From positions 15,697-79,696 of the forward strand of contig CAZAOV010000001.1 in the NCBI GenBank assembly GCA_964486995.1: DNA of 64,000 bases, written 5' to 3'. Of the stretch, positions 1 through 64,000 are shown one piece after another. The notes beneath the pieces were generated by a model. The model made no database searches, had not been told where the DNA came from, and worked only from the letters and a program-made list of their open reading frames with translations. This stretch comes from an uncultured Gammaproteobacteria bacterium (GTDB taxonomy: Bacteria; Patescibacteriota; Patescibacteriia; SG8-24). A program made the position numbers and the translations under genes. Position 1 is the first letter of the stretch, and each line of letters starts with the position of its first letter.

Positions 1-332
1 CCACCCACAATATCGTGTCCGCAGCGCTTCGCAATATCAACAAGCAACTCTACCCTAGTCTTCTTGGAAAAAATAAAATCATCATCCAATTGCACAAAAT
101 ACGGCGTGTCGATCTTTTGCATCAACGCCTGCCTACCATAACCCTCACCGGAGTCGTACGGCAGCTTAATCAAATCATGCTTCACTCTCGGTGTCTTTGT
201 GATGTGACGAGAATCATCAGCAACAATAATTCTTATATCTGGATAAAAACTCCGCACAGACAGCAACAACCTCTCCAAGCATCTTGGGCGCATAAAAGCT
301 TTTACAATAAACGTAAACTCTTGATTGCTCAT
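1..332 (-). CDS. Glycosyltransferase, partial. N-terminal ~110 aa only; the gene runs off the window start. GT-A fold with DDS...DDD (DxD).
   Basis: Reverse-strand translation from the ATG at 332 (MSNQEFTFIVKAFMRPRCLERLLLSVRSFYPDIRIIVADDS...VQLDDDFIF) is open to base 1. Its ATG overlaps the TGA of the upstream GT2 gene (ATGA coupling). Not in the ORF track because it is truncated by the window edge. Confidence 0.55.
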   Translation of the reverse strand, partial: MSNQEFTFIVKAFMRPRCLERLLLSVRSFYPDIRIIVADDSRHITKTPRVKHDLIKLPYDSGEGYGRQALMQKIDTPYFVQLDDDFIFSKKTRVELLVDIAKRCGHDIVG

Positions 333-1288
333 ATTTTTTTTTCTAACCTTTTCCTCGCTAGGTTTATGTCTCCTAGTAAGCGATGCAAGCCAGACAATCC
401 CGTAAGCGCAACAGCGTATCCGATATAGCTTTTCCAATTTTTTGGATTCGCAGTTATTGATTCTGCAAACTCCCTTCGCGCAGCACGACTATCATCAAAT
501 TTTTTCTGCATTATTGATCCCCATCTTCTACGTAATTCGCTTCTTTTGACTGCGTCGTGACGATAAATATCGCGATGCTTGTCAAATATGTAATATACAG
601 CCTGACGCACATTATCTTTAGGAGTGGTCAACGTCATATTATCACCGTGTATATAGCGTCTCAAAAGCGGTTCGGACACATTTGCAAAATCGTAATTCTT
701 GAGCAGGCGCGGCCATAAATCACAATCTTCCTGGTGTCGCAACTTTTCATCGTATTTACCTGCCTCTAGCATGGCCTTCCTAGGAATTAACACGCTATCC
801 GCACTTGCAATACGCTCTAAAGCTAGCGCAGCAAAAAAAGGATCATCATATTGCGGGGTTACCTTTAGCGTTTGCTCGCCGGACGATTCATCGATATCAA
901 CGGAATCGCTAGCAACTATCCCCACATTACCGCTGGGGTCGTTTCTAAATACCGCAATTTGCTTTTCAAGTTTTTCCGGCAACCATTCATCGTCTGCGTC
1001 GAGTGGTGCTATATATTCACCTCGCGCTTCATCAATACCCGCGTTTCGCGCCCCGGCCAAACCAACGTTTCCTGATAGGCTGACTACCTTTACTCTGGGT
1101 TCTTGGAGCGCTATTTTCGCTGCGATGCTTTGAGTGTCGTCGGTCGACGCATCATCAATAATAATTATCTCTATGGCCTTATATGTCTGATCGACAGCAC
1201 TTTTAACAGCACGATTCAGAGTTCGTGCTGCGTTATACGCCGGTATAACAACCGTTACCGTATTGCTGCTCTGCTTGTCGTTCTCCAT
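329..1288 (-). CDS. Family 2 glycosyltransferase (GT2)
   Basis: VVIPAYNAARTLNRAVKSAVDQTYKAIEIIIIDDASTDDT: GT-A motif at the N-terminus and a DAD motif. Confidence 0.85.
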   Translation of the reverse strand: MENDKQSSNTVTVVIPAYNAARTLNRAVKSAVDQTYKAIEIIIIDDASTDDTQSIAAKIALQEPRVKVVSLSGNVGLAGARNAGIDEARGEYIAPLDADDEWLPEKLEKQIAVFRNDPSGNVGIVASDSVDIDESSGEQTLKVTPQYDDPFFAALALERIASADSVLIPRKAMLEAGKYDEKLRHQEDCDLWPRLLKNYDFANVSEPLLRRYIHGDNMTLTTPKDNVRQAVYYIFDKHRDIYRHDAVKRSELRRRWGSIMQKKFDDSRAARREFAESITANPKNWKSYIGYAVALTGLSGLHRLLGDINLARKRLEKKI

Positions 1289-1297
1289 TTCGATAAG

Positions 1298-2299
1298 CTA
1301 GTCAGTCCTTTTAGGCAGAGCCTCGCCACCATATAAACCATCGAGGCCGAATGAAGCTATAATTTCACGCGCTCTTCTTATTTGCTCGTGGGATAGCTCG
1401 CTTTGCCAATTATATATTGGCGACAACCCCCTTGCCACCGTACCACTAGATCCTGTCACTCTGCTGGGGTTACGTACAATTTTATTGATAGCACCACTCT
1501 CAAAAGTGAATCTTTTTTCTGACCAAAAAAAGGAATGTAATTTTATCAATTCATCCAACGGATTTAGAAAAAAATCCTCATAATAAATCCGATAAACATC
1601 GTCAAATGAAGACAGCCGTTTTAGTGGAACGTGATTTGTTACTGACCAATACATAATCTCTCGCAGAAATGAATCCTTTTTTGCTGCTGCAAGATGGTGG
1701 CGATGGTCGGACAGCACGTCTTCGACAAGGTGCGGCTGAGATAATGCTGCAAGCTGCTCCTCGGCGCTAAACCAGTCTTTCTTTTTCAGCTTTGATATTG
1801 CGACTGAAAAAGGATTGCGAATCAGAAAAATTAACTTTATATTTGGGTAGCGCTGCTTAATCAAGTGTGCGTAAAAGTGTGAAGTGACATCCTTAACAAG
1901 CACTCCTTCATGCGTATTCGTAAATTCACGAATCAACTCGCCACCATTTCCCTGATCAATTCTTCTGGTCACCGGCAATCCGGAAAAGATCCGCCTCCCC
2001 ATATTCTCCAGATATTCATTGTCTAGACCGTCCCTGACATAGGGATGCCTGGCATGTAGCTTGTCTCCAACAAGAAAATTAAACGGCTCAAATAGCTCTC
2101 TATAATTATTCTGCCAATTTATTAAAGAAGCGATCCATGTGGTGCCACTTCTAGCAGAGCCAACTAGCCATATCTTTTCCTTATAGTTGCCAAATAAGTA
2201 ATTGCACGTGAAAGCTGGTCGCTTAATCAAATAATAAAAACCCTTAATCGCAGCGGCCCTCGTTTTATTTTTGAGATAGGCGTATGTCATGGATTTCAA
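1298..2299 (-). CDS. PAPS-dependent sulfotransferase
   Basis: 5'-PSB-like motif GSARSGTTW and 3'-PB-like motif LIRNPFSVAISKLKKK. Paralog of 22607..23590. Confidence 0.75.
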   Translation of the reverse strand: MKSMTYAYLKNKTRAAAIKGFYYLIKRPAFTCNYLFGNYKEKIWLVGSARSGTTWIASLINWQNNYRELFEPFNFLVGDKLHARHPYVRDGLDNEYLENMGRRIFSGLPVTRRIDQGNGGELIREFTNTHEGVLVKDVTSHFYAHLIKQRYPNIKLIFLIRNPFSVAISKLKKKDWFSAEEQLAALSQPHLVEDVLSDHRHHLAAAKKDSFLREIMYWSVTNHVPLKRLSSFDDVYRIYYEDFFLNPLDELIKLHSFFWSEKRFTFESGAINKIVRNPSRVTGSSGTVARGLSPIYNWQSELSHEQIRRAREIIASFGLDGLYGGEALPKRTD

Positions 2300-2610
2300 T
2301 TAAAAACCGTCCACCGACGGCTTGGCGGTCATTTTTATCCAGCCGACGGATACCGGAGTCGATTGATCACCATCTGTTTCCCTAAGCCATTGCTGCGGTG
2401 CGATCACTATTTTATCTTTGTTGTGATTCAACCAAGCCCCCCACCAAGAAAAACTGCTTTTGGCGATTATGCCGTGCTTGCAACACGACATTAGTATCAA
2501 CTCCTCATAATCCTTAAGCTTACCGTCAGAAACGTACGTAATCGAATATTCATTGCTTAAATTTATTTTACACCCACTCGATATCGACCGAAAAAATGGA
2601 GAGCATATCT
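2300..2610 (-). pseudogene. Remnant of a GT11 alpha-1,2-fucosyltransferase paralog, C-terminal part only
   Basis: ORF 2300..2500 (MILMSCCKHGIIAKSSFSWWGAWLNHNKDKIVIAPQQW) matches the C-terminus of the intact GT11 at 4266..5150. DNA homology continues upstream to about 2600 (ctcctcataatccttaagcttaccgtcagaaacgta vs 4440..4480) and then breaks at the IS30 fragment. Confidence 0.6.
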
Positions 2611-2670
2611 GCTATTTTCCCTCGTTTTTCTTCCTTCTTTCCCTTTCTACATCCTTTCTTGCGTCTGTAT

Positions 2671-3123
2671 TTACGCTCTTGGTGCAGACGGGAGACAAGT
2701 TTTTTTGAGACTTCCCCGAGGCAGGACATAGACATATTGATAGACGACTTCGTGTGAGATGTGCATAGACATAACTTGAGGATGCGCTATTCCCATATGC
2801 CTGACGATCTCGCAGGGCGACCAGCGCTTGCGTAGGCCGGAGAGAACATGTGTGCATAAACGTTCTTCTTGAACAAGTCGACGTTTGCCATAACGACGAG
2901 AAGAAGCGCGACGTTCCGATGCTCTTCCGGCAGAGAATGCCCGATAGCCTGTTACGCCTACATGCCGACTTACTTCACGAGAGATTGTGCTTTTACTTCT
3001 ACCGAGACGCAGAGCAATGCTCGCCCGCGTTTCACCACGAGCCAGCCCCATGCTTATTTCATCTCTTTCACTTTCTGAAAGACGTTTATGCGCTGTTTGT
3101 TGCATACGAGGGAATAGTATCAC
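2671..3123 (-). mobile_element. IS30-family transposase, N-terminal HTH fragment only (DDE catalytic domain missing)
   Basis: LSESERDEISMGLARGETRASIALRLGRSKSTISREVSRH...WSPCEIVRHMGIAHPQVMSMHISHEVVYQYVY matches the IS30 N-terminal HTH region. The ORF stops after 150 aa, before any DDE domain. Confidence 0.6.
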
Positions 3124-3286
3124 CTCGTTGCGTTAGATTGTTAACTATAGGAATATAAAGCAACCAATACGCTAACAGAAACGCCCTTCTTGTTGAAAAA
3201 TAATTTACAAACCCAGCTGCAACAGTAGCTACGCCCCCGCCGGAATAAAGTGATGGAAGAAAAAATAAAATCTCTATTGTAGCGCG

Positions 3287-4243
3287 CTATTTTTTACCCG
3301 CAATCATCTTAACTATAGCATTCAATTTTCTAATTGACTGATACCGCATGGCGTTCCGCTTAAAGTGTTGATATGCTTTTCTTCTCCATTGAACACTTAG
3401 CCTTGCGCGATTTAGATGGGTGGGACAGTTTGCTACTATAAGTTTATTGTATCTCCAGAGCATATATATATACAACAATCCAAAACAAGAATCGGTTTTT
3501 TCATGCACATAAACCAAGTGGCGAGTTGTGCGCGCATCTAGGTCGGATAGCACATTATTCAAATGTTCAATAAACACCTTTTTAGCATTGGCTTTTTGTG
3601 CGTTTCTGTGCTGCTGAGAAATACCACCAGGCGACAGCCTCCACTTAACATGAACTTCATCGAGCAACTCCATGCCAAACCGCAAAGAAAGTTTATTCCA
3701 CAATCCATAATCCTCAACGTATCTATGCGATTCATCATACCCACCTAAATTCATTACGACATCGCGCCTAAACATTACCGATGAATGCGTTAAAACATTA
3801 TTAAATATGAGCCAATAAAAAATTGATTCGCGAGTGGTCGCCAGCGAATGCGAAATACCCAGCGATTGACCCTTATCATCGATCACCTCAACTCGGCACC
3901 CGATTAACGCGATATCAGGATGCTTATCTAGATAACTAACCTGCTGCACGAGACGCTCCGGCAAACTAATATCGTCCGCATCCATTCGCGCAACATATTC
4001 CCCCACTGCCTCCTTCAAACCTTTGTTCAGGGACTTAGTGAGGCCGAGATTGGTTTCGTTCTTCAGTACCCGAATCCGCGGATCTGGGTACGAAGAAATA
4101 ATTTCCGGCGTCGAGTCGGTCGAGGCGTCGTCAATTATCATAAGCTCAAAATCGCGGAAGGTCTGGTTGAGAATGCTCTCCATCGCCGCCCGCAGATACT
4201 TCTCCCCATTGTAGACGGCCATCAGGACCGTTACTTTCGGCAT
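3287..4243 (-). CDS. Family 2 glycosyltransferase (GT2)
   Basis: VTVLMAVYNGEKYLRAAMESILNQTFRDFELMIIDDASTDSTPEII...RMDADD. Confidence 0.85.
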   Translation of the reverse strand: MPKVTVLMAVYNGEKYLRAAMESILNQTFRDFELMIIDDASTDSTPEIISSYPDPRIRVLKNETNLGLTKSLNKGLKEAVGEYVARMDADDISLPERLVQQVSYLDKHPDIALIGCRVEVIDDKGQSLGISHSLATTRESIFYWLIFNNVLTHSSVMFRRDVVMNLGGYDESHRYVEDYGLWNKLSLRFGMELLDEVHVKWRLSPGGISQQHRNAQKANAKKVFIEHLNNVLSDLDARTTRHLVYVHEKTDSCFGLLYIYMLWRYNKLIVANCPTHLNRARLSVQWRRKAYQHFKRNAMRYQSIRKLNAIVKMIAGKK

Positions 4244-4265
4244 ATAGAAAGCTGATAATTATTTT

Positions 4266-5150
4266 TTAAAGCTGATACCATTCCTTTGGTATTAAATTAC
4301 CGATATCTTTTTCAACTCTATTAAACCACTTCTTCGGCGCAATGACGATCTTATCTGAATTCCTGTTCAACCACGCCCCCCACCAGGAAAAACTGCTGTT
4401 GGCGATGATGTTGTGTTTGCAGTAGGACATCAGCATCAGCTCCTCATAGTCCTTGAGCTTGCCGTCCGAGACATAAGTCACAGGGTGATCAATCTTCAAA
4501 TTCTCTTTGACCCACTCGATGTCGTCCGAAAAAATAAATAAGTGCGGATTTTCTACTTTGCTGGTTACAAATTTCATTGCTGCTTCGTAGTAAGAAAGGG
4601 AGCAAGTGCCGTGATATTCGTTCGTTCTTTTATCGCTGACGTAATCGCCGCGCCGCACGTGCAAAGATATCGCATTGCAACTTATTATTTCTTGAGTGAT
4701 TGCGCGCCCTTCAATGCTATATTCATCTTTCAATGTGAATTCTTCCCGAATTATTTCTTCGGTGTCCTTAAAATATTTTTCACTCTGCCAATAGCCGCTC
4801 AAATATATTCCACGCTCACCAATTGCCGGAGGCATACGATAACCACTTGTGCCTTCACTGACAACACTATCGTCAAACAATCCAAGCCTTCGAAGCAGAA
4901 AACCCTGTAATCGCTTACCGAATCTTGTTCGTCCCTTCCTTTGCAAACGATTAATTTCTGCCTTGGTGGCCATCTCAATTGAAATATTAAAAACCCCCAG
5001 CCCAAAATGGCGTTTAGTATTATTTTTTGAATCATCTAAGCCAGACAAATCGAGTTTCAATCGCTGACCACTAATCTCCGCCAAAAAACGTCCATATGCA
5101 TACTGAAACATTTGGTTACCTAATCCTCCGATTATTCTGGTTACTATCAT
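4266..5150 (-). CDS. GT11 alpha-1,2-fucosyltransferase
   Basis: N-terminal IIGGLGNQMFQYAYGRFLA, then HVRRGDY, then C-terminal NIIANSSFSWWGAWLN: hallmark motifs of bacterial alpha-1,2-fucosyltransferases. Confidence 0.8.
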   Translation of the reverse strand: MIVTRIIGGLGNQMFQYAYGRFLAEISGQRLKLDLSGLDDSKNNTKRHFGLGVFNISIEMATKAEINRLQRKGRTRFGKRLQGFLLRRLGLFDDSVVSEGTSGYRMPPAIGERGIYLSGYWQSEKYFKDTEEIIREEFTLKDEYSIEGRAITQEIISCNAISLHVRRGDYVSDKRTNEYHGTCSLSYYEAAMKFVTSKVENPHLFIFSDDIEWVKENLKIDHPVTYVSDGKLKDYEELMLMSYCKHNIIANSSFSWWGAWLNRNSDKIVIAPKKWFNRVEKDIGNLIPKEWYQL

Positions 5151-5176
5151 GTGATGCCACTAATAATAATCACAAA

Positions 5177-5908
5177 TTAAGTCTTGATAGCGCGAATTTG
5201 ATAACCAAAATTTAGCAACTCACTAGATGCGTCTCCTTTCTTTGAAAATCGGGCTAATAACCGTATCACCAACAACAATCCAATTTCTTCAAAAAAATTT
5301 GGCTTGCTACCACCATAATTAAATCCAACGCTCTTAATTCTTCTTACTTCTTGAGCCAGATATTCAAAATAATTTCCGTTGGGCGTAATTTCTTCAACCT
5401 TAAATCCGTTATCAGCGAGAATTTTTTCATACCAATATCTACTATACCCGTTTGCAAAGTAATATGGGGCAAAATGTGTTAGGGAACAGAAGGGTGCGGT
5501 AATAATTAACGTCCCGCCAGGTCGTAAAATTCGAGAAAATTCTTTTACCGCTTTTGCTGGTTCGGGTAAATGCTCAAACACCTCTATGCACATTATCACA
5601 TCGAACGAGCCGCCAGTTACCGGTATATCGCAGATATCTGAAATGATATCAAGCTTCGAATTGTCCCAGGTGTCAGTCTGCAAACCAACAGCGTTACCAC
5701 TGCCATCATACTTACCGAAATCCTGACTTGTATATGCTAAATGAGAACAGAACTTCTTGTATTGTAATTCTCCCGCCCCAGCATCTAAAATCCTATTCCC
5801 CGTGGATATGCGCTTTAATGACCGTTCCAACCATTCCTCCCGAGTAATCACATTTTTTGTCCCAACGTCACCGGACAAACGTTTGATAACTTTTTTTACC
5901 AAATTCAT
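5177..5908 (-). CDS. Class I SAM-dependent methyltransferase
   Basis: Motif I ILDAGAGEL, then post-I DVIMCIEVFEHLPEP. Confidence 0.7.
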   Translation of the reverse strand: MNLVKKVIKRLSGDVGTKNVITREEWLERSLKRISTGNRILDAGAGELQYKKFCSHLAYTSQDFGKYDGSGNAVGLQTDTWDNSKLDIISDICDIPVTGGSFDVIMCIEVFEHLPEPAKAVKEFSRILRPGGTLIITAPFCSLTHFAPYYFANGYSRYWYEKILADNGFKVEEITPNGNYFEYLAQEVRRIKSVGFNYGGSKPNFFEEIGLLLVIRLLARFSKKGDASSELLNFGYQIRAIKT

Positions 5909-6726
5909 ATAGACGACTTTCTAAAATAAAAACATCCACAGCCATAATGCTGTTTATTGGCATCCGCTTCAGAGGCATTAAAAACCATACCTACTTTCCC
6001 AGCATTATCGGGTATCAAATCAAATTGAACCAACTTAAAACCTGAAAAATACTCTAGAATTTGTTCAAACGAATAAATTCTATGAGCGTTAAATTGAATT
6101 CTTGGCTGACCAGAAACGGGAACTGCAATAAGCAGGGTGCCAGCTTTAGCCGTAACCCTCTTCAATTCTGCGATGGCTTTTAAATCACCGTCGGGATCTA
6201 ATTCATCGCCATATCTTCCCAATCCCACATGTTCCAAGGTGTGCATGCACGACAGTGACGCAATGCTGTCATCTTCGAATGGCAACTTCAATAAATCGGT
6301 CCTCAAACATTCCAAATTAGATAAATTCAACTTCACCGGACGATAGTCGTAAAACTTAACAGGAATGAACGCGGACAACACGGAACAAAAATACAGGGTG
6401 GACGATATATCAACGTGTTCCGCTGGTCTGTTCACCGAAAGAATCCGTGTCGCCCAAGCCGGATGATAGATGTAATGGGCATCAAACCCGGTTAGCGACG
6501 TATTATCTTTAATACAGGGATATAAATCAGCATCATGTAGCTCAAAGCGCTCATTATGTTTCGATAAGTTCCTAAATTTTTTCAGCTCATGCCTAAACAA
6601 AAAATGCTTATACAGCACCTTATTTATGGCTCTATATTTTCGATAGGCGCCCTTAAGTAGTTTGCGAACCGGCTTTGGTAATCTACCGATAACAGTGCTC
6701 ATCTTCTGGGTGTTGATTATGGTCAT
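5905..6726 (-). CDS. Hypothetical protein, possibly methyltransferase-like
   Basis: A 273-aa ORF overlapping the neighbouring gene by 4 nt. The motif LSCMHTLEHVGLGRYGDELDPDGD resembles the motif II/III region of Methyltransf_11-type enzymes, but no clear Gly-rich motif I is present. Confidence 0.35.
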   Translation of the reverse strand: MTIINTQKMSTVIGRLPKPVRKLLKGAYRKYRAINKVLYKHFLFRHELKKFRNLSKHNERFELHDADLYPCIKDNTSLTGFDAHYIYHPAWATRILSVNRPAEHVDISSTLYFCSVLSAFIPVKFYDYRPVKLNLSNLECLRTDLLKLPFEDDSIASLSCMHTLEHVGLGRYGDELDPDGDLKAIAELKRVTAKAGTLLIAVPVSGQPRIQFNAHRIYSFEQILEYFSGFKLVQFDLIPDNAGKVGMVFNASEADANKQHYGCGCFYFRKSSI

Positions 6727-6937
6727 ATTTCATATCTTGAACAGTGCATATATTACCGTAAAAACAAGGATATAGATCTGTATAAGATGGCGCTGACTAT
6801 ATTTTGCTCCGTTTAACATGATAAAGATATTAAATTAAAATCGCCACCTTAATAATACTCGGGTATAATATTATTGTATCAAACTAATTACTTTAATTCT
6901 TAGTCGTTGATGTGGTGCAAATACAATCGGAATAACT

Positions 6938-7885
6938 ATGACTACAACTAAACCGAAACGTATACTAGTCACCGGTGGAGCAGGATTTATCGGCTCTCAT
7001 CTATGTGAACGACTGGTAAATGCGGACAATGAGGTGTTATGTGTGGATAATCTATTTACCGGCAACAAATCTAATATTTACCACTTATTAGACAGTCCGC
7101 TATTTGAGTTGATACGACACGATGTCACTTTTCCTTTATACGTTGAGATAGATGAAATCTATAATCTAGCTTGTCCCGCATCACCCATTCATTATCAATA
7201 CGATCCGGTGCAGACGACCAAGACCTCAGTCCATGGGGCCATCAACATGCTGGGGTTGGCCAAAAGGACTAAGGCGAAATTCCTCCAGGCTTCGACAAGT
7301 GAGGTTTATGGCGACCCAAAAGTGCATCCGCAGACTGAAGATTATTGGGGCAATGTTAATCCAATTGGATTGCGGGCTTGTTATGATGAGGGGAAACGAT
7401 GCGCTGAAACACTATGTTTCGATTATAGGCGACAAAATGGAGTCAGAACTAAAGTGGTGCGCATCTTCAATACATACGGGCCACGGATGCGGCCAGACGA
7501 TGGGCGGGTTGTATCTAACTTTATTATGCAGGCGTTGCACAATGAGCCAATAACTGTTTATGGGGATGGAGAGCAAACCCGATCATTCTGTTTTGTTGAT
7601 GACCTAGTTGACGCGTTGATTAGAATGATGGGCACGGAAGATGAGTTCGCAGGCCCCGTAAACTTAGGTAACCCAAACGAATTCACCATCTTAGAACTAA
7701 CAAAAAAAATTATTAAACAAACTAGGTCAAACTCTGAAATCATTTTCAAACCCCTTCCTGCTGACGATCCCAAACGACGAAAACCAGATATATCATTAGC
7801 TAAGCAAAAACTTGGTTGGGAACCGACGGTTGGTTTAGATGAAGGTCTGAAAAAAACGATTGATTATTTTAGGGCGATGTCCTAA
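6938..7885 (+). CDS. uxs: UDP-glucuronate decarboxylase (UDP-xylose synthase), SDR family
   Basis: [19 protein letters not shown]...[12 protein letters not shown]...YDEGKRCAE: the typical UXS/ArnA-decarboxylase pattern, 315 aa. Confidence 0.8.
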
Positions 7886-7989
7886 GCCAACATTTGCCCT
7901 CCTGATTTGAAAAAACTAAACACGATATAAAAGCATGGGTTCTAACTCGTGGTTTTATAGTCAGAATGAATAGCGGCAGCATATCTTCA

Positions 7990-8883
7990 TTATTTTTTTT
8001 GATTCATTTTTACGCAGTGCTTCATATTTCTAAGCAAGACTGAAAAAGAATTTCGACGCAATACCTTACCCGTCCTGCCCAAACTATCATTTTTTATTTT
8101 TATTGGTTTTTTCGTAAACTTTGAGAACCATGAGCATGAATTGTTTATAAGATATGCAATGTCTTCATCCGCTATCTGATCAAGATATGGCTCGAGTATC
8201 TTAAATGCCATCTCATTATTTTGTTCGCTTTCCCGAATCCAGTATGATTCATGCCCGTATCGATGTAGGTAATATGACTTTGGCATAACAACCATTTTTG
8301 TACCTGTCGCAAGCTGTCGCAAACCAAACCCCCAAGCGTCAAGTGCTTGTGCAAATTCTGGATAACCACCAGAGCGCTCCCAACTGTTTTTGGTATATAA
8401 ATAGTTACCACTAGCAATTGGGGAAATACTGCCAGCCAGGCAGTCTGCAAATGTATGCTTTTCAGATTGAAATTTCCAGACATGTGTAACTCTGTTCGGA
8501 CTTTTATTGAAATAATATACACATTCAAATGCTGCGGCATCGGCTTCCTGGCTATTCATAAATGCAAGTAACTTCTGAACGCTCCCTGGCATTAACAAAT
8601 TATCTGAATCGAGGCAGAATATTAAATCATGTCTGGCATTGCTAACTGCCGTATTTCGCGCCGCCGCGCCGCCGCTATTTTTTTTTTGATTGATAACGCG
8701 AATGCTTGAATATTTTTTTTGCAGTCTCTGCAATAATTCAGCAGTACCATCTGTTGACCCGTCATTAACCACAACAATTTCATCGCCCATCTTTAAATTT
8801 CCGTGCACGATAGATAAAATCGAGTCTGTAATATATTTCTCGTAATTGTATGTGGGTATCACATAACTAATATTTTGCATCAT
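7990..8883 (-). CDS. Family 2 glycosyltransferase (GT2)
   Basis: SYVIPTYNYEKYITDSILSIV...IVVVNDGSTDGT...LDSDN. Confidence 0.8.
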   Translation of the reverse strand: MMQNISYVIPTYNYEKYITDSILSIVHGNLKMGDEIVVVNDGSTDGTAELLQRLQKKYSSIRVINQKKNSGGAAARNTAVSNARHDLIFCLDSDNLLMPGSVQKLLAFMNSQEADAAAFECVYYFNKSPNRVTHVWKFQSEKHTFADCLAGSISPIASGNYLYTKNSWERSGGYPEFAQALDAWGFGLRQLATGTKMVVMPKSYYLHRYGHESYWIRESEQNNEMAFKILEPYLDQIADEDIAYLINNSCSWFSKFTKKPIKIKNDSLGRTGKVLRRNSFSVLLRNMKHCVKMNQKK

Positions 8884-9017
8884 ATAATGTATTTAATTTT
8901 TTAATTTAGCGTAGCAAATCCATGTGTAGTGTTCAGCCTCATCAATAAATGGATTGGGTATCTCAGCTTCCGCCGGTTCAAGCAACGGCTCCGGAGGGTG
9001 AGATTGGTTTATTTACT

Positions 9018-9908
9018 CTAAGACTGAGTTTCTAAGGTTTTCAAAACAAATGGGCACCATTTCTGGTATGCCAAATATTTATTATATACAGCCGTGGATT
9101 TTTCCCCCATTTCAACTAAGCGCTCAGGTGGTTGACCATCAATAATGTCCTCAATTTCATTCACGTCATCGGCATAGAAACTTATTTCATTCCAAGGAAT
9201 CCATTGCTTAAATGGACGCGTATCAACATCACCTATTAGGAATGGCACCACACCAAGCTGCATGCTTTCTATTAATCTAAATGAGCCACCACCATACCCG
9301 CGCGGACATAATGAGATATATGACTGCAATAATTTTTTATCAAAAGATTTTTTTCCCATGTCGCCATTATACAAATACACATCCTTGCGTTGTTCAAGCT
9401 GAGCGTGCATTTCACTCCGAATAGTGTGTGTATGATACCGCCCTAAGAAACAAGCCTTATATTTTTTTCTTGGAAATAATAAAAATGGTCTACGGGCTTC
9501 CTGCAACAATAAAGGGGCGTCAAATCCATTCTCTGATTTGCGTGATCCCAAAAATTGACGTGCTAACCCTATGTTGGATAGCGGACCGTCCGCATACTGA
9601 CATATCGTAAATGTGCGATTATCGTCTATCATGATTCGGTCAAGTTCTTCTTGCAGTTCAGGACGACCCCGTTTTGCATAATCATGCTCCACATGCCATC
9701 TAGTCCAATATATGGGTAAATAGTGCCAGTCTGCCTTACTAGGATTGTCTACCAACAACTCGGGATTATTTTTTAAATAGAGAAGAAAATCTTGTTCAAT
9801 GCCAAAATCATTATTGTGTGCAGGATAAACGAAACGTTGCACTTCGGGTTGAAATTTTTTTTTGCAGGGCAAAATGTGAATTTTCATACTATTAGTTAAC
9901 CCCGTCAT
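9018..9908 (-). CDS. Exostosin-like glycosyltransferase (GT47 family)
   Basis: The C-terminal motif YISLCPRGYGGGSFRLIESMQLGVVPFLIGD matches the exostosin/GT47 signature (F/YCLxPRG...RxxEaL.G.IPV). Confidence 0.55.
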   Translation of the reverse strand: MTGLTNSMKIHILPCKKKFQPEVQRFVYPAHNNDFGIEQDFLLYLKNNPELLVDNPSKADWHYLPIYWTRWHVEHDYAKRGRPELQEELDRIMIDDNRTFTICQYADGPLSNIGLARQFLGSRKSENGFDAPLLLQEARRPFLLFPRKKYKACFLGRYHTHTIRSEMHAQLEQRKDVYLYNGDMGKKSFDKKLLQSYISLCPRGYGGGSFRLIESMQLGVVPFLIGDVDTRPFKQWIPWNEISFYADDVNEIEDIIDGQPPERLVEMGEKSTAVYNKYLAYQKWCPFVLKTLETQS

Positions 9909-9938
9909 TTAACGCATATAAATTTTCATCCAGAAGTA

Positions 9939-10649
9939 CTATTTAATAAGATCAGCAAAAATATTCCCGTCCTCCGTCCGACTATTTGGACTTGGGCGAT
10001 ACTCACACGGTATTGCAGACGAGATGCTACTATTTCGGCTATTAAAAAGAATTTTGCTATATCCAACCGCTCGTGCCATCTCTTCGAGTATTGCTGGACT
10101 CAAGACGTTAAGATGGCCATGCCTATCCCACTCCTCAACAAACACACCATTAAAACCCTTATCAAATTCCGAATGACTTTTCATTGAAACTAAAATGTTA
10201 GGTGTATTGACCCGATGTACGGCCCCCGGTTTCATAATTCGCAGCATCTCGGATAAAAAAAGGAATTGACTGCGTTGAGTTAGGTGTTCAATAAAATCCT
10301 CATGAAAAATAACATCTACACAATTGTCAGGAAATGGCAACGGCTCCTTCGTAAGATTAATCGAATAAAAATCATTTTTCTCCGTTCCCCTAATCTGCGG
10401 CGGATAAAATTCATCGGTATAATATTGTAAATAATTCTCAAACGGACAATACTTCAAATCAATATTTATCCACCCCTTTAGGACACGGGGTCCACATCCG
10501 ATATGTAGTTTGATATTTCTTTCATTTGCGAAAATCTGATTTCGTAACTTGTTGATTCCTGTCCAGTGTCGTTTTGCCGCCATTTTTTGATCTGCATTTC
10601 TAACATCATGATAGATTCTCCTAATTTTTTTTAATGCATAAATTACCAT
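9939..10649 (-). CDS. Class I SAM-dependent methyltransferase
   Basis: KLHIGCGPRVLKGWINIDL (motif I), then RIMKPGAVHRVNTPN. Confidence 0.6.
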   Translation of the reverse strand: MVIYALKKIRRIYHDVRNADQKMAAKRHWTGINKLRNQIFANERNIKLHIGCGPRVLKGWINIDLKYCPFENYLQYYTDEFYPPQIRGTEKNDFYSINLTKEPLPFPDNCVDVIFHEDFIEHLTQRSQFLFLSEMLRIMKPGAVHRVNTPNILVSMKSHSEFDKGFNGVFVEEWDRHGHLNVLSPAILEEMARAVGYSKILFNSRNSSISSAIPCEYRPSPNSRTEDGNIFADLIK

Positions 10650-11467
10650 ATTTTTTCATCAATTTCTTTCCGAATTGCCAGTATATTTTGATATTTAAAA
10701 ATCTCATAAAAGGTCTGATACGACCCTAGTGGTAACAACCCTTCGGGCAATATCCGATATAAATTATATGAGAATAAAATATCAAAATAATCCTTCATAA
10801 ACACACGCGCGAAAACATTAAACTCATTAAATTCAAACTGAATTACTTTAATAGCCCCACTATTAAGCATCAATTGCGCTCCTTTGAGTACATCTAACTC
10901 ATGCCCCTCAACATCGATTTTCATAAAATCAATGTGAGTAATGCCGTTCTCCAAACAATAATGATCAGTTGTGTCGATAGTAAATGGAATTTCTTCAATA
11001 ACGTCATTTACTTCAAACAGTTCGAGCATTCCTTTATGAACGGATCCGAGTGATGAGTGTTCCGGTTTAGAAAAACAATATAAAATTTTACTCGAATCTT
11101 TTGTTGACCCTAAGCCACACCGTATTGGGCATATCCTATTCTGAAATTTTTCTGCCGCTTTTATTAAAAAACTATGCGGCTGTCTATTTGGTTCAAATGA
11201 AATAATTCTGGCAGTTGGAAATATTTCAGCTAACATTACAGAGTAGTTACCTACATTCGCACCAACATCAAACATGATCGGCTTAACCGATGAGACATAC
11301 CGAGAGACCAATCGTTTAAGCACATATTTTTCCCCCGTGGTGTTTTCGTCACCGAAATTCAGCACACCAATTTTTTGATATGCACTAGTCAGTATCTGAT
11401 TTGGCGTTTGATTATGATTTTGGGAAATAAATAATCTTCTGTAAATTTTATTTAAATAAGCTTTCAT
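10643..11467 (-). CDS. FkbM-family methyltransferase
   Basis: MFDVGANVGNYSVMLAE...FEPN...IDFMKIDVEGHELDVLKGA: the FkbM/Methyltransf_21 pattern. Confidence 0.75.
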   Translation of the reverse strand: MKAYLNKIYRRLFISQNHNQTPNQILTSAYQKIGVLNFGDENTTGEKYVLKRLVSRYVSSVKPIMFDVGANVGNYSVMLAEIFPTARIISFEPNRQPHSFLIKAAEKFQNRICPIRCGLGSTKDSSKILYCFSKPEHSSLGSVHKGMLELFEVNDVIEEIPFTIDTTDHYCLENGITHIDFMKIDVEGHELDVLKGAQLMLNSGAIKVIQFEFNEFNVFARVFMKDYFDILFSYNLYRILPEGLLPLGSYQTFYEIFKYQNILAIRKEIDEKIW

Positions 11468-11469
11468 AG

Positions 11470-12714
11470 TTATTTTTTGCTAGTCAAATAGTCTAAAACT
11501 GTCGCTGTCCTCCCAAGTCTTTTCCAGCGCGAGTCAATTCTAAAATTTGCAGAATCAACAATTGAAAAAGATACTTTCTGCTTGTGATCAATATATTCAA
11601 TGAAAGGCTTTTGAAAAGAAATGTCGCAATGATATTTACCGATATTAAATAGCTGTGCAGGTACGGCAATTCTGGTAATGTATCTTCCTTTTTTGTAATT
11701 TCTTAAACGAAGTGTTTTGTCCGTTTCAGAAGATAACAAAAAAAGATCATCTCCTTGATCATAAAATAAAGCACATATACAGGCTCGCTGCACTTCTTCT
11801 TGAACATGATACTCAATATCAATATAAAAACCTTCATCTACATTAATCTCGCTGGCTATTACATTATTATTGTTGAAAAACTTTATACTCGTAATGCTTG
11901 CGGCCTTAGATTCAGATATCTTGTACTCGTGTACAGCCTGAATATTTTTATTATCGCTTTTATTATATTGTGCAATGATACTTAAGGTGTCGCCATATGC
12001 AATTATCTCCCCGTTCTTGAGTAATATACATTTTTGACATATTTTTTTTATGGCGTTCATGTTATGACTCACAAAAATAACTGTCCGTCCATCTTCACTA
12101 ACTACAGTATTCATCTTATTTAAACACTTCTTCTGAAATTCAGCATCTCCTACCGATAATACTTCATCAACAATCAAAACGTCTGGTTCAAGATGAGCTG
12201 CGACAGAAAATGCGAGACGAACGTACATACCGCTTGAATATCGCTTGACTGGAGTGTCCAAAAATTTTTCTACGCCAGAAAACTCAACGATACTGTCAAA
12301 TTTCTGCTGAATTTCTTTTTTTGTCATGCCTAAAATCGCACCATTCAGATATATATTTTCCCTGCCCGTGAGCTCTGGATGGAAACCTGTGCCCACCTCC
12401 AGCAAAGAAGCGACTTTGCCACGAATAATAATTTCTCCTTCTGTGGGTGGCGTTATTTTCGACAATATTTTCAGCAAAGTTGATTTGCCCGCTCCATTAG
12501 CGCCGATGATGCCGACTGTCTCCCCCCGCGCAATATCCACGGAAATATTTCGCAAGGACCAAAATTCTTCTCGGGTCATCTTTTCCTTGATTGTCTTGAA
12601 TGGGGATGTAAAAAATTGCGTCATCAGGTCGCGCAGAGACAAATACTTCTCCCGTTGGTGATAAATATTGTATTTCTTGCCAACGTCTCTGATTTCTATG
12701 ATCGGTTCGTTCAT
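11470..12714 (-). CDS. wzt: Polysaccharide ABC exporter ATP-binding protein (Wzt/TagH-like) with a C-terminal carbohydrate-binding extension
   Basis: Walker A GIIGANGAGKSTLLKIL, signature LSVGDAEFQKKC, Walker B LIVDEVLSVGD, plus about 160 aa of extra C-terminal sequence, as in Wzt proteins. Confidence 0.85.
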   Translation of the reverse strand: MNEPIIEIRDVGKKYNIYHQREKYLSLRDLMTQFFTSPFKTIKEKMTREEFWSLRNISVDIARGETVGIIGANGAGKSTLLKILSKITPPTEGEIIIRGKVASLLEVGTGFHPELTGRENIYLNGAILGMTKKEIQQKFDSIVEFSGVEKFLDTPVKRYSSGMYVRLAFSVAAHLEPDVLIVDEVLSVGDAEFQKKCLNKMNTVVSEDGRTVIFVSHNMNAIKKICQKCILLKNGEIIAYGDTLSIIAQYNKSDNKNIQAVHEYKISESKAASITSIKFFNNNNVIASEINVDEGFYIDIEYHVQEEVQRACICALFYDQGDDLFLLSSETDKTLRLRNYKKGRYITRIAVPAQLFNIGKYHCDISFQKPFIEYIDHKQKVSFSIVDSANFRIDSRWKRLGRTATVLDYLTSKK

Positions 12715-12716
12715 AA

Positions 12717-13529
12717 TTATGCGATGTCGGCAAAATAATGCTCGGTCTTCTTAAAAACGTATATGCCGCCAGCCAGCAGCAGAAAACAGGTGGCCGCAGA
12801 AATGCCCAACAACATCCAGTTTATCGGTTCACTGTTGAATAGTGCGGCCCGCGCGGCTTTTATCACTCCAGTCATCGGGTTCAAAGCCAATATCCAGGAA
12901 TATTTTCCGGCTAAACTGGGTGGGTATATAACCGGCGTCACAAACAGCATGATTTGAATAAAGAACGGCACCGCATAGCGCACGTCACGATATTTGACAT
13001 TTATGGCCGCCAGATATAATCCCGTTCCGACTGCGGCCATAAACGAAATGAGAATCAGCAACGGAAAAATCAAGAAACCAAGTATGTTTGCGCCGTAGCC
13101 GTAAAATACCATCATTCCTAGCAGGATGACCGCCGCAATAACGAAGTCAATCAATTTTGTCAGGGTGGCGGAGACGGGCAAAATCAAACGCGGGAAATAG
13201 ATTTTCTGTACAATGCTCTGATTGCTGACCAAACAATTGCTTGCGTCTGAAAGTGAGCTAGAAAAAAACTGCCAAAATATTAGGCCAGCAAAGACAAAAA
13301 TCGGGTAAGGCACTCCGTCCGAAGGCATACCAGCTAACTTTCCAAAAAAAACGCTAAATACAACCATTGTAATAAATGGCTGGAATACAGCCCAAGAAAC
13401 ACCGACTACGGTTTGCTTGTATCGCACTTTAATGTCACGCCAGGAAAAAAAGTACAACAGTTCTTTATACTGCCACATTTCACGCAAATCGCTCCACTGA
13501 AAAATTTTTTTGGGTCTAATGACTTCCAT
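12717..13529 (-). CDS. wzm: ABC-2 type polysaccharide exporter permease (Wzm-like)
   Basis: A 6-TM hydrophobic protein directly upstream of wzt. It overlaps the next gene by 14 nt. Confidence 0.8.
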   Translation of the reverse strand: MEVIRPKKIFQWSDLREMWQYKELLYFFSWRDIKVRYKQTVVGVSWAVFQPFITMVVFSVFFGKLAGMPSDGVPYPIFVFAGLIFWQFFSSSLSDASNCLVSNQSIVQKIYFPRLILPVSATLTKLIDFVIAAVILLGMMVFYGYGANILGFLIFPLLILISFMAAVGTGLYLAAINVKYRDVRYAVPFFIQIMLFVTPVIYPPSLAGKYSWILALNPMTGVIKAARAALFNSEPINWMLLGISAATCFLLLAGGIYVFKKTEHYFADIA

Positions 13530-14448
13530 GCGTTTGCGGTTCGGGCACTGATTTTACTTGTTTTTCCTCATGTTGGGGCTTGGTTTGTTCCGAGACCTCT
13601 CCCCTCACCCGCTTATTAGAAGCGACGACTTCGGCCCACAGCTTCGGATTGTAACCCTTGGCGCGCACGGCGGTGACTATCGCCGCCGTATCTTTCGGGA
13701 GGCATTTTCCGCTGAAGCCGCGACCGTCCGGATAAATGCTGGTCATCGAACGGCCGATGCGTCCATCCAATAGCCACAGTTCCTTTATCTCGTTATAGTC
13801 GGCGCCGAATGCCTGACAGACGTTATACATCTCATCGCAAAAAATCTTTTTAGTGGCTAAATACATATTTACAAAATACTTGGTCATCTCGGCATGCAGC
13901 GCTGTAGTTTGCATGAAACGTGCGCCCCAACCAGCAATTCTCTGAAAAATTTGAAGCCATTCCGTTGTCACTTCCCGATTGCCGCCAAAAATATGGAAGC
14001 TGTGCAGTTTCATGTCGGTCGGATGAGGCATGTCCTGCCAGTACGGTATCTGATACTTGCCCTCGCCAATGTATTCGGGACTAAAACAAATTCGTCTGCC
14101 GGTTTTTTCTGACAAGCTATCAATGGTGCCGGGCGCAACCGTCGATTTTACCAGGTAGCTCTTGTGGTTAGTTTCAGTCAGCACGTCCTCGGCGATTGAG
14201 GTGTCGCAGCGCCAGCCGTCCGAACCGGTCGGGGTAGGTACGCAGACCACGGCGTGCTCTATGCCGTCCGCGGCCTTATATTCCTTGCTCCAAAGTTCAG
14301 GGTAGTCTGGGTCATCGCTGTTTTTCAGCGCGTCAAAATCCACGAACGGATCAATGACCATCACGTCGTAATGACTTTTCAAAAAACGATATAACGCACG
14401 GCCAACGTAGCCGTATCCGTAGAGGGCGATTTTTTTTCGGTTGGACAT
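13516..14448 (-). CDS. Nucleotide-sugar dehydrogenase (UDP-glucose 6-dehydrogenase family), unusually short; apparently lacks the C-terminal UDP-binding domain
   Basis: Rossmann motif IALYGYGYVGRA; VVCVPTPTGSDGWRCDTS; KSTVAPGT; SPEYIGEG; catalytic-Cys motif FSGKCLPKD. The ORF ends about 55 aa after the catalytic Cys. Confidence 0.6.
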   Translation of the reverse strand: MSNRKKIALYGYGYVGRALYRFLKSHYDVMVIDPFVDFDALKNSDDPDYPELWSKEYKAADGIEHAVVCVPTPTGSDGWRCDTSIAEDVLTETNHKSYLVKSTVAPGTIDSLSEKTGRRICFSPEYIGEGKYQIPYWQDMPHPTDMKLHSFHIFGGNREVTTEWLQIFQRIAGWGARFMQTTALHAEMTKYFVNMYLATKKIFCDEMYNVCQAFGADYNEIKELWLLDGRIGRSMTSIYPDGRGFSGKCLPKDTAAIVTAVRAKGYNPKLWAEVVASNKRVRGEVSEQTKPQHEEKQVKSVPEPQTHGSH

Positions 14449-14471
14449 ATTAATTCCCGCTTGGGTGATTA

Positions 14472-15416
14472 TTATGCTGATGTTATTTTATACTCCGCCT
14501 TAAACCATGTATAGACGCGCTGCAAACCTTCTTCCAATTCTATGGCATGATGCCAGCCAAGAGCGTGCAGCTTGGTCAGGTCGAGTAGTTTTTGCGGCAT
14601 GCCGTCGGGCTTGGTGGTATCAGATACTAATGCCCCTTTATATCCAACTACCCGCTTAATCAGCTCAGCCAGTTCTCTAATAGATAAATCCACTCCCGTC
14701 CCCACATTCACGAACTGCTGATCGTCATAGTTGTTCATCAGGAACAGGGCGGCGCTCGCCAGGTCATCGACATGCAGAAATTCACGTCGGGCGGCGCCGG
14801 TTCCCCAGATTTCAACTTGCGGGGCGTTGCTGACTTTAGCTTCGTGGAACTTTCTGATTAGCGCCGGCAGGACATGGGAATTTTCCAGATCGAAATTGTC
14901 GTTCGATCCGTAGAGGTTGGTCGGCATGCAGGAGATGAATTTCTGGCCGTACTGCTCGTGGATTTTTTCGCAGAGCTTCATGCCGGCGATTTTGGCGATG
15001 GCATAACCCTCGTTTGTGGGTTCTGGTTTTCCGCTTAACAGATACTCTTCCTTCATGGGCTGAGAACATTCACGAGGGTAAATGCAACTGCTACCTAAAA
15101 ACAATAATTTTTTCACGTCATGCAGATGAGCCTGCCAAATAACGTTATTTTGAATCTGTAAATTTTCGTACAGAAAATCGGCTTGATGCGTCTTATTATC
15201 CATGATTCCACCAACTCTGGCCGCAGCCACAAAAACATACTCTGGACGTTCCTGCTCATAAAATTTACTTGCAGCCGCCTGATCCGACAAATCCAGCTCG
15301 TGTCGAGTGCGCGTGACGATATTGGTAAATCCTTCTTTCTCCAACAACCGCAAAATTGCTGAACCGACCATTCCACGATGCCCAGCAACATATATTTTAG
15401 AGCTCTTGTCCCACAT
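14472..15416 (-). CDS. fcl: GDP-L-fucose synthase (GDP-4-keto-6-deoxymannose 3,5-epimerase/4-reductase)
   Basis: [19 protein letters not shown]...SSCIYP...YAIAK. Confidence 0.85.
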
Positions 15417-16449
15417 ATTGAGCGTAATGTACCTTTTTATCTTCCTCGATCATTCCTTTCACCAAATCACTGAACTTGATTCGCGGCTCCCAGCCAAGCT
15501 TCTCTTTGGCCTTCGTAGCATCGCCAATCAGCAAATCGATTTCAGCTGGACGGAAATAACGCGGGTCTATCTTGATAATCGCCTGGCCAGTCTTTCGATC
15601 TATCCCCTGCTCATGCAGGCCCTCACCTTTCCAGGTCAAATCAAATTCCATTTGATGGGCCGCTTCCTCAACGAAATCTCTAACGCTATGCGTCTCCCCC
15701 GTTGCCAAAACAAAATCATCCGGTTCGCTATGCTGGAGTATCTTCCACATTCCCTCAACATAGTCGCGAGCATGACCCCAGTCACGTTTTGCTTCCAGGT
15801 TACCCAAGAACAACGTGTCGTCCAAACCAGCTTTGATACGATTTAACCCTCTGGTTATTTTTCTGGTGACAAATGTTTCGCCCCGCCGTTCAGATTCGTG
15901 ATTAAACAAAATGCCGTTTGAAGCGAACAGATCGTAGCTTTCTCGATAGTTCTTGGTAATCCAATACGCATACACCTTAGCGCAACCATACGGCGAACGC
16001 GGATAGAACGGCGTGTTTTCTGTCTGCGGAATTTCTTGAACTTTTCCGAACATTTCACTGGAAGACGCCTGATAATAACGAACTTTTGGACAGATATCAC
16101 GTACTGCTTCCAATATACGCGTCGTGGACAGACCCGTGACGTCACCCGTGTATTCTGGAATATCAAAACTTACCCGAACGTGTGACTGCGCTCCAAGATG
16201 ATAAATTTCATCTGGAATAATCTTCTTGAGCAGTCGGGCGATGTTGCTGCTATCAGCCAAATCGCCATAATGCAAAATCAACCGACGGCCGACATCATGA
16301 GGGTCAGAATAGATATGGTCGATACGCTCCGTATTAAACGACGAGGCCCGGCGAATAATGCCATGCACCTCATAGCCCTTTTCAAGCAGGAGTTCCGCCA
16401 AATATGAACCATCCTGACCGGTTATTCCTGTTATTAACGCTTTTTTCAT
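15397..16449 (-). CDS. gmd: GDP-mannose 4,6-dehydratase
   Basis: [47 protein letters not shown]: a near-canonical Gmd N-terminus, 350 aa. Confidence 0.9.
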
Positions 16450-16474
16450 ACGGCTATACAGCTTAACATTATCG

Positions 16475-16756
16475 TTACCACTGCTTAGTTTTATCCTTCG
16501 TAGTTTTCTTCATTTTTTTGTAGGCTTTCGTTGCCGCCTGGTCTATTTCCGGTGATAGCATTCTCAAAATCTCATGGCCGAAGATGCGATGCTGATTCCC
16601 GACTTTGTTGGCGCGGAGCAAACCCTTCTTTATGAGACGCTTAAAAGTGCTCGAGCTAATCTTGAGCATCTGTTCCGTTTCCTTGGGCGTATAGATTTCG
16701 TTCGGATTTATCTCCATGCCGATCGCTAAAATGTGATTCACTCTACAAACACTCAT
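16475..16756 (-). CDS. Excisionase/MerR-family HTH DNA-binding protein
   Basis: [43 protein letters not shown] has an HTH_17-like pattern. Confidence 0.5.
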
Positions 16757-16892
16757 ATAATATCAATGGGTGTCATTAGGTGTCAAAAGGTAGCTGTTGA
16801 TATCATAAAAATGCGTGCGCATGATTCTAAGTTTGTCATCAACAAACGCACACTTTTTTTCACGAACGGCACAACTGTTAGTCAATATGACT

Positions 16893-17159
16893 ATCTGATC
16901 GGCTCCCCGACCTTAATCATTTTCTTGGCCCATTCAATGGTCTCCAGAATCCCTTACACCGGCAACACACCTGGACGGAAACCAATTTCTTTCTCGGCTT
17001 TAGACAGATCAAGCGACATATTTCGCGCATCACCCGGCTTTGCCGGACTGTGCTCAGGATACAAGCTGGCGCAAACAGCTTCATGGCCATCCATCTGGAA
17101 AACTGATACTAAATCCTGCCCCAGATTTCCTTTATCACCAAGAATTAATGTTCTCGCAT
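16893..17159 (-). pseudogene. Internally deleted remnant of an NAD(P)-dependent sugar epimerase/reductase gene
   Basis: The reverse strand encodes ...LILGDKGNLGQDLVSVFQMDGHEAVCASLYPEHSPAKPGDARNMSLDLSKAEKEIGFRPGVLPV*, then after the stop TIEWAKKMIKVGEPIR*. That is an N-terminal Rossmann start joined directly to a C-terminal tail that is DNA-homologous to the 3' end of 19701..20651. No in-frame start codon. Confidence 0.5.
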
Positions 17160-17220
17160 GATTACTCCTTAATAGATTTCAAAAGCGAAACTGTCCGTCT
17201 GCCAATATATTTATCATGCC

Positions 17221-18849
17221 TCAATTTAAACCTCTTTCCATTAGATATGCAATGACCTGTTCGGCGCATTCTTCCGGAGAATATTCTACGGTGTTCAGAA
17301 TCACCTCGGCGTTTTCGGAACGTTCGAACGGGTCATCTACGCCGGTGAAGTTCTTAAGCTGACCCAGTTCGGCTTTACGGTACAGCCCTTTCATGTCGCG
17401 CTGTTTGCAGACTTCTATAGGAGTATCTACCAGCACCTCGATGTAAGTTCCGGTTTTGCTTATTAGTTCTCGGTTCTTATCGCGGGTGGCCGCATACGGC
17501 GCAATCGTCGCGCAGATAGCGATGCCGCCGTGTTTGGTGATTTCGTTGGCGACGAAGCCGATACGTAAAATATTTGTATCGCGGTCCTCGCGGGAGAAGC
17601 CCAGGCCTTGCGATAGGTTGTTGCGAATTACGTCTCCGTCCAACACGGTAATCTCCCTATCCTGCACCTCACGCAGCTTGTCGTGCAGGATTTTTGCTAT
17701 CGTTGATTTACCGGAGCAAGACAGGCCAGTCATAAAAATCGTGAAACCGCGACGATTATCGCGCTGTACTGCTTTGCGCAATCCGGAAACTATTTCTGGA
17801 AAGGACAGCCACTCCGGCACATCTTCGCCCGCACGAATCATGCGACGCAGTTCTGTTCCGGAAATTTTTTCCGGTTGGTGGTGTTCCTCCAGCTCATGCG
17901 TGTAGAAGTATTTTTTCTCGGACGGCACGTAAGCAATTTCCTTTGGTGAGACAATCTCGATGCCAATTTCGTCCGCGTGTTCCCGCGCCAACTCCTGTGC
18001 ATCGTACGATCCGTAGTAATTCCCGCCCGGATCAGCGTGCCCGCGGCCGACGATGAAATGCGTACAGCCGTAGTTCTTTCTGATCTGCGCGTGCCACACC
18101 GCCTCGCGCGGACCGGCCATTCGCATCGCGAGCGGCAACAGGCTCAGCTTGGCGAAGTCGCTCATATAATTCTCTGCTACCTTGCGATAACAGCGCACAC
18201 GTGTGACATGATCGATATCCCCTGGCTTTGTCTCCCCTATGGTCGGATGGATTAGCACCTTGGCGTTGTGTTCCTCGGCCCCGCGACGCATCAGTTCGTA
18301 ATGAGCGCGATGAATCGGGTTGCGGGTCTGGAATCCGATTACCTTTTCCCAGCCGTTTTCGGCGAACCATTGTTTTAGCTCGTCTGGTCTATGGCGCAAG
18401 TCGATGAAACTTCCGTTACGGCCTTTTAGCTTCACGTCAGTGACTGGACCACCCAGATATACTCGACCGACATCGTCAAACAATTTCCGTACGCCGGCGT
18501 GATTTTTGTCTGTAGTCTGATAAATTTTTTCAGCCTCACGCAACTTGTCTGGTATGTATGTTGAAGTCACGTTCATGACTGCCGCCGGATTACCGTACTT
18601 GTCGCATAGTACGATTTCTTCGCCGACTTCGATATTGGCATTATTCACATCTAGGGCTATCGGCATTGACCACAATGCACCATCGGCTAATCGCATAATA
18701 TCTAAAACCGACTCGTAGTCCGCCTGATTCATAAATCCAGTGAGCGGTGCGAACGAGCCATCTAGTAACAGCTCCAAATCACAAAGCTGGCGGTCCGTTA
18801 GGTTGACCCGTCTCAACGTGGCAATTTTGTCTCTGATATTTTGCATCAT
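17221..18849 (-). CDS. sat-cysC: Bifunctional sulfate adenylyltransferase (ATP sulfurylase) / adenylylsulfate kinase, i.e. PAPS synthase
   Basis: N-terminal ATP-sulfurylase motifs QTRNPIHRAHYEL and HxxG. C-terminal APS kinase P-loop GFTIFMTGLSCSGKSTIAKIL. 542 aa. Confidence 0.9.
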   Translation of the reverse strand: MMQNIRDKIATLRRVNLTDRQLCDLELLLDGSFAPLTGFMNQADYESVLDIMRLADGALWSMPIALDVNNANIEVGEEIVLCDKYGNPAAVMNVTSTYIPDKLREAEKIYQTTDKNHAGVRKLFDDVGRVYLGGPVTDVKLKGRNGSFIDLRHRPDELKQWFAENGWEKVIGFQTRNPIHRAHYELMRRGAEEHNAKVLIHPTIGETKPGDIDHVTRVRCYRKVAENYMSDFAKLSLLPLAMRMAGPREAVWHAQIRKNYGCTHFIVGRGHADPGGNYYGSYDAQELAREHADEIGIEIVSPKEIAYVPSEKKYFYTHELEEHHQPEKISGTELRRMIRAGEDVPEWLSFPEIVSGLRKAVQRDNRRGFTIFMTGLSCSGKSTIAKILHDKLREVQDREITVLDGDVIRNNLSQGLGFSREDRDTNILRIGFVANEITKHGGIAICATIAPYAATRDKNRELISKTGTYIEVLVDTPIEVCKQRDMKGLYRKAELGQLKNFTGVDDPFERSENAEVILNTVEYSPEECAEQVIAYLMERGLN

Positions 18850-18852
18850 AGA

Positions 18853-19698
18853 TTAGCTTATTTTACTAGCCGTAACGACATATCCAACTCCAAAAGTTCT
18901 CAGCGGCACCAATCGCTCACCCACCGGTTCGGCCGCGGCTAAAACTTTATCGACTGCTGGTATTTTGATATTCGGAAACAGCCGCATACGCTTTAACGAT
19001 TCGATATCGAAACCATTAGCTTTCAGCGGTTCGGTGACCTGCTGTGAAGGCACATACATTTCGTCTGTCAGATAAAATCCGTTTCCGATTGGGCGAAGCT
19101 TGCCGGTATTCCAACCGTTCTTCTTGAGCCTCCATTTAATGATTGGATTGCCGCCGTTTGGCTCACTGATAATTAACTTACCATTCGTTTTGAGCAGCTT
19201 GCGCGTCTGCTTAAAGAAAAGCTCGTGTGGAACTATATGATGCAATGCTTCTTGCACATAAATGACATCGAATAGCTCATCTGGTGCGTATTCTGTAATG
19301 CTGTCCTCAACGAAGGTAATATTGTCCGCGCCCCAACGCTCGGCTCTCTCATGAGAAAGTTTTATGTAAACGGGGTTGATATCCAGGCCAATGACTTGAT
19401 GCGCGCCGGAAGCTGCAAGCAGTAGGCTCTGAGTACCCATTCCACAACCGACGTCCAAACATCTTTTGCCTGGCGCCGCGGACACGGCAGACTGAGTGCA
19501 CATACGATAGTAACGTCGACTCAGTTCTGTCGGACCTCGATAATAGCGGCTAAATTTTTTGAATATTTTATGAAATTCGGGACTGTACCATTCGGACAAC
19601 TCGCGATGCTCGTCTACGATATTCCCAAAAATCGCTGCGACCCTAGCGTCATGCGTTGGCAATTTTCTGAGCTGTGGAATATCGATGATTTCCGACAT
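18853..19698 (-). CDS. Class I SAM-dependent methyltransferase
   Basis: CLDVGCGMGTQSLLLAASGAHQVIGLDINP (motif I plus post-I). Confidence 0.7.
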   Translation of the reverse strand: MSEIIDIPQLRKLPTHDARVAAIFGNIVDEHRELSEWYSPEFHKIFKKFSRYYRGPTELSRRYYRMCTQSAVSAAPGKRCLDVGCGMGTQSLLLAASGAHQVIGLDINPVYIKLSHERAERWGADNITFVEDSITEYAPDELFDVIYVQEALHHIVPHELFFKQTRKLLKTNGKLIISEPNGGNPIIKWRLKKNGWNTGKLRPIGNGFYLTDEMYVPSQQVTEPLKANGFDIESLKRMRLFPNIKIPAVDKVLAAAEPVGERLVPLRTFGVGYVVTASKIS

Positions 19699-19700
19699 AT

Positions 19701-20651
19701 TTATCTAACCGGTTCCCCAGCCTCAATCATTTTCTTGGCCCAGGTGATTGTTTCGGGGATTCCTTCGGCTAGCAGAACCCCGGGACGGAAACCGATTTCC
19801 TGCTCGGCCTTAGATGGGTCTAATGAAACATTGCGCTCGTCACCTGGTTTGGCTGGGCCGTATTCTGGTTCCAGCTCTGTACCGACCGCTGACGCCACCG
19901 CATCATATAAATCTTTGACCGACGTTTCGGCGCCGGTGCCGACGTTGAATGCGCCGTCTGGATGTTTTTCTACCCCTTCGACGATCATGCGGGCGATGTC
20001 TTTTACGAAAACGAAATCGCGAGTCTGTTCGCCGGTGCCGTTGACTCGTGGCGCTTCGCCCTGAATCAATTTCTGCGTAAAAATAGAAATCACGCCGGAC
20101 TCACCTTTGATAGTCTGTCGCGGACCGTACACGTTACCAAACCGCAATGCGGTCGCGGCCAGCCCCCGCCGTCCAGCGAGCACCCGCAGATACAATTCAA
20201 ACGCATACTTCGCGATTCCGTACGGCGAGCCCGGCTCGCAGGGCATGTCTTCAGTGATGGGATTGGTCTTGATGGCTGGGCTGTAAACCGCGGCGGACGA
20301 GGCGAACACTATCCCCTTCGCACCTCCGGCAGTAGTTGCGTCAAGTACGTTAAGGCTACCGCCGATATTAATCTCCGAATCGATGCCGGGCTCCTCGTAT
20401 GAACTACGCAAGTCCACATGGGCGGCTAGATGCACTACTGCGACCGGCTTGATTTCTTCGAATAGCGAAATTAGTTCCTTGGAGCGGATATCCATCTCGT
20501 GCAAGGTCGCGTCCGGATGTACATACTGGCGAAAGCCGGTAGTGAAGTCATCAACGATATGGACGTTGTAGCCGCGTTCGACTAGTAAATCAGTTACGTG
20601 CGAACCGATGAAGCCGGCGCCGCCGGTTACGATTGCGTTTTTGGTGGACAT
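19701..20651 (-). CDS. NAD-dependent nucleotide-sugar epimerase/dehydratase (UDP-hexose 4-epimerase-like SDR)
   Basis: [34 protein letters not shown]; YGIAKYAFE (YxxxK). Confidence 0.85.
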   Translation of the reverse strand: MSTKNAIVTGGAGFIGSHVTDLLVERGYNVHIVDDFTTGFRQYVHPDATLHEMDIRSKELISLFEEIKPVAVVHLAAHVDLRSSYEEPGIDSEINIGGSLNVLDATTAGGAKGIVFASSAAVYSPAIKTNPITEDMPCEPGSPYGIAKYAFELYLRVLAGRRGLAATALRFGNVYGPRQTIKGESGVISIFTQKLIQGEAPRVNGTGEQTRDFVFVKDIARMIVEGVEKHPDGAFNVGTGAETSVKDLYDAVASAVGTELEPEYGPAKPGDERNVSLDPSKAEQEIGFRPGVLLAEGIPETITWAKKMIEAGEPVR

Positions 20652-20848
20652 ATATTCGATATTTTCATCCTGAGCGTAGCGTGAGAATCCCGATGTTTTA
20701 TCGTGGGCTTTCTTCTTGCTGCCACGGGATTGCGGCGCTGCACTCGCAATGACGGATTATGTGAGCGAGCTTGCGGAAACAGGGTTATTGGTTGGCTGGT
20801 GCGGTGATGTGGATTCCTGCCTTCGCAGGAATGACATGGTGGGGGGGG

Positions 20849-20858
20849 GGCGACACGG
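20849..20858. repeat. Homopolymeric G10 tract, intergenic
   Basis: tggggggggggcgac, about 150 bp upstream of the plus-strand gene at 21004. Confidence 0.9.
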
Positions 20859-21003
20859 GAGGGCGGAAACACACCTACCGAATCGGGCAGGGGCAAGCCC
20901 TGCGGCTATCATCATGGTAATCGCAATTTGATAATAACACATCCCGCATTGACTGACCGCCGCCAAGCTGATAACTTCATCAAGCAGCAAAACGGAGGAA
21001 AAC

Positions 21004-21477
21004 GTGACTAGTAAGTCCTTTACTCACCCGAAAAGTCCGACGATGTTGGGAGTGACTGGGCCCACTAGCGGTCCGGCCGGAGTGATTAATCCACACGCCC
21101 TGCCTGCACTCAATACCGGGTCGCGCTACGGCGATATCGTCGGGGCCATGATCCTGGTGATGTCCACGGCGCACGGTCAGGGTCGCGCTTGGATGAGTGT
21201 CCCCTATCACATCCTGTATTTTCAATGGATGTATCGTGAACTCGGCATCAAGGTGCATTCGCCCATATCCGGGAAGATTCCTAACGGCAAGGTGGATGCC
21301 GCACGGCTCGACGCGTTTCCAGACCCGGAAAGCGTATCGTTTACCGATGCGCAGGAAACGCTTAACAGCACGGTTCGGCATTTGCTTGCCGAGGGTTTCC
21401 TGACCGGCGTACGCGACGGTGAAGCCGACCATGTCGTTCCAACGGACAAACTGGTCAATGCAATCGTGAAAGACTGA
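21004..21477 (+). CDS. Hypothetical protein
   Basis: GTG start preceded by the RBS ggagga, and a rho-independent terminator immediately downstream. Preferred over the overlapping antisense ORF 20980..21483. Confidence 0.5.
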   Translation: MTSKSFTHPKSPTMLGVTGPTSGPAGVINPHALPALNTGSRYGDIVGAMILVMSTAHGQGRAWMSVPYHILYFQWMYRELGIKVHSPISGKIPNGKVDAARLDAFPDPESVSFTDAQETLNSTVRHLLAEGFLTGVRDGEADHVVPTDKLVNAIVKD

Positions 21478-21483
21478 TAACAA

Positions 21484-21510
21484 AACACGGGATTCGCCCG
21501 TGTTTTTTTG
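21484..21510 (+). terminator. Rho-independent terminator
   Basis: acacgggattcgcccgtgt hairpin followed by ttttttt. Confidence 0.6.
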
Positions 21511-21606
21511 TTGGGGGGTGCTCTGTGTGGGTTTCCGGTGCCCCTTTCCAACTTCCTTGGTTAATAAAATGGAAAGAGGCTTCCTTCTTGGCGGAAGGGG
21601 TCACGT

Positions 21607-22503
21607 TCAAAACAACGACACTAAAAATAAATAGACACGACACCCAAACAACGACGCCAGTAGCCGTACCCAGGTCCCGAGCATACGCGGCTGCACCAGA
21701 ATCGAGGACACAAACCGCTGGCGGGCCTGACGCATGCCACCCGCATTGATACAAAAGCTGCCCTCATGTCGATACCGCAGCGCCAGCGCCCGACGATGCG
21801 CGTCGTACAAATCACGCTGCTTAGCAATCGTCCTGTCACCGGCGGCGATGATGTCTTGACCAGAGACGTTCCGGGTCAGGCTGTTCGCACTGCGCTCGAA
21901 AGAAAACAGAAACTCATCGAGTACCGCTCCGCGCGCGACGCGCAAAATCCGAATCCATAAATCCCAATCCTCGGAACAGATCATATTTTCATCAAACGAC
22001 CCCACCTTTTTCAAAACACTTGTCTGCACTGCAGTGCCGGTCAAAAAACACGGGTTAGAAGAAAGATAAACATCCGGATTATTAATATCGGCCGGCATGT
22101 ACTCGTCGAACTGATTGGTAATTTGCCGGTCTTTTCCGTGCCCCCAGCCGCACACCAAACCGACATCAGAATCAACGAACGACGACGCGGCCCGCTCTAA
22201 AAGCGCCGGCTCCAACCGATCGTCCGAATCTAAAAACACGACGAATTCGCCGCGAGACAACACGATTCCTTTGTTGCGCGCACCGGCCGCGCCGTGATTT
22301 TTCGAAAGCGCCAGCACCTGAATGCGTTCGTCGCCTGCCGCACATTCTTTCGCCACCTTCAGAGTTTCGTCGGTGGACGCGTCATCAACGATAATCAGCT
22401 CCCAATCGCCGTCGGTCTGCGCTAATACGCTCTGAACCGCATTCCGCAAACAGTCAGCGCGGTTATAGGCCGGCACAATAATGGAAAATTTTGGGTTGGC
22501 CAT
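21607..22503 (-). CDS. Family 2 glycosyltransferase (GT2)
   Basis: FSIIVPAYNRADCLRNAVQSVLAQTDGDWELIIVDDASTDET...LDSDD. The called ORF extends to 22590, but the extra 29 aa are Pro-rich and are encoded by an intergenic GC hairpin repeat. The start MANPKF at 22503 is preferred. Confidence 0.8.
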   Translation of the reverse strand: MANPKFSIIVPAYNRADCLRNAVQSVLAQTDGDWELIIVDDASTDETLKVAKECAAGDERIQVLALSKNHGAAGARNKGIVLSRGEFVVFLDSDDRLEPALLERAASSFVDSDVGLVCGWGHGKDRQITNQFDEYMPADINNPDVYLSSNPCFLTGTAVQTSVLKKVGSFDENMICSEDWDLWIRILRVARGAVLDEFLFSFERSANSLTRNVSGQDIIAAGDRTIAKQRDLYDAHRRALALRYRHEGSFCINAGGMRQARQRFVSSILVQPRMLGTWVRLLASLFGCRVYLFLVSLF

Positions 22504-22606
22504 GTGTTCTGATTTAGCAGTGGCTGTGGATGTTTTATTTGATGGCGGTAGCTGCGGGGTTTGGCGGCGTGCCTCTAGGGGCAGGGGCAAGCCCTGCGGC
22601 TACGCA

Positions 22607-23590
22607 TTAGGAAAACAATAACCGGTCTGGATTCGGCTGGCCGTCACGGCCATATAAACCAGCCAACCTGAACTCGGCCAAAATTTCGCGACTGCGGCTA
22701 ATCTGTTCGTCGGATAATTCCTGCTGCCACGTCGTTAGCGGCGACCACTTATCTGCCCCGTCAACTACGGTCGTTCTGCTCTTGCTCTGACGCAATCGTT
22801 CCACCGCCTTTGGGTCAATTTTCGCTCGGTCATGACCGATATAATCATAAATCCGACCGAGCTGTTCCAACGGATAACGAACCACATCCTCATAAAACAG
22901 CGCCAGCAACTCATCTGATTTAAACTGCCGCATGAAAACATAGTTCTCAACAGCCCAAAGAACGACCTTGCGATAAAAATCATCGTTCTTGTATTCGGCG
23001 ATGACACGGTCAAACGGCTGCAGCCAATCTTCGACCAGTTCCGGCTGTTCCAGCGTCGCCAATTCCGGTTCGGGCCGAAACCAATCCTTTCGCTTGTATC
23101 GAGACAACGCCACCGCGAGCGGATTACGGACGATGTAAATCAATTTAACGTCAGCCAGCCGATTCATCGCCCAACGTGCCAGCAGCTGCGCGGTGACGTC
23201 TTTGACGAACAAGCCGCGATGCTTGATGAACAAATCGTCATACGCCGATGCGGCCGTTCCCCAGTCCGGCTGACGACCGACCGGCCGGCCGCTGAACACT
23301 CGCTCAAGGAGTTCGGCTAATCTCGGGCTGTCCGCTCCGGGCCGTACATAGTGCTGCCATATCGAACGGTTGGTTTTTGGATTGAACGGTTCGGTAATCT
23401 CACGATACCGACGGTCCCAATTAATGAGCCGCGGCACCCAAGTCGTACCGCTCCGCGCCGACCCGATGAGCCAGACCCGGTCGTGTTTGTAGTTCCCAAG
23501 CGCGTTATTCAGGTGTATCGTGGCCGGCCACAAAACCCGCCGATGGCATTCGGCGAGCGCGCGACCTAGTTTTTGGTGGGAGTACAGCAT
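22607..23590 (-). CDS. PAPS-dependent sulfotransferase (paralog of 1298..2299)
   Basis: WLIGSARSGTTWVPRLINW and IYIVRNPLAVALSRYKRK. The architecture is collinear with the first sulfotransferase. Confidence 0.75.
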   Translation of the reverse strand: MLYSHQKLGRALAECHRRVLWPATIHLNNALGNYKHDRVWLIGSARSGTTWVPRLINWDRRYREITEPFNPKTNRSIWQHYVRPGADSPRLAELLERVFSGRPVGRQPDWGTAASAYDDLFIKHRGLFVKDVTAQLLARWAMNRLADVKLIYIVRNPLAVALSRYKRKDWFRPEPELATLEQPELVEDWLQPFDRVIAEYKNDDFYRKVVLWAVENYVFMRQFKSDELLALFYEDVVRYPLEQLGRIYDYIGHDRAKIDPKAVERLRQSKSRTTVVDGADKWSPLTTWQQELSDEQISRSREILAEFRLAGLYGRDGQPNPDRLLFS

Positions 23591-23863
23591 GGGGGTAGGT
23601 TAATATATGTTTTAAGTAATTACTAGATTATCGACTGATGATGTCCCGGCACCACCGCGCTCGCATAAAAACTGTCAGACTTATTTTAGGAGAGGGGGCG
23701 ATGGGGCGTTAATAAAGCGGTAGCGACAGAGCTTGTCTCTGCCCATGAAGCACTCGCCTGTCTGAACGGGCAGAGGCGAGCTTTGCCGCCTCACAAATCT
23801 AGATTGACAATTAAGATTGGAAATACTAACCTAAACTGCCGCTTATTTTCAAGGAGAGCCGAG

Positions 23864-24358
23864 ATGAAAACCTATCGCGAAATCGTCGAGACTGTAGCCG
23901 CCGCACTGCTTGGTCGCCTGTTGGATCCGCGGAGATATAATGTCGCCACTCCACAGTCCAGCCCGTGCGAACTTCGTCGCATGGGTCCGAATCCGAATCC
24001 GCTTATCGAATGTGAGGACAATGTCGTCCGATTGCTGTGTGCGGTACTGCTGAATCTCTCCGGAGGCGCCGGCTCGTACACGCACTGGAACGCGGTGTCG
24101 TATCGCTGGCTGCGGTATTCGATGCTGACCCTGCTCGGTGATGGCGGCCGTCGCGGTCGCACGCTGCTCGGTGGATTCGTCACCAAGTGCATCAACTTGG
24201 ACGCCCTGCCGCTCGACAAGCCAAGAGACGGCGGGCGTGGCGATTTCCACTGGGCGCTGGGGCAACTATTGGCGCTGCGCGCGGTCGAAATAATTGAGCA
24301 TGAGGGCGAGGACTATATCTGCCCGACGAGTCGTATCTTGCGGTTCGTGGCGGAGTGA
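23864..24358 (+). CDS. Hypothetical protein, first gene of the radical-SAM module
   Basis: RBS aaggagag 6 nt before the ATG (MKTYREIV...). The antisense ORFs 23849..24265 and 23872..24219 are rejected. It ends 19 nt before the next gene. Confidence 0.5.
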   Translation: MKTYREIVETVAAALLGRLLDPRRYNVATPQSSPCELRRMGPNPNPLIECEDNVVRLLCAVLLNLSGGAGSYTHWNAVSYRWLRYSMLTLLGDGGRRGRTLLGGFVTKCINLDALPLDKPRDGGRGDFHWALGQLLALRAVEIIEHEGEDYICPTSRILRFVAE

Positions 24359-24376
24359 TTTTCTGGAGGAGGATTC

Positions 24377-25306
24377 ATGTCTGTACAATGCATGAGCCTG
24401 GTGATCGGCACGCGCAAGTGTAACGCGCGGTGTCCGTTCTGCGTTTCGCAACAGACCGGTTTTGATAAAATCAGTCGCGGTCGCGAACGCAATATCAATT
24501 TCATCAATCTGGAAGAGGCGTGTGTGATGTGCGGGACTGCAAGTCCGCCCACGCTGCTCATGACCGGAAAGGGCGAGCCCACGCTGTACCCGGACGAAAT
24601 TACGCGATATCTGGAGTGGTTTCGGGAGAAGCCGTTTGCGCCCAAAGAGTTGCAGACCAACGCGCTGGCTATTGGCCGGCTGGCCGAGACTGGTCAAAGC
24701 GGCGTCGACGGGCTGGACGAGGAGACTCTTCGGCACTGGCGGTCGCTGCGGCTCGGTGTGGTGGCACTTTCTACGGTTGGGATTCATGACGCGGCCAACG
24801 CGGCGGTGTATCACCCTGATTATCCGTCGCTCGTGGATACCATCGCGTACCTGCGCGGGTTCGGGTTTACAGTTCGGTTGTGTGTGATGATGATGCGCGG
24901 CGAGGGCTGTGTGGCTGATATCGACGGTTTGGAGGAAGTGGTCGAGTTCTGCCGCGCGCATGACGTGGGTCAGCTCACCGCCCGGCCGATTACCGCGGCC
25001 GACAACGGTGGCGAGTCACGAGCCGCACGGTTCGTACGCGAACACGGTGTGTCGCCCGATGCGCCGCGGGAGCTGTACGAAGCGGTCGAAGCGCGCGCCC
25101 AGGCGCTGTATCCCCTGGCGCACGGCGCGATGGTGTTCGACTGGAACGGTCAAAATGTTTGCTTGTCGAACTGCCTGACCTCGGACATGCAGTCCGCCCC
25201 CGGCGACCACCGCTCGCTGATTTTCTTCAGCAACGGCATGATCACCACCAGCTGGGACCACGCCGAGGCCGCTGCACTGCTGCAGGGCGATCCTAATTAC
25301 GGCTAA
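24377..25306 (+). CDS. Radical SAM enzyme of unassigned subfamily
   Basis: RBS ggaggagg. CxxxCxxC at residues 15 to 22 (GTRKCNARCPFCVSQ), then a GGE-like TGKGEPTLY. 309 aa. No SPASM-type C-terminal Cys cluster recognised. Confidence 0.7.
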   Translation: MSVQCMSLVIGTRKCNARCPFCVSQQTGFDKISRGRERNINFINLEEACVMCGTASPPTLLMTGKGEPTLYPDEITRYLEWFREKPFAPKELQTNALAIGRLAETGQSGVDGLDEETLRHWRSLRLGVVALSTVGIHDAANAAVYHPDYPSLVDTIAYLRGFGFTVRLCVMMMRGEGCVADIDGLEEVVEFCRAHDVGQLTARPITAADNGGESRAARFVREHGVSPDAPRELYEAVEARAQALYPLAHGAMVFDWNGQNVCLSNCLTSDMQSAPGDHRSLIFFSNGMITTSWDHAEAAALLQGDPNYG

Positions 25307-25312
25307 TTCTTT

Positions 25313-25344
25313 AATCGTGGCTAATTTCAGCCACGATTTTTTTA
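25313..25344 (+). terminator. Rho-independent terminator
   Basis: atcgtggctaatttcagccacgat hairpin plus ttttttt, directly after the radical SAM stop. Confidence 0.55.
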
Positions 25345-25382
25345 TCCACAAAATAGGTGCCTGGCACCTATTTTGTGGATAA
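25342..25382. repeat. REP-like palindrome, copy 1
   Basis: ttatccacaaaataggtgcc|tggcacctattttgtggataa, a perfect 41-bp palindrome. Related copies at 27004 and 27653. Confidence 0.85.
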
Positions 25383-25428
25383 TTTAATATGACAGGTCGT
25401 TGGTAATGCACATTATAAAGAGGGTGGT

Positions 25429-26580
25429 ATGCAAATAATTTACGCAGCGCGGGACGCGCCAGAAACAATTACCAAGTCCATCTTTCTCGCCGGGCCGAGC
25501 CCACGAAAAGACGGGCAATACAACTGGCGACCGGATGCAATCAAAATCCTGGAGCAGCTGGGTTTTGATGGCACCGTGTTCATTCCGCTACCCGAAGACG
25601 GCGGCTGGCCACATTCGTACGACGAACAGGTCAACTGGGAAACGCGTCATCTGAATATGGCCGATGTGGTGGTGTTCTGGGTGCCGCGCGACCTTACAGA
25701 TCTGCCGGCCTTCACCACGAACGTGGAGTTCGGCATGTGGTACGACACCGGCAAAGCGGTGCTCGGGTACCCGCCGGACGCCAAAAAGATGAAATACCTC
25801 GACCATCACGCGCGTCGTGTCGGCACTCCGGTATGCGATACGCTCGAAATCACGCTACAGACTGCGGTGGACATGCTCGGGGATGGCGCTGCCCGCACAG
25901 ATGGCGAGCGTTTCGTGCCGCTGCACATCTGGCGGACTCCTCAGTTCCAGCAGTGGTACGCCGCGCAGACCACGGCTGGCAACCGACTCGACGGTGCGGA
26001 AGTGGTTTGGTCGTTTCGGCTGCAGCAAACCGGCAACGTTTTATTCTGGGCACTGCACGTGGACGTTCATATCGCCATTGAAAGTCGCAACAAGACTATC
26101 GAAATCGTTTTGTCGCGACCTGACCTGTCGGTCGTGGTGGCATACTACGACGACGAGGACACCGGCGACACCAAGGTGGTGTTGGTGCGCGAGTTCCGTT
26201 CGCCCGCTTCAACTAAGGATGGTTTCGTGCTGGAACTGCCGGGCGGTTCTAGCAAGAATCCAGAAAAAACACCGGCCGAGATAGCCATCGACGAATTCCA
26301 CGAAGAAACCGGCCTGAAGCTCGACCCAAAATATCTGACACCAGTCGAATCGCGCCAGCTTGCCGCTACCTTGTCGGCGCACCGCGCTCACGTGTTCACC
26401 TACCAACTGGACGACGATGAGTACCAGGCGCTACTCGAACAGACCAACCAAACACACGGTGAGTCGGACGATACCGAACTGACTTACCTAGAAATCCATT
26501 CGCTCGACGACATCCTCTACGGAGATGAAATCGAGCTGGACTGGTCCAATCTAGGAATGCTTTATCTGGCGATCGGCTAA
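25429..26580 (+). CDS. Fusion protein: N-terminal nucleoside 2-deoxyribosyltransferase/DNPH1-like (nucleotide N-glycosidase fold) domain plus C-terminal NUDIX hydrolase domain
   Basis: N-terminus: SIFLAGPSPRKDG...ADVVVFWVP...NVEFGMWYDTGKAVLGY (compare DNPH1/Rcl VYFCGSIRGG...ADVVVAEV...GVGYELGRAVALGK). C-terminus: Nudix box ELPGGSSKNPEKTPAEIAIDEFHEETGLKL. Confidence 0.6.
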   Translation: MQIIYAARDAPETITKSIFLAGPSPRKDGQYNWRPDAIKILEQLGFDGTVFIPLPEDGGWPHSYDEQVNWETRHLNMADVVVFWVPRDLTDLPAFTTNVEFGMWYDTGKAVLGYPPDAKKMKYLDHHARRVGTPVCDTLEITLQTAVDMLGDGAARTDGERFVPLHIWRTPQFQQWYAAQTTAGNRLDGAEVVWSFRLQQTGNVLFWALHVDVHIAIESRNKTIEIVLSRPDLSVVVAYYDDEDTGDTKVVLVREFRSPASTKDGFVLELPGGSSKNPEKTPAEIAIDEFHEETGLKLDPKYLTPVESRQLAATLSAHRAHVFTYQLDDDEYQALLEQTNQTHGESDDTELTYLEIHSLDDILYGDEIELDWSNLGMLYLAIG

Positions 26581-26593
26581 GATAATATAAGAA

Positions 26594-26622
26594 GCCGCCT
26601 CTTTAACGAGGCGGTCTTATTA
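26594..26622 (+). terminator. Rho-independent terminator
   Basis: gccgcctctttaacgaggcggt hairpin followed by a T-rich tail. Confidence 0.5.
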
Positions 26623-26675
26623 TTGACAAATCAATATAATCGACATAAGGTGCACGGCTCAGCAAGGAGGAACAC

Positions 26676-26984
26676 ATGGACAGAGAAGGCTGGGGCTTGA
26701 TTGGTTTGGTTCTTGGCACACTTTTCATCATCGCGGTCATCGCGTTCAGCTGTCTGCGTGGATTTGCGGTGGAGCCGCAAACCGCCATCGAAGCCGCCGA
26801 GACCATAGGATTCACCGATGTCACGGTGACCGACGAGAACTACATGTGTATGGCGTGGCAGGGCTGCGACCGCAACGACGCCGTTGGATTCGAAATGACT
26901 GCCACCAACGCCCAAGGTGAGCGCGTCGATATCATGGTCTGCTGCGGCTGGCCGTTCAAGGGGTGCACCATCCGCACCAACTAA
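26676..26984 (+). CDS. Small membrane-anchored hypothetical protein
   Basis: RBS aaggagga. N-terminal TM helix (GLIGLVLGTLFIIAVIAF). 102 aa. Confidence 0.45.
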   Translation: MDREGWGLIGLVLGTLFIIAVIAFSCLRGFAVEPQTAIEAAETIGFTDVTVTDENYMCMAWQGCDRNDAVGFEMTATNAQGERVDIMVCCGWPFKGCTIRTN

Positions 26985-26998
26985 CTCCCGAGAGCTGC

Positions 26999-27616
26999 TT
27001 ACTTTATCCCCAGAATAGGTGCCTGGCACCTATTCTGGGGATAATTTTTTTCCTTCAAAATTTGGCGGCCAATTTCTATATGTTCAATATAATTTTGCAT
27101 CGCTTCATCCTCATTGTTTCCAAAATGACTCAATATCCAAAACCGATCGAGAAAACCTGGTTCCGGATCAAGTCCAACAATCTCTCTATATGACCCCCAA
27201 GGCCAATCAACCGAATGCTCAACAAAACCGTCTTTCACCGGATTCAGGGCGATATACCGACACACCTCTAAAAAATATCTTTCACTGTCTATGATTTTGC
27301 TATCGTATCTCCGCTGATACACCCTGCCCAAAAAGCCGTATTTCTCATTAAAATATTTTGCATAATCGCCGTTAAGCTTTTGCATACCAATGGACAAATT
27401 GCCTTTAGGCACGTAAAGACCCAAATGATTGTGGTTTCTCATTTGGCAATGCGAAAAACTTTTCCAGTCACAGCCTTCGCACACATCAGCTAGTATCGTA
27501 TTGAAAACGATTCTATCCTGATTATCTAAATAAATATCCCCCTTGCGGTTGCCACGGGTAGTTACATGCACCAACATGCCCTCAAATTGTATTCGCGGTT
27601 TTCTAGGCATCGCCAT
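26999..27616 (-). mobile_element. IS200/IS605-type Y1 (HUH) transposase, probably a REP-associated tyrosine transposase (RAYT)
   Basis: PRKPRIQFEGMLVHVTTRGNRKGDIY...HCQMRNHNHLGLY...RYFLEVCRYIALNPVKDGFV has the Y1_Tnp pattern. The gene is flanked by REP-like palindromes at 27004 and 27653. Its last 14 codons are read through the palindrome. Confidence 0.6.
27004..27044. repeat. REP-like palindrome, copy 2
   Basis: ttatccccagaataggtgcc|tggcacctattctggggataa. Overlaps the 3' end of the RAYT ORF. Confidence 0.85.
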
Positions 27617-27652
27617 TCCTTTACCCCACAGCGATGAAACCGTAAATAGTAC

Positions 27653-27692
27653 TTATCCACAAATTGGTGCCTGGCACCTATTCTGGGGATAA
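27653..27692. repeat. REP-like palindrome, copy 3 (imperfect)
   Basis: ttatccacaaattggtgcc|tggcacctattctggggataa, 37 bp upstream of the RAYT start. Confidence 0.8.
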
Positions 27693-27739
27693 AATAATTA
27701 AAAAAGACCGGAGCTGTCCGATCTTTTTACTTCTTCTAA

Positions 27740-27949
27740 TTAATCAAACTTCTCCGAGCCGCACCTCTTAGAAACCTCTCCGCGCAACACCTCAATATGC
27801 CGCTTTTCGTCTTCCAAAATATCGCGTAACGCCGCTGCGCTCTCGCAACCTTCGGCCTCGGCGTCTTTTACGTAGTAATTCTCCAGCCGCCACGCATTAT
27901 CCATCTTAGACAGCATCATCTTCACCAAATTGTAGTTAACATTACGCAT
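27740..27949 (-). CDS. Small hypothetical protein
   Basis: 69 aa with an ExxH motif (DEKRHIE), directly downstream of the COG0523 GTPase. Uncertain whether it is real. Confidence 0.3.
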   Translation of the reverse strand: MRNVNYNLVKMMLSKMDNAWRLENYYVKDAEAEGCESAAALRDILEDEKRHIEVLRGEVSKRCGSEKFD

Positions 27950-27969
27950 ACATGAACGGCTTAATCCAA

Positions 27970-28914
27970 TTACGGCTCAATCCTAGCATTTTTCTCCAGC
28001 TCTGTCAGGATAGCTTCCTTGTGTTCTTCGGCATACGGACCGACAAACAAAATCTCGGTCTCTTCAACCTCGCCGGTAAACAACTGCCACGTCACGCGAC
28101 TGAACACCGAATTCATCACCTGCCAGCCGTCGGCCGTGCGAATCAGACCCTTGGCACGCCAAATGTCGCGCGTGTTCATCATCTCCAGCACGGCCTGAAC
28201 CTTGGCTGGATCAAATACACCGTCCGCCGAATGAAAACTGAACGCCTGCATGTGCAGATGTTCGGCATGCTCCAGACCCTCCCCGATTTCATCCGCGGTT
28301 AGCCGCCGCACTGCCGACCCTTCGTCCAAGCCAATCACTGCCTCGACCGGAATCGAACCGTCATTGGTTTTGATGTTGGGCATGTTAGGATAATACTCGA
28401 AAACCAAATCCAATACGTCATCGAGCCGCCGGTCGTCAACCAGGCCAATCTTATTGATTACCGCGAAATCCACGTACTTGGTGTAAGACTGCCGCACTAT
28501 CGGCGGTTCCTCGAATCCACCGAAATTCACCGCGTCAATAACTTCGACCACGCTATCGATAATGATATTGTCGAATCGCTTCAGCTCCATCACGATTGGC
28601 GCTGGATGTGCCGTGCCAGCCGTTTCAATAATCACACGGTCCGGTTTCATCTCCAGAATCTTCTCCATCGCAACTTCTAGCGCACCTATAGCCGTACAGC
28701 ACAGGCAGCCGTTCATGATTTCCTCGGTCTCGATACTCGCTTCGCGCGCCAGCCGGCTGTCGACGTTCACGTCACCATACTCGTTCTTCAGCCAAATCAC
28801 CTGGTAGTCCTCGCTGGCGATTTGCTTGACTAGGCTCATGATGACGGTCGTCTTACCCGAACCTAGCTCCCCCATCACGATGTTGACTGGTGTTTTTCCG
28901 TTTTTCTGTGCCAT
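27970..28914 (-). CDS. CobW/COG0523 family G3E GTPase (putative metallochaperone)
   Basis: P-loop MGELGSGKTTVIMSL, metal-binding GCLCCT, and a C-terminal CobW_C-like region. Confidence 0.85.
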   Translation of the reverse strand: MAQKNGKTPVNIVMGELGSGKTTVIMSLVKQIASEDYQVIWLKNEYGDVNVDSRLAREASIETEEIMNGCLCCTAIGALEVAMEKILEMKPDRVIIETAGTAHPAPIVMELKRFDNIIIDSVVEVIDAVNFGGFEEPPIVRQSYTKYVDFAVINKIGLVDDRRLDDVLDLVFEYYPNMPNIKTNDGSIPVEAVIGLDEGSAVRRLTADEIGEGLEHAEHLHMQAFSFHSADGVFDPAKVQAVLEMMNTRDIWRAKGLIRTADGWQVMNSVFSRVTWQLFTGEVEETEILFVGPYAEEHKEAILTELEKNARIEP

Positions 28915-29007
28915 ATGAGTTGAATATTAGTATCAAATAGTACCTGTCGAAAGGTGGTTTGTACAGGATGATTTCGACTCCGAGCGCATACCCCAACGCC
29001 CAACAAA

Positions 29008-30897
29008 TCACTCGCCAAGCGGGTTGTAACCACCCGAAACCTCTTCTCCGTCCAGATACCCATCGCCGTCTGAATCCGGATTGTTCGGGTCGGTGCCCAA
29101 TTCAACTTCCCGCAAATCCGAAAGACCGTCCTCGTCGGTATCCAACTTATCTGCCGGCACCGCATCAGCCGGTCGTTTCGCGCCCGGATCAACGGCCGGA
29201 TTATCGATTCCCTCCAGCGACACCTCTTGCGACGTGGCCGTATTGGTGCCCTGCGCGAAATCATAACGATCGATGAACGAACTGACCTGCGGCACCCGCA
29301 TCTGGTACTCAAGACGATACTCGCCCAACTCTTCGTCGAGCGAATACCCGAACGACTTACCGGTATAGAGATCATTTGGAATATTCACTACAACGCGAGT
29401 GAACTCATCCGGATTTTCGAACGCGAATGGCGACATAATTTCCAAACCAAGCAATGCATTGAGAGAGGAAGGGTGCCGTCCGTTAATTTCATGATAGTAA
29501 TCCAAGGCATAGCGCAGGTCGCCGATAATACCGGCCTGGTCACGCATCATCTGGTCCTCTTCGGTCCGGCCGCTGGCGGCTTGTATGGCCTGGCCCCAGA
29601 GCAGATATTCTTCTGGCGCCTCCACCTTCACCGGCTGGTTGATATCCTGAAAGGTTAGCTCGGACATGACATCAATCTGCTTCTCATCGAGTGGCGGCAG
29701 CTCGCCCGGTTCGGTCGCCACCGACATCGACATCACGTAAGCGATGGGCAAGTAAGACTCGCGGTCCACGTATAGGTCCGAACGCACGGCATCGAGAATC
29801 TCTCCGATTTGTTCCGCATCAACGCTAAGATTATCGACCAAAGTAGTCCACCGATCTTTCAGAATGTAGAATCGTTCGACTTTCGGGAACAGCTGTTCGC
29901 GCTGATCGTACATGTCGTTCTGAATCAGAGTCAGGCCATCCGGGTCAACCGCCAGCCGAAACAACCATGCTTCACGCCCGAGCGGGTCGCTCGTTCGTTC
30001 TGGTTTGCCGGAAGTCATTACTCCCCTGGCCACCGCCCGCTTAAGCAGTAACTCGATTTCGGCCAGTGGATCCATGCGCCCACTTAAAAACTCATCCGCT
30101 TCCCCATTGCCGTTCAGCTCGTTCTTGTATTTGAACACTTCGATATCCGGCTGATCCGACTCTTCATCTGCACTGCTGGCTTTTATCCAGTTATTTTTTA
30201 GCGGTCCAAGAAAGGTGGAAATTATCGGCGGGATGGTGTCAGCACGCAAATAGACATCTTCATCAACCAACAGCGCCCGACCGGCAATTTCTGCACTTAA
30301 CCCCTCGGTTTCAAAACTGCCGCTCAGTGTTATCTCGCCTTGCGGGGAATCCATGTTGCGGGTCACATCCATGGACAGACTGAAGTCCGCATACAGATCG
30401 GACGGAACCGCACCAAGCGGATTCAGCGACTCTATTTTCTCCATCTGATTTTCCGCGTCATCCGACACAAAGGATAGGATCTTGGTATCTGGTTGGCGTT
30501 CAGTCGTCTTTAGACTAAACCTAGAACCAATCCGAGCCGTTTCTATCTGGTTCAGATTATTAAACGCGTCATTCAGTGTCGGCCGCGGAAAAAGAAGCGG
30601 CAGATTGATATAACCGCGATAGGCGGCAATAATCATGCCGCCAACAATCACCAGCAGCAGTACAGCAACAATCGCGACGATGAGCCCTAAACCGCGTTTC
30701 TTCTTGCCCGTCTGCCCTTTCATGTGTTCTCTGCTGGCAGCTAACACCGAACCGCCAGCCGGTGATGCCGGCGGAATTGTCTCATCAAAAGTCGGCGAAG
30801 CTTCGCCGGTCGGAATTGGCGAAGATGACGGCGTCGGCTGTGTTGCCGGCTCATCGCCCTCCGGCGGAAGAATATTGTCTAGCTGTGTGTCGTCCAT
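29008..30897 (-). CDS. Membrane-anchored extracytoplasmic protein with C-terminal thrombospondin type-3-like Ca-binding repeats
   Basis: Pro/Ser/Thr-rich N-terminus, a single TM (LGLIVAIVAVLLLVIVGGMIIAAY), and C-terminal DKLDTDEDGLSDLREVELGTDPNNPDSDGDGYLDGEEV. Confidence 0.5.
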   Translation of the reverse strand: MDDTQLDNILPPEGDEPATQPTPSSSPIPTGEASPTFDETIPPASPAGGSVLAASREHMKGQTGKKKRGLGLIVAIVAVLLLVIVGGMIIAAYRGYINLPLLFPRPTLNDAFNNLNQIETARIGSRFSLKTTERQPDTKILSFVSDDAENQMEKIESLNPLGAVPSDLYADFSLSMDVTRNMDSPQGEITLSGSFETEGLSAEIAGRALLVDEDVYLRADTIPPIISTFLGPLKNNWIKASSADEESDQPDIEVFKYKNELNGNGEADEFLSGRMDPLAEIELLLKRAVARGVMTSGKPERTSDPLGREAWLFRLAVDPDGLTLIQNDMYDQREQLFPKVERFYILKDRWTTLVDNLSVDAEQIGEILDAVRSDLYVDRESYLPIAYVMSMSVATEPGELPPLDEKQIDVMSELTFQDINQPVKVEAPEEYLLWGQAIQAASGRTEEDQMMRDQAGIIGDLRYALDYYHEINGRHPSSLNALLGLEIMSPFAFENPDEFTRVVVNIPNDLYTGKSFGYSLDEELGEYRLEYQMRVPQVSSFIDRYDFAQGTNTATSQEVSLEGIDNPAVDPGAKRPADAVPADKLDTDEDGLSDLREVELGTDPNNPDSDGDGYLDGEEVSGGYNPLGE

Positions 30898-31041
30898 AAT
30901 ATATAGTAGGTATGTTTGGTGTTATTTTACGTGTTATTAACTTAATCGCCAATTTAATTTGATAACACCCGCTTCTTCGGCTCCACTGCGGGGATGGGGT
31001 CTTGGCTCCAGGCGCGCACCCCAATAAACAAAAAAGAGACC

Positions 31042-31668
31042 TTAGAGGGCCTCTTGAGATCGTCTCTGGCGATAGACAAGCCATAGAATCACCGTCAAAA
31101 GATTCAACAACACCTGCGGCGGAGTCACAATCATCAGCCAGATATTATCGGTCGCAATGCCGTAAACGAGCCAGAATGTCGAGCCGGCCAAGAACACCGA
31201 CAGATAAAAAATATCTGTGTTGCCGGCACTGCGGTTGCGCCATATTTCCAGCGGTTGAGTGCCCACTGCGATAATCAATCCAACTCCGACAACCGTAAAA
31301 AACAATCCTTCGAAGTTATAGAATATCGCTAAGGCCTGCCCCGCAAGCGCGGACACCATGAATAAGATTAGCGGCCAGCCCAAGCTGCGGAACTTGCAAA
31401 TGCCGACCACCAACACTATCTGCGGAATAATCCGTATCGTCGCGGTTAGCATGGCGATACTGCCGATGTCCGCACCGAATGCCGTTTCGGCGACCATGAT
31501 CAGCACGAAGTACGTCGCCGTAAACCACGAAAGAGAATCGGCGTTCTTCCTAGACCAAACGCGATAGCTCTGTCGCGACGCACCGACGATACCGAACACG
31601 CGAATCGCCATCAGTATTACGAACGACACGGTCACCGCGTTCCAACCGAAGTTCTGCAGCTCAATCAT
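31042..31668 (-). CDS. SWEET/PQ-loop-like 7-TM membrane protein, paralog 1
   Basis: Two internal repeats, each a TM bundle followed by a PQ-loop-like motif (SRQSYRVWSRKNADSLS and GTQPLEIWRNRSAGNTD). The preferred start MIELQNFGW is at 31668; the ORF as called runs to 31680. Confidence 0.5.
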   Translation of the reverse strand: MIELQNFGWNAVTVSFVILMAIRVFGIVGASRQSYRVWSRKNADSLSWFTATYFVLIMVAETAFGADIGSIAMLTATIRIIPQIVLVVGICKFRSLGWPLILFMVSALAGQALAIFYNFEGLFFTVVGVGLIIAVGTQPLEIWRNRSAGNTDIFYLSVFLAGSTFWLVYGIATDNIWLMIVTPPQVLLNLLTVILWLVYRQRRSQEAL

Positions 31669-32308
31669 CTTCGGCCACATCTTTTTCGGCGGCCAGACGT
31701 TCCTCGCGCGGCAAGCGATCCCACAGAATAATGGTCACGATGACCACGATTCCGTAAGCCACATTAGAAAGCGGCACGATCAGGTCGCCGATAGCGAAGC
31801 CGTAGATTACCCACACCGTGCAGGTGAACAGCAGCGTCCACAGAAATCTCCGGTCAACCGAACCGCGTGTGCCCTCGCGCGCCATCTCCCATGGTTGCGT
31901 GGCGAGCGCCGCCACATTGCCGATACAAAACGCGAGATAGAACCACTCACGATACGGCAACATGAACATCGCCACCACCGCGCCGCAGAACAGCGCGGTC
32001 AACGCGTATTCATACCAACGAAAACCCTTGTACCACCACAGGCCAGCCAACGCGACCACTGTGAGAATCAACCACGGCAGGTCGCACACCAACGCCAGAC
32101 TGCCGATTTGGAATCCATAGATGATACCGGACGTCATGTACACCGCGGCATAGCTGAACAGAATCACCGACACCGAACGACCGGAGCGGCGCTGCCAGAT
32201 AGTGCGGGTCTGCTTGAACATGCCCCACACGCCCACTGCAGTGGTGACCGCGATGATGCCGAACGTGAGCGTGACCAGGTTCCAACCGAACTGTTCGATC
32301 TCAATCAT
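31661..32308 (-). CDS. SWEET/PQ-loop-like 7-TM membrane protein, paralog 2
   Basis: MIEIEQFGWN...FKQTRTIWQRRSGRSVS...ATQPWEMAREGTRGSVD. RBS ggagg. Overlaps paralog 1 by 8 nt (ATGATTGA). Confidence 0.5.
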   Translation of the reverse strand: MIEIEQFGWNLVTLTFGIIAVTTAVGVWGMFKQTRTIWQRRSGRSVSVILFSYAAVYMTSGIIYGFQIGSLALVCDLPWLILTVVALAGLWWYKGFRWYEYALTALFCGAVVAMFMLPYREWFYLAFCIGNVAALATQPWEMAREGTRGSVDRRFLWTLLFTCTVWVIYGFAIGDLIVPLSNVAYGIVVIVTIILWDRLPREERLAAEKDVAEDD

Positions 32309-32960
32309 CTTCGGCCTCCGTTTCCGCTATGCTAGACGCCCGTACGTGCGCCGGCGCTGGCGGCAGAACGTAGTACAGCACTACCGTGCCGATAACTACC
32401 GTCAGGAACGTCGGGTTCGAAATCGACAGCACCCAATTACCGATAGCAATCGAATACACCGACCAGAATGTCACACCAACCAAAATGGTCCACAGGAATT
32501 GTGCGCTGACCACGCCGCGATGCCCACGACGAAACATCTCCACCGGCTGCGGCACGAACGACAGAATCGCGCCCATCGCCACCACGAAATAAAACGTGTC
32601 CTTGACCGGAACCAGTGCCATCGCCACGATTCCGGCCAGAATCAATCCGGTTGCGACCCATTCCCAGGGCCGATAACCCTTATATTTCAGCAGGCCGATA
32701 CTGACCACCATCTGCAACACCGCACGAAAGCCCATGACGATAAGCGCCAGGCTCTTGATCTCGAGTCCATAGATAAAACCACACGCGAAAAACAACACTC
32801 CGTAGTTCATCATCAGCACCGAAACCGATTCGCCGGACCGCTCGCGCCAGATGGCGATACCCTGCTTAATGAGCCCCCAGAATCCCAGCAGGGCCGTGCA
32901 CATCGCACCGATGAAGCCAACCGTTACCAAATTCCAACCAAACTGCTGAAACTCAATCAT
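32301..32960 (-). CDS. SWEET/PQ-loop-like 7-TM membrane protein, paralog 3
   Basis: MIEFQQFGWN...IKQGIAIWRERSGESVS...VPQPVEMFRRGHRGVVS. RBS gggagagagga before the ATG at 32960; the ORF as called runs to 33065. Overlaps paralog 2 by 8 nt. Confidence 0.5.
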   Translation of the reverse strand: MIEFQQFGWNLVTVGFIGAMCTALLGFWGLIKQGIAIWRERSGESVSVLMMNYGVLFFACGFIYGLEIKSLALIVMGFRAVLQMVVSIGLLKYKGYRPWEWVATGLILAGIVAMALVPVKDTFYFVVAMGAILSFVPQPVEMFRRGHRGVVSAQFLWTILVGVTFWSVYSIAIGNWVLSISNPTFLTVVIGTVVLYYVLPPAPAHVRASSIAETEAEDD

Positions 32961-33122
32961 TCCTCTCTCCCTCTTATAAAGAACGCGGGTAAACCCGTTG
33001 GCAATTAATTTGGCATTTTTGCTTCCATCGGTCAATGCGACCCAATGCGCTTGACAGGTCCGCATCTGCTTGATAAAAATTCAATCTGACACAGTGTCAG
33101 TGCGACAGTTTAAGGAGGAAAG

Positions 33123-33584
33123 ATGCTTGGTCTTATCGTTTCGGCTTGCTACTTTCTTTATCTTGCCTTTATCGGCGGTGACATGAGCACGGAAGCGGCA
33201 TTCCTACAGGCTTCCGGGTTGCTGTACAGTTGGTACTGGGTGGTCAGCATCATCTTCGCGTTTGTTCTCGGCGTGTTCGCCTTGCTCATGATTCTCGGTG
33301 TCGGCGTGGCTGGCAGCGCTGGCGGAGGTTTAGCCTTCGGTGTGATTGGAGCGGCAGTCGGCGGAGTAGGCGGCATGACGGCCGGTGGTCTGCTCATGGC
33401 GCTCTCCTTGGCTGGATTCGTAGTCAGATGTGCCTTTCTGATCGGCGGTGCCTATCTCCTGATGACCGCCGGAAGCGCCGACATGGCATTCGCGGATTTC
33501 GAAATGTGGCGAATCGGTGTCGGCGCAGCGCTAATCTTTCTCGGCATCATTCTTCGCGATAGCAGCAGATCGTCGGACGACTAG
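33123..33584 (+). CDS. Small Gly/Ala-rich integral membrane protein, hypothetical
   Basis: RBS aaggagga; 3 to 4 TM helices; terminator immediately downstream. Confidence 0.45.
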   Translation: MLGLIVSACYFLYLAFIGGDMSTEAAFLQASGLLYSWYWVVSIIFAFVLGVFALLMILGVGVAGSAGGGLAFGVIGAAVGGVGGMTAGGLLMALSLAGFVVRCAFLIGGAYLLMTAGSADMAFADFEMWRIGVGAALIFLGIILRDSSRSSDD

Positions 33585-33589
33585 GGGGA

Positions 33590-33620
33590 TACCCGCACTT
33601 TTATGTGCGGGTTTTTGTTT
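33590..33620 (+). terminator. Rho-independent terminator
   Basis: acccgcacttttatgtgcgggt hairpin followed by ttttgttt. Confidence 0.6.
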
Positions 33621-33849
33621 GGGATCATGGGGTATGGGGGCGGCTGTGGAATTGCCGGGTTGTTTGGTTTTTGAGTTTCTGGCGGCGTGCTGAGGAGGAT
33701 AGTCCCGAGCCGTAGGCGTATGCAAAGCAACATGACCACTTTTTGGGCCCGGCCCAAAAAGTGGTCATGTTTCTGCGGCCAAAGACGTGGTCCCAAAATT
33801 CAAAAACCACCGCCGGATAAAGCGGTGGATCACAAGACAGCAGAAACGT

Positions 33850-34230
33850 TCACCCAACCAACTCCCCTATCTTCTCCAAAACTTCGGCAAACGAAACCTG
33901 CGTCTTAATCATGTACAAATCCGCACCAGCCTCAGTCGCCCGGTCGATATCCTCTGGCTGCGACAACTTAGTCAACACAACCACCGGCACACCAAACGTC
34001 TCCTTAACGACCCGAATCAGTTCAAACCCATCATGCCCAGGTACCATCGGCTCCAACAATACCAAGTCCGGCCTCAACGAACCCAACATTCCATGTAATT
34101 CATCAACGCTAGTCGTGTAGTGCGGATCATAACCCGCGCGCTCCAGTTTATTCGCGTATATCCGAACCAAAAACTCGTCCTGATCAAATATGAGAATTTT
34201 ATTGCGCGGCAATTCGATTTCCATATACAC
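33850..34230 (-). CDS. Single-domain response regulator (CheY-like receiver)
   Basis: ILIFDQDE...DLVLLEPMVPGHDGFEL...VVVLTK: receiver Asp pocket, phospho-acceptor Asp, conserved Thr and Lys. Confidence 0.8.
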   Translation of the reverse strand: MYMEIELPRNKILIFDQDEFLVRIYANKLERAGYDPHYTTSVDELHGMLGSLRPDLVLLEPMVPGHDGFELIRVVKETFGVPVVVLTKLSQPEDIDRATEAGADLYMIKTQVSFAEVLEKIGELVG

Positions 34231-34692
34231 CTACATTATCTCAATAAACGGCGGCTCCTCGGCCGCGATATTCTGATCGCGCAAATCCAACGCCCGAATC
34301 AAGTCCGGCACGATTTTGAACAGGACATAATCATCATTACCGATATGCAGAATCGGTGGCCAAACATCTTTGAGGCCCGCACCGGCCGCAGCCACCGCAT
34401 CCAACCGCTCCTGACGCTCCTGTTCATCAGTCACTCGCTCGGCCCGACCGCGCATCTGCACATATATAGGCAAGGCGCTGCCGATACTTAATGAAACCAC
34501 CGGATTCTGCTCCAAATTCCTAACCTTGGAGGTGTTCTTCCGAGTGACAAAATAAACATTGAAGTCATCGTCAACCGCATACACCACAGTCGCGGCATGC
34601 GGCAAGCCATCCGAAGATACGGTCGCCAAAGCCGCCAACCGATTATTTTTCAAGCTATCCAACACCAACTTTTTCAGCTCTTGGTCCGCCAT
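34231..34692 (-). CDS. Pyridoxamine 5'-phosphate oxidase-like FMN-binding protein (general stress protein 26 family)
   Basis: LAALATVSSDGLPHAATVVYAVDDDFNVYFVTRKNTSKVRNLEQNPVVSLSI. Confidence 0.65.
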   Translation of the reverse strand: MADQELKKLVLDSLKNNRLAALATVSSDGLPHAATVVYAVDDDFNVYFVTRKNTSKVRNLEQNPVVSLSIGSALPIYVQMRGRAERVTDEQERQERLDAVAAAGAGLKDVWPPILHIGNDDYVLFKIVPDLIRALDLRDQNIAAEEPPFIEIM

Positions 34693-34693
34693 A

Positions 34694-35086
34694 TTATTTC
34701 TTCTTGCCCTTAAGTAATTCCTCCACCTTGTCTGAGATGCTTTTCAGACTGACGTCAGACTTAACCAGATAATCATTCGCGCCAAGATCTTCACAGCGCT
34801 TGATTTCTTCGGCTTGTCCCAAATTGGACAATATTAATACCGGAATATCGCGTGTATCTTTGTTCAGCTTCAGATTGCTTAACACTTGGAAGCCGCTCAT
34901 TACCGGCAGCATCAAATCAAGCAGGATTATATCCGGCGTGTCTTCGGCCGTCTTATCGAGCGCAGACTGACCATCCTTCGCCAAGGCCGTTTCATAACCC
35001 TCCTGGTCGAATTTCGAAGTCAGCGCCTTGGCCAAAAGCAAGTCATCCTCTACGATAAGCACCTTTTTAGCTTTTTTTGCAGGCAT
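34694..35086 (-). CDS. Single-domain response regulator (CheY-like receiver)
   Basis: KKVLIVEDDLLLAKAL...DIILLDLMLPVMSGFQVL...VLILSN...DYLVK. Confidence 0.8.
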   Translation of the reverse strand: MPAKKAKKVLIVEDDLLLAKALTSKFDQEGYETALAKDGQSALDKTAEDTPDIILLDLMLPVMSGFQVLSNLKLNKDTRDIPVLILSNLGQAEEIKRCEDLGANDYLVKSDVSLKSISDKVEELLKGKKK

Positions 35087-35124
35087 AGTCTCTTATATAA
35101 ATTATTCTAATTACATTATACAGG

Positions 35125-37422
35125 TTAATGGGCCTCTCCGTCTTGTGGTTCGTTGTGTTCAATCGGGAGAGTGATATTAAATTTCGATCCCTTGCCGACC
35201 TCAGACTCCAGCCAAACCCGACCGCCAGAAGACTGGATAACTGACTTAACGATATATAAGCCCAAGCCGTAGCCTTCCGTATCCAGCAATGCCACATTGT
35301 CACCGCGAAAAAACTTTCGAAAAACCCTATCCTGTTCCTCCGGCGGCACACCAATTCCCGTGTCCGTCACCCATACGGTAATTTCGCAAACGCTGCGTTC
35401 GCCGCAGACCATCACCGAACCGCCCTGCGGCGTGTACTTGATGGCGTTCGAAAGTAAATTATATAGAACGTTTCGTATCAGGCTGGCATCCACATATGCT
35501 TGACCTAGCTGGCAGGGCTCAAAATGCAGCTCCAGGCCTTTTTCCTTGGCCTCAAAAGACATGTCCTTAACCGCAGAGCGACATAGGGCGTCCATGTCAA
35601 CATGAGCCGGATGCGAAGAAATGCGACCGCTTTCGATTTGCGACACGTTCAGCAAATCATTAACGAGCTTGTTCATGCGCACTGTGGAGCGCTTAGCCAT
35701 GATGAGATATTCCCGCTGCTGTTCGGTGAGCTTGCTGATATCGGAGTCATAGAGCATCTCCAACATCCACTTAAGCGACGACAAAGGCGTTCGCAGCTGA
35801 TGTGACGCAATGGAAACAAATTCGGTCTTGGCACGATCGATGGCTCGTTCCCTGGTAATGTCGTGCATAACCGCCACCGCACCAAAAACCGAACCCTCAT
35901 CAACCAACGGTGCCGCCGTTACTGCCACCGGAACCATCTTACCATCGGCGGACAGCAGAGTTGTGCCGTCCGGCGCATGCGTAACGATACTCGACTCCAT
36001 GCATTCAACGATGAAATCATCGCTGGCTGTCTCATCATCCTCGTTCACGAAGCGAAAATGCTTCTTGTAGGTCTGTCCGGTGGTCTGACCGGATATTTTT
36101 CCGGCCATCACCTCTGCGACGGCGTTGCACATCAGAAGATTCCCCTCGCGATCCAAAACAAATACACCGTCGCCGATACTGCGTAGCATGGCCTGACTCT
36201 GTTCCCGCTCTCGCTCGGCGACGTCTTTTTCCTGTTGCGCCGTCTCGAGCGCACGCAACACATCTTCTCGTGATTCGACCAGTTCAACGTTGGCTTTTTC
36301 CAAGTCATCGGTTTTTTGAGACAGTTCCTTGCCCTGCGCTTCAATCACCGATATTTTTTCGCGTAACACGCTGATGTCATGGCAGACGAGCACGAAAGCA
36401 TAACTCTTGCCCAGAGACACGCGGCTCGCTGACAGCGAAATCGGAATGTGACGAACGCCACCGGTGCGTAAATATGTTTCGGGTATGGATAATTTAATTC
36501 TCCCGCCCGAATCATCGTCCAGCAGGCGACCTATCACATCATGAGCGCACGGGAGAAATGTAGAAATCTGTTTTCCAGACAGCGCTGACACGGGTAACCC
36601 AACCAATTTGGCGGTTTGCTGATTGGCGACCGAGATACGACGTTCGGAATTCACGATTATCAAAGCTTCGCCCATGGTATCGATGATATCAGCCGCCACC
36701 GATGACGGAGAAATCTCGAACAGTCTGTATCGCAGCATGGCATACGTGATAGTCGCGACATACAGCGTGGTGGCTATATTCGTGTAAGGACCGATCGAAA
36801 CTTCATACCAAGGCAAGTAGTTGCTGATTGCCGAAATCACGCCGATGCAAATACCGATAAAAATCAGTTTGCGTTGTTTCTGCACCAAACCAGTCGAATT
36901 CATTACCCCAAATGCGAGCAAGGTGGTTGCATAAGCCATGGTGCCGACCCACAGAACCAAGTAATACGGGTGTAGCGGACCCGGAACAGGCATGTAAGCA
37001 AAATGAAACCCACTCTCACTCATGGTCTCAATGATGAGCGGCGTAAAAAAAGTGACGACAAAGAATTCCATCACCATTATGAGCAGTAGTAGGGAGATTT
37101 GGTGTCGACTCTTCTCCAGCTCCAACATGACAATAACGAAGTACAGCAGAAACAGAGCGCCCAAGGTGGCCGCCATCAATTGAATCCGTAACCAGAACAA
37201 CATGACGTTTGGATCTACTGTTGTGGTAAAGACCGTATAGGGTACCGCCCAAGCCGCTACACTAATCGAAAACAAGAAGAACGCGACGTTCTTCTTGCCA
37301 TAAATATTTCTATTTAACACGACTAAACTCGCCGCAAATGCTGCGGTTGCATTAATCAGACCGGACCAGAAAAAGAAGTTCAGTGGATCAAATTGATAAT
37401 TTGCGGGGTTTAGAATCCCCAT
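35125..37422 (-). CDS. Sensor histidine kinase: polytopic membrane N-terminus, PAS domain(s), HisKA and HATPase_c
   Basis: About 7 N-terminal TM helices, a coiled-coil, H-box SHQLRTPLSSLKWMLEM, N-box NLLSNAIKYT, and G-boxes DTGIGVP and GYGLGL. Confidence 0.85.
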   Translation of the reverse strand: MGILNPANYQFDPLNFFFWSGLINATAAFAASLVVLNRNIYGKKNVAFFLFSISVAAWAVPYTVFTTTVDPNVMLFWLRIQLMAATLGALFLLYFVIVMLELEKSRHQISLLLLIMVMEFFVVTFFTPLIIETMSESGFHFAYMPVPGPLHPYYLVLWVGTMAYATTLLAFGVMNSTGLVQKQRKLIFIGICIGVISAISNYLPWYEVSIGPYTNIATTLYVATITYAMLRYRLFEISPSSVAADIIDTMGEALIIVNSERRISVANQQTAKLVGLPVSALSGKQISTFLPCAHDVIGRLLDDDSGGRIKLSIPETYLRTGGVRHIPISLSASRVSLGKSYAFVLVCHDISVLREKISVIEAQGKELSQKTDDLEKANVELVESREDVLRALETAQQEKDVAEREREQSQAMLRSIGDGVFVLDREGNLLMCNAVAEVMAGKISGQTTGQTYKKHFRFVNEDDETASDDFIVECMESSIVTHAPDGTTLLSADGKMVPVAVTAAPLVDEGSVFGAVAVMHDITRERAIDRAKTEFVSIASHQLRTPLSSLKWMLEMLYDSDISKLTEQQREYLIMAKRSTVRMNKLVNDLLNVSQIESGRISSHPAHVDMDALCRSAVKDMSFEAKEKGLELHFEPCQLGQAYVDASLIRNVLYNLLSNAIKYTPQGGSVMVCGERSVCEITVWVTDTGIGVPPEEQDRVFRKFFRGDNVALLDTEGYGLGLYIVKSVIQSSGGRVWLESEVGKGSKFNITLPIEHNEPQDGEAH

Positions 37423-37572
37423 ATTTTTTACCTAACTTTCGCCAAAAAAGATAAAAATCCTATTTTTTGCGCAGAAAGTCCTTTTTTTGTCTATTTTCAG
37501 CTTAATTATAACAAAAAATGACCCTCAATTCAAGCTGAAAATTGAGAGCCGTTAGATTTAAGGTGTCCGAAT

Positions 37573-37989
37573 CTATAGCCCAGACTCTGGAATCGGCCTG
37601 TATCGCACCGCCGCACTCACGCACAGGATGCGCTTGGTCATACGACCGATGAGCGGAACCTTGGTTAGACGATCAATGCCGTCATTAATTCTCTCCAGGA
37701 GCTGAGCTACATCGCGCATTCGTTGCGCGCCAATGTCCTCCAGCGAAATCTCAGCCCTGATGATCCGTCCGTCCGCACCCCTGTAGCGAATGATTACAAA
37801 CGGCATACCAACCGATTCCCCGATTATTTCAGTGCAGACCACATCTTCAGACTTTCGTATTTCATGAACCAGAACACCACCCTTGAGGCGGTAGTTGCGA
37901 GCGTCTTCGAACAGCCTGATTTCTGTCACGCCGACCTCCAAAACCGAAAGAAGCTCAAAAAACGTAGCATTATTACGCCAACCGGTCAA
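37573..37989 (-). CDS. Hypothetical protein
   Basis: A 138-aa ORF; no family recognised. Confidence 0.35.
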   Translation of the reverse strand: MTGWRNNATFFELLSVLEVGVTEIRLFEDARNYRLKGGVLVHEIRKSEDVVCTEIIGESVGMPFVIIRYRGADGRIIRAEISLEDIGAQRMRDVAQLLERINDGIDRLTKVPLIGRMTKRILCVSAAVRYRPIPESGL

Positions 37990-38142
37990 AGCGATTGAAC
38001 ATGCGTACTTTTTTGACCCCTCACCTTACACCCCCGCCTGGCAGGCAGGGGCTGTGGGATGAGGCTCAGCTTCGAGTATGAACTTTAAATCGCCGGCAAA
38101 ACGGAATGGGACGCACCAACACCGATTTGATACAATGCTCAC

Positions 38143-38880
38143 ATGAGCATTCTCCAATCAAAAACTGCGATAAAAATATCAGCTAGCCGGTTTCTGCATA
38201 TTCTGTTTTTTTCGTTGCTGTCCGCAGAAATTTTCATCGTACTGGGAGATATTTTTCTTTATCAGCTGGAATGGTTGCCGTGGCGATCAATGAGAATTCC
38301 GTTCAATATTACCCGTGAGGACACGCTTGTGAACTGGTTCTCCAGCATGCAGACTTTTGTAACCGCACTGGTGCTGCTGGTGATTTTTCTGCTAGCGCGA
38401 CGAAAGCGCCAAAAACATGCCTGGGGTTGGGCGGTGCTGACCGGATTTTTCGCCTGCATGTCCATTGATGACGGCTCAAAATTTCACGAACGGATAGGTT
38501 CATCGTTTAGGGAAGGCGCTGATGCCCTGTCACTTACCAGCAGACTGGCCGATACATTCCCTAGTTACTACTGGCAGCTAGTTCTCGGACCGCTATTAGT
38601 TGCGATAACGGCCTTCATGGTGGTTTTTCTCTGGAAGAACATAAAAACCAGAGCAAACTTCTGGTGGTTTATGATAGCAATAGCTATTCTGGCGTTCGCC
38701 GTACTGCTCGATTATGTCGAAGGTGCGGATCAGGGAATATTTGCGGTGCATACCGTCAAACATAACGCCAAATTGCTGGAAGAATTTTTTGAAATGTTGG
38801 GCAATACGATATTCCTGATCGTGTTCCTACGAGTAATGATAGACCGAAACAAAAACATCACATTGCATTTCAAAAAATAG
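38143..38880 (+). CDS. Integral membrane protein, hypothetical
   Basis: 245 aa with 5 to 6 predicted TM helices. Confidence 0.45.
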   Translation: MSILQSKTAIKISASRFLHILFFSLLSAEIFIVLGDIFLYQLEWLPWRSMRIPFNITREDTLVNWFSSMQTFVTALVLLVIFLLARRKRQKHAWGWAVLTGFFACMSIDDGSKFHERIGSSFREGADALSLTSRLADTFPSYYWQLVLGPLLVAITAFMVVFLWKNIKTRANFWWFMIAIAILAFAVLLDYVEGADQGIFAVHTVKHNAKLLEEFFEMLGNTIFLIVFLRVMIDRNKNITLHFKK

Positions 38881-39221
38881 AAAAGCGCCTGAAATCTGCC
38901 TGGCACCTTTACGCGGTGCGGAGTGCAATAAAAAACTAACGTCCAAAATCGACCAAAAAATATAGATCGACATAAAAACCGCCAAAGTGGCGATTTTTTT
39001 CTTTAGCCCCTGTTGCACGGCATCTGATACGGCCGACAAAAAATATTCGGCCTACACTTTGAGCTTCCGCTCACCGTCATGCCTGATAAAAGCAATGAGA
39101 ACCCGCCCGGCATGCGCACGGCAATCCCCTTTTGCGGTGCTTCCACCTATCTCGTGTGTATGCGTCAGGTTGTCAAATGAACCGATTCAAGTAATATTTA
39201 AATGCTCTTTACGGAGGAACG

Positions 39222-39521
39222 ATGAACGATGAACAAGGCGTTGACCTGGATCGAGTCGTTGAGTTCTATAGCCCTCATTCCGGTCAGCCGTTTCATGGGG
39301 CCGTAGCCGCACCGCCGCAAGCGATTATGGATGTGGTCCTCGAGCTGGTCTCTGCGGTAATGCCGCTGCGGTCTGCGATTGATAAGTTGAAGGCGGTGGG
39401 CATTGGCCATGTCGAAGTGTCTAGGGATGCCATTCTGCTGTTCACCCACTCGCCAGATGAGCTGAGCAGTCCCAGCAGGACAGCTTATGCGCACTGTTGG
39501 CGATTACTGCGCTTCCAATAA
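39222..39521 (+). CDS. Hypothetical protein
   Basis: RBS acggagga before the ATG; terminator hairpin immediately downstream. Confidence 0.4.
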   Translation: MNDEQGVDLDRVVEFYSPHSGQPFHGAVAAPPQAIMDVVLELVSAVMPLRSAIDKLKAVGIGHVEVSRDAILLFTHSPDELSSPSRTAYAHCWRLLRFQ

Positions 39522-39526
39522 GCTAA

Positions 39527-39553
39527 AAGAGGGCGTCAAACCCTCTTTTTTTG
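39527..39553. terminator. Bidirectional rho-independent terminator between convergent genes
   Basis: aaaagagggcgtcaaaccctcttttttt. Confidence 0.6.
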
Positions 39554-39566
39554 TTTGCTTAAAATA

Positions 39567-40043
39567 TTACGGCTGTATTATCCCACTCGGTGTGGCCGTC
39601 ACAATGCCGGCATCAAAATCACCTACGCCATGTCCCAAACAAAATTCAACCACAAATTCTCCATTGATGTCAGTATAGTAGGAGTATTCATTATCAGTTT
39701 CTGAGCAGCCACCATCCCGAGGCATAGGAGCTGACGGTATGCTGCCGTGATAGACATTCTCACCGGCATCGCACTCGTCCTTGAAACCGCCTTCGCAAAG
39801 AGCGGCATACTCGCCTTCGCCTAAAGCCACAGGATCTTCTTCAATTGGATAGCCGTTAGCGTTATTGTTGTAAACCTCCAATGACATCATAATCTGCCGA
39901 ACATCAGCCACACGCTTGGTGTCGCGTGCTTTTTGTCGAGCCGAATTAAAACCGACCATAGCGATTGTGGTCAGTAAGCCGATAATTGCAATAACTACCA
40001 ATAACTCAATTAAACTAAAGCCTGTTTGTTTGGTGTCGCGCAT
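39567..40043 (-). CDS. Type IV pilin / pseudopilin with a prepilin N-terminal cleavage-methylation domain
   Basis: MRDTKQTGFSLIELLVVIAIIGLLTTIAMV: a class III signal peptide, G|FSLIEL. Confidence 0.8.
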   Translation of the reverse strand: MRDTKQTGFSLIELLVVIAIIGLLTTIAMVGFNSARQKARDTKRVADVRQIMMSLEVYNNNANGYPIEEDPVALGEGEYAALCEGGFKDECDAGENVYHGSIPSAPMPRDGGCSETDNEYSYYTDINGEFVVEFCLGHGVGDFDAGIVTATPSGIIQP

Positions 40044-40261
40044 AGAGTTTCTTTATGTATTGTAGATATTTTACCTGATACAAGAAAAAGCCGCATCTTT
40101 TGAGCGGAAAAACTGTCAGACTTATTTTAAGGCGGCCAATGTTAAACACAAGTCTGACAGTTATTAGAGCAAGAGCGTTCATCGGAATGCCGCTGAAAAA
40201 CCGAACAGCCCACCAACCAAAAAACTCCAAAATAATAACCCCTGATAGAGGGGTTATCTGG

Positions 40262-41323
40262 TTACTGAACCTGAATTGTAACTACCTCAGCCACGAGTTC
40301 GGCGACCGCAGTCAGAAAAACATAGTCGAGCGTATCGCAGGCGTCGGCCGAACGATGATAGTACGGCGTCACGTCATCGCCGCCGAACTCCTCGCATGAC
40401 TGAACGGCTGGAATGCCGTATTCGGTGAAGTAAACATGGTCAGAACGACATGAATCTCGGCGCACTACTCCGCCAACTCGCGTTTCGCCGGCACGCGCAT
40501 TCAGTTGCTCGGCAGCCCGACGATACAGCTGCATCATGGTATCGTTAGGCGCGACCGGCATGCCGCAGTGGGCCAATTCGACCACCCGATCGTCATCGCT
40601 GTCCCAACCTATCATGTCGATGACGTGCGCGCAGAGAATATTCATCACTGGTGTCAGCTCCCGCGCCACCGCGTGACTTCCAATCAGCCCTTCTTCCTCC
40701 TGGTCGAAGAAAGCGAACAGAACATTCACGTTCCGAGTGGGCAGGGCCGCCAACTGACGAGCAATCATAATGGTCGCGGTCACGCCAGATGCGTTATCAT
40801 CGGCGCCGGGCGTAGTGGCAACCGAATCATAATGCGCCCCGACCAAAATCCATTCATCGGTCTGACGAGTGGCGTGCAGTTCGGCCAGCAGGTTTATTCC
40901 GCGCCCCTCGTTCATAGCCACATACTCGCGCGTCATCCATTGTCGGTCGATTGCGATCCACTCGTAATTATGCTCACGATACTGCAGCCCGGGAATCTGC
41001 CGCAGTTGTTCCGCGATGCGCGCTCGCGCTCGAGCACGTTCATCGGGCGTGTAGCGCCGACCGTCCATCATGTCATGCGAGTCGCCGGATGGGCCGCCGG
41101 TAAACGAGCACAGAAAATCACGCGGAACGAAATCGTCGTTATCCGCAACAGCAAGCCGCTCTGCCTGCCCCGAACTGTTGTCCGTCCCAATTTCTGCTGC
41201 CGCAGTCCGCCGAGCGCCAGAACTACAAGCCGTAAATGCACTGGCAGTCACCACCGTCAGCATCAGCATAAATCGCACCTGCACCTTGCCCTCCTTTATG
41301 GAATGTGCCCAACTGAGCTTCAC
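40262..41323 (-). CDS. M28-family zinc aminopeptidase, secreted/lipoprotein-like
   Basis: Signal peptide with a Cys; LVGAHYDSV...GADDNASGV zinc-ligand motifs. Confidence 0.8.
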   Translation of the reverse strand: MKLSWAHSIKEGKVQVRFMLMLTVVTASAFTACSSGARRTAAAEIGTDNSSGQAERLAVADNDDFVPRDFLCSFTGGPSGDSHDMMDGRRYTPDERARARARIAEQLRQIPGLQYREHNYEWIAIDRQWMTREYVAMNEGRGINLLAELHATRQTDEWILVGAHYDSVATTPGADDNASGVTATIMIARQLAALPTRNVNVLFAFFDQEEEGLIGSHAVARELTPVMNILCAHVIDMIGWDSDDDRVVELAHCGMPVAPNDTMMQLYRRAAEQLNARAGETRVGGVVRRDSCRSDHVYFTEYGIPAVQSCEEFGGDDVTPYYHRSADACDTLDYVFLTAVAELVAEVVTIQVQ

Positions 41324-41390
41324 TTATTTACAGCGCAAAGTCAAAAACCGGGCCAAACCCGGTTTAATCCATCTTTGATGCATTAATCAG

Positions 41391-42329
41391 CTAGACAGTA
41401 CCGCCCAACTTAGCGCCAACGTAAATGATGTAGGCAATTAACAGCAGTGCTGCCTCACGCCGTGACAATCTCTTCCGACTCCATAAAACGAAAAATACCA
41501 ATGCGGTGAGCACCATCAACATCACCATATCGATATAAATCAATGATTTTGTCACCAAAATTCCAGATACCACAGCTGCACCTCCCAACGCCACCAAGAT
41601 GTCAAAGGTCGTACTGCCAATCAGATTACCGACCGCCAATTCGCCCTGCTTCTTTCGGATTGCCGCCACCGACGTGGCGAACTCGGGCAAACTGGTACCT
41701 AAACCGACGATAAGCGCTCCGACTACCGACTGGGCCACACCCCACTTTTCGCTCAAATTCAAGGCGTTTTCAACGGTCATGTCTGCCGAAAAGGCCAACA
41801 GCACCAAACCACCGATTAAAGTAAAAATAGATTTGAAAAGATTGATTTTGGGTTGTAAGCGAATCCTATCTCTTATTTTTTCTTCGCGCATCAGCAGCAA
41901 GAGATACATCAGATAGGCAAGCAGCATGAGCAAACCGTTGCCACGCGTTATTTCTCCGTCCAATGAAAGGCCGAACAACAGCACGGCGGCAAACACCAGC
42001 ATGAAACCATCACGAAGCAACCGGCTTCGCTTAATGTGCAGGGTGGTTATCAGCCCGGCCAATCCCATCATAAGCGCTGCCTGCCCAAAACTGGTCCCGA
42101 CCGTCTGACCAACGATGAAGCCAGAAGTTTCATTGCCGGCAACGCGATCGAAAGCCGCAGTCAAAGTGACGAAAACTTCCGGCACGTCAGTACCGATCGC
42201 CAAAATCGTCAAACCAATAAAGGCACGTGATAACCTGAAGTGATTGGCAATATCCAACGCACCGCTAATCGCCAATTCCGAGGCCAACCACAGACCCGCT
42301 AGGCCACCGATAAGATATAGCTCTGTCAT
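41391..42329 (-). CDS. Ca2+/cation antiporter (CaCA family, YrbG-like)
   Basis: Two alpha-repeat motifs (GTDVPEVFVTL and GTSLPEFATSVAA); 10 TM helices. Confidence 0.8.
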   Translation of the reverse strand: MTELYLIGGLAGLWLASELAISGALDIANHFRLSRAFIGLTILAIGTDVPEVFVTLTAAFDRVAGNETSGFIVGQTVGTSFGQAALMMGLAGLITTLHIKRSRLLRDGFMLVFAAVLLFGLSLDGEITRGNGLLMLLAYLMYLLLLMREEKIRDRIRLQPKINLFKSIFTLIGGLVLLAFSADMTVENALNLSEKWGVAQSVVGALIVGLGTSLPEFATSVAAIRKKQGELAVGNLIGSTTFDILVALGGAAVVSGILVTKSLIYIDMVMLMVLTALVFFVLWSRKRLSRREAALLLIAYIIYVGAKLGGTV

Positions 42330-42671
42330 ACTGCCTAATTTTATAGCAGGGGGAAAATATAATAAAGACGCATCGCCAGCCCATGCGACATTCTAACCAC
42401 GGCACCACCCTTACCATAACTCACAAACCAGCCGATGATGAATGCACCGACAACGTTGTGATCGCGGGCGGAGCGCCGCAGTCTCGTGAACTTTAAACGG
42501 ACACCCAAAAAAAACGGAATCTTTCCGAAAGGCTTCTGCAATTACCATATCGTGTACAGTCCCTACTATCGCCTTTCTTCTAACGAATAGTGGTTTGACC
42601 TTTATCAAAACCGAATCGCCGAGAATTAAATATAAAACCGACCCCACATTGAAGATCGGTTTTTTGCGGAA

Positions 42672-43163
42672 TTAATCGTCTGCCGTGAATCTTTGACTCC
42701 TTTCCGTCTTTTTTTGCCCCTGCCGTTTCTTGTCACTTAGACGCCGTTCGTCCGCGGCGCGGGGTTTTTGGGTCTTGATTCGCTTCTTTTTAGGGGTGAG
42801 CGCCTTGCTCACGGCCTTATTCAGCCGCTCGATGACTCGCTCACGATTGTTGTGCCAAGAACGGCTCTGCCGCTCAGACATCACGACTTCATCATCGCTG
42901 TTGAGGTTATTGGCCATGACCTCCCGAATGAGTTGCTTTTCCTGATCGGAAAACTCGGCTGACTCCATCAGATTCCATCGCAACACTGCCTTGGAGCTGG
43001 TCTTATTGACCTTCTGACCACCCGGACCAGAAGAACGTGTGGCAGTAATCTTAAGCTCACCCTCCGGTACGAGATTGGGCATGTTGTCCTCCTTGTTTTT
43101 TGGTTCGTTCAGCGCCTCTTCCGGCATCGACGAAAACCCTTCGTTATGGGTCATACCCGACAA
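42672..43163 (-). CDS. arfB: Peptidyl-tRNA hydrolase ArfB (class I release-factor-like GGQ protein, ribosome rescue)
   Basis: ATRSSGPGGQKVNKTSSKAVLRW GGQ motif plus a basic C-terminal tail (KKKRIKTQKPRAADERR). Confidence 0.75.
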   Translation of the reverse strand: MSGMTHNEGFSSMPEEALNEPKNKEDNMPNLVPEGELKITATRSSGPGGQKVNKTSSKAVLRWNLMESAEFSDQEKQLIREVMANNLNSDDEVVMSERQSRSWHNNRERVIERLNKAVSKALTPKKKRIKTQKPRAADERRLSDKKRQGQKKTERSQRFTADD

Positions 43164-43420
43164 TTATACCATATAGTGACCAATTGATTGCCAAAGAACT
43201 GCTAAACATAGCATAATTTTAACAATGAGTCAAGCGTATGAGCAAAATACGTAAAAACGAAAAAAACCACGCGACGTCCCGTAGGCGCTTTTATACAATC
43301 ATGACTGGTTCGACTGTCCGAAAATACGCATCTCGCCTAGGTCAGGGGCAAGCCCGCAGTTGCACACATGTATTTATGAACATCCGTAAGACGCCGCTTG
43401 GTCTTCTACCCTTAGGTTTC

Positions 43421-45169
43421 TTACACCAACCTCAACCAATTATCCTCAAGCCTTTTTATTTCCTGTTTGATTTCCTCTAGCCGCCGGGTTTTTTCCGGCA
43501 CGTAGTCGGTCGGATTTTCAAAATAGTATTTAAGAATGACGTCTTTTTCATTCTCCAGATCGCTTATGCGATTTTCAAGTTTCTTTCGCTGACGTTTTAG
43601 ATTGCGTGCTTCTTCGGCAAGTCGCTTGCGCTCCAACTTTTCAGCGGACGGTTCTTTCTTGATTTCGACCTCGTCCTCGACGCCGCGAGCCGACAACTCG
43701 TAAACATATTCCTCAAACGTGCCGATATATTGTCGCACCGTACCGTCCGTCACTTCGAACAGCCGATTGGTTATGGCATTAGTGAACGTTCGTGCGTGTG
43801 ACACCAGAATCACGGTACCCGGATATTTCTTGAGCGATTCGGCCAGTACCTCTACGGTTTCGGCGTCGAGATGATTGGTCGGCTCATCGAGCAGCAGAAC
43901 GTTATGCTCGCGCAACATTATGCGCGCCAGCCGCACCCGTGCTCGCTCCCCGCCGGACAGCACACTGCACGGCTTTTCCAGATCGTCTTCACGGAACAGA
44001 AACGTACCTGCCGCAGCCAGGATTCGCTCCCCGGATGTGCCGGGCAATGACGCTTTAGTCAACGCATCGAGCACGGTCTGCTCTGGCGGCAATGTCTCCT
44101 CGGACAACTGCGAGTAGTAACCGATGTCCGCCCGATGCCACCATTTAATTTTTCCGTTGACCGAGGGCAGAACGCCAGCCAGCGTTTTTAGCAGCGTGGA
44201 TTTGCCGCGCCCGTTTTCACCGACAATCGCCACCTTGTCTCCGCGCGCTATTTCAAAATTTATTTTCCGGGCAACAGCGCAACCGTCATAGCCGACGCTC
44301 AAACCTTCGGTAATTACCGCCGGACCGTCCGGCACCGAACTACAGGTGATGGTAAACGCCGCAGTCGGCAAAGACCCTTCCACGATCCGAAGCTGATTGC
44401 GCAAGCGGCCGATATGCTTAATCTTGTCCTGCGCCCGCGATGCCTGACTCGCCTTGAACCTAAAACGATCGACGAACTTCTGATTAGCCTTAATCTCGCG
44501 CCGCAATTTCTTGTTCGTCTTTTTGGCAAACTCGGCCTGCTCTTCCTTCCAATCCAGATACGTATCCACGTCGCCGGTGAAATTCACCAGCTGGCCGCGC
44601 TCAATTTCCCACGTATGCGTACACAGATTGCGCAACACTTCGCGGTCATGCGACGTGATGACGAACGCGCCGTTATAGGTCTGAAGAAATTTCTCAAACA
44701 ACAGCAGAGTCGGTAAGTCCAAATAGTTCACCGGCTCGTCCAGAATCAGCACGTTCGGTTCGACGAGCAGCATCCGAATTATCTTCACGCGAATCTGATA
44801 GCCGCCAGACAGTTCAGCCGGTACGGCGGTCAAAACCTCGTCGCGCATATCAAACCGCGCGGCCAGCTTTTCGCATTGCCATTTTTCTTTACCGGTTTCG
44901 GTCATTAGGTGCTGCAAGACGGTTCCGGCCTCAGGCAGGCGCTCGTGCTGATCCAGCACGCCCAAATGCGCATCCGGCATGATCATAATTTCGCCGTCGT
45001 CCGGCTTGTCCTGCCCAGTCATCATCTTGAGCAGGGTGGTCTTGCCTGTGCCGTTGCGGCCAATTAGCGCAATGCGCTGTTTTTCGTAAACCGAAAAAGA
45101 TACGCCCGACAGCACCACCTGACGACCGTAAATCCGTTCAACGTTTTTTCCGGCGATAAGAGTTTTCAT
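43421..45169 (-). CDS. ABC-F family ATPase (tandem ABC domains, no TMD)
   Basis: Two Walker A motifs (GRNGTGKTTLLKMM and GENGRGKSTLLKTL), two LSGG signatures, and a coiled C-terminal extension. Confidence 0.85.
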   Translation of the reverse strand: MKTLIAGKNVERIYGRQVVLSGVSFSVYEKQRIALIGRNGTGKTTLLKMMTGQDKPDDGEIMIMPDAHLGVLDQHERLPEAGTVLQHLMTETGKEKWQCEKLAARFDMRDEVLTAVPAELSGGYQIRVKIIRMLLVEPNVLILDEPVNYLDLPTLLLFEKFLQTYNGAFVITSHDREVLRNLCTHTWEIERGQLVNFTGDVDTYLDWKEEQAEFAKKTNKKLRREIKANQKFVDRFRFKASQASRAQDKIKHIGRLRNQLRIVEGSLPTAAFTITCSSVPDGPAVITEGLSVGYDGCAVARKINFEIARGDKVAIVGENGRGKSTLLKTLAGVLPSVNGKIKWWHRADIGYYSQLSEETLPPEQTVLDALTKASLPGTSGERILAAAGTFLFREDDLEKPCSVLSGGERARVRLARIMLREHNVLLLDEPTNHLDAETVEVLAESLKKYPGTVILVSHARTFTNAITNRLFEVTDGTVRQYIGTFEEYVYELSARGVEDEVEIKKEPSAEKLERKRLAEEARNLKRQRKKLENRISDLENEKDVILKYYFENPTDYVPEKTRRLEEIKQEIKRLEDNWLRLV

Positions 45170-45258
45170 GTTGCCACCATACTAACTTATCAATACAGAA
45201 TATTGAAGTCTTACGTAGCAAAAACCGCTCGGTGCACCGAGCGGTTTTTGTTCGATGA

Positions 45259-46032
45259 TTACTGCAGTCCGATAAACGGCGTGGCGTTGCCCCAGTAGGT
45301 CGGAGTCTTTCCGTCCCATTTCTCGATCCAACGAAGTTGCAGCACGGCCGAGCTAATCTCCTGTCGCTGTAGGCGCAACGACTCGGCCTCGGCCTTGGCT
45401 TGCTCAATCTTCTGTTGAGCCTCCAGCTTGATGCGATCCAAGTCACGCTCGGCCTTCAGGGCGTTCTGCTCAGCGGTCTGCTTGGCCTCGATGGCTGAAT
45501 TGAACTGCGCACTGAAGTCAAAATTGACGATGGAGAAATCATCCACCGACAGATGATTGGTCTGCAGGCGTTGGCGTAACTGGTCGGTTATCTCGGTCTT
45601 CACCTCTGGACGTTTGGTGATTAGCTCCTCGGCAGTGAACTTGGCGGCCGCAGATTTCACCGATTCCTGAATGGCCGGGTCGATAATGCGCGAGGCATAA
45701 TCCAAACCGACCTCCTGATACAGCTTGTTGACCGCATCCGGAGCCGGATGATAATTGAGCGCAATCGTTGTGCTCACGCTCTGTAAATCTTTAGATGCGG
45801 AATCAGCCTCAACTTGGATCTTGCGTGTTCGCACCTCGATATTATGCACGGCCTTAAGCGGATTCTTGATATGGATTCCCTCATCAAAGACGTTATCTTG
45901 CACCTTACCAAACAGCGTTATGACGCCGCGGTGACCGGCTGGCACCACCGCCAAACAGGTCGAAGCGAAAAGCAGCAGAACAAAGACCGCAACCGCTCCG
46001 GTTATGGCCTTCTTGGGTATTTTTGGTTGCAT
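45259..46032 (-). CDS. SPFH/band-7 (prohibitin/HflK-C-like) membrane protein
   Basis: N-terminal TM, then GHRGVITLFGKVQDNVFDEGIHIKNPL...EVRTRKIQ, the SPFH core. Confidence 0.8.
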   Translation of the reverse strand: MQPKIPKKAITGAVAVFVLLLFASTCLAVVPAGHRGVITLFGKVQDNVFDEGIHIKNPLKAVHNIEVRTRKIQVEADSASKDLQSVSTTIALNYHPAPDAVNKLYQEVGLDYASRIIDPAIQESVKSAAAKFTAEELITKRPEVKTEITDQLRQRLQTNHLSVDDFSIVNFDFSAQFNSAIEAKQTAEQNALKAERDLDRIKLEAQQKIEQAKAEAESLRLQRQEISSAVLQLRWIEKWDGKTPTYWGNATPFIGLQ

Positions 46033-46211
46033 ATGTTTCTAAAATTATTATTAGGTTAAATATTGCAGACCTGCCGTCCTTTCTCCCGTCATTCCCGCGA
46101 AAGCGGAAATGATGTGAAGGGCGACATTGGCATATGAATGAATATTACACATTCGTCACAAAAAAGCATGGTTTAAACGTGCCATGCTATATTTAACGGG
46201 TAATTATTCAT

Positions 46212-48200
46212 TTGTCTATGCAAACCAATACCATGCGTCACTCATATCAAATCATTGCGGCTGCAGCAGTAGTCGTGCTTATGTTCTTCTGGATGCCGAA
46301 CGCATATGCGCAGGTACCGGAATTTACCGATGAGCCATTTGACGCAACTGGCCTGTGCGTCGATGAGGGCTATGAAAGATACGAGACGCCCATCGAGTGC
46401 GAAGAGCGGTGCGATAATTGTGTCTTGGACGAAGACCAATGCTGGAGCTGTCAGAGTCAGCCCGAACCGGAAACAACGCCTGGTCTCTGGAAACGGTTCA
46501 CCAACTGGGTCGGCAGTTTTTTCAGCAGGGTCGTACAGTTCATTACCGGCAACGCACCGACCGAAGAACCGGATCCGAACCGTTCTGAACTAAACATTGC
46601 CTGGCGCACGGCTTCTGCGGCAGGCAAGAGCGTGCTCGGCTATCATCGCGGCGAGGGTCGCGGCAATGAAGAAGCCATAAACCAGCAAATCAAAGATGCC
46701 CTTGCTAATGCCGACTCCATACCGGACTTGCTGAAACTGCGCACTATTTTCATGATCTATTGTCAGGACAAGCACAACCAAAATTACAAATCCCAAGCCG
46801 CCTGCATGAATGATTTTATGGATGAATTTCGTAAGCGCGGCGATGTCCTAAAGGAACGGCTGTTGGCACAAATCGATTCCAGTGACGGCAGTGCCAAAAC
46901 GTACAAGAGGATTGTTGGCCTGCGCTCAATCCTAATGGCCGGCACGAACGCGAGCGGCGAGGGGTATTGGTTTTCGACCGACAATATCAAGAAGGTCATG
47001 GAAGCGTTGAAGGGCAAGATGAAGGAGTGGCTACAGGCAGCGCTAGTGCACAACGCTTCGCTCGAGAACATCCATACTTGGTATTACTTTGCCCAAGCTT
47101 ACACTAAGGCTGTCGTAAAGGAAGGCGACTCACCCGGCTCCGGCCTCATGGAAGGGTCTAATCCTTCGTTGTTGGTGCGGTATCGAGCGCGACGACTGGC
47201 CCTGCAAGAAATGATTAAGATCGACATCTGCAATCCCGACCCGGAGAAGCTCAAGAAGTTCCAGGAGCTGTTGAGCCAGCCGCCCGGCTGCAGAAAAATT
47301 CTCGGCAGTACGGTTGCCTGCGCTGATATAATGTCCGGCAAGCTTGAAGCGGCGTACGCTTATCTCTACGACATGGACGAAGGAGACGAAGCCAACGACA
47401 TGCCGCAGAACAAGGCGTCGGAACCGATTAAATGCGATAAGCAAAGCACAACGACCACCGCTGATACTTCCGACGATGAGCCCTTAGCCGTTCCAACCCC
47501 GCCGACCGAGGAGAGCGGTGATGATGTCGGCGCTTACGAGAGAGAGACACAAGCAACTGACTCGGACGGTAACCCGACACAAGGTGACCCACCGCCGGTC
47601 GGCGCCGACACGGAGGAAGGCACCGAACATACCGGGGCGGATTCAGGTGCTGCCTCCGGCAATCCCGAACCCGATTCAACCGAACCGCCCGGCGACACGG
47701 AATCCGACTCGACCCCCGCTTCCGGCGATTCCACCGATTCGACAGATGAACCAACCGAACCAAACGAGACCGATGACCCGACAGTCGAGCCGAACGGTAC
47801 GGGCACGCCTGACCCCTGCGAACTGCCTGAAAACCTTGATTCGCCCGAATGCATTACGGCCGGCGAACCGAACCCGGAGGAACCAACCGCGACTCCAGTC
47901 GTTCCGCCAGACCCAGAAGAACCCTACTCCATGTGCGATGTCGTCATAATCTCTGACCCGATCGTCGGCTGGGACTTCTATACCCAAGACTGCAATGCCG
48001 CCCGAGAAGACGTGATATTCGCCTTCACTTCATGTGGCTGGCAACCCCCTCTGGTCGTGGCCGACGATTCCGGCCCGGAAATCATGTGCTACGAAACGGC
48101 CGGCGGATTCATAGATTATCAATCTATAATTCCGTGCCATCCGATCCCCTGGCCAGACGAGCCCGTCGTTCAGTGTGTCGAGGAACACCTGATGATGTAA
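46212..48200 (+). CDS. Secreted Cys-rich protein with a long acidic Pro/Thr/Asp/Glu-rich low-complexity segment
   Basis: Signal peptide (AAVVVLMFFWMPNAYA); Cys clusters at both ends; a DSTEP/DSTD-type low-complexity stretch at 47500..47900. Confidence 0.5.
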   Translation: MSMQTNTMRHSYQIIAAAAVVVLMFFWMPNAYAQVPEFTDEPFDATGLCVDEGYERYETPIECEERCDNCVLDEDQCWSCQSQPEPETTPGLWKRFTNWVGSFFSRVVQFITGNAPTEEPDPNRSELNIAWRTASAAGKSVLGYHRGEGRGNEEAINQQIKDALANADSIPDLLKLRTIFMIYCQDKHNQNYKSQAACMNDFMDEFRKRGDVLKERLLAQIDSSDGSAKTYKRIVGLRSILMAGTNASGEGYWFSTDNIKKVMEALKGKMKEWLQAALVHNASLENIHTWYYFAQAYTKAVVKEGDSPGSGLMEGSNPSLLVRYRARRLALQEMIKIDICNPDPEKLKKFQELLSQPPGCRKILGSTVACADIMSGKLEAAYAYLYDMDEGDEANDMPQNKASEPIKCDKQSTTTTADTSDDEPLAVPTPPTEESGDDVGAYERETQATDSDGNPTQGDPPPVGADTEEGTEHTGADSGAASGNPEPDSTEPPGDTESDSTPASGDSTDSTDEPTEPNETDDPTVEPNGTGTPDPCELPENLDSPECITAGEPNPEEPTATPVVPPDPEEPYSMCDVVIISDPIVGWDFYTQDCNAAREDVIFAFTSCGWQPPLVVADDSGPEIMCYETAGGFIDYQSIIPCHPIPWPDEPVVQCVEEHLMM

Positions 48201-48203
48201 ACG

Positions 48204-48240
48204 AAAAACGGCTGAGCATAAACACGCTCGGCCGTTTTTT
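48204..48240 (+). terminator. Rho-independent terminator
   Basis: aaaacggctgagc...gctcggccgtttttt. Confidence 0.5.
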
Positions 48241-48459
48241 ATTTACTGATGTCAGCCAACGAATCGCCTTGTTATTTCCGCCGACCAGCTGCTTTTTCTG
48301 TTCGCTAACGGGCGCCTGCTACCGCTCTAAAACAGCATTAAGTTCATCGGGCGAGGATTGAAGTCTAGGATGCCAACCGGCTTGCCGCTACCAACGACGA
48401 TTCAAAAAATCTGCTCGGCTCGGAACCGGTGGGGACGCGAGCCGTTAGTGCTTACCCTA

Positions 48460-49179
48460 TTATTGCGCCAGATAGGACTTTAGCGTATAAATCCAGTCTT
48501 CCTCGCCCTGCGGATCGTCTATCTTTTTCATCAGCAGCCATTCCAGATAACTGCGGTCCTCTTTAAGCACGTCTTCCAGCAGCTTTCCGGCATGTTTGCC
48601 GAAATTGATACGCCGCATCAGCGACGGTCGCTTGGAAATCTCAATCATTTCCTTGTATATATCCGCATCCTTGCCGTACTCGATCCTCATCTTTTCCTCG
48701 AGACGACCAAACAGGCCTTCCAACACATCCACGTCTCCAGCCGCGTCGTGGGCGACCGCCTTGATATCCAACCCCAGATAATATCGCAGGTATTGAAGTG
48801 AATAGCGCGGTATCTTGGCTTCCATATCCAAGTGCCGCACCAGCTTTAAGGTACATATGACGTTCTTGGTCACTATACCCTCGCGCCGCAGCATGTCCGC
48901 GTCGAACGCGGCGTTATGCGCCACTAGCACCGCATCGTCTCTTTCCAACAGCTCACGCAAATTATTAAACATCTCGGAATCCTGAAACGCCGGTTTGTCG
49001 TCCACTATTTTTTGGGTGATGTGGTGAACTGCCATCGCATCAATCGTAATCGGCAACGGTGGCTTGAACAGCTCACACTTCATCTCACCCTCCGTTTTGT
49101 ATGCAACTTGGCACAGCCGATCCTGCGGCTTCACGCCAGTGGTTTCTGTATCTAGAAAAACTAATTTCATAATTATCAA
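48460..49179 (-). CDS. DEDDh 3'-5' exonuclease (DnaQ/RNase T-like) with a C-terminal extension
   Basis: ExoI VFLDTETTG, ExoII VAHNAAFDADML, ExoIII AVAHDAAGDVDVL. Confidence 0.75.
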   Translation of the reverse strand: MIIMKLVFLDTETTGVKPQDRLCQVAYKTEGEMKCELFKPPLPITIDAMAVHHITQKIVDDKPAFQDSEMFNNLRELLERDDAVLVAHNAAFDADMLRREGIVTKNVICTLKLVRHLDMEAKIPRYSLQYLRYYLGLDIKAVAHDAAGDVDVLEGLFGRLEEKMRIEYGKDADIYKEMIEISKRPSLMRRINFGKHAGKLLEDVLKEDRSYLEWLLMKKIDDPQGEEDWIYTLKSYLAQ

Positions 49180-49250
49180 GTCAAATTTATTATGAATATA
49201 GCATCATTGGCGAAAAACAAAAAAAGACAGCCGCCAAATTGTGTCCGCAA

Positions 49251-52200
49251 TCAGACTCTCACCTCGAACAAACCGTTCGGTACTTTGCCGCCACCGGCAT
49301 CAGTATAGACAAACGGACTGCGCGAGCCCCCACCGCGAAGTGTGACCACATCGCTTAATTTGTCAGAAACAGTCTCATCCTTGGAATGTGCGTTCACGCC
49401 CATTTTTTGCGCTTTTTTCTGCACAAAATTACCCATGGCTTCTTTTATCTTCGGATGCGAATTGCTGCTGTAAACGCGTTCCATAAACAGCGCCGGTTCG
49501 CCAGCGTCGTTTTCCAACATACGCACCACGGCTCGCGCCAAGATGTTCTTGTCCTCATCGTACATTTGAATAATCTTCACGCCCGGGTCGCTCAAATATG
49601 ACATCAACCCGACGTTCATCCCCATGGAACTTTTATAGCTCTGGCATGACGGCACCGGTTTCTCGCCAATCAACGCATGCACTGACACATCAACCTCGTC
49701 GGTCAAGATCAGCTTGGACTTAGAAATCCGTTCACCGCCAAACATGCTTTGATGCGCATTATGCAACAAATGTTCGATGCGTTCCAAATCCTGCGCAAAG
49801 TCAGGATTCTCGTCGTCGAATACGTCATGCATATCGCGGAAAACAACATCGAGCGGCAGGCGTTTCTTTTTGTCGTCAAACGCCAGTGATTTTGTTTCCA
49901 CGCCCTCCAGAGAGATGCGTCGCAACCTCGCGAGGTAAATCTGCGCCCGAGTTCTCTTGATTTCCGGGTTGTTCCCCGCCAGGTGTTCATTCACTTTTTG
50001 CTGCAATTCGTGGAACTCCGCTTTCTCTTCTTCCGGAACATCTTCGTATTTCAACCCTTTCTTCCTGGCCTTCTTTACGGCTTTGAAACGCGCTTTAAGC
50101 TCCTTTTGTCGCGCGGTCCACTCTTTGATTGGCTCGGTCAGGCGCTCGTATTTGGCTTTTAGAACTTCGTCATCGGGCGGAATTTCGTTCACATCAATAT
50201 GATGATCGGCCATCGCCTGAGACAGAATGTCGCGCACGCTGCTATGAACATCCTTGATGTCATAGCCGAGTGCCTCATCAAAACCAGCTTCATCATGTTC
50301 GAGCCAGGCACGATACTGTTCGGCCGACAGCTCGGTCGGCAACAACCCTTCTTGCCTGAGCCGATTCAATCGGCCCTCAGCCTGCTGTTCGTTCTCCGGC
50401 GATCCGCCCTCGCCCCACGCCCGCCAATCCTCATAGTCACCGGCCACCACATGTTCAATGAACTGCCTGAACGCATCTTCCATGTCGGCCCGTTTCCGAC
50501 AGGTTTGCCGATAATAAATCGACAATGCCGCAATCGCCTCACCGGTCAGGCCCTCAAACCGCACCTCGTTCTCCGACTTCAGCTCGAAAATATTCTGCAT
50601 GTGTTCGCTGATACGACCCATGAGTTTGTCGCGCAACTCTGACCAATCACCCTGCGCCAAATCATATTCTAAACCTTCATCCAGCTGATTATGCGCCACA
50701 AACTCCAGCATCTCTACCGCCTCCTTGCGCTGAGCCGATGACAAAGCAAATATCGCCGGAGCATTATCCTTAGCAAGCGGCATGACATCTAATATCGCCA
50801 CGCGATTCATCATATCCATGAATTGCTCGGGCGGATAAGCCTCTGACGGTTTCAACTGCTTGCCCTTTCGCTGCTGCTGAACCTTGGCAATGACCTCCAG
50901 CTCTTTGCGGTGCAGTTCATAGAACGCTTTACCCGATGCTATTTCCAGCATGGCATCATAATAGTCCTGTTCCAGCTCATCGGCCTGCTCGATGTGGTGA
51001 TAGGGATTTATTTCCGCCAGCTTATTTGTCACCTCGGCCGACAAATTAAGTTTGTGATAATACTGCCCGTATCGATTACCGGAAAACGCCACGCTCCGCG
51101 CTCTGGCCAAATAAAGTTTTTCTAATTCCTCATCTGGAACTTGTTCTCTGATATCCCTAAATTCCCGACTGGTATCAGTGAGCACCGCCGGATTCACCAC
51201 CGCATATTCAGCGATGTTCTCGCGCATCAAATCCTGCATTTCTAAATCATCCATGCCGGCGACACCTGCCTCGAAGACATAAAATTTATTCGCCTGACTC
51301 TCTTCGGTTATGGAATCACGCACCTCGTCAATCCATCGCAGACGTTTGCGCTCATGCTGCTCGGACAGCGACTCCTCGAGGCGCTCTTTTTTAATATCAT
51401 CAATTTTCTGCAGTGCCGCGCGCAAGTCATCCCGTAGTGTCTTTTTTTCGCTCATGGATACCAACTTGCTTTTCAGGCGGTCACGCAAGTATCTCACATT
51501 CTGCTCCTGTCTTTTTAGCCCCTCCTGCCACCATTCGAGGTGATTCTTGAAATCACTTTCCACCCCATGCAACTGCCTTAGCAGCTTTCCGTAGTAACGA
51601 GTTTGACCAGTTTCCGCCAGCCGTTCCATGAACTGCCGTCGCAGTCCAGGCAGCGCAATCATCTCTCTCATTATGCTTTCACTATCTAAAAAATCTTCGA
51701 TATCGACAGACCGAATTCGCTCTAACATGAGTCCGATGGTTTCTCGAGCTCCGATTAGCTCAATAACGGCTCTCAGTTTGTAAGCCAGGTCTGTTGCCGC
51801 CTCGAAAGCGCCGGGCTGTTCCAGCAAGACTCGTTTTATTTGTTCCTGATAGGGTTTAGCCGCTTCGCTCCCGATGAAATACTCAATAAAATTTAAATCA
51901 ACGGGAATCGTCAGCTGCCGCTCAAAAAAATCTTCTCGCTCCTGTTTGCTGTACACCTTTTTGAATGCCAAGCTGCCAAACAGGTGAGGCGACGCCTCGA
52001 TTGTCCGCCTAGCGGTGACCTGCAGGGTGTCACTGCTGATATCGAAAGTTTCACCGGATTTTTCTTTCTGACGCAGTTGCTTTGTCAGGCGCGGATAGTG
52101 TTCAAGAAAATATGACGCGTCTTTTTGCATTTCCTCAACCAGCCGGTCAGCCGGAACAATATCGTGTTGAAGCGCATATTCGATGTTATACATCCATAGC

Positions 52201-53528
52201 GCCGGCTGATGCTTGGTGATTTGCCGCACCAGCCACTGCTGTTTGTCCGGCGACAGCACCGGCAACACCGAATCAATCTCCAGAATCAATTCACGTGCCA
52301 AATACGAACTCTGGCCCTCTTCAATTATGTGTCGGATGTGATGATCCAGAACTAGCTTTTCTAAATCAGGCGCGCCCTTGCGCTGGCGATTGAATTCGGC
52401 GATGCGTTGCAAATCCGTAAACCGATTCGAATTTAAGTAGCAACCTGAATTTCGATACAACTTTTTCATTAGTTCGGCTGCCTGTTGCTTGTCTGCACAC
52501 AACTCATCGATGTGATTCATCACCGGCACGCCGGATTCCACCATCTCGATGAACAGATCATCCTTATCGTTGAGATAATTTTCGTATAATTTGTAATTCT
52601 TCAGTATCGCCTCGGCGCGACGTTCGTTAGCGATATCTTTAAGTTTAGCCAGTCTTCGTGCCAGTGAGCGGCTGGCAACGGCGGATTGGTGTACCCATCT
52701 CACGTCGTCTTTTTTTACCCCCTCTCGCCTGACCAGCTCGTCCATCACGTCTTTTTCTTCGGCCTGATCTTCGTCGGTCAGAAAAAATTCGCCCCGAGAA
52801 TAAACCAGCCCATGGGAACTGGTCTGCCCAAGCATTTTTTCTAACATCTTGTCGGTAACCAAATCCGCTTCCTGCAATTTATCTAAATATTGCAGTACCA
52901 CGGTCGGCATGGTTTCTAGCGTTGCGATCATCAGCTCTTTCGCGTCATGGGCTTCGGGGTGCTGCCGACTGTATTCGGTCATTACGTCAATCAACTCTTC
53001 TATACGGTCGTAACTGTTAAAGTGCGCTTCGCGCAGGGAATGGCTTTCTTCCTTGCCGTTCACTTCGACGGAAACGTGATGCTGATGCAGGTTGGTAAAC
53101 GGCACCACCATGAGCGCATGCTCGGAATCATTTTCGCGAAACTCCTGCAAAAAATCTTTTCGAACCGCAATCGGAATATCATACCAGCACTCATGAAAAG
53201 TACGCACTGCTGTGCCCGGTTCTATGAGCCGACCGAGGTAAACGCCCAGATCAGCCTTCTGCTCCAAATTCATCGCCCTGACCTTGTCGAGCAGTTCCTC
53301 ATCCCCGACCATGTTTTTGGCCAGCAGACCTTCAACGATCTGCAGCTGCTGACTCTCGTCGAACTGGTCGAACGAATTCTCGAACAGATCAAAAAGCGCG
53401 GCCATATCCTGCTCGGATGCCTGCCGCACGTCTAGCGCTCCGCCTTCACTTAACCTAGCCCAAACCTCCTGAGAGTCGGGCTTCCTGTCTATTTTATGCT
53501 CTGGTTTGTAGCCGCCTTCTCCTAGCAT
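49251..53528 (-). CDS. Giant (1425 aa) acidic, predicted mostly alpha-helical protein of unknown function
   Basis: An uninterrupted 4.3 kb ORF. No catalytic motif, TM helix or signal peptide recognised. Co-directional with, and 71 bp upstream of, the exonuclease gene. Confidence 0.6.
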   Translation of the reverse strand: MLGEGGYKPEHKIDRKPDSQEVWARLSEGGALDVRQASEQDMAALFDLFENSFDQFDESQQLQIVEGLLAKNMVGDEELLDKVRAMNLEQKADLGVYLGRLIEPGTAVRTFHECWYDIPIAVRKDFLQEFRENDSEHALMVVPFTNLHQHHVSVEVNGKEESHSLREAHFNSYDRIEELIDVMTEYSRQHPEAHDAKELMIATLETMPTVVLQYLDKLQEADLVTDKMLEKMLGQTSSHGLVYSRGEFFLTDEDQAEEKDVMDELVRREGVKKDDVRWVHQSAVASRSLARRLAKLKDIANERRAEAILKNYKLYENYLNDKDDLFIEMVESGVPVMNHIDELCADKQQAAELMKKLYRNSGCYLNSNRFTDLQRIAEFNRQRKGAPDLEKLVLDHHIRHIIEEGQSSYLARELILEIDSVLPVLSPDKQQWLVRQITKHQPALWMYNIEYALQHDIVPADRLVEEMQKDASYFLEHYPRLTKQLRQKEKSGETFDISSDTLQVTARRTIEASPHLFGSLAFKKVYSKQEREDFFERQLTIPVDLNFIEYFIGSEAAKPYQEQIKRVLLEQPGAFEAATDLAYKLRAVIELIGARETIGLMLERIRSVDIEDFLDSESIMREMIALPGLRRQFMERLAETGQTRYYGKLLRQLHGVESDFKNHLEWWQEGLKRQEQNVRYLRDRLKSKLVSMSEKKTLRDDLRAALQKIDDIKKERLEESLSEQHERKRLRWIDEVRDSITEESQANKFYVFEAGVAGMDDLEMQDLMRENIAEYAVVNPAVLTDTSREFRDIREQVPDEELEKLYLARARSVAFSGNRYGQYYHKLNLSAEVTNKLAEINPYHHIEQADELEQDYYDAMLEIASGKAFYELHRKELEVIAKVQQQRKGKQLKPSEAYPPEQFMDMMNRVAILDVMPLAKDNAPAIFALSSAQRKEAVEMLEFVAHNQLDEGLEYDLAQGDWSELRDKLMGRISEHMQNIFELKSENEVRFEGLTGEAIAALSIYYRQTCRKRADMEDAFRQFIEHVVAGDYEDWRAWGEGGSPENEQQAEGRLNRLRQEGLLPTELSAEQYRAWLEHDEAGFDEALGYDIKDVHSSVRDILSQAMADHHIDVNEIPPDDEVLKAKYERLTEPIKEWTARQKELKARFKAVKKARKKGLKYEDVPEEEKAEFHELQQKVNEHLAGNNPEIKRTRAQIYLARLRRISLEGVETKSLAFDDKKKRLPLDVVFRDMHDVFDDENPDFAQDLERIEHLLHNAHQSMFGGERISKSKLILTDEVDVSVHALIGEKPVPSCQSYKSSMGMNVGLMSYLSDPGVKIIQMYDEDKNILARAVVRMLENDAGEPALFMERVYSSNSHPKIKEAMGNFVQKKAQKMGVNAHSKDETVSDKLSDVVTLRGGGSRSPFVYTDAGGGKVPNGLFEVRV

Positions 53529-53602
53529 TGCGCAAAAAATCGGTAAATATGCCTTTATTTTAGCACGAAATTGGACCTAAGTAAATCTTACGATATCAAA
53601 AA

Positions 53603-53620
53603 ACCACCCGCGCGGGTGGT
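53603..53620 (-). terminator. Rho-independent terminator for the 53627..53974 gene
   Basis: Perfect palindrome accacccgcgcgggtggt, preceded by an A-run on the plus strand. Confidence 0.5.
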
Positions 53621-53626
53621 TATGTT

Positions 53627-53974
53627 TTATTCGTCGAGCAGACGAATATTCGAGCGAATACCGCGATAGGTGTTCATATACACCATCACCGTGGTGCCAC
53701 GTCCGTCGTAGTAATCAAGATTGTTGTGCCAGCGCTCATCGCACTTAACTACGATGGCGCGGTCGTTGTCGCCCCAGGTTTCGACGACCGTTCCGACGCG
53801 CCAGACATCGCCGCGCGTTCTGACTTCGACCCGCGTGCCTTTGGGAAAAATTTCCCAGCCAGTTTCTAAGGCATCGGTGCCGGGGTCGTCCCAATGCTCC
53901 CGACCGTTGGTCGCTTCGGCTAGCCGGTCGCGGTTGACGCTTTTTTTGACATGAGATGCTCCTTGTTTGCTCAA
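53627..53974 (-). CDS. Small hypothetical protein
   Basis: 115 aa; a possible SH3/Tudor-like beta-rich core (KGTRVEVRTRGDVWRVGTVVETWGD). Confidence 0.4.
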   Translation of the reverse strand: MSKQGASHVKKSVNRDRLAEATNGREHWDDPGTDALETGWEIFPKGTRVEVRTRGDVWRVGTVVETWGDNDRAIVVKCDERWHNNLDYYDGRGTTVMVYMNTYRGIRSNIRLLDE

Positions 53975-54106
53975 TTTCAGTCGCCAGCTGTTCGGAGTTG
54001 TTCAGCGCAACTTAATTTAACGCAAAATACCGATATGCGAAAGCGCGGGGGTGATACACCGGCTGGTGAATCTCGGCAAGGGGCGTAAGCAGGTCAAGGT
54101 GTAAAA

Positions 54107-54165
54107 AACCGTCAGACTTGTTTTAAGGGGGCGCATAGCGTCGCCTTAAAACAAGTCTGACGGTT
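54107..54165. repeat. Intergenic hairpin repeat element (family aaacYgtcagacttRttttaagg), full inverted-repeat copy
   Basis: aaccgtcagacttgttttaagg ... ccttaaaacaagtctgacggtt gives a 22-bp stem. Related copies at 23668..23690 and 40111..40162. Confidence 0.8.
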
Positions 54166-54619
54166 TTAGAAGATTCAGAAAGCTACGCATTAAGTATCTG
54201 GTCACCATCTACCCACCCAGGAACAACCGCCAGGATGTATTCCCGGACGACGAGGATTGCCTTCTCCTTCCGCAACATTTTAGCTTCCACGGCGGACGAG
54301 CGCAATTTCTTTTGCCACGCGGACTGCCTGATAGGCAACCACTAACACCTCGAGGCGGCGGGGACGAGTCAATCTCCGCCGCCGTACTCGAATACACGGG
54401 TACGAGCAGAGCGAGGCGGCTGACCGGCCGGGGCTGCAACATTCCCGAATCGGCCAGATTATCAAAAAGATGGGGGGGGCGTAACGCTAAAGATTAAAGA
54501 CACGGTCCCTAAATACCTAATCCTGTTTTAACATATCAAAAACGTCCGACTCAGCGTCGGACGTTTTTGGCAGGGGCTCGTGGACTATGTTAGAACCCTT
54601 GCGATGGAGGTGTAGGGCA

Positions 54620-54997
54620 TTAGTTTCCCGAAGTACCGTCGATACCGTCGGAACCGTCGCATTGACCGATTTGTGCTGCATGTTCTAGCTCCCTCTCGAG
54701 CTTTCGCGAGTTTCCGTGCTTCAGCATGCCCATATAGGAATTCAGTGCGGGCAAACTCGCACCACCGACAACCGACCTAAGCATCCTTCTTTTCGTTACG
54801 GTGCGCAGCACGCGATGGTCGGGGAAATGCACCCATCCGAGAAAGTCGATACCGGACGACAGCGTCTTGATGCACACCTTGTTCGGATGAAGTTCGAGCC
54901 GAAGATCTTCTCGCAACTTTATTTCAATCACCGGCAGGTGGTAGGTGCAGGTGTACGTGCAGTGGCTCTGGATCCTGTACAATCGTGCGTTCGACAC
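54620..54997 (-). pseudogene. Reverse transcriptase C-terminal fragment (thumb-region homology only): remnant of a retroelement
   Basis: LREDLRLELHPNKVCIKTLSSGIDFLGWVHFPDHRVLRTV matches the RT motif-7/thumb consensus (L..LgL.ln.eKT.i....g.dFLGy.v). No finger/palm motifs (no YxDD) upstream. Has its own RBS aaaggagg plus a GTG start. Confidence 0.45.
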
Positions 54998-55104
54998 TGT
55001 TATCACCTCCTTTCGCTGGGGGTGATTTCAGTTAACTGACCAACTCGCTACGCGTCAAACGCACACACCAGCTAAAGCTGGTGGTTTATTATCTGAATGG
55101 AAAA

Positions 55105-55132
55105 CGCCCCGCGCAAAGAATGCGCGGGGCGT
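55105..55132 (-). terminator. Rho-independent terminator for the 55176..55730 gene
   Basis: cgccccgcgcaaagaatgcgcggggcg, preceded by aaaa on the plus strand. Confidence 0.55.
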
Positions 55133-55175
55133 TGCCGAAGGGCTAAGAGCTAAGGCTCTAAGAAGGACAGAGGAA

Positions 55176-55730
55176 TCAAGTGCTGCTTGCTCGAACCGCC
55201 GCCGGGTAGTCCGAGTACCAGTCGTTGTCGAGCCAGTGGTAACTCCAGTCCCACCAGCCGCCGACCCAGTAGAGAGAGCGGACGCACAGAGTGCCGTCAG
55301 GGCGGCGGTAGATGGTACCCCAGAAGTACACCGCCTTACCCTTCCACCCCTCGGGAATGAGGTGCGGATGGACCAGCAGGTGGTCCAGCACGTTGGCGTT
55401 CAGGGCCGGCTCGTCGGCGATGATACTGCGAAGGCCATCACCTTTGACCCAACCGGCCTTCTGCTTCTCGGAAACGAAGAGGTCGATTCCGACCTTTGAA
55501 AGATCGAGGGAGCCGCCCTCGCGATGTTCGACGACCTCCCACCTGTCGGGGCAGAACGGCGCGGCATCGCAGTCGACTAGATGGTTCGAAAGGCAGATCG
55601 ACGCGACCATTCGGTCGATAATCTTAGTATCGGCGAGCATCGCCTCGCCTTGCTCTGGCGTGATTCTCTCCGCGATCTTGCCCATAAGGGCGTTATACTT
55701 ACCAGCTTTCCAGTCAAATAGGTTGGCCAT
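55176..55730 (-). CDS. Hypothetical protein with a Trp/Tyr/Asp-rich C-terminus
   Basis: 184 aa; C-terminal ...LYWVGGWWDWSYHWLDNDWYSDYPAAV; no family recognised. Confidence 0.45.
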   Translation of the reverse strand: MANLFDWKAGKYNALMGKIAERITPEQGEAMLADTKIIDRMVASICLSNHLVDCDAAPFCPDRWEVVEHREGGSLDLSKVGIDLFVSEKQKAGWVKGDGLRSIIADEPALNANVLDHLLVHPHLIPEGWKGKAVYFWGTIYRRPDGTLCVRSLYWVGGWWDWSYHWLDNDWYSDYPAAVRASST

Positions 55731-56022
55731 GGGTTACCCCATCCTTTCCTTGCCGTCGGTTCACGCGCACGGACGACCATCGTCCACAGGCGTTATCCCA
55801 TTGTACAAAACGGCGGTGCGAGGTCGAACGATCAACCACGCACAGCCATTTTCAACATGCACGAATTGGCAGGTACGACACTGAAATATAGCATTTTTTG
55901 CTGTTTTTGTCAACCTCAATACAGATGGACCACAAGTTATGCTTCTGCCGCCTTCAAAACAAAAAATTACTCTACATTAAGCGGAATTTTTTGGCAGGGG
56001 CTCGTGGACTATGCTAGAAACC

Positions 56023-56625
56023 TCAACGCACACTACTGAAGCTTCTATATACTAATTCGGACATCGCCTCGTGTTTGCCAGACATTCCATCAATGCAGGC
56101 CCTTAGGTAGTCTGGTTCGTCCCAATCGACCTCCGGCAGCCCCAAGCTTGCTACCAGCAAATCAAGGAACAGTCGAATCGTTCGTCCGTTCCCTTCACGG
56201 AACGGATGTACTGCATTGAACTCGTTATGTATGAAGGCAATCTTGTTGGCAATTTCCTTCTCACTGTCTTTTTCCGTCGGAAGGCTGCCTTCTAGAGCCT
56301 GACTTAAAGTATCCATTGAATCCCGCAAATGCGCGACCGGCGCAAATAACATGTCGTCTTTAGATATATCGACACGCCGCAATTCACCAGCCCAGTCATA
56401 CAACGGACCCAAAAAATACTCGTGAATAGAAAAAAGTAGCGCAACATTGAATGCCACATTTCCCTGCTGCAGCAGGCCGAAGAAATGCTCGTATGCGTCC
56501 GCCAACAGAATGGTCTCCGCATCCTCCAGCGACTGCTGATCCGTGATGCCAAGCCTGTTTTTCAGCACTCCGTTCACCAGACCTGCATCCTCATCACTGA
56601 CGTTATATCGAGAATGCTCGGCCAT
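56023..56625 (-). CDS. Fic/Doc-family (Fido) protein, putative AMPylating toxin
   Basis: Canonical Fic motif HPFREGNGRTIRLFL (HPFx[DE]GNGR). Confidence 0.8.
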   Translation of the reverse strand: MAEHSRYNVSDEDAGLVNGVLKNRLGITDQQSLEDAETILLADAYEHFFGLLQQGNVAFNVALLFSIHEYFLGPLYDWAGELRRVDISKDDMLFAPVAHLRDSMDTLSQALEGSLPTEKDSEKEIANKIAFIHNEFNAVHPFREGNGRTIRLFLDLLVASLGLPEVDWDEPDYLRACIDGMSGKHEAMSELVYRSFSSVR

Positions 56626-56752
56626 TTCCCTTCAGTTTCTTAATAATGGTCGCATTCTTTTTTGCTCGCGAAAGACTCATGCCCTCGATTTTTGATGAGC
56701 GTGCTACCGCTTGCCGCAGATCATTCATGGTGGCTTTCTTTCGTTTTGCCAT
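56603..56752 (-). CDS. Putative small antitoxin carrying the Fic inhibitory helix motif (VbhA-like, class I Fic TA)
   Basis: A 49-aa ORF not in the ORF track (MAKRKKATMNDLRQAVARSSKIEGMSLSRAKKNATIIKKLKGNGRAFSI). It contains S-S-K-I-E-G, i.e. [ST]xxxE[GN], and overlaps the Fic start by 23 nt in another frame. Confidence 0.5.
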   Translation of the reverse strand: MAKRKKATMNDLRQAVARSSKIEGMSLSRAKKNATIIKKLKGNGRAFSI

Positions 56753-56801
56753 ATCGCTTTATACTGTAATTATGGTTATATTTTAGCAAAAATTTAGCAA
56801 C

Positions 56802-57290
56802 TTAGCAACTCCTTATCTTTCGTATAGTTGGCCAAAAAAGGAAGTGGCAATTGCTTTCACTTACATCTAGAAATCTCACCCATTCAACTGACTTAACCTC
56901 TCCGTCAATGACTGATTTTGGCGTACCCTCTTTACCTTCAACAATTTCCACTTGATGCATCATGGCAACGACATGATAAAACCTGTCGTCTTTTTCTATG
57001 TGCAAATATCTTTCTGCTAAATCGTAAAATTCAGATGATTTAACCTTGTATCCAGTCTCCTCTAGAACCTCTCGATGAAGAGCCTCTTTAACGCTTTCGC
57101 CCATATCCATCCCACCACCAGGAAACGCGTACAAACCATGATGGGGCCTGACCATCAAGATTGAGTCATCTCGGATAATCACGGCATAAACCGTCGGTCG
57201 CCAAAAAATTTCTACGTCGGCCGGGATTTCTTTTTCAATCCCTTGATTGTCATCAAAATAATTCATACTCATGCATCCTATCACACCCAA
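56802..57290 (-). CDS. NUDIX hydrolase
   Basis: Nudix box FPGGGMDMGESVKEALHREVLEETG. Confidence 0.75.
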   Translation of the reverse strand: MGVIGCMSMNYFDDNQGIEKEIPADVEIFWRPTVYAVIIRDDSILMVRPHHGLYAFPGGGMDMGESVKEALHREVLEETGYKVKSSEFYDLAERYLHIEKDDRFYHVVAMMHQVEIVEGKEGTPKSVIDGEVKSVEWVRFLDVSESNCHFLFWPTIRKIRSC

Positions 57291-57351
57291 GCTTTAATTG
57301 ATTACTATTAAAGCAATCAAAAATCCCCTGCTAAAATTAGCAGAGGATTTT

Positions 57352-57425
57352 TGGCAGGGGCGGCAGGGATCGAACCCGCAATAAAGGTTTTGGAGACCCT
57401 TGTGATACCATTTCACCACGCCCCT
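57352..57425 (-). tRNA. tRNA-Trp (CCA), 3'-CCA encoded
   Basis: Folded manually: acceptor AGGGGCG/CGCCCCT, anticodon loop CTCCAAA, T-loop TTCGATC. Confidence 0.85.
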
Positions 57426-57689
57426 ATGAATTGCGTTTGGATGTTACCTTAGGATTTGGGGTTGTGCAAGGCTATTCGAGCGGCCTATCTGCTGAACTGA
57501 ATCCTTACCGCAATTCGAAGTCCGGGGTCAGTACGACGGGTTGATTGAGTGTCTGGTGCGTTTATGTGGATTTTTGCCTCCGCAGGAATGACATGAGGAG
57601 GACGAGAAAATCAAGCAAGAAGATCGTTGCCGAACAATCAAGCACGTGACGCTTAAACGGCGGTTGCCCGCCGTTTTTTCGCTTGATTG

Positions 57690-57845
57690 CTACTTAGTTT
57701 CCTTGTGCAGCACGTGCTTCTTGCACCACTTGCAAAACTTTTTCATCTCCAAGCGGTCTTTCAGCGTTTTCTTGTTCTTGTGGGAGAAGTAGTTGATGCG
57801 CTTGCATCCAGTACACTCCAACTTCATCAAATTATCTTGAGACAT
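57690..57845 (-). CDS. rpmG: 50S ribosomal protein L33
   Basis: A 51-aa ORF below the ORF-track cutoff ([51 protein letters not shown]). It has the CxxC...CxxC zinc-ribbon pattern of L33 and lies between tRNA-Thr and tRNA-Trp. Confidence 0.8.
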
Positions 57846-57930
57846 ATTCTTTGCTGTTCATTACGGCAACGACCTTAGCCGATTTCCGTCATTTTGTCCA
57901 GTCCCGAGACTAAGCTCGGCGTACTATTTC

Positions 57931-58007
57931 TGGAGCCACCTCGCGGATTCGAACCGCGGACCTACTGTTTACAAAACAGTTGCTCTGACCAGCTGAGCTA
58001 AGGTGGC
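57931..58007 (-). tRNA. tRNA-Thr (TGT), 3'-CCA encoded
   Basis: Manual fold: acceptor GCCACCT/AGGTGGC, anticodon loop TTTGTAA, T-loop TTCGAAT. Confidence 0.85.
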
Positions 58008-58056
58008 GCAATCTTCACGAAGGCTTCGTGGTGACTGGCGACGCCAGCTGAAGCCT

Positions 58057-58141
58057 TGGTGAAGGCTGGTGGGCAGGGCTGGATTCGAACCAGCGAAGGC
58101 GTAGCCAGCAGATTTACAGTCTGCCCCGTTTGACCGCTTCG
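58057..58141 (-). tRNA. tRNA-Tyr (GTA), long variable arm, 3'-CCA encoded
   Basis: Manual fold: acceptor GGGTAGG/CCTGCCC, anticodon loop CTGTAAA, variable arm about 18 nt. Confidence 0.8.
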
Positions 58142-58409
58142 GTACCTACCCGTGATTTTACAATTTGCTTTAAATGACTTTCCGCCCTTGGGCGATTTTA
58201 TCTTCAACTCTCGCTTTCGCACGTCAGTTTTATCTAGATGTTCTTCAGCATATACCAGCGTCCATGGTCGATATGCTTTAGTTGATCTGACACACCCGGA
58301 ATTACGCTATCGCAATCTCTTTTTTAATGTCAGCGGTGTAACCAATATGATACCGACCTCGTGCCTTACTGGATAGTATATAGACAAAATATCGCATAAC
58401 GAATCTAGA

Positions 58410-58485
58410 TGGAGCCGACGATCGGACTTGAACCGATGACCTACTCCTTACCATGGAGTTGCTCTACCAGCTGAGCTACGTCGGC
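58410..58485 (-). tRNA. tRNA-Thr (GGT), 3'-CCA encoded
   Basis: Manual fold: acceptor GCCGACG/CGTCGGC, anticodon loop ATGGTAA, T-loop TTCAAGT. Confidence 0.85.
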
Positions 58486-58553
58486 ACGTAAGTGCTATTC
58501 GTCTATGCGATATAGTATTTTTTATTCGATATTTCTTGAATTGTCAATCTGCG

Positions 58554-59468
58554 TCAAACGAGAACTTGCTCCGCCGCATCTTCTTCCTCTTCCACTGAAA
58601 TCTCGTCAATTCGCTTCTGCAGGGAATCCAGCTTTTTATTTTCGGGATTAGCGGTCCGCAAGCGCTCCAAACTTCCCATAGCCCTTTCCTTATCGCCCTC
58701 TATTATACACGCTTCCACCAAAGAATCAAGATGTCGTGGATTTGCCGGCTCGAAAGATACCGCATACTCTAATCCCACCCTAGCTGAAACAAAATCTTCG
58801 ACCTCAGAGCAGGCTTCAGCAAAGTTAGCATATTGCTTTGCAATGTCCGTATGAGCCGCCTTACCGGCTGGACAGCTGTCGGCAAACGCCTCGAATCGCG
58901 GCACCGGTACGCCCTTAAGCTCGGATACCGCTTGCTTGCAATATTTCTTCACCAGCAGCTTCACCAAAAACGCATAGATATCACGCGCCCGATCCCAGCG
59001 CTTTATTTCCAAATACAGATTCCCCAAATCGCGATACACGTCCTCGTTCATCTCGTCCAGCGCCACCACCTCAATCAGCTTTTTTTCCGCTTCGCCGTAC
59101 TTCTCCGCTTGTATCAACTTAGTGGCGTCCTCGCGCAGCCTATCGGCCTGACTGATTTTTTTATTCTCAGGCAGTATTTTTTCATTACGAAATTGCCGAT
59201 CAATGGTGAGCAATTTTTTTACCTGTCGCCGAAAAGCATCACGAACCTTAACTCCAAGAGGTGTCAAAAAAGATAAAATTCCGCCCGACCATTTTTTCGC
59301 CGCACGGCGTACTCGTTCGTCCATGATCTGTCGCTTGCGTGCCAGGTCACGCTCCTTGGGGATCACTTCGGTGTTAATCAAAATCAACTGCGGAAACTTG
59401 CTTCCGATGATTGCCGCAATCGTCACTAGGCAGGCAATGATAATTCCTAGGCAGACGAAATAAAACAT
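58554..59468 (-). CDS. Membrane-anchored TPR-like repeat protein, hypothetical
   Basis: N-terminal TM (FVCLGIIIACLVTIAAIIG), then a helical repeat region with TPR-like YxxLGxxY/AxxxF spacing. Confidence 0.45.
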   Translation of the reverse strand: MFYFVCLGIIIACLVTIAAIIGSKFPQLILINTEVIPKERDLARKRQIMDERVRRAAKKWSGGILSFLTPLGVKVRDAFRRQVKKLLTIDRQFRNEKILPENKKISQADRLREDATKLIQAEKYGEAEKKLIEVVALDEMNEDVYRDLGNLYLEIKRWDRARDIYAFLVKLLVKKYCKQAVSELKGVPVPRFEAFADSCPAGKAAHTDIAKQYANFAEACSEVEDFVSARVGLEYAVSFEPANPRHLDSLVEACIIEGDKERAMGSLERLRTANPENKKLDSLQKRIDEISVEEEEDAAEQVLV

Positions 59469-59470
59469 AG

Positions 59471-60253
59471 TTACATTGCGTAAACTATTTTGGCCATTTT
59501 AATAAATTCATCGGCCTTCAAAGATGCGCCGCCGACCAGCGCCCCCTCAATGACTGGGATATCCAAAAACAATCCGATATTACTGGAGTCAACCGAGCCA
59601 CCGTAAATCACGAAGCAGTTATTGTCGACCACGTCAGTCGGATACATATCACTGAGCTCGTCGCGAATCAGCTGATGCGCCTCGGCTGCATCGTTCGAAT
59701 CCACAGCTTTTCCTGTGCCGATAACCCAAACCGGCTCGTAAGCGATAATCACTCGTTGATGGCCGACCGGTCGCAAATTGCCGTCACCGAGCGCTTTACG
59801 CACCTGTTCAATCACTACGGCGTCGCGCTTGCCGGCGTCGCGCTCCTCCTGAGTCTCGCCAACACAAATTATCGGATTGATGTCGTGTCGTAGCAGGGCT
59901 CCAACTTTCTTGTTTACAATCTCATCGGTTTCATTTAGGTATTTACGCCGCTCCGAGTGACCAACGATGCAAAACTTACAACCCAACTCCTTGAGCGTGA
60001 CCGGAGAAATCTCACCGGTGTAAGCACCCTCGTCTTCCCAAAAAGAATCTTGACCGCCGAGCGAAATACCGGCGCCGCGAACCATATCGGCGACATTACT
60101 GAGCGCCAAGTGTGACGGACATAAGACCATTTCTATCTTTGGGGAGTCCGCCTCATCGGACGGCAAACTCTTGGCGATTTGCTTAGCCAAAGCCTCGCTC
60201 TCGCTTTCGTTGAGTTTCATCTTCCAGTTAGCGATTAGATATCTTGTGCGCAT
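59471..60253 (-). CDS. tpiA: Triosephosphate isomerase
   Basis: IANWKMK, HSERR, AYEPVWVIGTGK, YGGSV. The start is set at MRTRYLIANWKM (60253); the ORF track extends to 60370 through the promoter-region repeats. Confidence 0.85.
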   Translation of the reverse strand: MRTRYLIANWKMKLNESESEALAKQIAKSLPSDEADSPKIEMVLCPSHLALSNVADMVRGAGISLGGQDSFWEDEGAYTGEISPVTLKELGCKFCIVGHSERRKYLNETDEIVNKKVGALLRHDINPIICVGETQEERDAGKRDAVVIEQVRKALGDGNLRPVGHQRVIIAYEPVWVIGTGKAVDSNDAAEAHQLIRDELSDMYPTDVVDNNCFVIYGGSVDSSNIGLFLDIPVIEGALVGGASLKADEFIKMAKIVYAM

Positions 60254-60351
60254 ATGTATCTCGAGTATAGATGTGTAGCAGTGTAGGTGTGTAGAAGACC
60301 TACACACTTGCGCATGGAGTCTGCTGCAAATGAGCGGGTCTTCTATACTTC

Positions 60352-60383
60352 CACGCTTCCACGCTTCCACGCTTCCACGCTTC
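60352..60383. repeat. Tandem 8-mer repeat (cacgcttc x4), flanked by direct cttctatact repeats
   Basis: ccacgcttccacgcttccacgcttccacgcttc, in the region upstream of tpiA. Confidence 0.85.
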
Positions 60384-60398
60384 TATACTATTAAACTG

Positions 60399-61685
60399 TT
60401 ATCTTAGCTCGCTTATAGCATCTCTAAACATCTTACCATCTTTATACGGTCCGATGATGGCCATGGATAGTCGGTTGCGGCGGAAAATATCTTGAGCCGC
60501 CTTACGAACATCGTTGCGAGTTACCGAAAGAATCGCTCGAATCCTATCCTCGGGCGTGCAGACTTTTCGCGACAGCAGCTCCTGCTTGGCAAACCAATCG
60601 GCCTGCCGGCTGGAATCTTCCATGGCTAGCAAGGTTCTTCCTTTTATATACTCTTGAGCCCGATGCAGTTCCTCGGCTGTCACCAATTTCTTTTTTATCT
60701 TGGATAGCTCGCTCAGTATCAATTCATGCGCTCGACTAACCCGATCTTTTGCCAGGCCAGCTTGAATAGATAAGTCGCCAATATCCTGATAGGCACCCGG
60801 AACTGCCCGGATGTAATAACACAAACCCTCGCGCTCACGCACGCTCGTAAACAATCTCGAGCTCATGGTTCCGCCGAGTACTGTGGCCAGCACCTTGAGC
60901 GCTGGCATGCGGGAGTCATCATATTTATAGGCTGGAAACGAAATGGCAGATTGCACCTGCTCGGTGTCGCGCTCGTGAATCCGAATGCGCGGTTTGCGAT
61001 AACCGGCCTTGGACAAACTAAATTTTTTGTAGCCGCGCGGTCGGCCATTAGCTTTGGTGCGACCAAAGCTGTTCTCCAGCATAGACAGAACCTCTAGCTC
61101 ATCAAACTTTCCGGCCACGGCCAGCACCGTTCGAGAAGGCACATAATAGCTATCGCGGTAATCAATCAGGTCGCGCCGCGTTAATCCGTTGACTGTATCT
61201 ACGATACCCCCAATGCGTTGCCCCAACGGAGAGCCGCGGTATATTTCTTCCTCAACCAGCTCCCCGACCAGCATCATGGGATTGTCTTCGTACATCCGCA
61301 GCTCTTCTAGGATTACTTGCCGTTCAGAATTGATGTCGCGCGCCCGAAACGCCGAATGATAAATCATGTCTTCGAGCATGTCTATGGCTAGACCGATCTT
61401 GCCAGACTGCAGTTTGATGTAGTAACCGGTGAAGTCTTTGGCGGTGAAAGCGTTATAGTCAGCGCCGACCGAATCCAAATCGCGCGCTATGTCCAGATTG
61501 GTCGGCCGACGACGCGTTCCCTTGAACATCATGTGCTCGATGAAATGTGACGCGCCGTTCAACGCCATGCTCTCATACCTCGAACCCACCTCATACAAAG
61601 CCAAAACGGTCGCCGCTGCCGTGTCGGCATGCGGAACCGTGATAACGCGGATTCCATTTTTGAGCCTATGCTTTTGGAAATTCAT
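60399..61685 (-). CDS. M16-family (pitrilysin/insulinase-like) zinc peptidase
   Basis: Inverted zinc motif HFIEHMMFKGT (HxxEH) and a downstream Glu. Confidence 0.8.
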   Translation of the reverse strand: MNFQKHRLKNGIRVITVPHADTAAATVLALYEVGSRYESMALNGASHFIEHMMFKGTRRRPTNLDIARDLDSVGADYNAFTAKDFTGYYIKLQSGKIGLAIDMLEDMIYHSAFRARDINSERQVILEELRMYEDNPMMLVGELVEEEIYRGSPLGQRIGGIVDTVNGLTRRDLIDYRDSYYVPSRTVLAVAGKFDELEVLSMLENSFGRTKANGRPRGYKKFSLSKAGYRKPRIRIHERDTEQVQSAISFPAYKYDDSRMPALKVLATVLGGTMSSRLFTSVREREGLCYYIRAVPGAYQDIGDLSIQAGLAKDRVSRAHELILSELSKIKKKLVTAEELHRAQEYIKGRTLLAMEDSSRQADWFAKQELLSRKVCTPEDRIRAILSVTRNDVRKAAQDIFRRNRLSMAIIGPYKDGKMFRDAISELR

Positions 61686-61782
61686 TCAGTTGTTTGTGTA
61701 GAGGTTTAGAGGTATAGAAGTTTAGAAGGTCGTATTGCTCAGCATGGTCACCCTGCTATACTTCTACACTTCTACATAATAA

Positions 61783-63180
61783 CTATGACAATCGTACTTT
61801 TTCTTCGAGCAATGCCGGCAATTCCTCAATCGCCACCCGCTCCTGTTCCATAGTATCGCGATCGCGGACCGTCACCTTGTTGTCTTCTGAGGTGTCGAAA
61901 TCGACGGTGATGCAGAACGGTGTGCCGATTTCGTCTTGACGACGATAACGACGGCCGACTGAACCGGATTCATCGTATTGAACCATGAATTTCTGCGACA
62001 ATGTGTCGAAAATTTCTCCGGCGATATTTTTCAGCGGCTCCTTCTTGGACAAAGGAAGCACCGCGGCCTTGATCGGCGCGATGGCCGGATGGAACCGCAA
62101 CACGGTCTCGACATCCTTGGCCGATTCGGTCGTGGTAGTGCGTCCACCATCTATCTCTTCATAAGCATCAATCAAAAACGTCAACACCGACCGGTCCAGA
62201 CCGAGCGCCGGCTCAATCACATACGGCGTGTATTTCTCGTTGGTCTCCGGATCGCGGTAAGTCAAATCTTCACCGCTGTACTCAGCATGCTGCTTCAAAT
62301 CAAAATCGGTTCGGTTGGCGCAGCCCCACAGTTCGCCCCAACCCCACGGGTACTTATATTCTAAGTCCACCGTGCGTTTGGAATAATGCGACAGCTTTTC
62401 CTTGGGATGCTCGTAATAACGCAGGTTCTCTTCCTTGACGCCCAGCCCGGCGAACCACGTATGCATGAAATCCTTCCACTGCTCGAACCAATCCTCGTCG
62501 GTGCCCGGCTTCACAAAAAATTCCATCTCCATCTGCTCGAACTCGCGCGTGCGAAAAATAAAGTTCCCCGGCGTAATTTCGTTCCTAAACGACTTACCGA
62601 CCTGCGCGATGCCGAACGGCAGTTTGAGGCGCTGTGTCTGCTGGACATTTGCATAATTCACAAAAATCCCCTGTGCGGTCTCGGGTCGCAGATACACCTC
62701 CGAAGCTTCGTCCTCGACAGGACCCATATGAGTCTTGAACATCAGGTTGAACTCGCGGATGTCGGTAAATTCACCACCGCAATCCGGACAGCGTAAATCC
62801 TTGAAGTTAACTTGCTCCTCTTTTAGGCCGGGCATTCCGGCAACATGTGCCTCCACCAGATGATCGGCACGAAACCTTTTTTTACAGCCTTTGCAGTCAA
62901 CCAGCGGATCGGAAAAACCCTGCAAATGACCGGATGCCTCCCAAGTCTTGGGATTCATTATTATGGCTGCATCCAGGCCGACAATATCCGGCCGACGCTG
63001 AACCATAGCCGTCCACCAAGCCGCACGCACGTTATTTTTGAGCAAAACGCCGAGCGGGCCGTAGTCGTAAGTCGATCCCATGCCACCGTAGATTTCGGAG
63101 CCGGGAAAAAGAAAACCGCGTCGCTTGGACAGCGATACGATTTTATCCATTAGTTCGGGTTGTTTTTTTGCGTTAGTCAT
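61783..63180 (-). CDS. glyQS: Glycine--tRNA ligase (class II, homodimeric type)
   Basis: [28 protein letters not shown], motif 2/3 regions, and a C-terminal anticodon-binding domain. Start chosen at MTNAKK (63180); the ORF track extends to 63198. Confidence 0.9.
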
Positions 63181-63390
63181 ACGGAAATAAGGTAACACGA
63201 GGGGGTAATGGGGGCAAGATTAGAAACGTGCTTCTGGAGTTCGTGAATTTTAATTAATGTGCCCCCGCAGTCGAATACTCTAATATATTTTAGAAAGCAC
63301 GCAAAGGAAACCTTGCTTACGACTCCTGAACTCTATAAACAAAAACCACCCAAGGGTGATTTAGGGTGGCAAATATCGAAAACTGTCTTA

Positions 63391-63636
63391 CTAGTTGGTG
63401 GCGGCGTCCTCCTTCTCCTGCTGCTGCCGGGTGACCTCAGCGTGAAAGCCCTCGATGAAAGACTCCGCCGCGCCGCATACCAGCAACTCATCATGGGGGT
63501 ATGCATCATCGGGACCAACCAGGGCCGCGATCGGTTTTTCGCCGATGAAAAACTTGATCACTGCCGCGATGCGCTCCTGCATACCGCACTTCCAAGCCTC
63601 GAACCGACTCACTGGCGCCAAAAGCTGACTCTGCAT
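63391..63636 (-). CDS. Small hypothetical protein
   Basis: RBS aagggag 8 nt before the ATG (MQSQLLAPVSRFEAWK...). Preferred over the overlapping plus-strand ORF 63259..63726, but uncertain. Confidence 0.3.
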   Translation of the reverse strand: MQSQLLAPVSRFEAWKCGMQERIAAVIKFFIGEKPIAALVGPDDAYPHDELLVCGAAESFIEGFHAEVTRQQQEKEDAATN

Positions 63637-64000
63637 GTTGTTATCTCCCTTACCCCTCACGGGGCTGCCCGTTGTTGGGCTGACTTTGTAATCTACACTA
63701 TTTCGCTCAACGTGTCAATGCTTTAACCACCATACGACCATTGGATTAAGGTTCGGTGGATTTGTTTTCGCTGGCTATGCCGACCGGGCGGCTGGGACGT
63801 CGGATAGGGGCGTAGCTGCAGAGCTCGCCTCTGCCCGTAGCGGCATGCGCTCGCCGGACCGGGCAAGGGCGAGTCCCATCGCCCAGGATAAATAAAAAGC
63901 CGCCCATTACGGACGGCCTTGAAGCTCAGATATCCTCCTTTGGAGTGTGAATCGGCTTCTGTGGCAGCGGCGGTGGCGTCATCCTGGGGTCCGTACCAAC

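Follow-up and report, generated by a model that had tools for sequence, protein, structure and literature searches.

A gene island at the start of the window, the whole 64-kb stretch of DNA that was analysed, is best read from its genes as directing the synthesis of a sulfated and methylated glycan that contains fucose, with its own PAPS supply and with export by a Wzm/Wzt (ABC) system. The island takes up at least the first 23.6 kb of the window, reaching to around position 23,590, and this size is a lower bound as the window start falls within the island. Its genes are closely spaced, with overlapping stops and starts, and lie on one strand (minus, unless stated otherwise). Profile searches recovered every gene of a preliminary description of this DNA, in the same place and in the same family. 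That description had placed the island between positions 1 and 20,651; the genes in this range stand, whereas the right end moves outward, since a glycosyltransferase (21607-22590) and a second sulfotransferase (22607-23590) lie beyond it. We consider it likely that the island is a strain-variable surface-glycan locus of a Patescibacteria (CPR) bacterium, in which a sulfated, O-methylated heteroglycan is assembled in the cytoplasm and exported via Wzm/Wzt.

Glycosyltransferases and nucleotide sugars

Four complete GT2 glycosyltransferases are matched by Pfam PF00535: GT2_a (329..1288; E 5e-40; GC3 0.41), GT2_b (3287..4243; E 3e-36), GT2_c (7990..8883; E 2e-34) and GT2_d (21607..22590; E 2e-36; GC3 0.60), the last being the enzyme outside the earlier range. 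A partial GT2-type gene (3..332) crosses the window start, and its N-terminal 110 aa match Glycos_transf_2 with 37.8 bits. The island also encodes an enzyme of the GT11 alpha-1,2-fucosyltransferase family (4266..5150; Glyco_transf_11, E 2e-34) and a single-domain, exostosin-like (GT47-related) GT-B glycosyltransferase (9018..9908; Exostosin_GT47, 56.6 bits against a cut-off of 33.4). Apart from GT2_d, all of these had been predicted, and the Pfam matches bear the predictions out.

The exostosin-like protein is 296 aa long and belongs to a family of 1,205 cluster representatives, most of which are 280-310 aa. When compared with the PDB, the profile of this family matches EXT1 in its GT47 domain (7e-21), EXT2 (9e-14) and EXTL3 (1e-12), as well as the PBCV-1 A075L xylosyltransferase (E 2e-6). 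The preliminary description had likened the island to a eukaryotic glycosaminoglycan, heparan or fucoidan toolkit, but the comparison is not supported. A GT64 partner domain is missing, as are an NDST-type or HS O-sulfotransferase and a C5-epimerase; the exostosin-like protein has a single domain, like its family of about 1,200 representatives is mostly short, and the UGDH-like protein lacks its UDP-binding domain.

Nucleotide-sugar enzymes are found in the same run of genes. GDP-mannose 4,6-dehydratase (gmd, 15397..16449) matches TIGR01472 with 566 bits against a cut-off of 415, and GDP-L-fucose synthase (fcl, 14472..15416) matches NF047922 with 478 bits (E 1e-143); no mannose-1-phosphate guanylyltransferase was found within the 64-kb window. 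A GalE-like NDP-sugar 4-epimerase of the SDR type (19701..20651) matches Epimerase (E 8e-54) and the UDP-glucose 4-epimerase 4zrm in the PDB (E 4e-71). The UDP-glucuronate decarboxylase UXS (6938..7885, plus strand), which forms UDP-xylose, aligns over its full length with human UXS1 (4gll/2b69; phmmer, E 3e-124, 418 bits), the second-best PDB match reaching 141 bits. It is the sole plus-strand gene of the island.

These four enzymes agree with the sugar supply first proposed, whereas the line from UGDH to UDP-xylose has a gap. The UGDH-like dehydrogenase (13516..14448) has just two of the usual domains, the NAD-binding one and the central one (UDPG_MGDP_dh, E 1e-21 for the latter). It aligns with residues 2-291 of the 402 of 1dli and keeps the GYGYVG (GxGxxG) motif and the catalytic-Cys motif GFSGKCLPKD, after which it ends in a hydrophilic tail; profile search, the 1dli alignment and reading of the sequence agree that the C-terminal UDP-binding domain is wholly absent. 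Other organisms carry full-length, 445-aa versions in the same gene block. The route from UDP-GlcA to UDP-Xyl is therefore incomplete within the island, and incorporation of xylose would depend on UDP-GlcA from elsewhere.

Methylation and export

Five of the five or six SAM methyltransferases originally counted are upheld by profile search. They are MT_a (5177..5908; Methyltransf_11/23, E about 1e-14), a DUF268 methyltransferase-like protein (5905..6726; PF03269, E 9e-15, with Methyltransf_11 at threshold), MT_b (9939..10649; Methyltransf_11, 28.5 bits against a cut-off of 21.2), an FkbM-family methyltransferase (10643..11467; Methyltransf_21, E 3e-18) and MT_c (18853..19698; Methyltransf_31/25/11, E 1e-17 to 1e-20).

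The predicted exporter, with its carbohydrate-binding Wzt C-terminus, is likewise recognizable. Wzm (12717..13529) is an ABC-2 permease (ABC2_membrane, E 8e-19), and Wzt (11470..12714) joins an ABC ATPase (ABC_tran, E 7e-23) to a C-terminal carbohydrate-binding domain. The latter scores 29.0 bits with Wzt_C, marginally under the Pfam cut-off of 30.4, but residues 42-395 of the protein align with residues 26-374 of the 404 of Aquifex aeolicus Wzt (8dku; E 4e-71), the C-terminal domain included. Neither an initiating phosphoglycosyltransferase nor a ligase or LCP enzyme was found within the 64-kb window.

Sulfation

The PAPS synthase, a bifunctional ATP sulfurylase/APS kinase (Sat/CysC, 17221..18849), contains PUA_2, ATP-sulfurylase and APS_kinase domains and matches NF004040 with 750 bits against a cut-off of 669. 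Two PAPS-type sulfotransferases accompany it: ST1 (1298..2299) scores 43.2 bits with Sulfotransfer_1 and 35.4 with Sulfotransfer_3, and ST2 (22607..23590) scores 48 and 39.9, where the Pfam cut-offs are 22 and 27 bits, respectively. Sat/CysC and ST1 had been named before, and ST2 is new. The two sulfotransferases are 39% identical, with every invariant motif residue present in ST2, and both retain intact PAPS-binding motifs, the 5'-PSB (RSGTTW) and the 3'-PB (RNP..A.S), which are invariant in the family alignment. An AF2 model of ST1 (pLDDT 83.8) returns only PAPS-dependent sulfotransferases as its top Foldseek matches.

Such enzymes could also act away from the glycan and be merely co-located with its genes, sulfating a tyrosine of a secreted or surface protein in the manner of RaxST or TPST, a lipid or a small molecule. 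Tyrosylprotein sulfotransferases do come closest in fold to the ST1 model, and the RSGTT of the 5'-PSB resembles that of TPST, but the structural likeness is at the level of the fold only (TM ~0.5, 10-16% identity). In the profile check that had been suggested, the Sulfotransfer_1/3 profiles match above their cut-offs; no carbohydrate-specific sulfotransferase profile and no NCBIfam model matches either ST1 or ST2. Of 80 genomic loci with this family, tblastn showed GT2 neighbours at no more than about 25. Within the island, however, ST1 lies between GT2_a and a GT11 remnant and ST2 abuts GT2_d, in a co-directional run of glycosyltransferases, and the sulfotransferase of CPR relatives likewise has glycosyltransferases, sugar-nucleotide enzymes and flippases or exporters on its flanks. 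Action off the glycan appears unlikely, and sulfation of the glycan itself is the preferred reading.

Host lineage and the role of PAPS

The host belongs to the Patescibacteria/CPR, as its GlyRS is 86-88% identical to that of Patescibacteria MAGs, 74% to that of Uhrbacteria and 63-66% to those of Magasanik- and Falkowbacteria. The nearest homologue of Sat/CysC (75% identity) is found in a Patescibacteria sister MAG, on a contig that is collinear with the window through cobW, a radical SAM gene, an ORF and Sat/CysC. By this identity and synteny, and by a GC3 (0.58) that matches the housekeeping genes, Sat/CysC is native to the host lineage. Named members among its nearest homologues are almost all CPR, and in six of the eight contexts of these homologues, Woesebacteria and Kaiserbacteria MAGs included, a sulfotransferase (Pfam) lies within 4 kb, together with glycosyltransferases and methyltransferases; a CysQ-like phosphatase is directly upstream in three of the six. 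The comparison of neighbourhoods that had been called for shows this sulfation module recurring in related glycan loci.

These contexts bear on whether PAPS is made for assimilatory sulfate activation or general needs, with the position of Sat/CysC in the island being incidental. Bifunctional Sat/CysC enzymes are known in assimilatory contexts of other bacteria, and distant homologues (43-53% identity) rarely adjoin sulfotransferases (3 of 80 loci). Against this, a profile scan agrees with the earlier remark that neither PAPS reductase (cysH) nor sulfite reductase is present; they and CysQ have no match in the scanned ORFs of the 64-kb window, nor does the window hold a cysteine-synthesis gene, although this covers 64 kb of the genome, and the rest of it may carry cysH or sulfite reductase. 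To our knowledge, CPR genomes generally lack amino-acid biosynthesis. A survey of groundwater CPR bacteria found PAPS synthase among them but no genes of sulfur reduction (PMC12114108). An assimilatory or general role seems highly improbable. The evidence from motifs, fold, window and relatives, where the same PAPS synthase stands beside sulfotransferases and often beside a CysQ-like PAP phosphatase, instead supports the original proposal that PAPS would here be a sulfuryl donor.

Mosaic structure of the island

Three modules of differing GC make up the island, a mosaic that bears pseudogene scars and a probable insertion-sequence scar. Genes at 329-12714 have a GC3 of 0.31-0.49, against 0.57-0.66 in housekeeping genes, while ST2 (GC3 0.63) resembles the host genes. 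A remnant of a second fucosyltransferase (2300..2500), the C-terminal 66 aa of a GT11 gene, matches Pfam GT11 with 36 bits at profile positions 243-282, and DNA at 2383-2597 is 74-81% identical to 4322-4535 in the intact GT11 gene. A helix-turn-helix fragment (2671..3123) matches HTH_38 (E 2e-12) and HTH_23 and no Pfam transposase catalytic domain; HTH_38 is typical of IS30-family transposases, and the fragment is probably the N-terminal remnant of one. At a module junction, a small HTH_17 DNA-binding protein (16475..16756; PF12728, E 6e-9) can be read from its domain as excisionase-like, and close by the 3' end of the GalE-like epimerase gene recurs in degenerate form (16892..17063; 70% identical to 19702-19873), a recombination scar whose likeness is also visible at the peptide level.

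The GT11, HTH and epimerase fragments mean that some decay has occurred. Taken further, the island might be a decaying, non-functional remnant of horizontal acquisition, or a chimera of foreign low-GC DNA and a CPR contig; the low GC3, the HTH_17 gene and the truncated UGDH would fit, as would the distance of ST1 from its nearest homologue (38% identity among 5.8 billion proteins), none of the matches listed being named as CPR. Yet 22 ORFs are intact, with their catalytic or cofactor motifs and an operon-like packing, and the right-hand part, Sat/CysC included, is collinear with the sister MAG. The GC shift is stepwise, passing through an intermediate module, and breaks inside wzt between NBD and CBD, from 0.45 in the 5' (NBD) part to 0.31-0.33 in the 3' (CBD) part, as would be expected from recombination of glycan loci and not from mis-assembly. 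Low GC is, moreover, typical of polysaccharide loci (PMC11641403). Wholesale decay or chimerism therefore strikes us as quite improbable, and we retain the reading of a functional glycan locus.

A proposed pathway and its setting

From these genes we infer the composition of the glycan, the timing of its modification, its cap, its acceptor and the expression of the pathway, as follows. Nucleotide sugars would be made in the cytoplasm, with GDP-fucose coming from Gmd/Fcl, a 4-epimer from the GalE-like enzyme and, given available UDP-glucuronate, UDP-xylose from UXS. At least seven single-domain glycosyltransferases (five GT2, including the partial one, one GT11 and one exostosin-like GT-B) would assemble a heteroglycan, carried on a lipid, on the cytoplasmic side of the membrane. 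While still cytoplasmic, the chain would be O-methylated by the five SAM methyltransferases and sulfated by ST1 and ST2 with PAPS made locally by Sat/CysC, and the finished chain would leave through Wzm/Wzt. The Wzt C-terminal domain probably reads a cap at the non-reducing end, for which a methyl group is the likeliest candidate and a sulfate another possibility. By the general view, CPR bacteria have neither an outer membrane nor LPS; the glycan would therefore not be a classical LPS O-antigen, and lipid A-core is a less likely acceptor for it than the cell wall, an S-layer or pilin protein, or a lipid anchor.

The tight linkage of these functions in a bacterial ABC-dependent locus is less unusual than had been claimed. 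In Vibrio sp. KMM 8419, a cluster with the same combination of PAPS genes, sulfotransferases and an ABC exporter belongs to a chemically proven sulfated capsule (PMC11641403), whereas the present glycan is predicted from its genes. An Acidobacteriota locus has independently brought together Wzm, Wzt, Sat/CysC and three sulfotransferases. The sulfated-glycan, ABC-export and PAPS-donor parts of the earlier interpretation are kept, and its eukaryote-like and unusual aspects are set aside. We found no paper in the literature describing such a locus in Patescibacteria/CPR. The type of locus is already known from other bacteria, and the interest lies in its CPR host: the proposed surface sugar chain would belong to an ultra-small bacterium.

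Gene content of the island

The glycan-gene island runs from the start of the window, which cuts its left end, to about 23,590, and it probably encodes a pathway for a sulfated glycan. The ORF listing places all of its genes on the minus strand save UXS, which lies on the plus strand. The first stretch holds a partial GT2 glycosyltransferase (3-332), a complete GT2 (329-1288), the sulfotransferase ST1 (1298-2299), a further GT2 (3287-4243), a GT11 (4266-5150), two methyltransferase-type genes (5177-5908 and 5905-6726), UXS (6938-7885), another GT2 (7990-8883), an exostosin-like glycosyltransferase (9018-9908), a methyltransferase (9939-10649) and an FkbM-type methyltransferase (10643-11467). 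These are followed by wzt (11470-12714), wzm (12717-13529), a gene for a short UGDH-like protein (13516-14448), fcl (14472-15416) and gmd (15397-16449). The remainder comprises the bifunctional ATP sulfurylase/APS kinase Sat/CysC (17221-18849; NF004040, 750 bits against a cut-off of 669), the fifth methyltransferase, MT_c (18853-19698), a GalE-like epimerase (19701-20651), the GT2 glycosyltransferase GT2_d (21607-22590) and a second sulfotransferase, ST2 (22607-23590). Together with profile searches, the listing upholds nearly every gene named in the preliminary description, which had closed the island at 20,651; GT2_d and ST2 lie beyond that point, and at least 23.6 kb of the genome is given to one decorated glycan with its own PAPS supply. 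Between the epimerase and GT2_d, a gap of 950 bp contains a fully overlapping antisense pair of ORFs of about 160 aa, 20980-21483 (-) and 21004-21477 (+), for which a Pfam scan gave no match. The DNA of the pair at 20980-21483 is 65% conserved in the sister MAG, whose annotated gene lies on the strand that corresponds to the plus strand of the window.

The genes for nucleotide-sugar supply differ in how complete they are. UXS is a true orthologue, matching human UXS1 along the full length (E 3e-124; the next-best PDB family reaches 141 bits). The UGDH-like protein keeps the Rossmann GxGxxG and catalytic-Cys motifs and carries a hydrophilic tail in place of the UDP-binding domain; wzm begins directly after the end of its gene. 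The presence of fucose in the glycan is supported by the GDP-fucose supply together with the intact GT11.

Sulfotransferases and PAPS synthase

The sulfation claim of the preliminary description depended on its sulfotransferase ORFs matching carbohydrate or PAPS sulfotransferase profiles, and they match general Pfam sulfotransferase profiles. Both ST1 and ST2, which are 39% identical to each other, pass the Pfam cut-offs for Sulfotransfer_1 and Sulfotransfer_3, and their PAPS-binding motifs are intact. The 5'-PSB loop (G-x-x-R-S-G-T-T-W; RSGTTW) and the 3'-PB motif (R-N-P...A-x-S; RNP..A.S) are invariant in a 24-sequence family alignment, and the family profile lines both up with those of the cytosolic sulfotransferases. 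A search of PDB sequences with ST1 as a single sequence gave nothing meaningful; matches came only with the family profile and with a search by fold. An AlphaFold model of ST1 built on the family alignment (pLDDT 83.8, pTM 0.85) gave 35 significant Foldseek matches in the PDB, all of the PAPS-sulfotransferase fold, including TPST1/2, SULTs, mycobacterial Stf1 and Stf9, and retinol dehydratase. The best folds are of the TPST and cytosolic SULT types, with NDST1 only 41st, and the modelled fold leaves the acceptor undefined. Inspection of the sequences reveals no evident hydrophobic membrane-spanning segment in either ST1 or ST2, and the N-terminal helix of the ST1 model (residues 2-35) is likewise not hydrophobic.

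The sulfotransferase family is divergent. The closest relative of ST1 among 5.8 billion proteins is 38% identical, and one-genome-per-species scans find 336 relatives spread over many phyla. A scan of the genome collection with the family returned 80 loci, all at no more than 38% identity, of which one (L004, an acidobacterial locus) contains Wzm and two contain Sat/CysC; as a rule, then, members of the family go with neither ABC export nor a PAPS synthase close by. In the island, Sat/CysC has glycan genes on both flanks, and PAPS synthesis is placed inside the cluster.

PAPS as a probable sulfuryl donor

The reading of PAPS as a donor for sulfation, rather than as an intermediate of assimilation, is supported by what surrounds its synthase. 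Pfam scans of ORFs across the 64 kb found no PAPS/APS reductase, sulfite reductase or CysQ, in keeping with the earlier observation that cysH and sulfite reductase are missing, and no Pfam match to CysH or sulfite reductase is linked to Sat/CysC in eight related contexts. A ninth context, the syntenic sister contig L081, is uninformative, as it stops 180 nt past Sat/CysC, and is excluded from the count. The named nearest homologues of Sat/CysC (52-75% identity) come almost entirely from CPR, namely Patescibacteria, Kaiser-, Levy- and Woesebacteria. The neighbourhood comparison proposed at the outset places a Pfam sulfotransferase within 4 kb of Sat/CysC in six of the eight contexts, amid glycosyltransferases, methyltransferases, sugar-nucleotide enzymes and flippases or exporters. 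Three of those six have a gene for a CysQ-like inositol phosphatase immediately upstream; a phosphatase of this kind is the enzyme required to clear the by-product PAP. The other two contexts are a glycan locus with no recognised sulfotransferase and a locus with no glycan genes. Among more distant homologues (43-53% identity; a metagenome scan whose best match is at most 53%), sulfotransferase neighbours are rare. In one of the CPR glycan loci, that of Kaiserbacteria GCA_016194405.1, a TOD1_MUCI70-family protein (7277-8029) is encoded directly downstream of Sat/CysC; apart from this, the family is known from the biosynthesis of pectin and mucilage in plants.

Several metagenome contigs share a recurrent supply block composed of WecB, Sat/CysC, a full-length UGDH, gmd and fcl. 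It occurs in L139, L146, L157 and L160 (for instance at 2889-9648 of L146), with a three-domain UGDH of 445 aa and with housekeeping genes following, and the gmd of these contigs is 61-62% identical to that of the window. The block joins the supply of PAPS, UDP-GlcA and GDP-fucose in one operon, with no glycosyltransferase or sulfotransferase nearby. It echoes the Sat/CysC, gmd, fcl and UGDH-like set of the window, and its full-length UGDH shows that the UGDH-like gene of the window is a shortened form of a normally three-domain enzyme.

An independent combination of Wzm, Wzt, Sat/CysC and three sulfotransferases is found in L004, from an Acidobacteriota (Pyrinomonadaceae) MAG (JBGTSF010000010.1, 754-13070). 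This locus also contains NeuB, NeuC and a NeuA-like gene (a NeuBCA set), a methyltransferase, AsnB and TagF-like genes, and its sulfotransferases belong to three Pfam families, Sulfotransfer_3, the ST1 family and Sulfotransfer_2. Its product is probably a sulfated polymer containing nonulosonic acid. A shared, possibly sulfated, ligand for the carbohydrate-binding domains (CBDs) of the two Wzt proteins was considered and dropped, the domains being 26% identical over 42 residues.

Export, assembly and the acceptor

Wzm matches ABC2_membrane (E 8e-19) and Wzt matches ABC_tran (E 7e-23). The best PDB match of Wzt is the full-length Aquifex aeolicus Wzt (E 4e-71), in an alignment that reaches residue 395 of the 414 of the window protein and so passes through the C-terminal CBD; the Pfam Wzt_C score of 29.0 bits falls 1.4 short of the cut-off of 30.4. 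Wzt accordingly carries a carbohydrate-binding C-terminal domain.

An ABC-transporter-dependent pathway is the most economical reading of these genes. The entire chain would be completed at the cytoplasmic face and exported afterwards, and because it would be finished in the cytoplasm, SAM-dependent methylation and PAPS-dependent sulfation could both act there. In characterised systems, a CBD-bearing Wzt binds a cap at the non-reducing end. Here the cap may be methyl or, less likely, sulfate, which is plausible given the five methyltransferases and two sulfotransferases; none of these five small methyltransferases or two sulfotransferases shows the WbdD architecture of a chain terminator, though capping by them is possible.

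The window ORFs scanned include no initiating phosphoglycosyltransferase and no ligase or transferase to a final acceptor; such genes may sit outside the window. To our knowledge, CPR are generally held to lack an outer membrane and LPS. An LPS O-antigen was considered and rejected as the default reading because the host is a CPR bacterium, and for the same reason the cell wall, an S-layer protein, a pilin or a lipid anchor is the more likely acceptor. Elsewhere in the window, a membrane ORF at 38143-38880 (+) gives a sub-threshold match to Wzy_C, the O-antigen ligase/O-oligosaccharyltransferase family (E 0.009), and a type-IV-pilin-like protein with an N_methyl motif (E 2e-8) is encoded nearby at 39567-40043 (-). 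If the Wzy_C match is real, the two could form a pilin-glycosylation pair that uses the island glycan.

The exostosin-like glycosyltransferase

The exostosin-like protein is a single-domain protein of 296 aa, belonging to a family of some 1,200 cluster representatives that are mostly 280-310 aa in length. It scores 56.6 bits against a cut-off of 33.4 for Pfam Exostosin_GT47, over profile positions 169-279 only. Searched with the family profile, the GT47 domain of EXT1 gives E 7e-21 and the chlorovirus xylosyltransferase A075L (PMC11571054) a weaker E 2e-6. On this evidence the protein is a genuine homologue of the EXT1 GT47 domain, and the eukaryotic exostosins EXT1/EXT2/EXTL3 (GT47+GT64) and A075L (GT114) are its closest known counterparts. 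Relative to these, the alignment is confined to the C-terminal, donor-binding half. Unlike EXT1/EXT2/EXTL3, the protein has neither a GT64 partner nor a type-II membrane anchor. The UXS gene lies two genes away, an arrangement compatible with UDP-Xyl or UDP-GlcA as the donor. UXS and the exostosin-like enzyme, through its link to A075L, together support xylose in the glycan; xylose would still need a source of UDP-GlcA, and the truncated UGDH-like protein may not be one.

The preliminary description took this set of genes for a eukaryote-like GAG toolkit, a view that does not survive closer comparison. Pfam scans of the island found none of the other polymerase-type domains, whether of a GT47+GT64 copolymerase or of a KfiA/KfiC or PmHS equivalent. 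A C5-epimerase is likewise absent from the Pfam scans, and ST1 folds like TPST and SULT enzymes rather than like the GAG-type sulfotransferases (NDST, 2-O-, 3-O- and 6-O-ST). For the supply of UDP-GlcA and UDP-Xyl, UXS is a clear orthologue, and the UGDH is incomplete. There is no evidence that the exostosin-like protein makes a GAG backbone, and a GAG or fucoidan-like product is rejected because the defining tests for a GAG pathway failed.

Mosaic structure and chromosomal site

The island is a mosaic of three GC modules. A host-like module (17.2-23.6 kb), with ST2, GT2, the epimerase and Sat/CysC, has a GC3 of 0.58-0.63, with MT_c in the same stretch at 0.49; the housekeeping genes of the window range from 0.57 to 0.66. 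An intermediate module (12.3-16.4 kb) comprises gmd, fcl, the UGDH-like gene and wzm (GC3 0.48-0.59), and a low-GC module (0.3-12.3 kb) holds the rest of the island genes (GC3 0.31-0.49). By composition, the 5' part of wzt, which encodes the nucleotide-binding domain (NBD), belongs to the intermediate module, and GC falls within the gene, between its NBD and CBD parts. Scars mark the module joints. They include a 66-aa C-terminal remnant of GT11, whose DNA is 74-81% identical to the intact gene, adjoined by a helix-turn-helix (HTH_38) fragment that is read as the remnant of an IS30-type transposase. At the junction at 16.5-17.1 kb, the 3' end of the epimerase gene recurs as a copy with 70% identity, accompanied by an HTH_17 gene.

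The glycyl-tRNA synthetase of the window shares 86-88% identity with its counterparts in MAGs that carry the label Patescibacteria group bacterium, about 74% with that of Candidatus Uhrbacteria and 63-66% with those of Magasanik- and Falkowbacteria. The sister contig L081, from a Patescibacteria MAG (GCA_043804985.1), is collinear with the window over cobW, a radical-SAM gene, a small ORF and Sat/CysC, at 65-73% nucleotide identity. This collinearity places the PAPS synthase at a conserved chromosomal site in the lineage, with differing genes around it, just as a hypervariable surface-glycan locus would be expected to look.

The window has further features. A 45-nt palindromic repeat (TTTATCCACAAAATAGGTGCCTGGCACCTATTTTGTGGATAA...) is present in three copies (25341-25385, 27003-27047 and 27651-27695), two of which form 36-nt inverted arms around an IS200-like Y1 transposase gene, ORF 26999-27616 (-); the arrangement looks like a REP/RAYT-type element and is missing from L081. 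Also missing there is a gene adjoining the IS200-like element, 25429-26580 (+), in which a nucleoside 2-deoxyribosyltransferase-like domain is fused to a NUDIX hydrolase. Two long ORFs, 49251-53528 (-; 1,425 aa) and 46212-48200 (+; 662 aa), have no Pfam match whatever and may encode large lineage-specific surface proteins of the CPR host. Side by side at 31042-31680 (-) and 32301-33065 (-) are SWEET/MtN3-like and PQ-loop membrane proteins, which may be SemiSWEET-type transporters relevant to sugar scavenging by CPR. Finally, 57352-58485 (-) holds a tRNA cluster comprising Thr(GGT), Tyr(GTA), Thr(TGT) and Trp(CCA); after it come NUDIX and Fic-domain genes instead of the usual tuf/secE/nusG surroundings.

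Comparison with known systems

A close parallel is found in Vibrio sp. KMM 8419, which has a sulfated capsule of proven chemistry; the capsule cluster contains three sulfotransferases, a Kps ABC exporter and cysNDC in a second set, and PAPS genes and sulfotransferases within a polysaccharide cluster have been proposed as a hallmark of sulfated polysaccharide synthesis (PMC11641403). The island shares with this cluster its own PAPS genes, several sulfotransferases, glycosyltransferases, sugar-nucleotide genes and ABC export, as well as low, heterogeneous GC and traces of mobile elements. The two differ in that Vibrio has separate cysN, cysD and cysC rather than a fused Sat/CysC, and exports by Kps (group 2/3 capsule), which includes outer-membrane components, rather than by Wzm/Wzt with a carbohydrate-binding tail. 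The island further has five methyltransferases and a supply of fucose and xylose. The Vibrio strain is a diderm gammaproteobacterium whereas the island host is a CPR bacterium, and sulfation chemistry is proven in the former and predicted in the latter.

With E. coli O9a/O8, the Aquifex aeolicus Wzm-Wzt and the Geobacillus S-layer glycan, the island has in common Wzm and a CBD-bearing Wzt, predicted cytoplasmic assembly and single-domain glycosyltransferases. As in those systems, methyltransferases are available for a terminal cap, and a GC break falls between the NBD and CBD of Wzt. Unlike them, the window has no WbdD-type kinase/methyltransferase, WecA, TagO, WaaL, LCP or O-oligosaccharyltransferase, and we know of no description of sulfation in these model systems.

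Dedicated or duplicated PAPS synthesis coupled to sulfotransferases acting on a secreted or surface glycan is also familiar from rhizobia (NodPQ with NodH; LpsS/KpsS) and from cyanobacterial synechan (xss). Export proceeds by the Nod-factor ABC exporter in rhizobia and by Wzx/Wzy for synechan. The export routes of these systems differ from that of the island, and so, probably, do their sulfotransferase families. The linkage of these functions in a bacterial ABC locus, at first described as unusual, is thus of a kind already known from the Vibrio cluster (PMC11641403) and the rhizobial and synechan precedents. What is new is the CPR host, not the kind of locus.

Sulfated glycans as a possible trait of CPR envelopes

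A literature search on sulfotransferases or sulfated glycans in CPR/Patescibacteria found nothing relevant beyond a passing note of a PAPS synthase in groundwater CPR that have no sulfur-reduction genes (PMC12114108). The module of PAPS synthase plus sulfotransferase recurs in glycan loci of Woese-, Kaiser- and other Patescibacteria, and this recurrence in several CPR classes leads to the general hypothesis that CPR envelopes bear sulfated glycans. Sulfated surface glycans may, we tentatively suggest, be a widespread and unrecognised trait of Patescibacteria/CPR, in which the bifunctional PAPS synthase, common in these reduced genomes, feeds sulfotransferases within hypervariable glycan islands, not assimilation, and in which polyanionic, methyl-capped glycans serve attachment to host cells or evasion of phage or host. 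The proposal is put somewhat short of an even chance because the contexts behind it number eight and the taxonomy is that of MAG labels.

CPR genomes are about 1 Mb in size, and those few members that are in culture live on other cells, attached to them. Small genomes and an attached lifestyle make surface chemistry central to CPR biology, and this chemistry has so far been almost unknown. For polysaccharide biotechnology, the island contributes a PAPS synthase that is fused and compact, together with sulfotransferases of a divergent family, no more than 38% identical to anything known; ST1 and ST2 are concrete enzymes with which to test the sulfation of CPR envelopes. If the proposal is true, sulfation would be a general feature of these envelopes, and the counts of sat/cysC as 'sulfur metabolism' in metagenome surveys of CPR would need reinterpretation.

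Follow-up and report, generated by a model that had tools for sequence, protein, structure and literature searches.

Three consecutive genes of a Patescibacteria (CPR) contig, here called g1, g2 and g3, raise the question of whether a protein of no recognizable family, a radical SAM enzyme (rSAM) and a fusion of a nucleoside 2-deoxyribosyltransferase (NDT)-like domain with a Nudix domain form one functional module, and on which nucleotides such a module would act. The analyzed stretch of 64,000 nucleotides (64 kb) is referred to below as the window. The reading that we favor, with confidence and doubt about evenly balanced, is that g2 and g3 serve pyridine-nucleotide (NAD/ADP-ribose) homeostasis as accessory enzymes, and that they constitute neither a defense system nor a conserved trio with g1.

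Organization of the locus

All three open reading frames were confirmed on the plus strand: g1 at 23864-24358 (164 aa from its ATG, or 191 aa if a TTG at 23783 is used), g2 at 24377-25306 (309 aa) and g3 at 25429-26580 (383 aa). Their starts are preceded by Shine-Dalgarno-like sequences (AAGGAGAG, GGAGGAGG and AAGAGGGTGG, respectively), in agreement with the original prediction of three co-directional genes, each with a ribosome binding site. The tight spacing that it also described applies to g1 and g2 (18 nt), the sole tight pair, but not to g2 and g3, which are separated by 122 nt. This spacer contains a terminator-like hairpin directly 3' of g2 (25313-25338, plus strand), with an equivalent hairpin after the rSAM gene of locus L001, a REP palindrome, and a promoter-like site 5' of g3 (25389-25416, plus strand), recognized by consensus match only. 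Another terminator-like hairpin lies 3' of g3 (26594-26615, plus strand). Gene g3 is a separate transcription unit from g2, and g1, an orphan restricted to this lineage, is co-transcribed with g2.

The g1 protein matches nothing in Pfam, NCBIfam, PHROGs or PADLOC, as expected of a protein described as lacking a recognizable family, and it shows no relationship to NrtR. A HMMER search of 1.84 billion representatives found only two homologs, P0242 (48% identity) and P0243 of L001 (34%). The gene lies upstream of the rSAM gene in loci L001 and L337, and its linkage to g2 is limited to the closest relatives. A conserved three-gene module was not recovered, with g1 present in two close relatives only and every close relative of g2 devoid of g3.

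Sequence and fold of the radical SAM enzyme

The g2 protein passes the Pfam Radical_SAM model (PF04055; 31.2 bits against a cut-off of 29.5). It carries the cluster motif C15-x3-C19-x2-C22 (CxxxCxxC; 24419-24442), whose three cysteines are invariant in 33 homologs, and an invariant GGE-type SAM-binding motif, GKGEP (G66, E67 and P68), which bears out the proposed radical SAM enzyme with an N-terminal cluster and a GGE-like motif. Three further cysteines (C169, C262 and C266) are invariant in the family and, judging from their conservation in the sequence, may hold a second cluster. The predicted model (pLDDT 88) consists of alternating beta/alpha elements in a partial TIM-barrel fold; its top Foldseek matches are all radical SAM enzymes, the nearest folds being MoaA, viperin-like enzymes, DesII and BlsE.

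The cut-off of no curated family (MoaA, viperin, NrdG) was reached, NCBIfam scores being 13-19 bits against the required 131-490. The NrdG2 model gave 13.8 bits (cut-off 131), the MoaA model TIGR02666 16.3 bits (284) and the viperin model NF038283 15.1 bits (180), while models of PflA and QueE were not among the NCBIfam matches. The extra cysteines are spaced differently from the three-Cys cluster of MoaA, and the PADLOC pVip matches (15.2 and 12.5 bits; E 0.003 and 0.018) are sub-threshold and cover the N-terminal 75 residues only.

Orthology of g2 to NrdG, PflA, QueE, MoaA or viperin was ruled out by NCBIfam scores far under the cut-offs. The prediction thus survives one of its own challenges, that g2 might be a housekeeping enzyme such as NrdG, PflA or QueE, and its viperin option is lost, viperin-like enzymes appearing only among the fold neighbors.

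Domain structure of the fusion protein

The g3 protein passes both PF15891 (Nuc_deoxyri_tr2; 55.7 bits against 30), at aa 16-117 (25474-25779, plus strand), and PF00293 (NUDIX; 27.9 bits against 21.1), and stays just under the cut-off of PF05014 (26.9 bits against 28.8). The fusion of an NDT/DNPH1-like N-terminus with a Nudix C-terminus is therefore upheld, including the NDT-like assignment, whose possible failure in a profile search had been named as a weak point. Its catalytic residues are invariant in about 30 homologs (41-63% identity), among them E71, D79 and E100 of the TTNVEFG motif in the NDT-like domain; the same motif is aligned by a PDB profile match, 4mcj. Among the matches listed by two structural searches with g3 there was no NDT-fold entry, all being Nudix proteins.

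The Nudix module is full-length (aa ~183-383; 25975-26577, plus strand) and has the Nudix fold together with a beta domain at its N-terminus, an architecture that it shares with NudF and NUDT5. Its nearest sequences and folds are ADP-ribose (ADPR) pyrophosphatases, NUDT5, the Nudix domain of NrtR with bound ADPR, and NadM-Nudix; the module is of the ADP-ribose/ADP-sugar pyrophosphatase type and not an NTP pyrophosphatase, one of the options first envisaged. The Nudix box (26245-26316, plus strand) is non-canonical with respect to GX5EX7REUXEEXGU, with a one-residue insertion that gives a spacing of x8; only E289, E292, E293 and G295 are invariant in it, and conservation extends neither to the first Glu nor to the Arg. 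More than 2000 homologs of this PF15891-ADPRase fusion were found, most with about 50% identity to the window copy, and the named ones are all from Patescibacteria.

Genomic neighborhoods of the two families

The g2 family has members in CPR bacteria, DPANN archaea and Obscuribacterales as well as on phage contigs. In a sample of 68 species-level loci, in which neighbors were identified by Pfam, its genes recurrently share location and direction with NAD genes in different phyla: one or more core NAD families lie within 3 kb of the rSAM gene in 47 loci, and two or more in 38. The families concerned are NADK/NadD (32 loci), PncB (24), NadE (24), NrtR (23), PncA (18), NadA (8) and NadR (8); NadB is also among the core NAD genes near the rSAM gene. 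Typical gene orders are PncB-rSAM-NadE (Uhrbacteria and Aenigmatarchaeota), PncB-PncA-NadE-rSAM-AT-like-NrtR-NadA-NADK (DPANN) and NadA-x-rSAM-NadB. The AT-like gene, encoding a HisC/CobD-like PLP enzyme, adjoins the rSAM gene in 18 loci, 8 of which have no NAD gene nearby, a point against a role in NAD metabolism. It also counts against such a role that we know of no canonical NAD reaction that needs radical chemistry. In the literature we found no paper describing a link of the rSAM or the NDT-Nudix protein to NAD metabolism. The earlier reading of the locus as nucleotide modification or salvage holds for salvage in a broad sense, but it had omitted the chromosomal NAD/NrtR context, which is the conserved one for both families.

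Full-length g3 fusions are directly adjacent to a g2-type gene in L033, L064 and L067, and lie within the same operon in L051, L083, L087 and L168, so that the association of g2 with g3, at least, recurs in other genomes. Stand-alone PF15891 proteins were identified in NAD operons of DPANN archaea (L025, L030, L038, L069 and L074); the fusion or the stand-alone domain thus occurs in NAD operons of Saccharibacteria, Sungbacteria, Parcubacteria and DPANN archaea. Sampling from the side of g3 revealed NAD genes within 5 kb in 7 of 60 lineages. Most g3 homologs are not near NAD genes, and a Ro60/TROVE protein is found near g3 as frequently as NAD genes (8 of 60 lineages), both of which speak against the NAD reading.

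Phage-like contigs (L187, L191-193 and others) carry the cassette PncA-rSAM-PncB-NadD-NadE, with PHROGs for RNA ligase and tRNA nucleotidyltransferase next to it. IMG/VR contigs contain members of both families, although many of the "viral" g3 contigs are pieces of CPR chromosomes (L276 is the same contig as L159). What the analysis shows for g2 and g3 is the identity of their domains, the conservation of their catalytic residues, and the repeated occurrence of both families within NAD operons, on phage contigs as well as in CPR bacteria and DPANN archaea.

Arrangement of g2 and g3 in the present genome

A tblastn search of all NAD-gene clusters against the 64 kb of the window matched only g2, g3 and one small Nudix gene, and revealed no canonical NAD gene or NrtR. 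The small Nudix gene (56802-57290) is unrelated. The window clade of g2 (L001, L002, L014, L015, L174 and L175; 58-68% identity) consists entirely of solo rSAM genes located beside a sulfated-glycan cluster and a pair formed by a 69-aa gene and cobW, which argues against the NAD reading; since the clade has this setting, the function of its g2 may have drifted. Every close relative lacks g3 and has the arrangement rSAM -> <- 69aa <- cobW. In the rSAM of L337 an internal stretch is deleted in frame. The window clade has as its closest outgroup the PncB-rSAM-NadE type, and the g2 lineage of the present genome has left the NAD operon.

Gene g3 is located inside a 2.35-kb block bounded by REP/RAYT sequences and absent from all close relatives. 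The left edge is formed by a REP copy at 25341-25385, with a 41-nt perfect palindrome (25342-25382), as noted previously between the second and third genes. The palindrome is present in three copies of 41-45 nt (0 expected by chance), and the other two (27003-27047 and 27651-27695) flank a RAYT gene (26999-27616, minus strand) encoding an IS200-like Y1 transposase (PF01797; 37.2 bits against a cut-off of 23), an organization characteristic of a REP/RAYT element. The RAYT gene reported about 500 bp downstream is indeed present, at a distance of 419 nt from g3. Between them, within the block, is a 102-aa open reading frame with a hydrophobic N-terminus (26676-26984, plus strand), without a homolog in any fetched locus. 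The 69-aa gene (27740-27949, minus strand), which has no Pfam match, has copies with 67-80% identity beside the rSAM gene in L001, L014, L174, L175/176 and L002. It is the convergent immediate neighbor of the rSAM gene in all close relatives and therefore marks the right edge of the insertion. Thus, in the present genome g3 came next to g2 secondarily, within the REP/RAYT-bounded block, and because a terminator and a REP lie between the two genes and g3 belongs to the insertion, their adjacency in the window could be due to chance.

This leads to the strongest alternative, possible but in our view rather unlikely, in which g2 and g3 are unrelated neighbors: g3, a lone housekeeping scavenger of nucleotides or ADP-ribose, would have been dropped beside g2 by a REP/RAYT rearrangement, and the role of the rSAM would have changed. 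An example of such a role is a DesII/BlsE-like modification of nucleotide sugars for the sulfated surface-glycan cluster. The arrangement of all close relatives without g3, the REPs exactly at the insertion edges, the terminator after g2 with a promoter-like site before g3, the deletion in the L337 rSAM, the presence of DesII and BlsE among the structural neighbors of g2, and the mostly unrelated contexts of the g3 family are all consistent with this explanation. Moreover, the rSAM gene of each clade member lies at the edge of sulfotransferase, PAPS synthase, epimerase and glycosyltransferase genes, and in L174 it follows the sulfotransferase gene on the same strand; in the window, L001 and L002, however, the glycan genes and the rSAM gene lie on different strands. 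It is also harder to reconcile with this explanation that the rSAMs of the window clade retain every family-invariant residue and nest next to the PncB-rSAM-NadE type, and that g2 and g3 are juxtaposed in a distant clade of Patescibacteria as well. Under this explanation the window would hold a second, independent juxtaposition, which for two given genes is presumably unlikely to arise by chance in a genome of about a thousand genes.

Proposed role in NAD homeostasis

For a role of g2 and g3 in NAD/ADP-ribose homeostasis, the substrates and the sequence of steps set out below, as well as any coupling between the functions of the two enzymes, are our inference. The g3 protein would be a two-step recycling enzyme, whose C-terminal Nudix module would cut the pyrophosphate of ADP-ribose to yield AMP and ribose-5-phosphate or, alternatively, NAD(H) to yield AMP and NMN. 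Its N-terminal PF15891 domain, in which the NDT/DNPH1-type Glu is kept, would hydrolyze the N-glycosidic bond of NMN/NaMN, possibly of AMP, or alternatively of NAD itself. The free base and ribose-5-phosphate could then re-enter the Preiss-Handler route (PncA, PncB, NadD and NadE). The MoaA/viperin-like g2 would presumably act on a nucleotide of the pathway, taking a hydrogen from its sugar by means of a 5'-deoxyadenosyl radical.

A bolder version, which we offer as a tentative and somewhat doubtful suggestion, is that the rSAM family catalyzes a new radical step on NAD, NaMN or ADP-ribose, with PF15891(-ADPRase) proteins as recycling partners and the phage cassette as a fourth NAD-reconstitution pathway. 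In this version some lineages would pair the rSAM with the HisC/CobD-like PLP enzyme, and the role of the PF15891(-ADPRase) proteins would include a long-orphan activity of the NMN-nucleosidase type. To our knowledge, the pathways of NAD biosynthesis and salvage are considered to be essentially complete; if the suggestion is true, an rSAM found regularly in Preiss-Handler and de novo NAD operons would represent a missing reaction, a repair step or a regulatory step. The organisms concerned get by with minimal genomes and rely on cofactors supplied by a host, and the PF15891-ADPRase fusion is a candidate enzyme for recovering base and ribose phosphate from NAD/ADP-ribose. Being small and soluble, both proteins lend themselves to direct tests in vitro, and the phage cassettes connect the question to NAD depletion and reconstitution in phage-host conflict.

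It is improbable that g3 acts instead in RNA repair or the metabolism of ADP-ribose derivatives, with an indirect link to NAD. It might, for example, clear by-products of the ADP-ribose 1''-phosphate type from NAD-dependent RNA 2'-phosphotransferase reactions. The most consistent close neighbor of g3 in metagenome loci is the Ro60/TROVE-vWA protein (10 loci; 8 of 60 lineages; partly from related genomes), a 5'-3' exonuclease is repeatedly present near g3, as is an AAA_18 kinase-like protein, and the NAD cassette of phage contig L191 has Ro-like, RNA-ligase and CCA-adding enzyme genes as neighbors. There is, however, no RNA-repair gene near g3 in the window, and the embedding of g3/PF15891 between PncA, PncB, NadE and NADK in several phyla would be hard to explain. 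Very improbable is the suggested defensive role, in which a viperin-like rSAM would make a modified nucleotide and the NDT-Nudix protein would act in depletion or detoxification (anti-phage, or anti-defense on phages): the weak pVip matches (E 0.003 and 0.018), the viperin-like fold neighbors, the mobile REP/RAYT context, the IMG/VR contigs carrying both families, and a phage NAD cassette that could rebuild NAD after NADase defenses, by analogy with NARP1-3 (PMC13464706), are opposed by a viperin score of 15 bits against 180, by the lack of any matching defense model (PADLOC-DB 2.0 gave nothing for g1 or g3 and 15-bit pVip noise for g2), by conserved neighbors that are housekeeping NAD genes and NrtR in reduced genomes rather than defense islands, by the non-conserved trio, and by the many "viral" g3 contigs of CPR chromosomal origin.

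Comparison with known systems

The g2 protein shares with MoaA and the viperin-like ddhNTP synthases an N-terminal CxxxCxxC core, a partial TIM barrel and a length of about 300 aa, and these enzymes are its best structural matches (MoaA, E 1e-10, TM 0.62; viperin-like enzymes, TM ~0.58). MoaA (GTP 3',8-cyclase) and viperin both abstract a ribose hydrogen from a nucleotide. The extra conserved cysteines of g2 recall those of MoaA, which hold a second cluster. Identity is only 13-16%, however, with no sequence-level PDB match better than E 0.006; g2 has few conserved basic residues for triphosphate binding, and its family resides in NAD operons, in contrast to molybdopterin synthesis (MoaA) or antiviral kinase-linked loci (viperin). 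The fold neighbors of g2 include DesII and BlsE, two radical SAM enzymes with nucleotide sugars as substrates, the former of which is paired with the PLP aminotransferase DesI. The 18 loci in which the rSAM gene adjoins that of a HisC/CobD-like PLP enzyme resemble the DesI/DesII pairing; however, there is no sequence-level relationship, neither the window nor any Patescibacteria locus with g3 has the PLP partner, and sugar-nucleotide genes are missing from the operons.

The pre-box motif of g3, REFRSP...ELPGGS, is similar to that of ADPRases such as NudF and NUDT5. NadM-Nudix provides an earlier example of an ADPRase joined to an NAD enzyme; in g3 the fusion partner is an NDT-like domain, not a winged helix (NrtR) or an adenylyltransferase (NadM-Nudix). 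DNPH1 (Rcl) hydrolyzes the N-glycosidic bond of nucleoside 5'-monophosphates, a type of reaction like the one that we propose for g3. The two have in common with the NDTs (PF05014) a Rossmann-like NDT fold, predicted in the case of g3, the Glu of T-x-x-E-x-G and an Asp (D79), whereas the ADPRase fusion and the NAD-operon context set g3 apart; its sole solved relative found by sequence (PDB 4mcj, PF15891) is an uncharacterized protein.

Three phage pathways of NAD reconstitution have been described: NARP1 (Adps and Namat), NARP2 (NadV and NMNAT) and NARP3 (PnuC and NadR), the last of which reuses host-type salvage enzymes (PMC13464706). The phage rSAM cassette differs from them in having a radical SAM enzyme and a Preiss-Handler set, but resembles them in being a putative NAD-rebuilding gene set, with host-type salvage enzymes as in NARP3.

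Organization of the g1-g2-g3 region

ORF calling identified three plus-strand genes at the positions of the original prediction: g1 (23864-24358; 164 aa), g2 (24377-25306; 309 aa), encoding a radical SAM enzyme (rSAM), and g3 (25429-26580; 383 aa), encoding a fusion of NDT-like and Nudix domains. A purine-rich ribosome-binding site lies in front of every one of them, in agreement with the strong signals expected, and the tight spacing described for the trio holds for g1-g2 (18 nt) but not for g2-g3 (122 nt). The g2-g3 spacer contains (i) a terminator-like hairpin (25313-25338), (ii) the anticipated REP-like element, a 41-nt perfect palindrome (25342-25382), and (iii) a promoter-like site (25389-25416); another terminator-like hairpin is located 3' of g3 (26594-26615). 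Further palindrome copies (27003-27047 and 27651-27695) lie on either side of a minus-strand Y1-transposase (RAYT) gene (26999-27616), which gives three copies in total, where none is expected by chance. The GC3 values of g1, g2, g3 and a 102-aa ORF (0.68-0.75) are just slightly higher than those of the neighboring genes (0.58-0.66; RAYT, 0.43) and do not help to trace the origin of the region.

The rSAM gene is parted from a minus-strand gene encoding a 69-aa protein (27740-27949) by a 2.35-kb block (25341-27695) with the order REP, g3, 102-aa ORF, REP, RAYT, REP. In all close relatives, these two genes are immediate convergent neighbors, and in locus L001, fetched from another genome, they are separated by 365 bp beginning with an equivalent terminator hairpin. 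Within the window clade (g2 plus its closest rSAM relatives), the 69-aa gene invariably converges on the rSAM gene and is the better conserved of the two (67-80% vs. 58-68% identity); it lies just 3' of the rSAM gene in L001, L002, L014, L174, L175 and L176 (the contig of L015 stops shortly after the rSAM gene). Its product has no Pfam match. The gene that usually follows encodes a cobW-type GTPase (27970-28914 in the window; also in L001, L014 and L174). Neither g3 nor RAYT was found in the loci of the g2 homologs sharing 58-68% identity (L001, L002, L014, L015, L174 and L175), and no homologs of the 102-aa ORF and RAYT were detected among the 337 fetched loci. The simplest reading is that g3 came to its present site secondarily, within a REP/RAYT-associated insertion, and is transcribed separately; two cargo genes seem to have traveled with, or been accreted by, the REP/RAYT unit.

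As foreseen, g1 belongs to no recognizable family: Pfam, NCBIfam, PHROGs and PADLOC gave no match. When 1.84 billion representative proteins were searched exhaustively with HMMER, only two real homologs emerged (48 and 34% identity), each encoded directly upstream of a g2 homolog (L001 and L337), and g1 is therefore a lineage-restricted orphan tied to g2. With g1 so narrowly distributed and g3 lacking in close g2 relatives, the three-gene module proposed originally is not conserved. Two matches to long repeat proteins (P0244 and P0245) covered short low-complexity stretches, and a degenerate NrtR or winged-helix regulator was rejected by profile-profile comparison (probability 0.3%). The rSAM gene adjoining the g1 homolog of L337 (835-1191) has an in-frame internal deletion, joining residues 1-97 to 285-309, which reflects either gene decay or misassembly of this 1.5-kb contig.

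The radical SAM family of g2 and its NAD gene neighborhoods

The radical SAM assignment of g2 was supported by Pfam (31.2 bits; cut-off 29.5). Judging by its sequence, g2 represents a distinct, unnamed radical SAM family: curated models of MoaA, viperin, NrdG and others scored 13-19 bits against cut-offs of 131-490, which argues against a housekeeping ortholog, and the best match of the family profile among PDB sequences had an E-value of 0.006. Curated orthology was also rejected at the level of NCBIfam, PHROGs and PDB sequence profiles, which match the N-terminal core motif only. The solved structures closest to the predicted model (pLDDT 88) are MoaA (E 1e-10, TM 0.62), SuiB, viperin-like enzymes, DesII and BlsE, at 13-16% identity; the substrates of these enzymes, SuiB (a peptide maturase) excepted, are nucleotides, nucleosides or nucleotide sugars. 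Beyond the cysteines of the SAM-cluster motif, the family has three more that are invariant (C169, C262 and C266) and may hold a second cluster. The named closest homologs of both g2 and g3 belong to the Patescibacteria group (CPR bacteria).

For the g2 family, one genome per species was scanned, yielding 80 loci from Patescibacteria, DPANN archaea, Obscuribacterales, Polyangiaceae, Planctomycetota, Chloroflexota, Acidobacteriota and some proteobacterial MAGs, in which ORFs were called and clustered, and recurrent clusters were identified by Pfam. Nearly all recurrent neighbors of the rSAM gene are NAD genes: NAD kinase (NADK) and NadD (also fused), nicotinate phosphoribosyltransferase PncB, NAD synthase NadE, NrtR (a Nudix-type NAD regulator), nicotinamidase PncA, NadR, NadA and NadB, as well as those for PRPP synthetase, ADP-ribosylglycohydrolase, a small Nudix protein of the ADPR type and a PnuC-like transporter. 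The rSAM ORF clustered cleanly in 68 loci; in 47 of these, one or more core NAD families lie no farther than 3 kb from it, and in 38, two or more. The rSAM gene is placed on the same strand inside operons, such as NADK-PncB-rSAM-NadE, PncB-PncA-NadE-rSAM-AT-like-NrtR-NadA-NADK and NadA-x-rSAM-NadB. We know of no canonical NAD step that needs radical chemistry, which is what makes this association interesting. The idea that the rSAM substitutes for a missing NadD was discarded: within the "NAD kinase" cluster, the proteins of ~190 aa are NadD (GGSFNPxHxGH), linked to it via NadD-NADK fusions.

In 18 loci, the rSAM gene abuts a gene for a PLP enzyme (AT-like; ~346 aa), a distant relative of histidinol-phosphate aminotransferase (HisC) and threonine-phosphate decarboxylase (CobD) in which the lysine motif SFSKPYG is invariant; the two genes are translationally coupled (e.g., L039, L047, L050, L053, L059, L061, L062, L066, L069, L075, L079, L081, L084-L086, L090 and L093). 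Eight of these 18 loci have no NAD gene nearby, and the rSAM and AT-like genes constitute an uncharacterized two-gene cassette; the AT-like gene is absent from the window. Some DPANN NAD operons additionally encode SAM-dependent methyltransferases of ~500-520 aa (c31; L039 and L085) or ~307-322 aa (c56; L084 and L086), which suggests further undescribed pyridine-nucleotide chemistry. By eye, the N-terminal segment of one of them is nucleotidyltransferase-like, and Pfam detects the methyltransferase domain only.

The g3 fusion protein and its genomic contexts

Both domains predicted for g3 were recovered by Pfam (PF15891 Nuc_deoxyri_tr2, 55.7 vs. 30; PF00293, 27.9 vs. 21.1). The family profile matches ADPR/ADP-sugar pyrophosphatases at the sequence level; in the Nudix part, the metal-binding glutamates E289, E292 and E293 and residue G295 are invariant, a constancy not shared by the first Glu or the Arg that the canonical Nudix box specifies. 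The N-terminal domain has an invariant Glu in TTNVEFG, at the position of the catalytic nucleophile of NDT/DNPH1-type enzymes, plus D79 and E71. The predicted model has a pLDDT of 85, and both PDB structure searches, meant to place the NDT domain, were swamped by Nudix matches. There are more than 2000 g3 homologs; the best 120 of these share about 50-63% identity with the window copy, and those with a named source are all from Patescibacteria.

Full-length g3-type fusions adjoin the rSAM gene or share an NAD operon with it in Sungbacteria (L033), Saccharibacteria (L051, L064, L067, L087 and L168) and Parcubacteria (L083), and NAD operons of DPANN archaea (L025, L030, L038, L069 and L074) encode PF15891 as a separate protein of ~150 aa. 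In a neighbor-joining tree of rSAM proteins, these g3-associated rSAMs form a distant patescibacterial clade, so the g2-g3 adjacency of the window was not inherited from this arrangement. The window clade is monophyletic, has no NAD neighbors and is placed beside the PncB-rSAM-NadE type. No canonical NAD genes were found in the 64-kb window. Immediately upstream of g1 lies a minus-strand sulfated surface glycan cluster (15397-23590), to our knowledge unusual for a CPR bacterium, encoding PAPS synthase (ATP sulfurylase and APS kinase in one bifunctional protein, plus a PUA domain), a methyltransferase, epimerases, GDP-mannose dehydratase, a GT2 glycosyltransferase and a sulfotransferase.

Putative functions and alternative readings

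The domain identities, conserved catalytic residues and conserved genomic company are direct observations; that g2 and g3 are enzymes of NAD/ADP-ribose metabolism, rather than parts of something else, is an evenly balanced proposition. The ADPRase-like half of g3 would split the pyrophosphate of ADP-ribose (or NAD(H)), and the NDT-like half would hydrolyze an N-glycosidic bond, either in a pyridine (or adenine) mononucleotide or in NAD itself; acting in either order, the two halves may feed nicotinamide/nicotinate and ribose-5-phosphate back to PncA/PncB. The g2 protein may perform radical hydrogen abstraction from the sugar of a nucleotide in the NAD/ADP-ribose pathway.

The main alternative, possible though rather unlikely, is that the adjacency of g2 and g3 is accidental here and that the window-clade rSAM has drifted to another role, e.g., nucleotide-sugar modification for the neighboring glycan cluster; provided that the contig is correctly assembled, the internally deleted rSAM of L337 is a hint that this clade can do without the gene. 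Seen from g3, the NAD link is weaker: among 80 metagenome loci selected for their g3 homologs (60 lineages at 70% identity clustering), NAD genes occur within 5 kb in 7 lineages and an rSAM in only 1, and a Ro60/TROVE protein is found near g3 instead in 8. A tie of g3 to RNA repair is improbable and, like a role in defense, less supported than accidental adjacency. The defense role suggested originally, for which the PADLOC search was negative, is the least probable of all; g1-g3 is not a novel defense module.

The Ro60/TROVE-vWA proteins (about 520-570 aa) are encoded at most 2 kb from g3 homologs (L111, L120, L129, L137, L139, L142, L148, L152, L156 and L160), roughly as frequently as NAD genes, and a 5'-3' exonuclease and an AAA_18 kinase-like protein are likewise recurrent in these loci.

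Phage-like contigs and comparison with known NAD pathways

Both the g2 and g3 families are present in IMG/VR. Some of the contigs are pieces of CPR chromosomes (L276 is identical to contig L159), and others, densely packed with small co-directional ORFs, look like large phages. The uniform 298-aa radical SAM proteins of IMG/VR loci L235-L257, which match g2 over residues 15-174 only (about 26% identity), probably constitute a different phage family, outside the g2/NAD finding. On about eleven phage-like contigs (L187, L190-L193, L195, L200, L203, L207, L220 and L229), the rSAM gene is surrounded by NAD genes, and L187 and L191-L193 contain a Preiss-Handler NAD cassette that includes it (PncA-rSAM-PncB-NadD-NadE). 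The cassette of L191 is flanked by matches to phage RNA ligase, Ro-like RNA-binding protein and tRNA nucleotidyltransferase (CCA-adding enzyme) families.

In the open-access literature, we found neither radical SAM enzymes described as part of NAD operons nor any account of a PF15891-Nudix fusion. What is new is the presence of two unrecognized enzyme families within NAD salvage/homeostasis gene sets, of which g2 and g3 of the window are a detached, secondarily juxtaposed pair of representatives. The three described phage NAD reconstitution pathways (NARP1-3) operate without a radical SAM enzyme, NARP3 being composed of PnuC and NadR (PMC13464706), and the rSAM-containing Preiss-Handler cassette of the IMG/VR contigs differs from each of them.

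Follow-up and report, generated by a model that had tools for sequence, protein, structure and literature searches.

A probable TIRYT-type element flanked by self-complementary inverted repeats in a Patescibacteria genome

Y1 transposase genes that are flanked by terminal inverted repeats (TIRs), and not by REPs, have been described as TIRYTs and their loci as TIRtrons (Di Nocera 2013, PMC3733652). The same group corresponds to TnpA-Y1 subclass 2.1 of Quentin 2018 (PMC6006769) and to RAYT group 1 of Bertels 2017 (PMC5581495). In the parts of these papers that deal with the class, self-complementary TIRs, repeats overlapping the 3' end of the gene and modest repeat families are all known (PMC3733652; PMC6006769 for subclass 2.1; PMC5581495 for group 1). 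The same sections report the motif GGGGWSAS in the TIR for the majority of published TIRYT cases but not for all, and an HTH tail for all 20 published TIRYTs that were placed in subclass 2.1. Subgroup 2.1.2 is described there as heterogeneous (PMC6006769), and group 1 RAYTs as mostly low-copy and vertically inherited (PMC5581495). A literature search returned no experimental substrate, activity or function for TIRYTs or RAYT group 1 in the portions of the sources that treat them.

The locus reported here lies in a 64-kb stretch of DNA, referred to as the window, from a metagenome-assembled genome of the Patescibacteria (CPR), a host group that is not met in the class descriptions of PMC3733652, PMC6006769 and PMC5581495. 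The element is probably a TIRtron, in which a TIRYT-type gene (TnpA-Y1 subclass 2.1, RAYT group 1) is located between its cognate inverted repeats. This arrangement has already been described, and the window contains a new, divergent example of it in a Patescibacteria genome. The gene and its repeats are as follows:

26999..27616, minus strand: probable TIRYT-type Y1/HUH gene, 205 aa (Pfam Y1_Tnp)
25342-25382, no strand: palindrome copy 1, perfect (20+1+20), 41 nt; a solo copy 1.6 kb past the 3' side of the gene
27004-27044, no strand: palindrome copy 2, perfect (20+1+20), 41 nt; the downstream (3') repeat of the gene
27653-27692, no strand: palindrome copy 3, imperfect, 40 nt; the upstream (5') repeat of the gene
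27666..27693, minus strand: upstream terminal inverted repeat arm, 28 nt
27003..27030, plus strand: downstream terminal inverted repeat arm, 28 nt, partner of 27666-27693

Three near-identical palindromes starting at 25342, 27004 and 27653 had been noticed in the original prediction and were found again as units of 40 or 41 nt, all inside 2.35 kb. Their 13-nt core GGTGCCTGGCACC occurs at only these three sites in the 64-kb window, where 0.06 are expected, and at none in the other 61.6 kb. The core pattern shared by the window palindromes is GGTGCCWGGCACC, i.e. GGTGCC-W-GGCACC, and 0.00 chance occurrences are expected for the degenerate 41-mer. The arm variants proposed for the copies are real. 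The four differences between copies 1 and 2 form two pairs in which each change is compensated (arm positions 7/14 and 10/11), which leaves both copies perfectly palindromic. Copy 3 is indeed a hybrid, as its right, gene-distal arm is exactly the copy 2 arm and its left, gene-proximal arm is similar to that of copy 1, from which it departs by one substitution and the loss of 1 nt. When folded as single-stranded DNA, copies 1 and 2 reach -20 to -21 kcal/mol (copy 2, -21) at a z-score of about -10, and copy 3 reaches -10.8 kcal/mol on the plus strand and -8.4 kcal/mol on the minus strand. The feet of the palindromes read TTATCC/GGATAA within A/T-rich flanks, and a GT[AG]G foot is absent from both strands of all three copies. 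The pattern GGTGCCTGGCACCTATNNNNNGGATAA had no match in three public collections (genomes, metagenomes and viruses), from which the source genome is evidently missing, and a literature search with the core sequences retrieved irrelevant papers only.

The gene is flanked by terminal inverted repeats, which consist of the outer arms of copies 2 and 3: the reverse complement of 27666-27693 matches 27003-27030 at 27 of 28 positions, and the central base alone differs. The proposal that a Y1/HUH-family gene is flanked by its own palindrome in inverted orientation, and that one more copy stands alone, is correct. Copy 2 overlaps the 3' end of the gene, as had been stated, and covers its last 15 codons. 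The upstream copy had been assigned to a 37-bp leader and has to be moved, as copy 3 ends 36 nt ahead of the first ATG, or 42 nt ahead of the ATG at 27610, and thus lies upstream of the spacer and not inside it. This second ATG is the likelier start (203 aa; NCBI call P0001) and is preceded by AAGGA at a distance of 6 nt. The peptide YPQNRCQAPIL is common to the open reading frames 25016..25468 (minus strand) and 26963..27193 (plus strand) and to the tail of the transposase. It is simply the palindrome in translation. The antisense reading frames are spurious, as had been stated.

A profile check confirmed that the gene bracketed by the last two copies encodes a Y1 protein. Pfam Y1_Tnp, the sole Pfam match, covers residues 14-123 with 37.2 bits (cut-off 23). 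The best and only NCBIfam transposase match was REP_Tyr_transpos (NF047646) with 53.2 bits, which is under its cut-off of 80, and none of the NCBIfam IS200 models matched the protein at E<=1. The HuH motif is H62-N63-H64 and the catalytic tyrosine is Y121 (YIALNP); H62, H64 and Y121 are invariant across alignments with relatives, and all other catalytic and core residues besides the middle position of HuH are intact. At this position a non-hydrophobic Asn creates an unusual H-N-H, which was seen in none of the 80 + 149 relatives described below, two of which carry Glu there. To judge from the sequence, the Asn may leave the enzyme impaired. The AlphaFold model of the protein has a pLDDT of 91.2, with low confidence for the palindrome-encoded tail (about residues 190-205). 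The best PDB fold match found by Foldseek was 4ER8, the E. coli TnpA_REP (TMt 0.74, 23% identity, E 1.3e-8), followed by ISDra2, IS200 and IS608 TnpA (E about 1e-5 for ISDra2/IS608), and 4ER8 was also the only match in a sequence-level PDB search. Alignments and model show the features of the HUH/Y1 superfamily, metal-binding histidines and a catalytic Tyr on a TnpA fold. A C-terminal HTH is absent from the protein, which ends at residue 205. The gene is single-copy in the window (one tblastn match to the catalytic domain), and the protein forms a cluster of one member on one contig, a singleton at 50% identity whose nearest relative reaches at most 46%.

Related loci were searched with seven seed sequences, which yielded 80 GTDB loci (given L numbers here), and the 149 closest representatives were added for the analysis of motifs. 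The relatives share 33-46% identity with the window protein (E down to 1e-46) and come from many phyla. Both sets carry the motifs NHYH (NH[YF]H or NHVH), FQ, Y[IV]xLNP and W.WSSY. Because the window protein has its own variants of these motifs (NHNH, YQ, YIALNP and WGSY), its placement in subclass 2.1 is based on homology at 33-46% identity rather than on a tree that includes the published reference sequences. Most of the 80 loci share the layout, and flanking inverted repeats of 14-36 nt were present in about 50 of the roughly 70 that could be analysed. Their upstream arm ends 15-60 nt ahead of the start and their downstream arm lies across the stop codon, as in the window. The usual repeat type is GGGGTCAG, and palindromic 13-nt cores are more often found with short relatives that lack the HTH, the window protein included; a length of at most 230 aa applies to 25 of the 149 closest representatives. 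In L004 the identical core GGTGCCTGGCACC flanks the homolog on either side, and in L039 it lies upstream. The closest homolog (P0002, L081) is flanked by GGTGCCTGTCACC, while GGGGTCAGACCCC is the core in L058, L077 and L083 and GCGACCTGGTCGC that in L086; these cores differ from the window core by paired changes. The 13-nt core also accompanies homologs of the Actinomycetota and the Bacillaceae, and both the core and the geometry of the flanks recur across unrelated phyla. Additional copies of the repeat, at distances of up to a few kb, were observed in about 13 of 41 loci, for example in L056 at +1657 and in L071 at +1200, and the genes between such copies are mutually unrelated.

Several features are in common with the TIRYT class (subclass 2.1, RAYT group 1): the relatives carry its motif set, the terminal inverted repeats keep the distances that are usual for it and the 3' one runs into the end of the reading frame, a few extra repeats lie nearby, and the gene has a low copy number and a patchy taxonomic distribution. 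The self-complementarity of the repeats corresponds to a variant noted in 2013 in the description of the class (PMC3733652). The locus deviates from the published TIRYTs in several points. In gene orientation its core reads GGTGCCAG, a variant common to L004, L039 and L081, which does not fit the consensus GGGGWSAS and agrees with it at 6/8 positions. With 205 aa the protein is short, it has no Bac_DnaA_C, HTH_23 or HTH_28 tail, and its motifs differ from the TIRYT set in having H-N-H for HuH, YQ for FQ and GS for SS.

By analogy to E. coli TnpA_REP and IS608 TnpA, the protein is probably a hairpin-recognising nuclease of single-stranded DNA with cognate repeats. Where DNA is single-stranded, as on the lagging-strand template, the palindromes would be extruded as hairpins, and the protein would bind the core hairpin. 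The DNA beside the hairpin would be cut and rejoined via a 5'-phosphotyrosine intermediate. Such cutting and rejoining could copy or move the palindrome, giving rise to the solo copy 1, and perhaps also the gene with its ends. Binding and cleavage by members of subclass 2.1 are proposed by analogy only, and proliferation of the palindrome is not demonstrated by three copies that are all local. A more speculative proposal, to which we give a rather low probability, is that the short, HTH-less branch of TIRYTs, to which the window protein belongs, reads a 13-nt hairpin that resembles a REP and has a stem of 6 bp around a central W, the stems co-varying between lineages (GGTGCC/GGCACC, GGGGTC/GACCCC, GCGACC/GGTCGC and GGTGAC/GTCACC), and that the palindromes here may also mark the borders of a 2.35-kb unit by which a nucleoside 2-deoxyribosyltransferase-NUDIX (NDT-NUDIX) gene was imported or captured. 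If true, there would be a hairpin 'code' in a subclass that was reported without REP-like structures.

The surroundings of the gene contain the following features:

25313..25338, plus strand: intrinsic-terminator-like hairpin with T-run of the radical SAM gene (terminator scan), conserved in the relative L087
25429..26580, plus strand: nucleoside 2-deoxyribosyltransferase-like + NUDIX fusion gene (Pfam), between copies 1 and 2
26676..26984, plus strand: gene for a predicted membrane protein of 102 aa, between copies 1 and 2; GC3 0.75
27701..27728, minus strand: terminator-like hairpin after the 69-aa ORF/CobW operon (terminator scan), 8 nt from copy 3

The neighbours of the gene are thus NDT-NUDIX, the small membrane protein, the 69-aa ORF and CobW (Pfam). 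In L087 and L092/L093 the radical SAM and 69-aa ORF/CobW genes are adjacent with nothing of the segment 25342-27692 between them, and this whole segment is absent from the related Patescibacteria. The hairpins at 25313..25338 and 27701..27728 are the left and right limits of the lineage-specific segment. Copy 1 begins 3 nt past the radical SAM hairpin, in accordance with its predicted position directly after a terminator; the mRNA-stabilising or attenuating role that had been proposed for it is hypothetical. In nucleotide comparisons with L087 and L088 the alignment is confined to the terminator at the radical SAM end, and the intergenic DNA is too diverged for an empty site to be defined. The TIRYT gene is a compositional outlier, with a GC3 of 0.43 vs 0.63-0.75 for its neighbours (radical SAM 0.73, CobW 0.66). 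NDT-NUDIX is missing from the syntenic loci of the relatives and has a host-like GC3 of 0.68; it is a candidate part of the element, and a metagenome scan retrieved distant or partial relatives of it only. The 102-aa membrane protein had no family match in Pfam or NCBIfam and no counterpart in the relatives, and a 116-aa ORF in L092 is not homologous to it. PADLOC and PHROGs gave no useful match for the neighbouring genes, and Rfam at the gathering threshold detected only 4 tRNAs in the whole window. In the terminator scan the positions of the palindromes are extragenic and terminator-adjacent, copies 1 and 3 each adjoining a separate terminator. Copy 1 itself scores as terminator-like, and so does copy 2, which is followed by T7 on the plus strand, for the convergent gene 26676..26984. 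It is very likely that copy 2 with its T7 also terminates this plus-strand gene as a side effect.

The locus had been called a 'classic REP/RAYT' arrangement. A canonical REPtron would combine a strict-sense RAYT gene (groups 2/3) with palindromes of a high-copy REP/REPIN family dispersed over the genome. It would share the general layout of a Y1 gene between inverted palindromes, REP_Tyr_transpos and TnpA_REP 4ER8 are the best NCBIfam and fold matches, and extragenic positions next to terminators are typical of REPs. However, with 53 bits the protein stays under the threshold of 80, a GT[AG]G foot is missing from the palindromes, and the other 61.6 kb of the window hold no copy, whereas several would be predicted there at REP densities like those of E. 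coli. The motifs of the relatives (NHYH, FQ, Y[IV]xLNP, WSSY) correspond to subclass 2.1 and not to 2.2 or 2.5, according to the subclass descriptions in PMC6006769. With motif, model score and GTAG foot all contrary, the canonical REP reading was rejected as very improbable. What the locus shares with the E. coli REPtron (4ER8; PMC3333891, PMC3479197) is the modelled fold with its predicted HUH and Y...NP chemistry, and the arrangement of one gene framed by inverted palindromes that lie outside genes and next to terminators; it differs in lacking the GTAG guide tetranucleotide and a high-copy dispersed family in the window, in having perfect hairpins with 20-bp arms where REPs are bulged, and in belonging to subclass 2.1 and not 2.2. 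An autonomous insertion sequence of the IS200/IS605 type, in which the palindromes are the subterminal hairpins of the left and right ends, would account for the Y1_Tnp domain, the hairpins at both ends, the GC below that of the host and the relatives without the segment. As in IS608 and ISDra2 TnpA, the catalytic core is of the HUH/Y1 type and both gene ends carry sequences able to form hairpins, but the Tyr motif is Y...NP (class 2) and not Y...Q (class 1.1 in the classification given in PMC6006769), and the protein is longer (205 aa vs about 150 aa). There is no IS200 match in NCBIfam at E<=1, no tnpB and no set of multiple identical copies, the gene being single-copy in the window and the protein a singleton at 50% identity (nearest relative <=46%) on one contig only. 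The tests of motif and model score went against this reading, which was rejected as having next to no probability.

Two further readings concern the history and the state of the element. The segment 25342-27692 (palindrome 1, NDT-NUDIX, membrane protein, palindrome 2, TIRYT and palindrome 3) might have arrived, or might move, as one palindrome-bounded composite unit with cargo. All three genes are missing from the site in L087 and L092/L093, and copies 1 and 3 abut both of the terminators that bound it. The cargo genes, however, have a host-like GC3 (0.68 and 0.75; compare 0.73 for radical SAM and 0.66 for CobW) vs 0.43 for the TIRYT gene, which argues for separate histories. In addition, no empty site can be delimited in the strongly diverged intergenic DNA of the relatives, the genes between extra repeats at other loci are mutually unrelated, and no second instance of the 2.35-kb unit was present in the public collections, which lack the source genome, or in the metagenome scan. 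A composite element is quite unlikely. It is also unlikely, if somewhat less so, that the locus is an inert relic or purely regulatory, with an inactive H-N-H enzyme and with palindromes that serve as terminators, mRNA stabilisers or a dyad-symmetric operator and not as transposition substrates. The Asn in the middle of HuH is unique among 229 relatives, copy 2 with T7 fits an intrinsic terminator and copy 1 is terminator-like, copy 3 is located where the promoter or operator of the gene would be, and low copy number with vertical inheritance prevails in group 1 RAYTs as described in PMC5581495. Against this, the remaining catalytic and core residues are intact in a protein that is modelled with confidence, and two relatives have Glu at the same position, showing that polar residues occur there. 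Copies 1 and 3 would be redundant as terminators, since separate terminators adjoin both, and the compensated differences between copies 1 and 2 together with the family-wide repeats around the gene point to a relationship between protein and repeat.

The reading of the locus as a TIRtron takes the finding out of the 'REP system' category and into the class of TIRYTs or RAYT group 1, on which far less work has been done. For annotation purposes, it is an ordinary divergent mobile-element-like gene in a Patescibacteria MAG, accompanied by spurious palindrome-derived open reading frames that should be ignored. The element is compact, with a core-only protein of 203-205 aa, perfect 41-nt palindromes and a natural solo copy. 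Together with the recurring 13-nt core, it provides a concrete substrate prediction for the first biochemical test of the class.

Three palindromes were found where the original prediction had placed them, two of them at the ends of a Y1 transposase gene and one standing alone:

25342-25382, copy 1, a perfect 20+1+20 palindrome
26999..27616 (-), transposase ORF of 205 aa
27004-27044, copy 2, a perfect 20+1+20 palindrome
27653-27692, copy 3, 40 nt, with a right arm exactly that of copy 2 and a copy 1-like left arm carrying a 1-nt deletion and one substitution

Copy 3 is, as had been proposed, a hybrid of both arm variants. For the degenerate 41-mer 0.00 occurrences were expected, which places the palindromes far beyond chance, and the 13-nt core GGTGCCTGGCACC was detected at these three sites and nowhere else in the 64 kb (0.06 expected). 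Four positions distinguish copy 1 from copy 2, and they make up two fully compensated pairs (A.T to C.G and A.T to G.C); the palindromic structure itself is therefore maintained, by selection or by a copying mechanism. Folding as single-stranded DNA yielded about -20 to -21 kcal/mol for copies 1 and 2 (z about -10) and -8 to -11 kcal/mol for copy 3, and for both strands the hairpin potential of the palindromes is strong. Together with the T7 that follows it, copy 2 looks like a textbook intrinsic terminator of the convergent gene 26676..26984. The peptide YPQNRCQAPIL was indeed common to antisense ORFs and is the palindrome translated in frame.

The second ATG of the transposase gene (27610) is the likelier start, with AAGGA located 6 nt upstream, and gives the 203 aa of the NCBI protein P0001. 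Its assignment as a Y1 transposase was borne out by the HMM check, in which Pfam Y1_Tnp matched at 37 bits, and the sole meaningful NCBIfam match was REP_Tyr_transpos (53 bits versus a cut-off of 80). Motif alignment identified H62, H64 and Y121 (YIALNP). In the AlphaFold model (pLDDT 91.2), confidence is high everywhere but in the tail that begins at about residue 190 and is mostly palindrome-encoded. The closest solved structure was 4ER8, E. coli TnpA_REP bound to a REP hairpin (E 1.3e-8, TMt 0.74), which was also the sole match of a sequence-level PDB search; the ISDra2, IS200 and IS608 transposases were the next structural matches. Judged by sequence and model, the HUH/Tyr enzyme looks intact. 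The middle residue of the HuH motif is Asn (His-Asn-His, codons H62-N63-H64 at window 27427-27435), which was found in none of 229 relatives (80 GTDB relatives and 149 closest representatives); these mostly carry Tyr or Phe, and two carry Glu. The Asn63 codon AAT is one transversion from the consensus TAT, and this residue may render the window enzyme weakened or dead.

In an exhaustive HMMER scan, the number of representative clusters was 23,645 at E<=1e-3 and 9,456 at E<=1e-10. At the 50% identity level the window protein stands alone, its nearest relative being 46% identical or less. The closest relatives, compared as 80 GTDB loci from many phyla and 149 representatives, carry the motif set NH[YF]H / FQ / Y[IV]xLNP / W.WSSY. 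The same set is assigned to TnpA-Y1 subclass 2.1 by Quentin et al., who treat this subclass as equivalent to Bertels' RAYT group 1 and to Di Nocera's TIRYT (PMC6006769). TIRtrons are described by Di Nocera et al. as RAYT-like genes flanked by terminal inverted repeats (TIRs) and not by GTAG REPs; GGGGWSAS is present in many TIRs, self-complementarity and overlap with the 3' end of the ORF each in some, and certain species have TIR families of moderate abundance (PMC3733652). For RAYT group 1, Bertels et al. report about 12 occurrences of the flanking 16-mers per replicon and near-identical duplicates in 6.3% of members (PMC5581495).

The window element is best filed with this TIRtron / TIRYT class (subclass 2.1, RAYT group 1), as the TIR flanks, self-complementary repeats and 3' overlap of the published descriptions fit it. 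As a member of this class it is unusual: the protein has no HTH tail, the core is GGTGCCAG as opposed to GGGGWSAS, and the host genome belongs to the CPR. The classic REP/RAYT arrangement proposed originally was not supported: a canonical REPtron was rejected on the sub-cut-off REP_Tyr_transpos score, the missing GTAG foot and the lack of dispersal in the window. An IS200/IS605 element was rejected on Y...NP in place of Y...Q, no match to the NCBIfam IS200 models, no tnpB and a transposase gene that is single-copy within the window.

Repeats common to the upstream and downstream flanks were sought in about 70 related loci with enough flank, and about 50 of them contained an inverted repeat of 14-36 nt beginning (G)GGGTCAG. 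Their upstream arm stops 15-60 nt short of the start codon, and the stop codon falls inside the downstream arm. The window follows this geometry, with 28-nt arms (27666-27693 and 27003-27030) that match at 27/28 positions and differ at the centre alone. The linkage of gene and repeat is family-wide. Since extra copies were present within a few kb at about 13/41 loci (for example L056 at +1657, L071 at +1200, four at L060), the solo copy 1 has precedent. The homolog in an Actinomycetota MAG (L004) has the core GGTGCCTGGCACC on either side and that in Rossellomorea (L039) has it upstream, while P0002/L081, the closest homolog at 45% identity, is flanked by three copies of GGTGCCTGTCACCATCTTGCGTT. 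GGGGTCAGACCCC (L058, L077, L083-85), GCGACCTGGTCGC (L086) or GGTAGCGTCTACC (L078) flanks other short homologs; the 13-mers of the window and the short homologs have a common design of a 6-bp stem and a central base, with paired changes between them. In a small, hand-checked sample restricted to loci with an exactly shared 13-mer, palindromic cores were commoner with short (<265 aa) proteins (5/10) than with long, HTH-bearing ones (3/42, of which at least two look spurious), a trend and not a proven rule. The TIRYT homolog with GGGGTCAGACCCC flanks at L083-L085 (P0005) lies between LigD ligase and LigD primase-polymerase genes, and this homolog was detected on 14 metagenomic contigs.

The host GlyRS is 83-88% identical to proteins of Patescibacteria MAGs and 74% to that of Candidatus Uhrbacteria. 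In related loci the radical SAM gene converges directly on the 69-aa ORF/CobW genes, at a distance of 362 bp in L087 (CobW 73% identical) and 743 bp in L092/L093 (64%), and neither the TIRYT gene, the NDT-NUDIX fusion nor the 102-aa membrane protein is found between them. In the window, copy 1 through copy 3 fill the space between two terminators (25313-25338 and 27701-27728) almost exactly; the 25342-27692 segment was shown to be lineage-specific. GC3 is 0.43 for the TIRYT gene and 0.68 and 0.75 for the two enclosed genes, like their neighbours (0.63-0.75). We therefore think that NDT-NUDIX and the membrane gene have a separate origin from the transposase and its palindromes; one composite unit of all these parts is less likely. 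The radical SAM protein (24377-25306) has weak viperin-like matches (NCBIfam E 0.0099, PADLOC pVip E 0.0027) and its gene adjoins the rare nucleoside-deoxyribosyltransferase-like and NUDIX fusion (25429-26580), for which the metagenome scan gave no close relative and which the syntenic loci of relatives lack. In a related genome (L088), a terminator-like hairpin AAAAATGCCTGGCACTTTTGGGGTCAAAAGTGCCAGGCATTTTT directly follows the 69-aa ORF at about 5770-5815, a region syntenic with window positions of about 27650-27735; its arms contain the window core TGCCTGGCAC, its centre is GGGGTCA and the contig ends 175 bp beyond.

Further repeats were observed in the window. A second palindromic family, AAAACYGTCAGACTTRTTTTAAGG, is intergenic at 23668-23691, 40109-40163 and 54105-54167, its members being a single copy, a hairpin with a 13-bp stem and a hairpin with 30-nt arms. 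The family's centre, GTCAGAC, is similar to the canonical TIRYT motif GGGGTCAGAC; no second Y1 gene was found in the window to accompany it, and the family occurred in 0/107 loci compared. The small intergenic hairpin GCAGGGGCAAGCCCTGC is exact at 20887-20903 and 22581-22597, with variants at about 23768 and 63818-63834(-), and its core CAGGGGCAAGCCCTG has three exact copies in 10.8 kb of the related Patescibacteria genome L087 (59-73, 2400-2414, 10726-10740); its copies are more scattered, in a more REP-like manner, than those of the 41-nt palindrome. A 60-nt repeat (20779-20838 and 57536-57595, 82% identity; partial copy 49015-49044) contains the hairpin ATTCCTGCCTTCGCAGGAAT, adjoins a tRNA cluster in one copy and matched no Rfam family at the gathering threshold. 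The ORFs 49251-53528(-) (1425 aa) and 46212-48200(+) (662 aa) had no Pfam match at E<=1e-5. GC content is low at 5000-12000 (0.34-0.39 versus 0.49 for the window), inside a glycosyltransferase/sulfotransferase/PAPS-synthesis gene cluster, and high in the 20-27 kb region (0.54-0.60).

The biochemistry of E. coli TnpA_REP and of the IS608 and ISDra2 TnpA proteins is established (4ER8 and related entries). By analogy with these enzymes, the window protein would bind the core hairpin in single-stranded DNA, and would cleave and rejoin nearby via a phosphotyrosine link. The palindrome would thereby be duplicated or moved, and perhaps also the gene along with its ends. What the finding mainly offers is a precise and testable prediction of the substrate, for a class without biochemistry in the literature surveyed.
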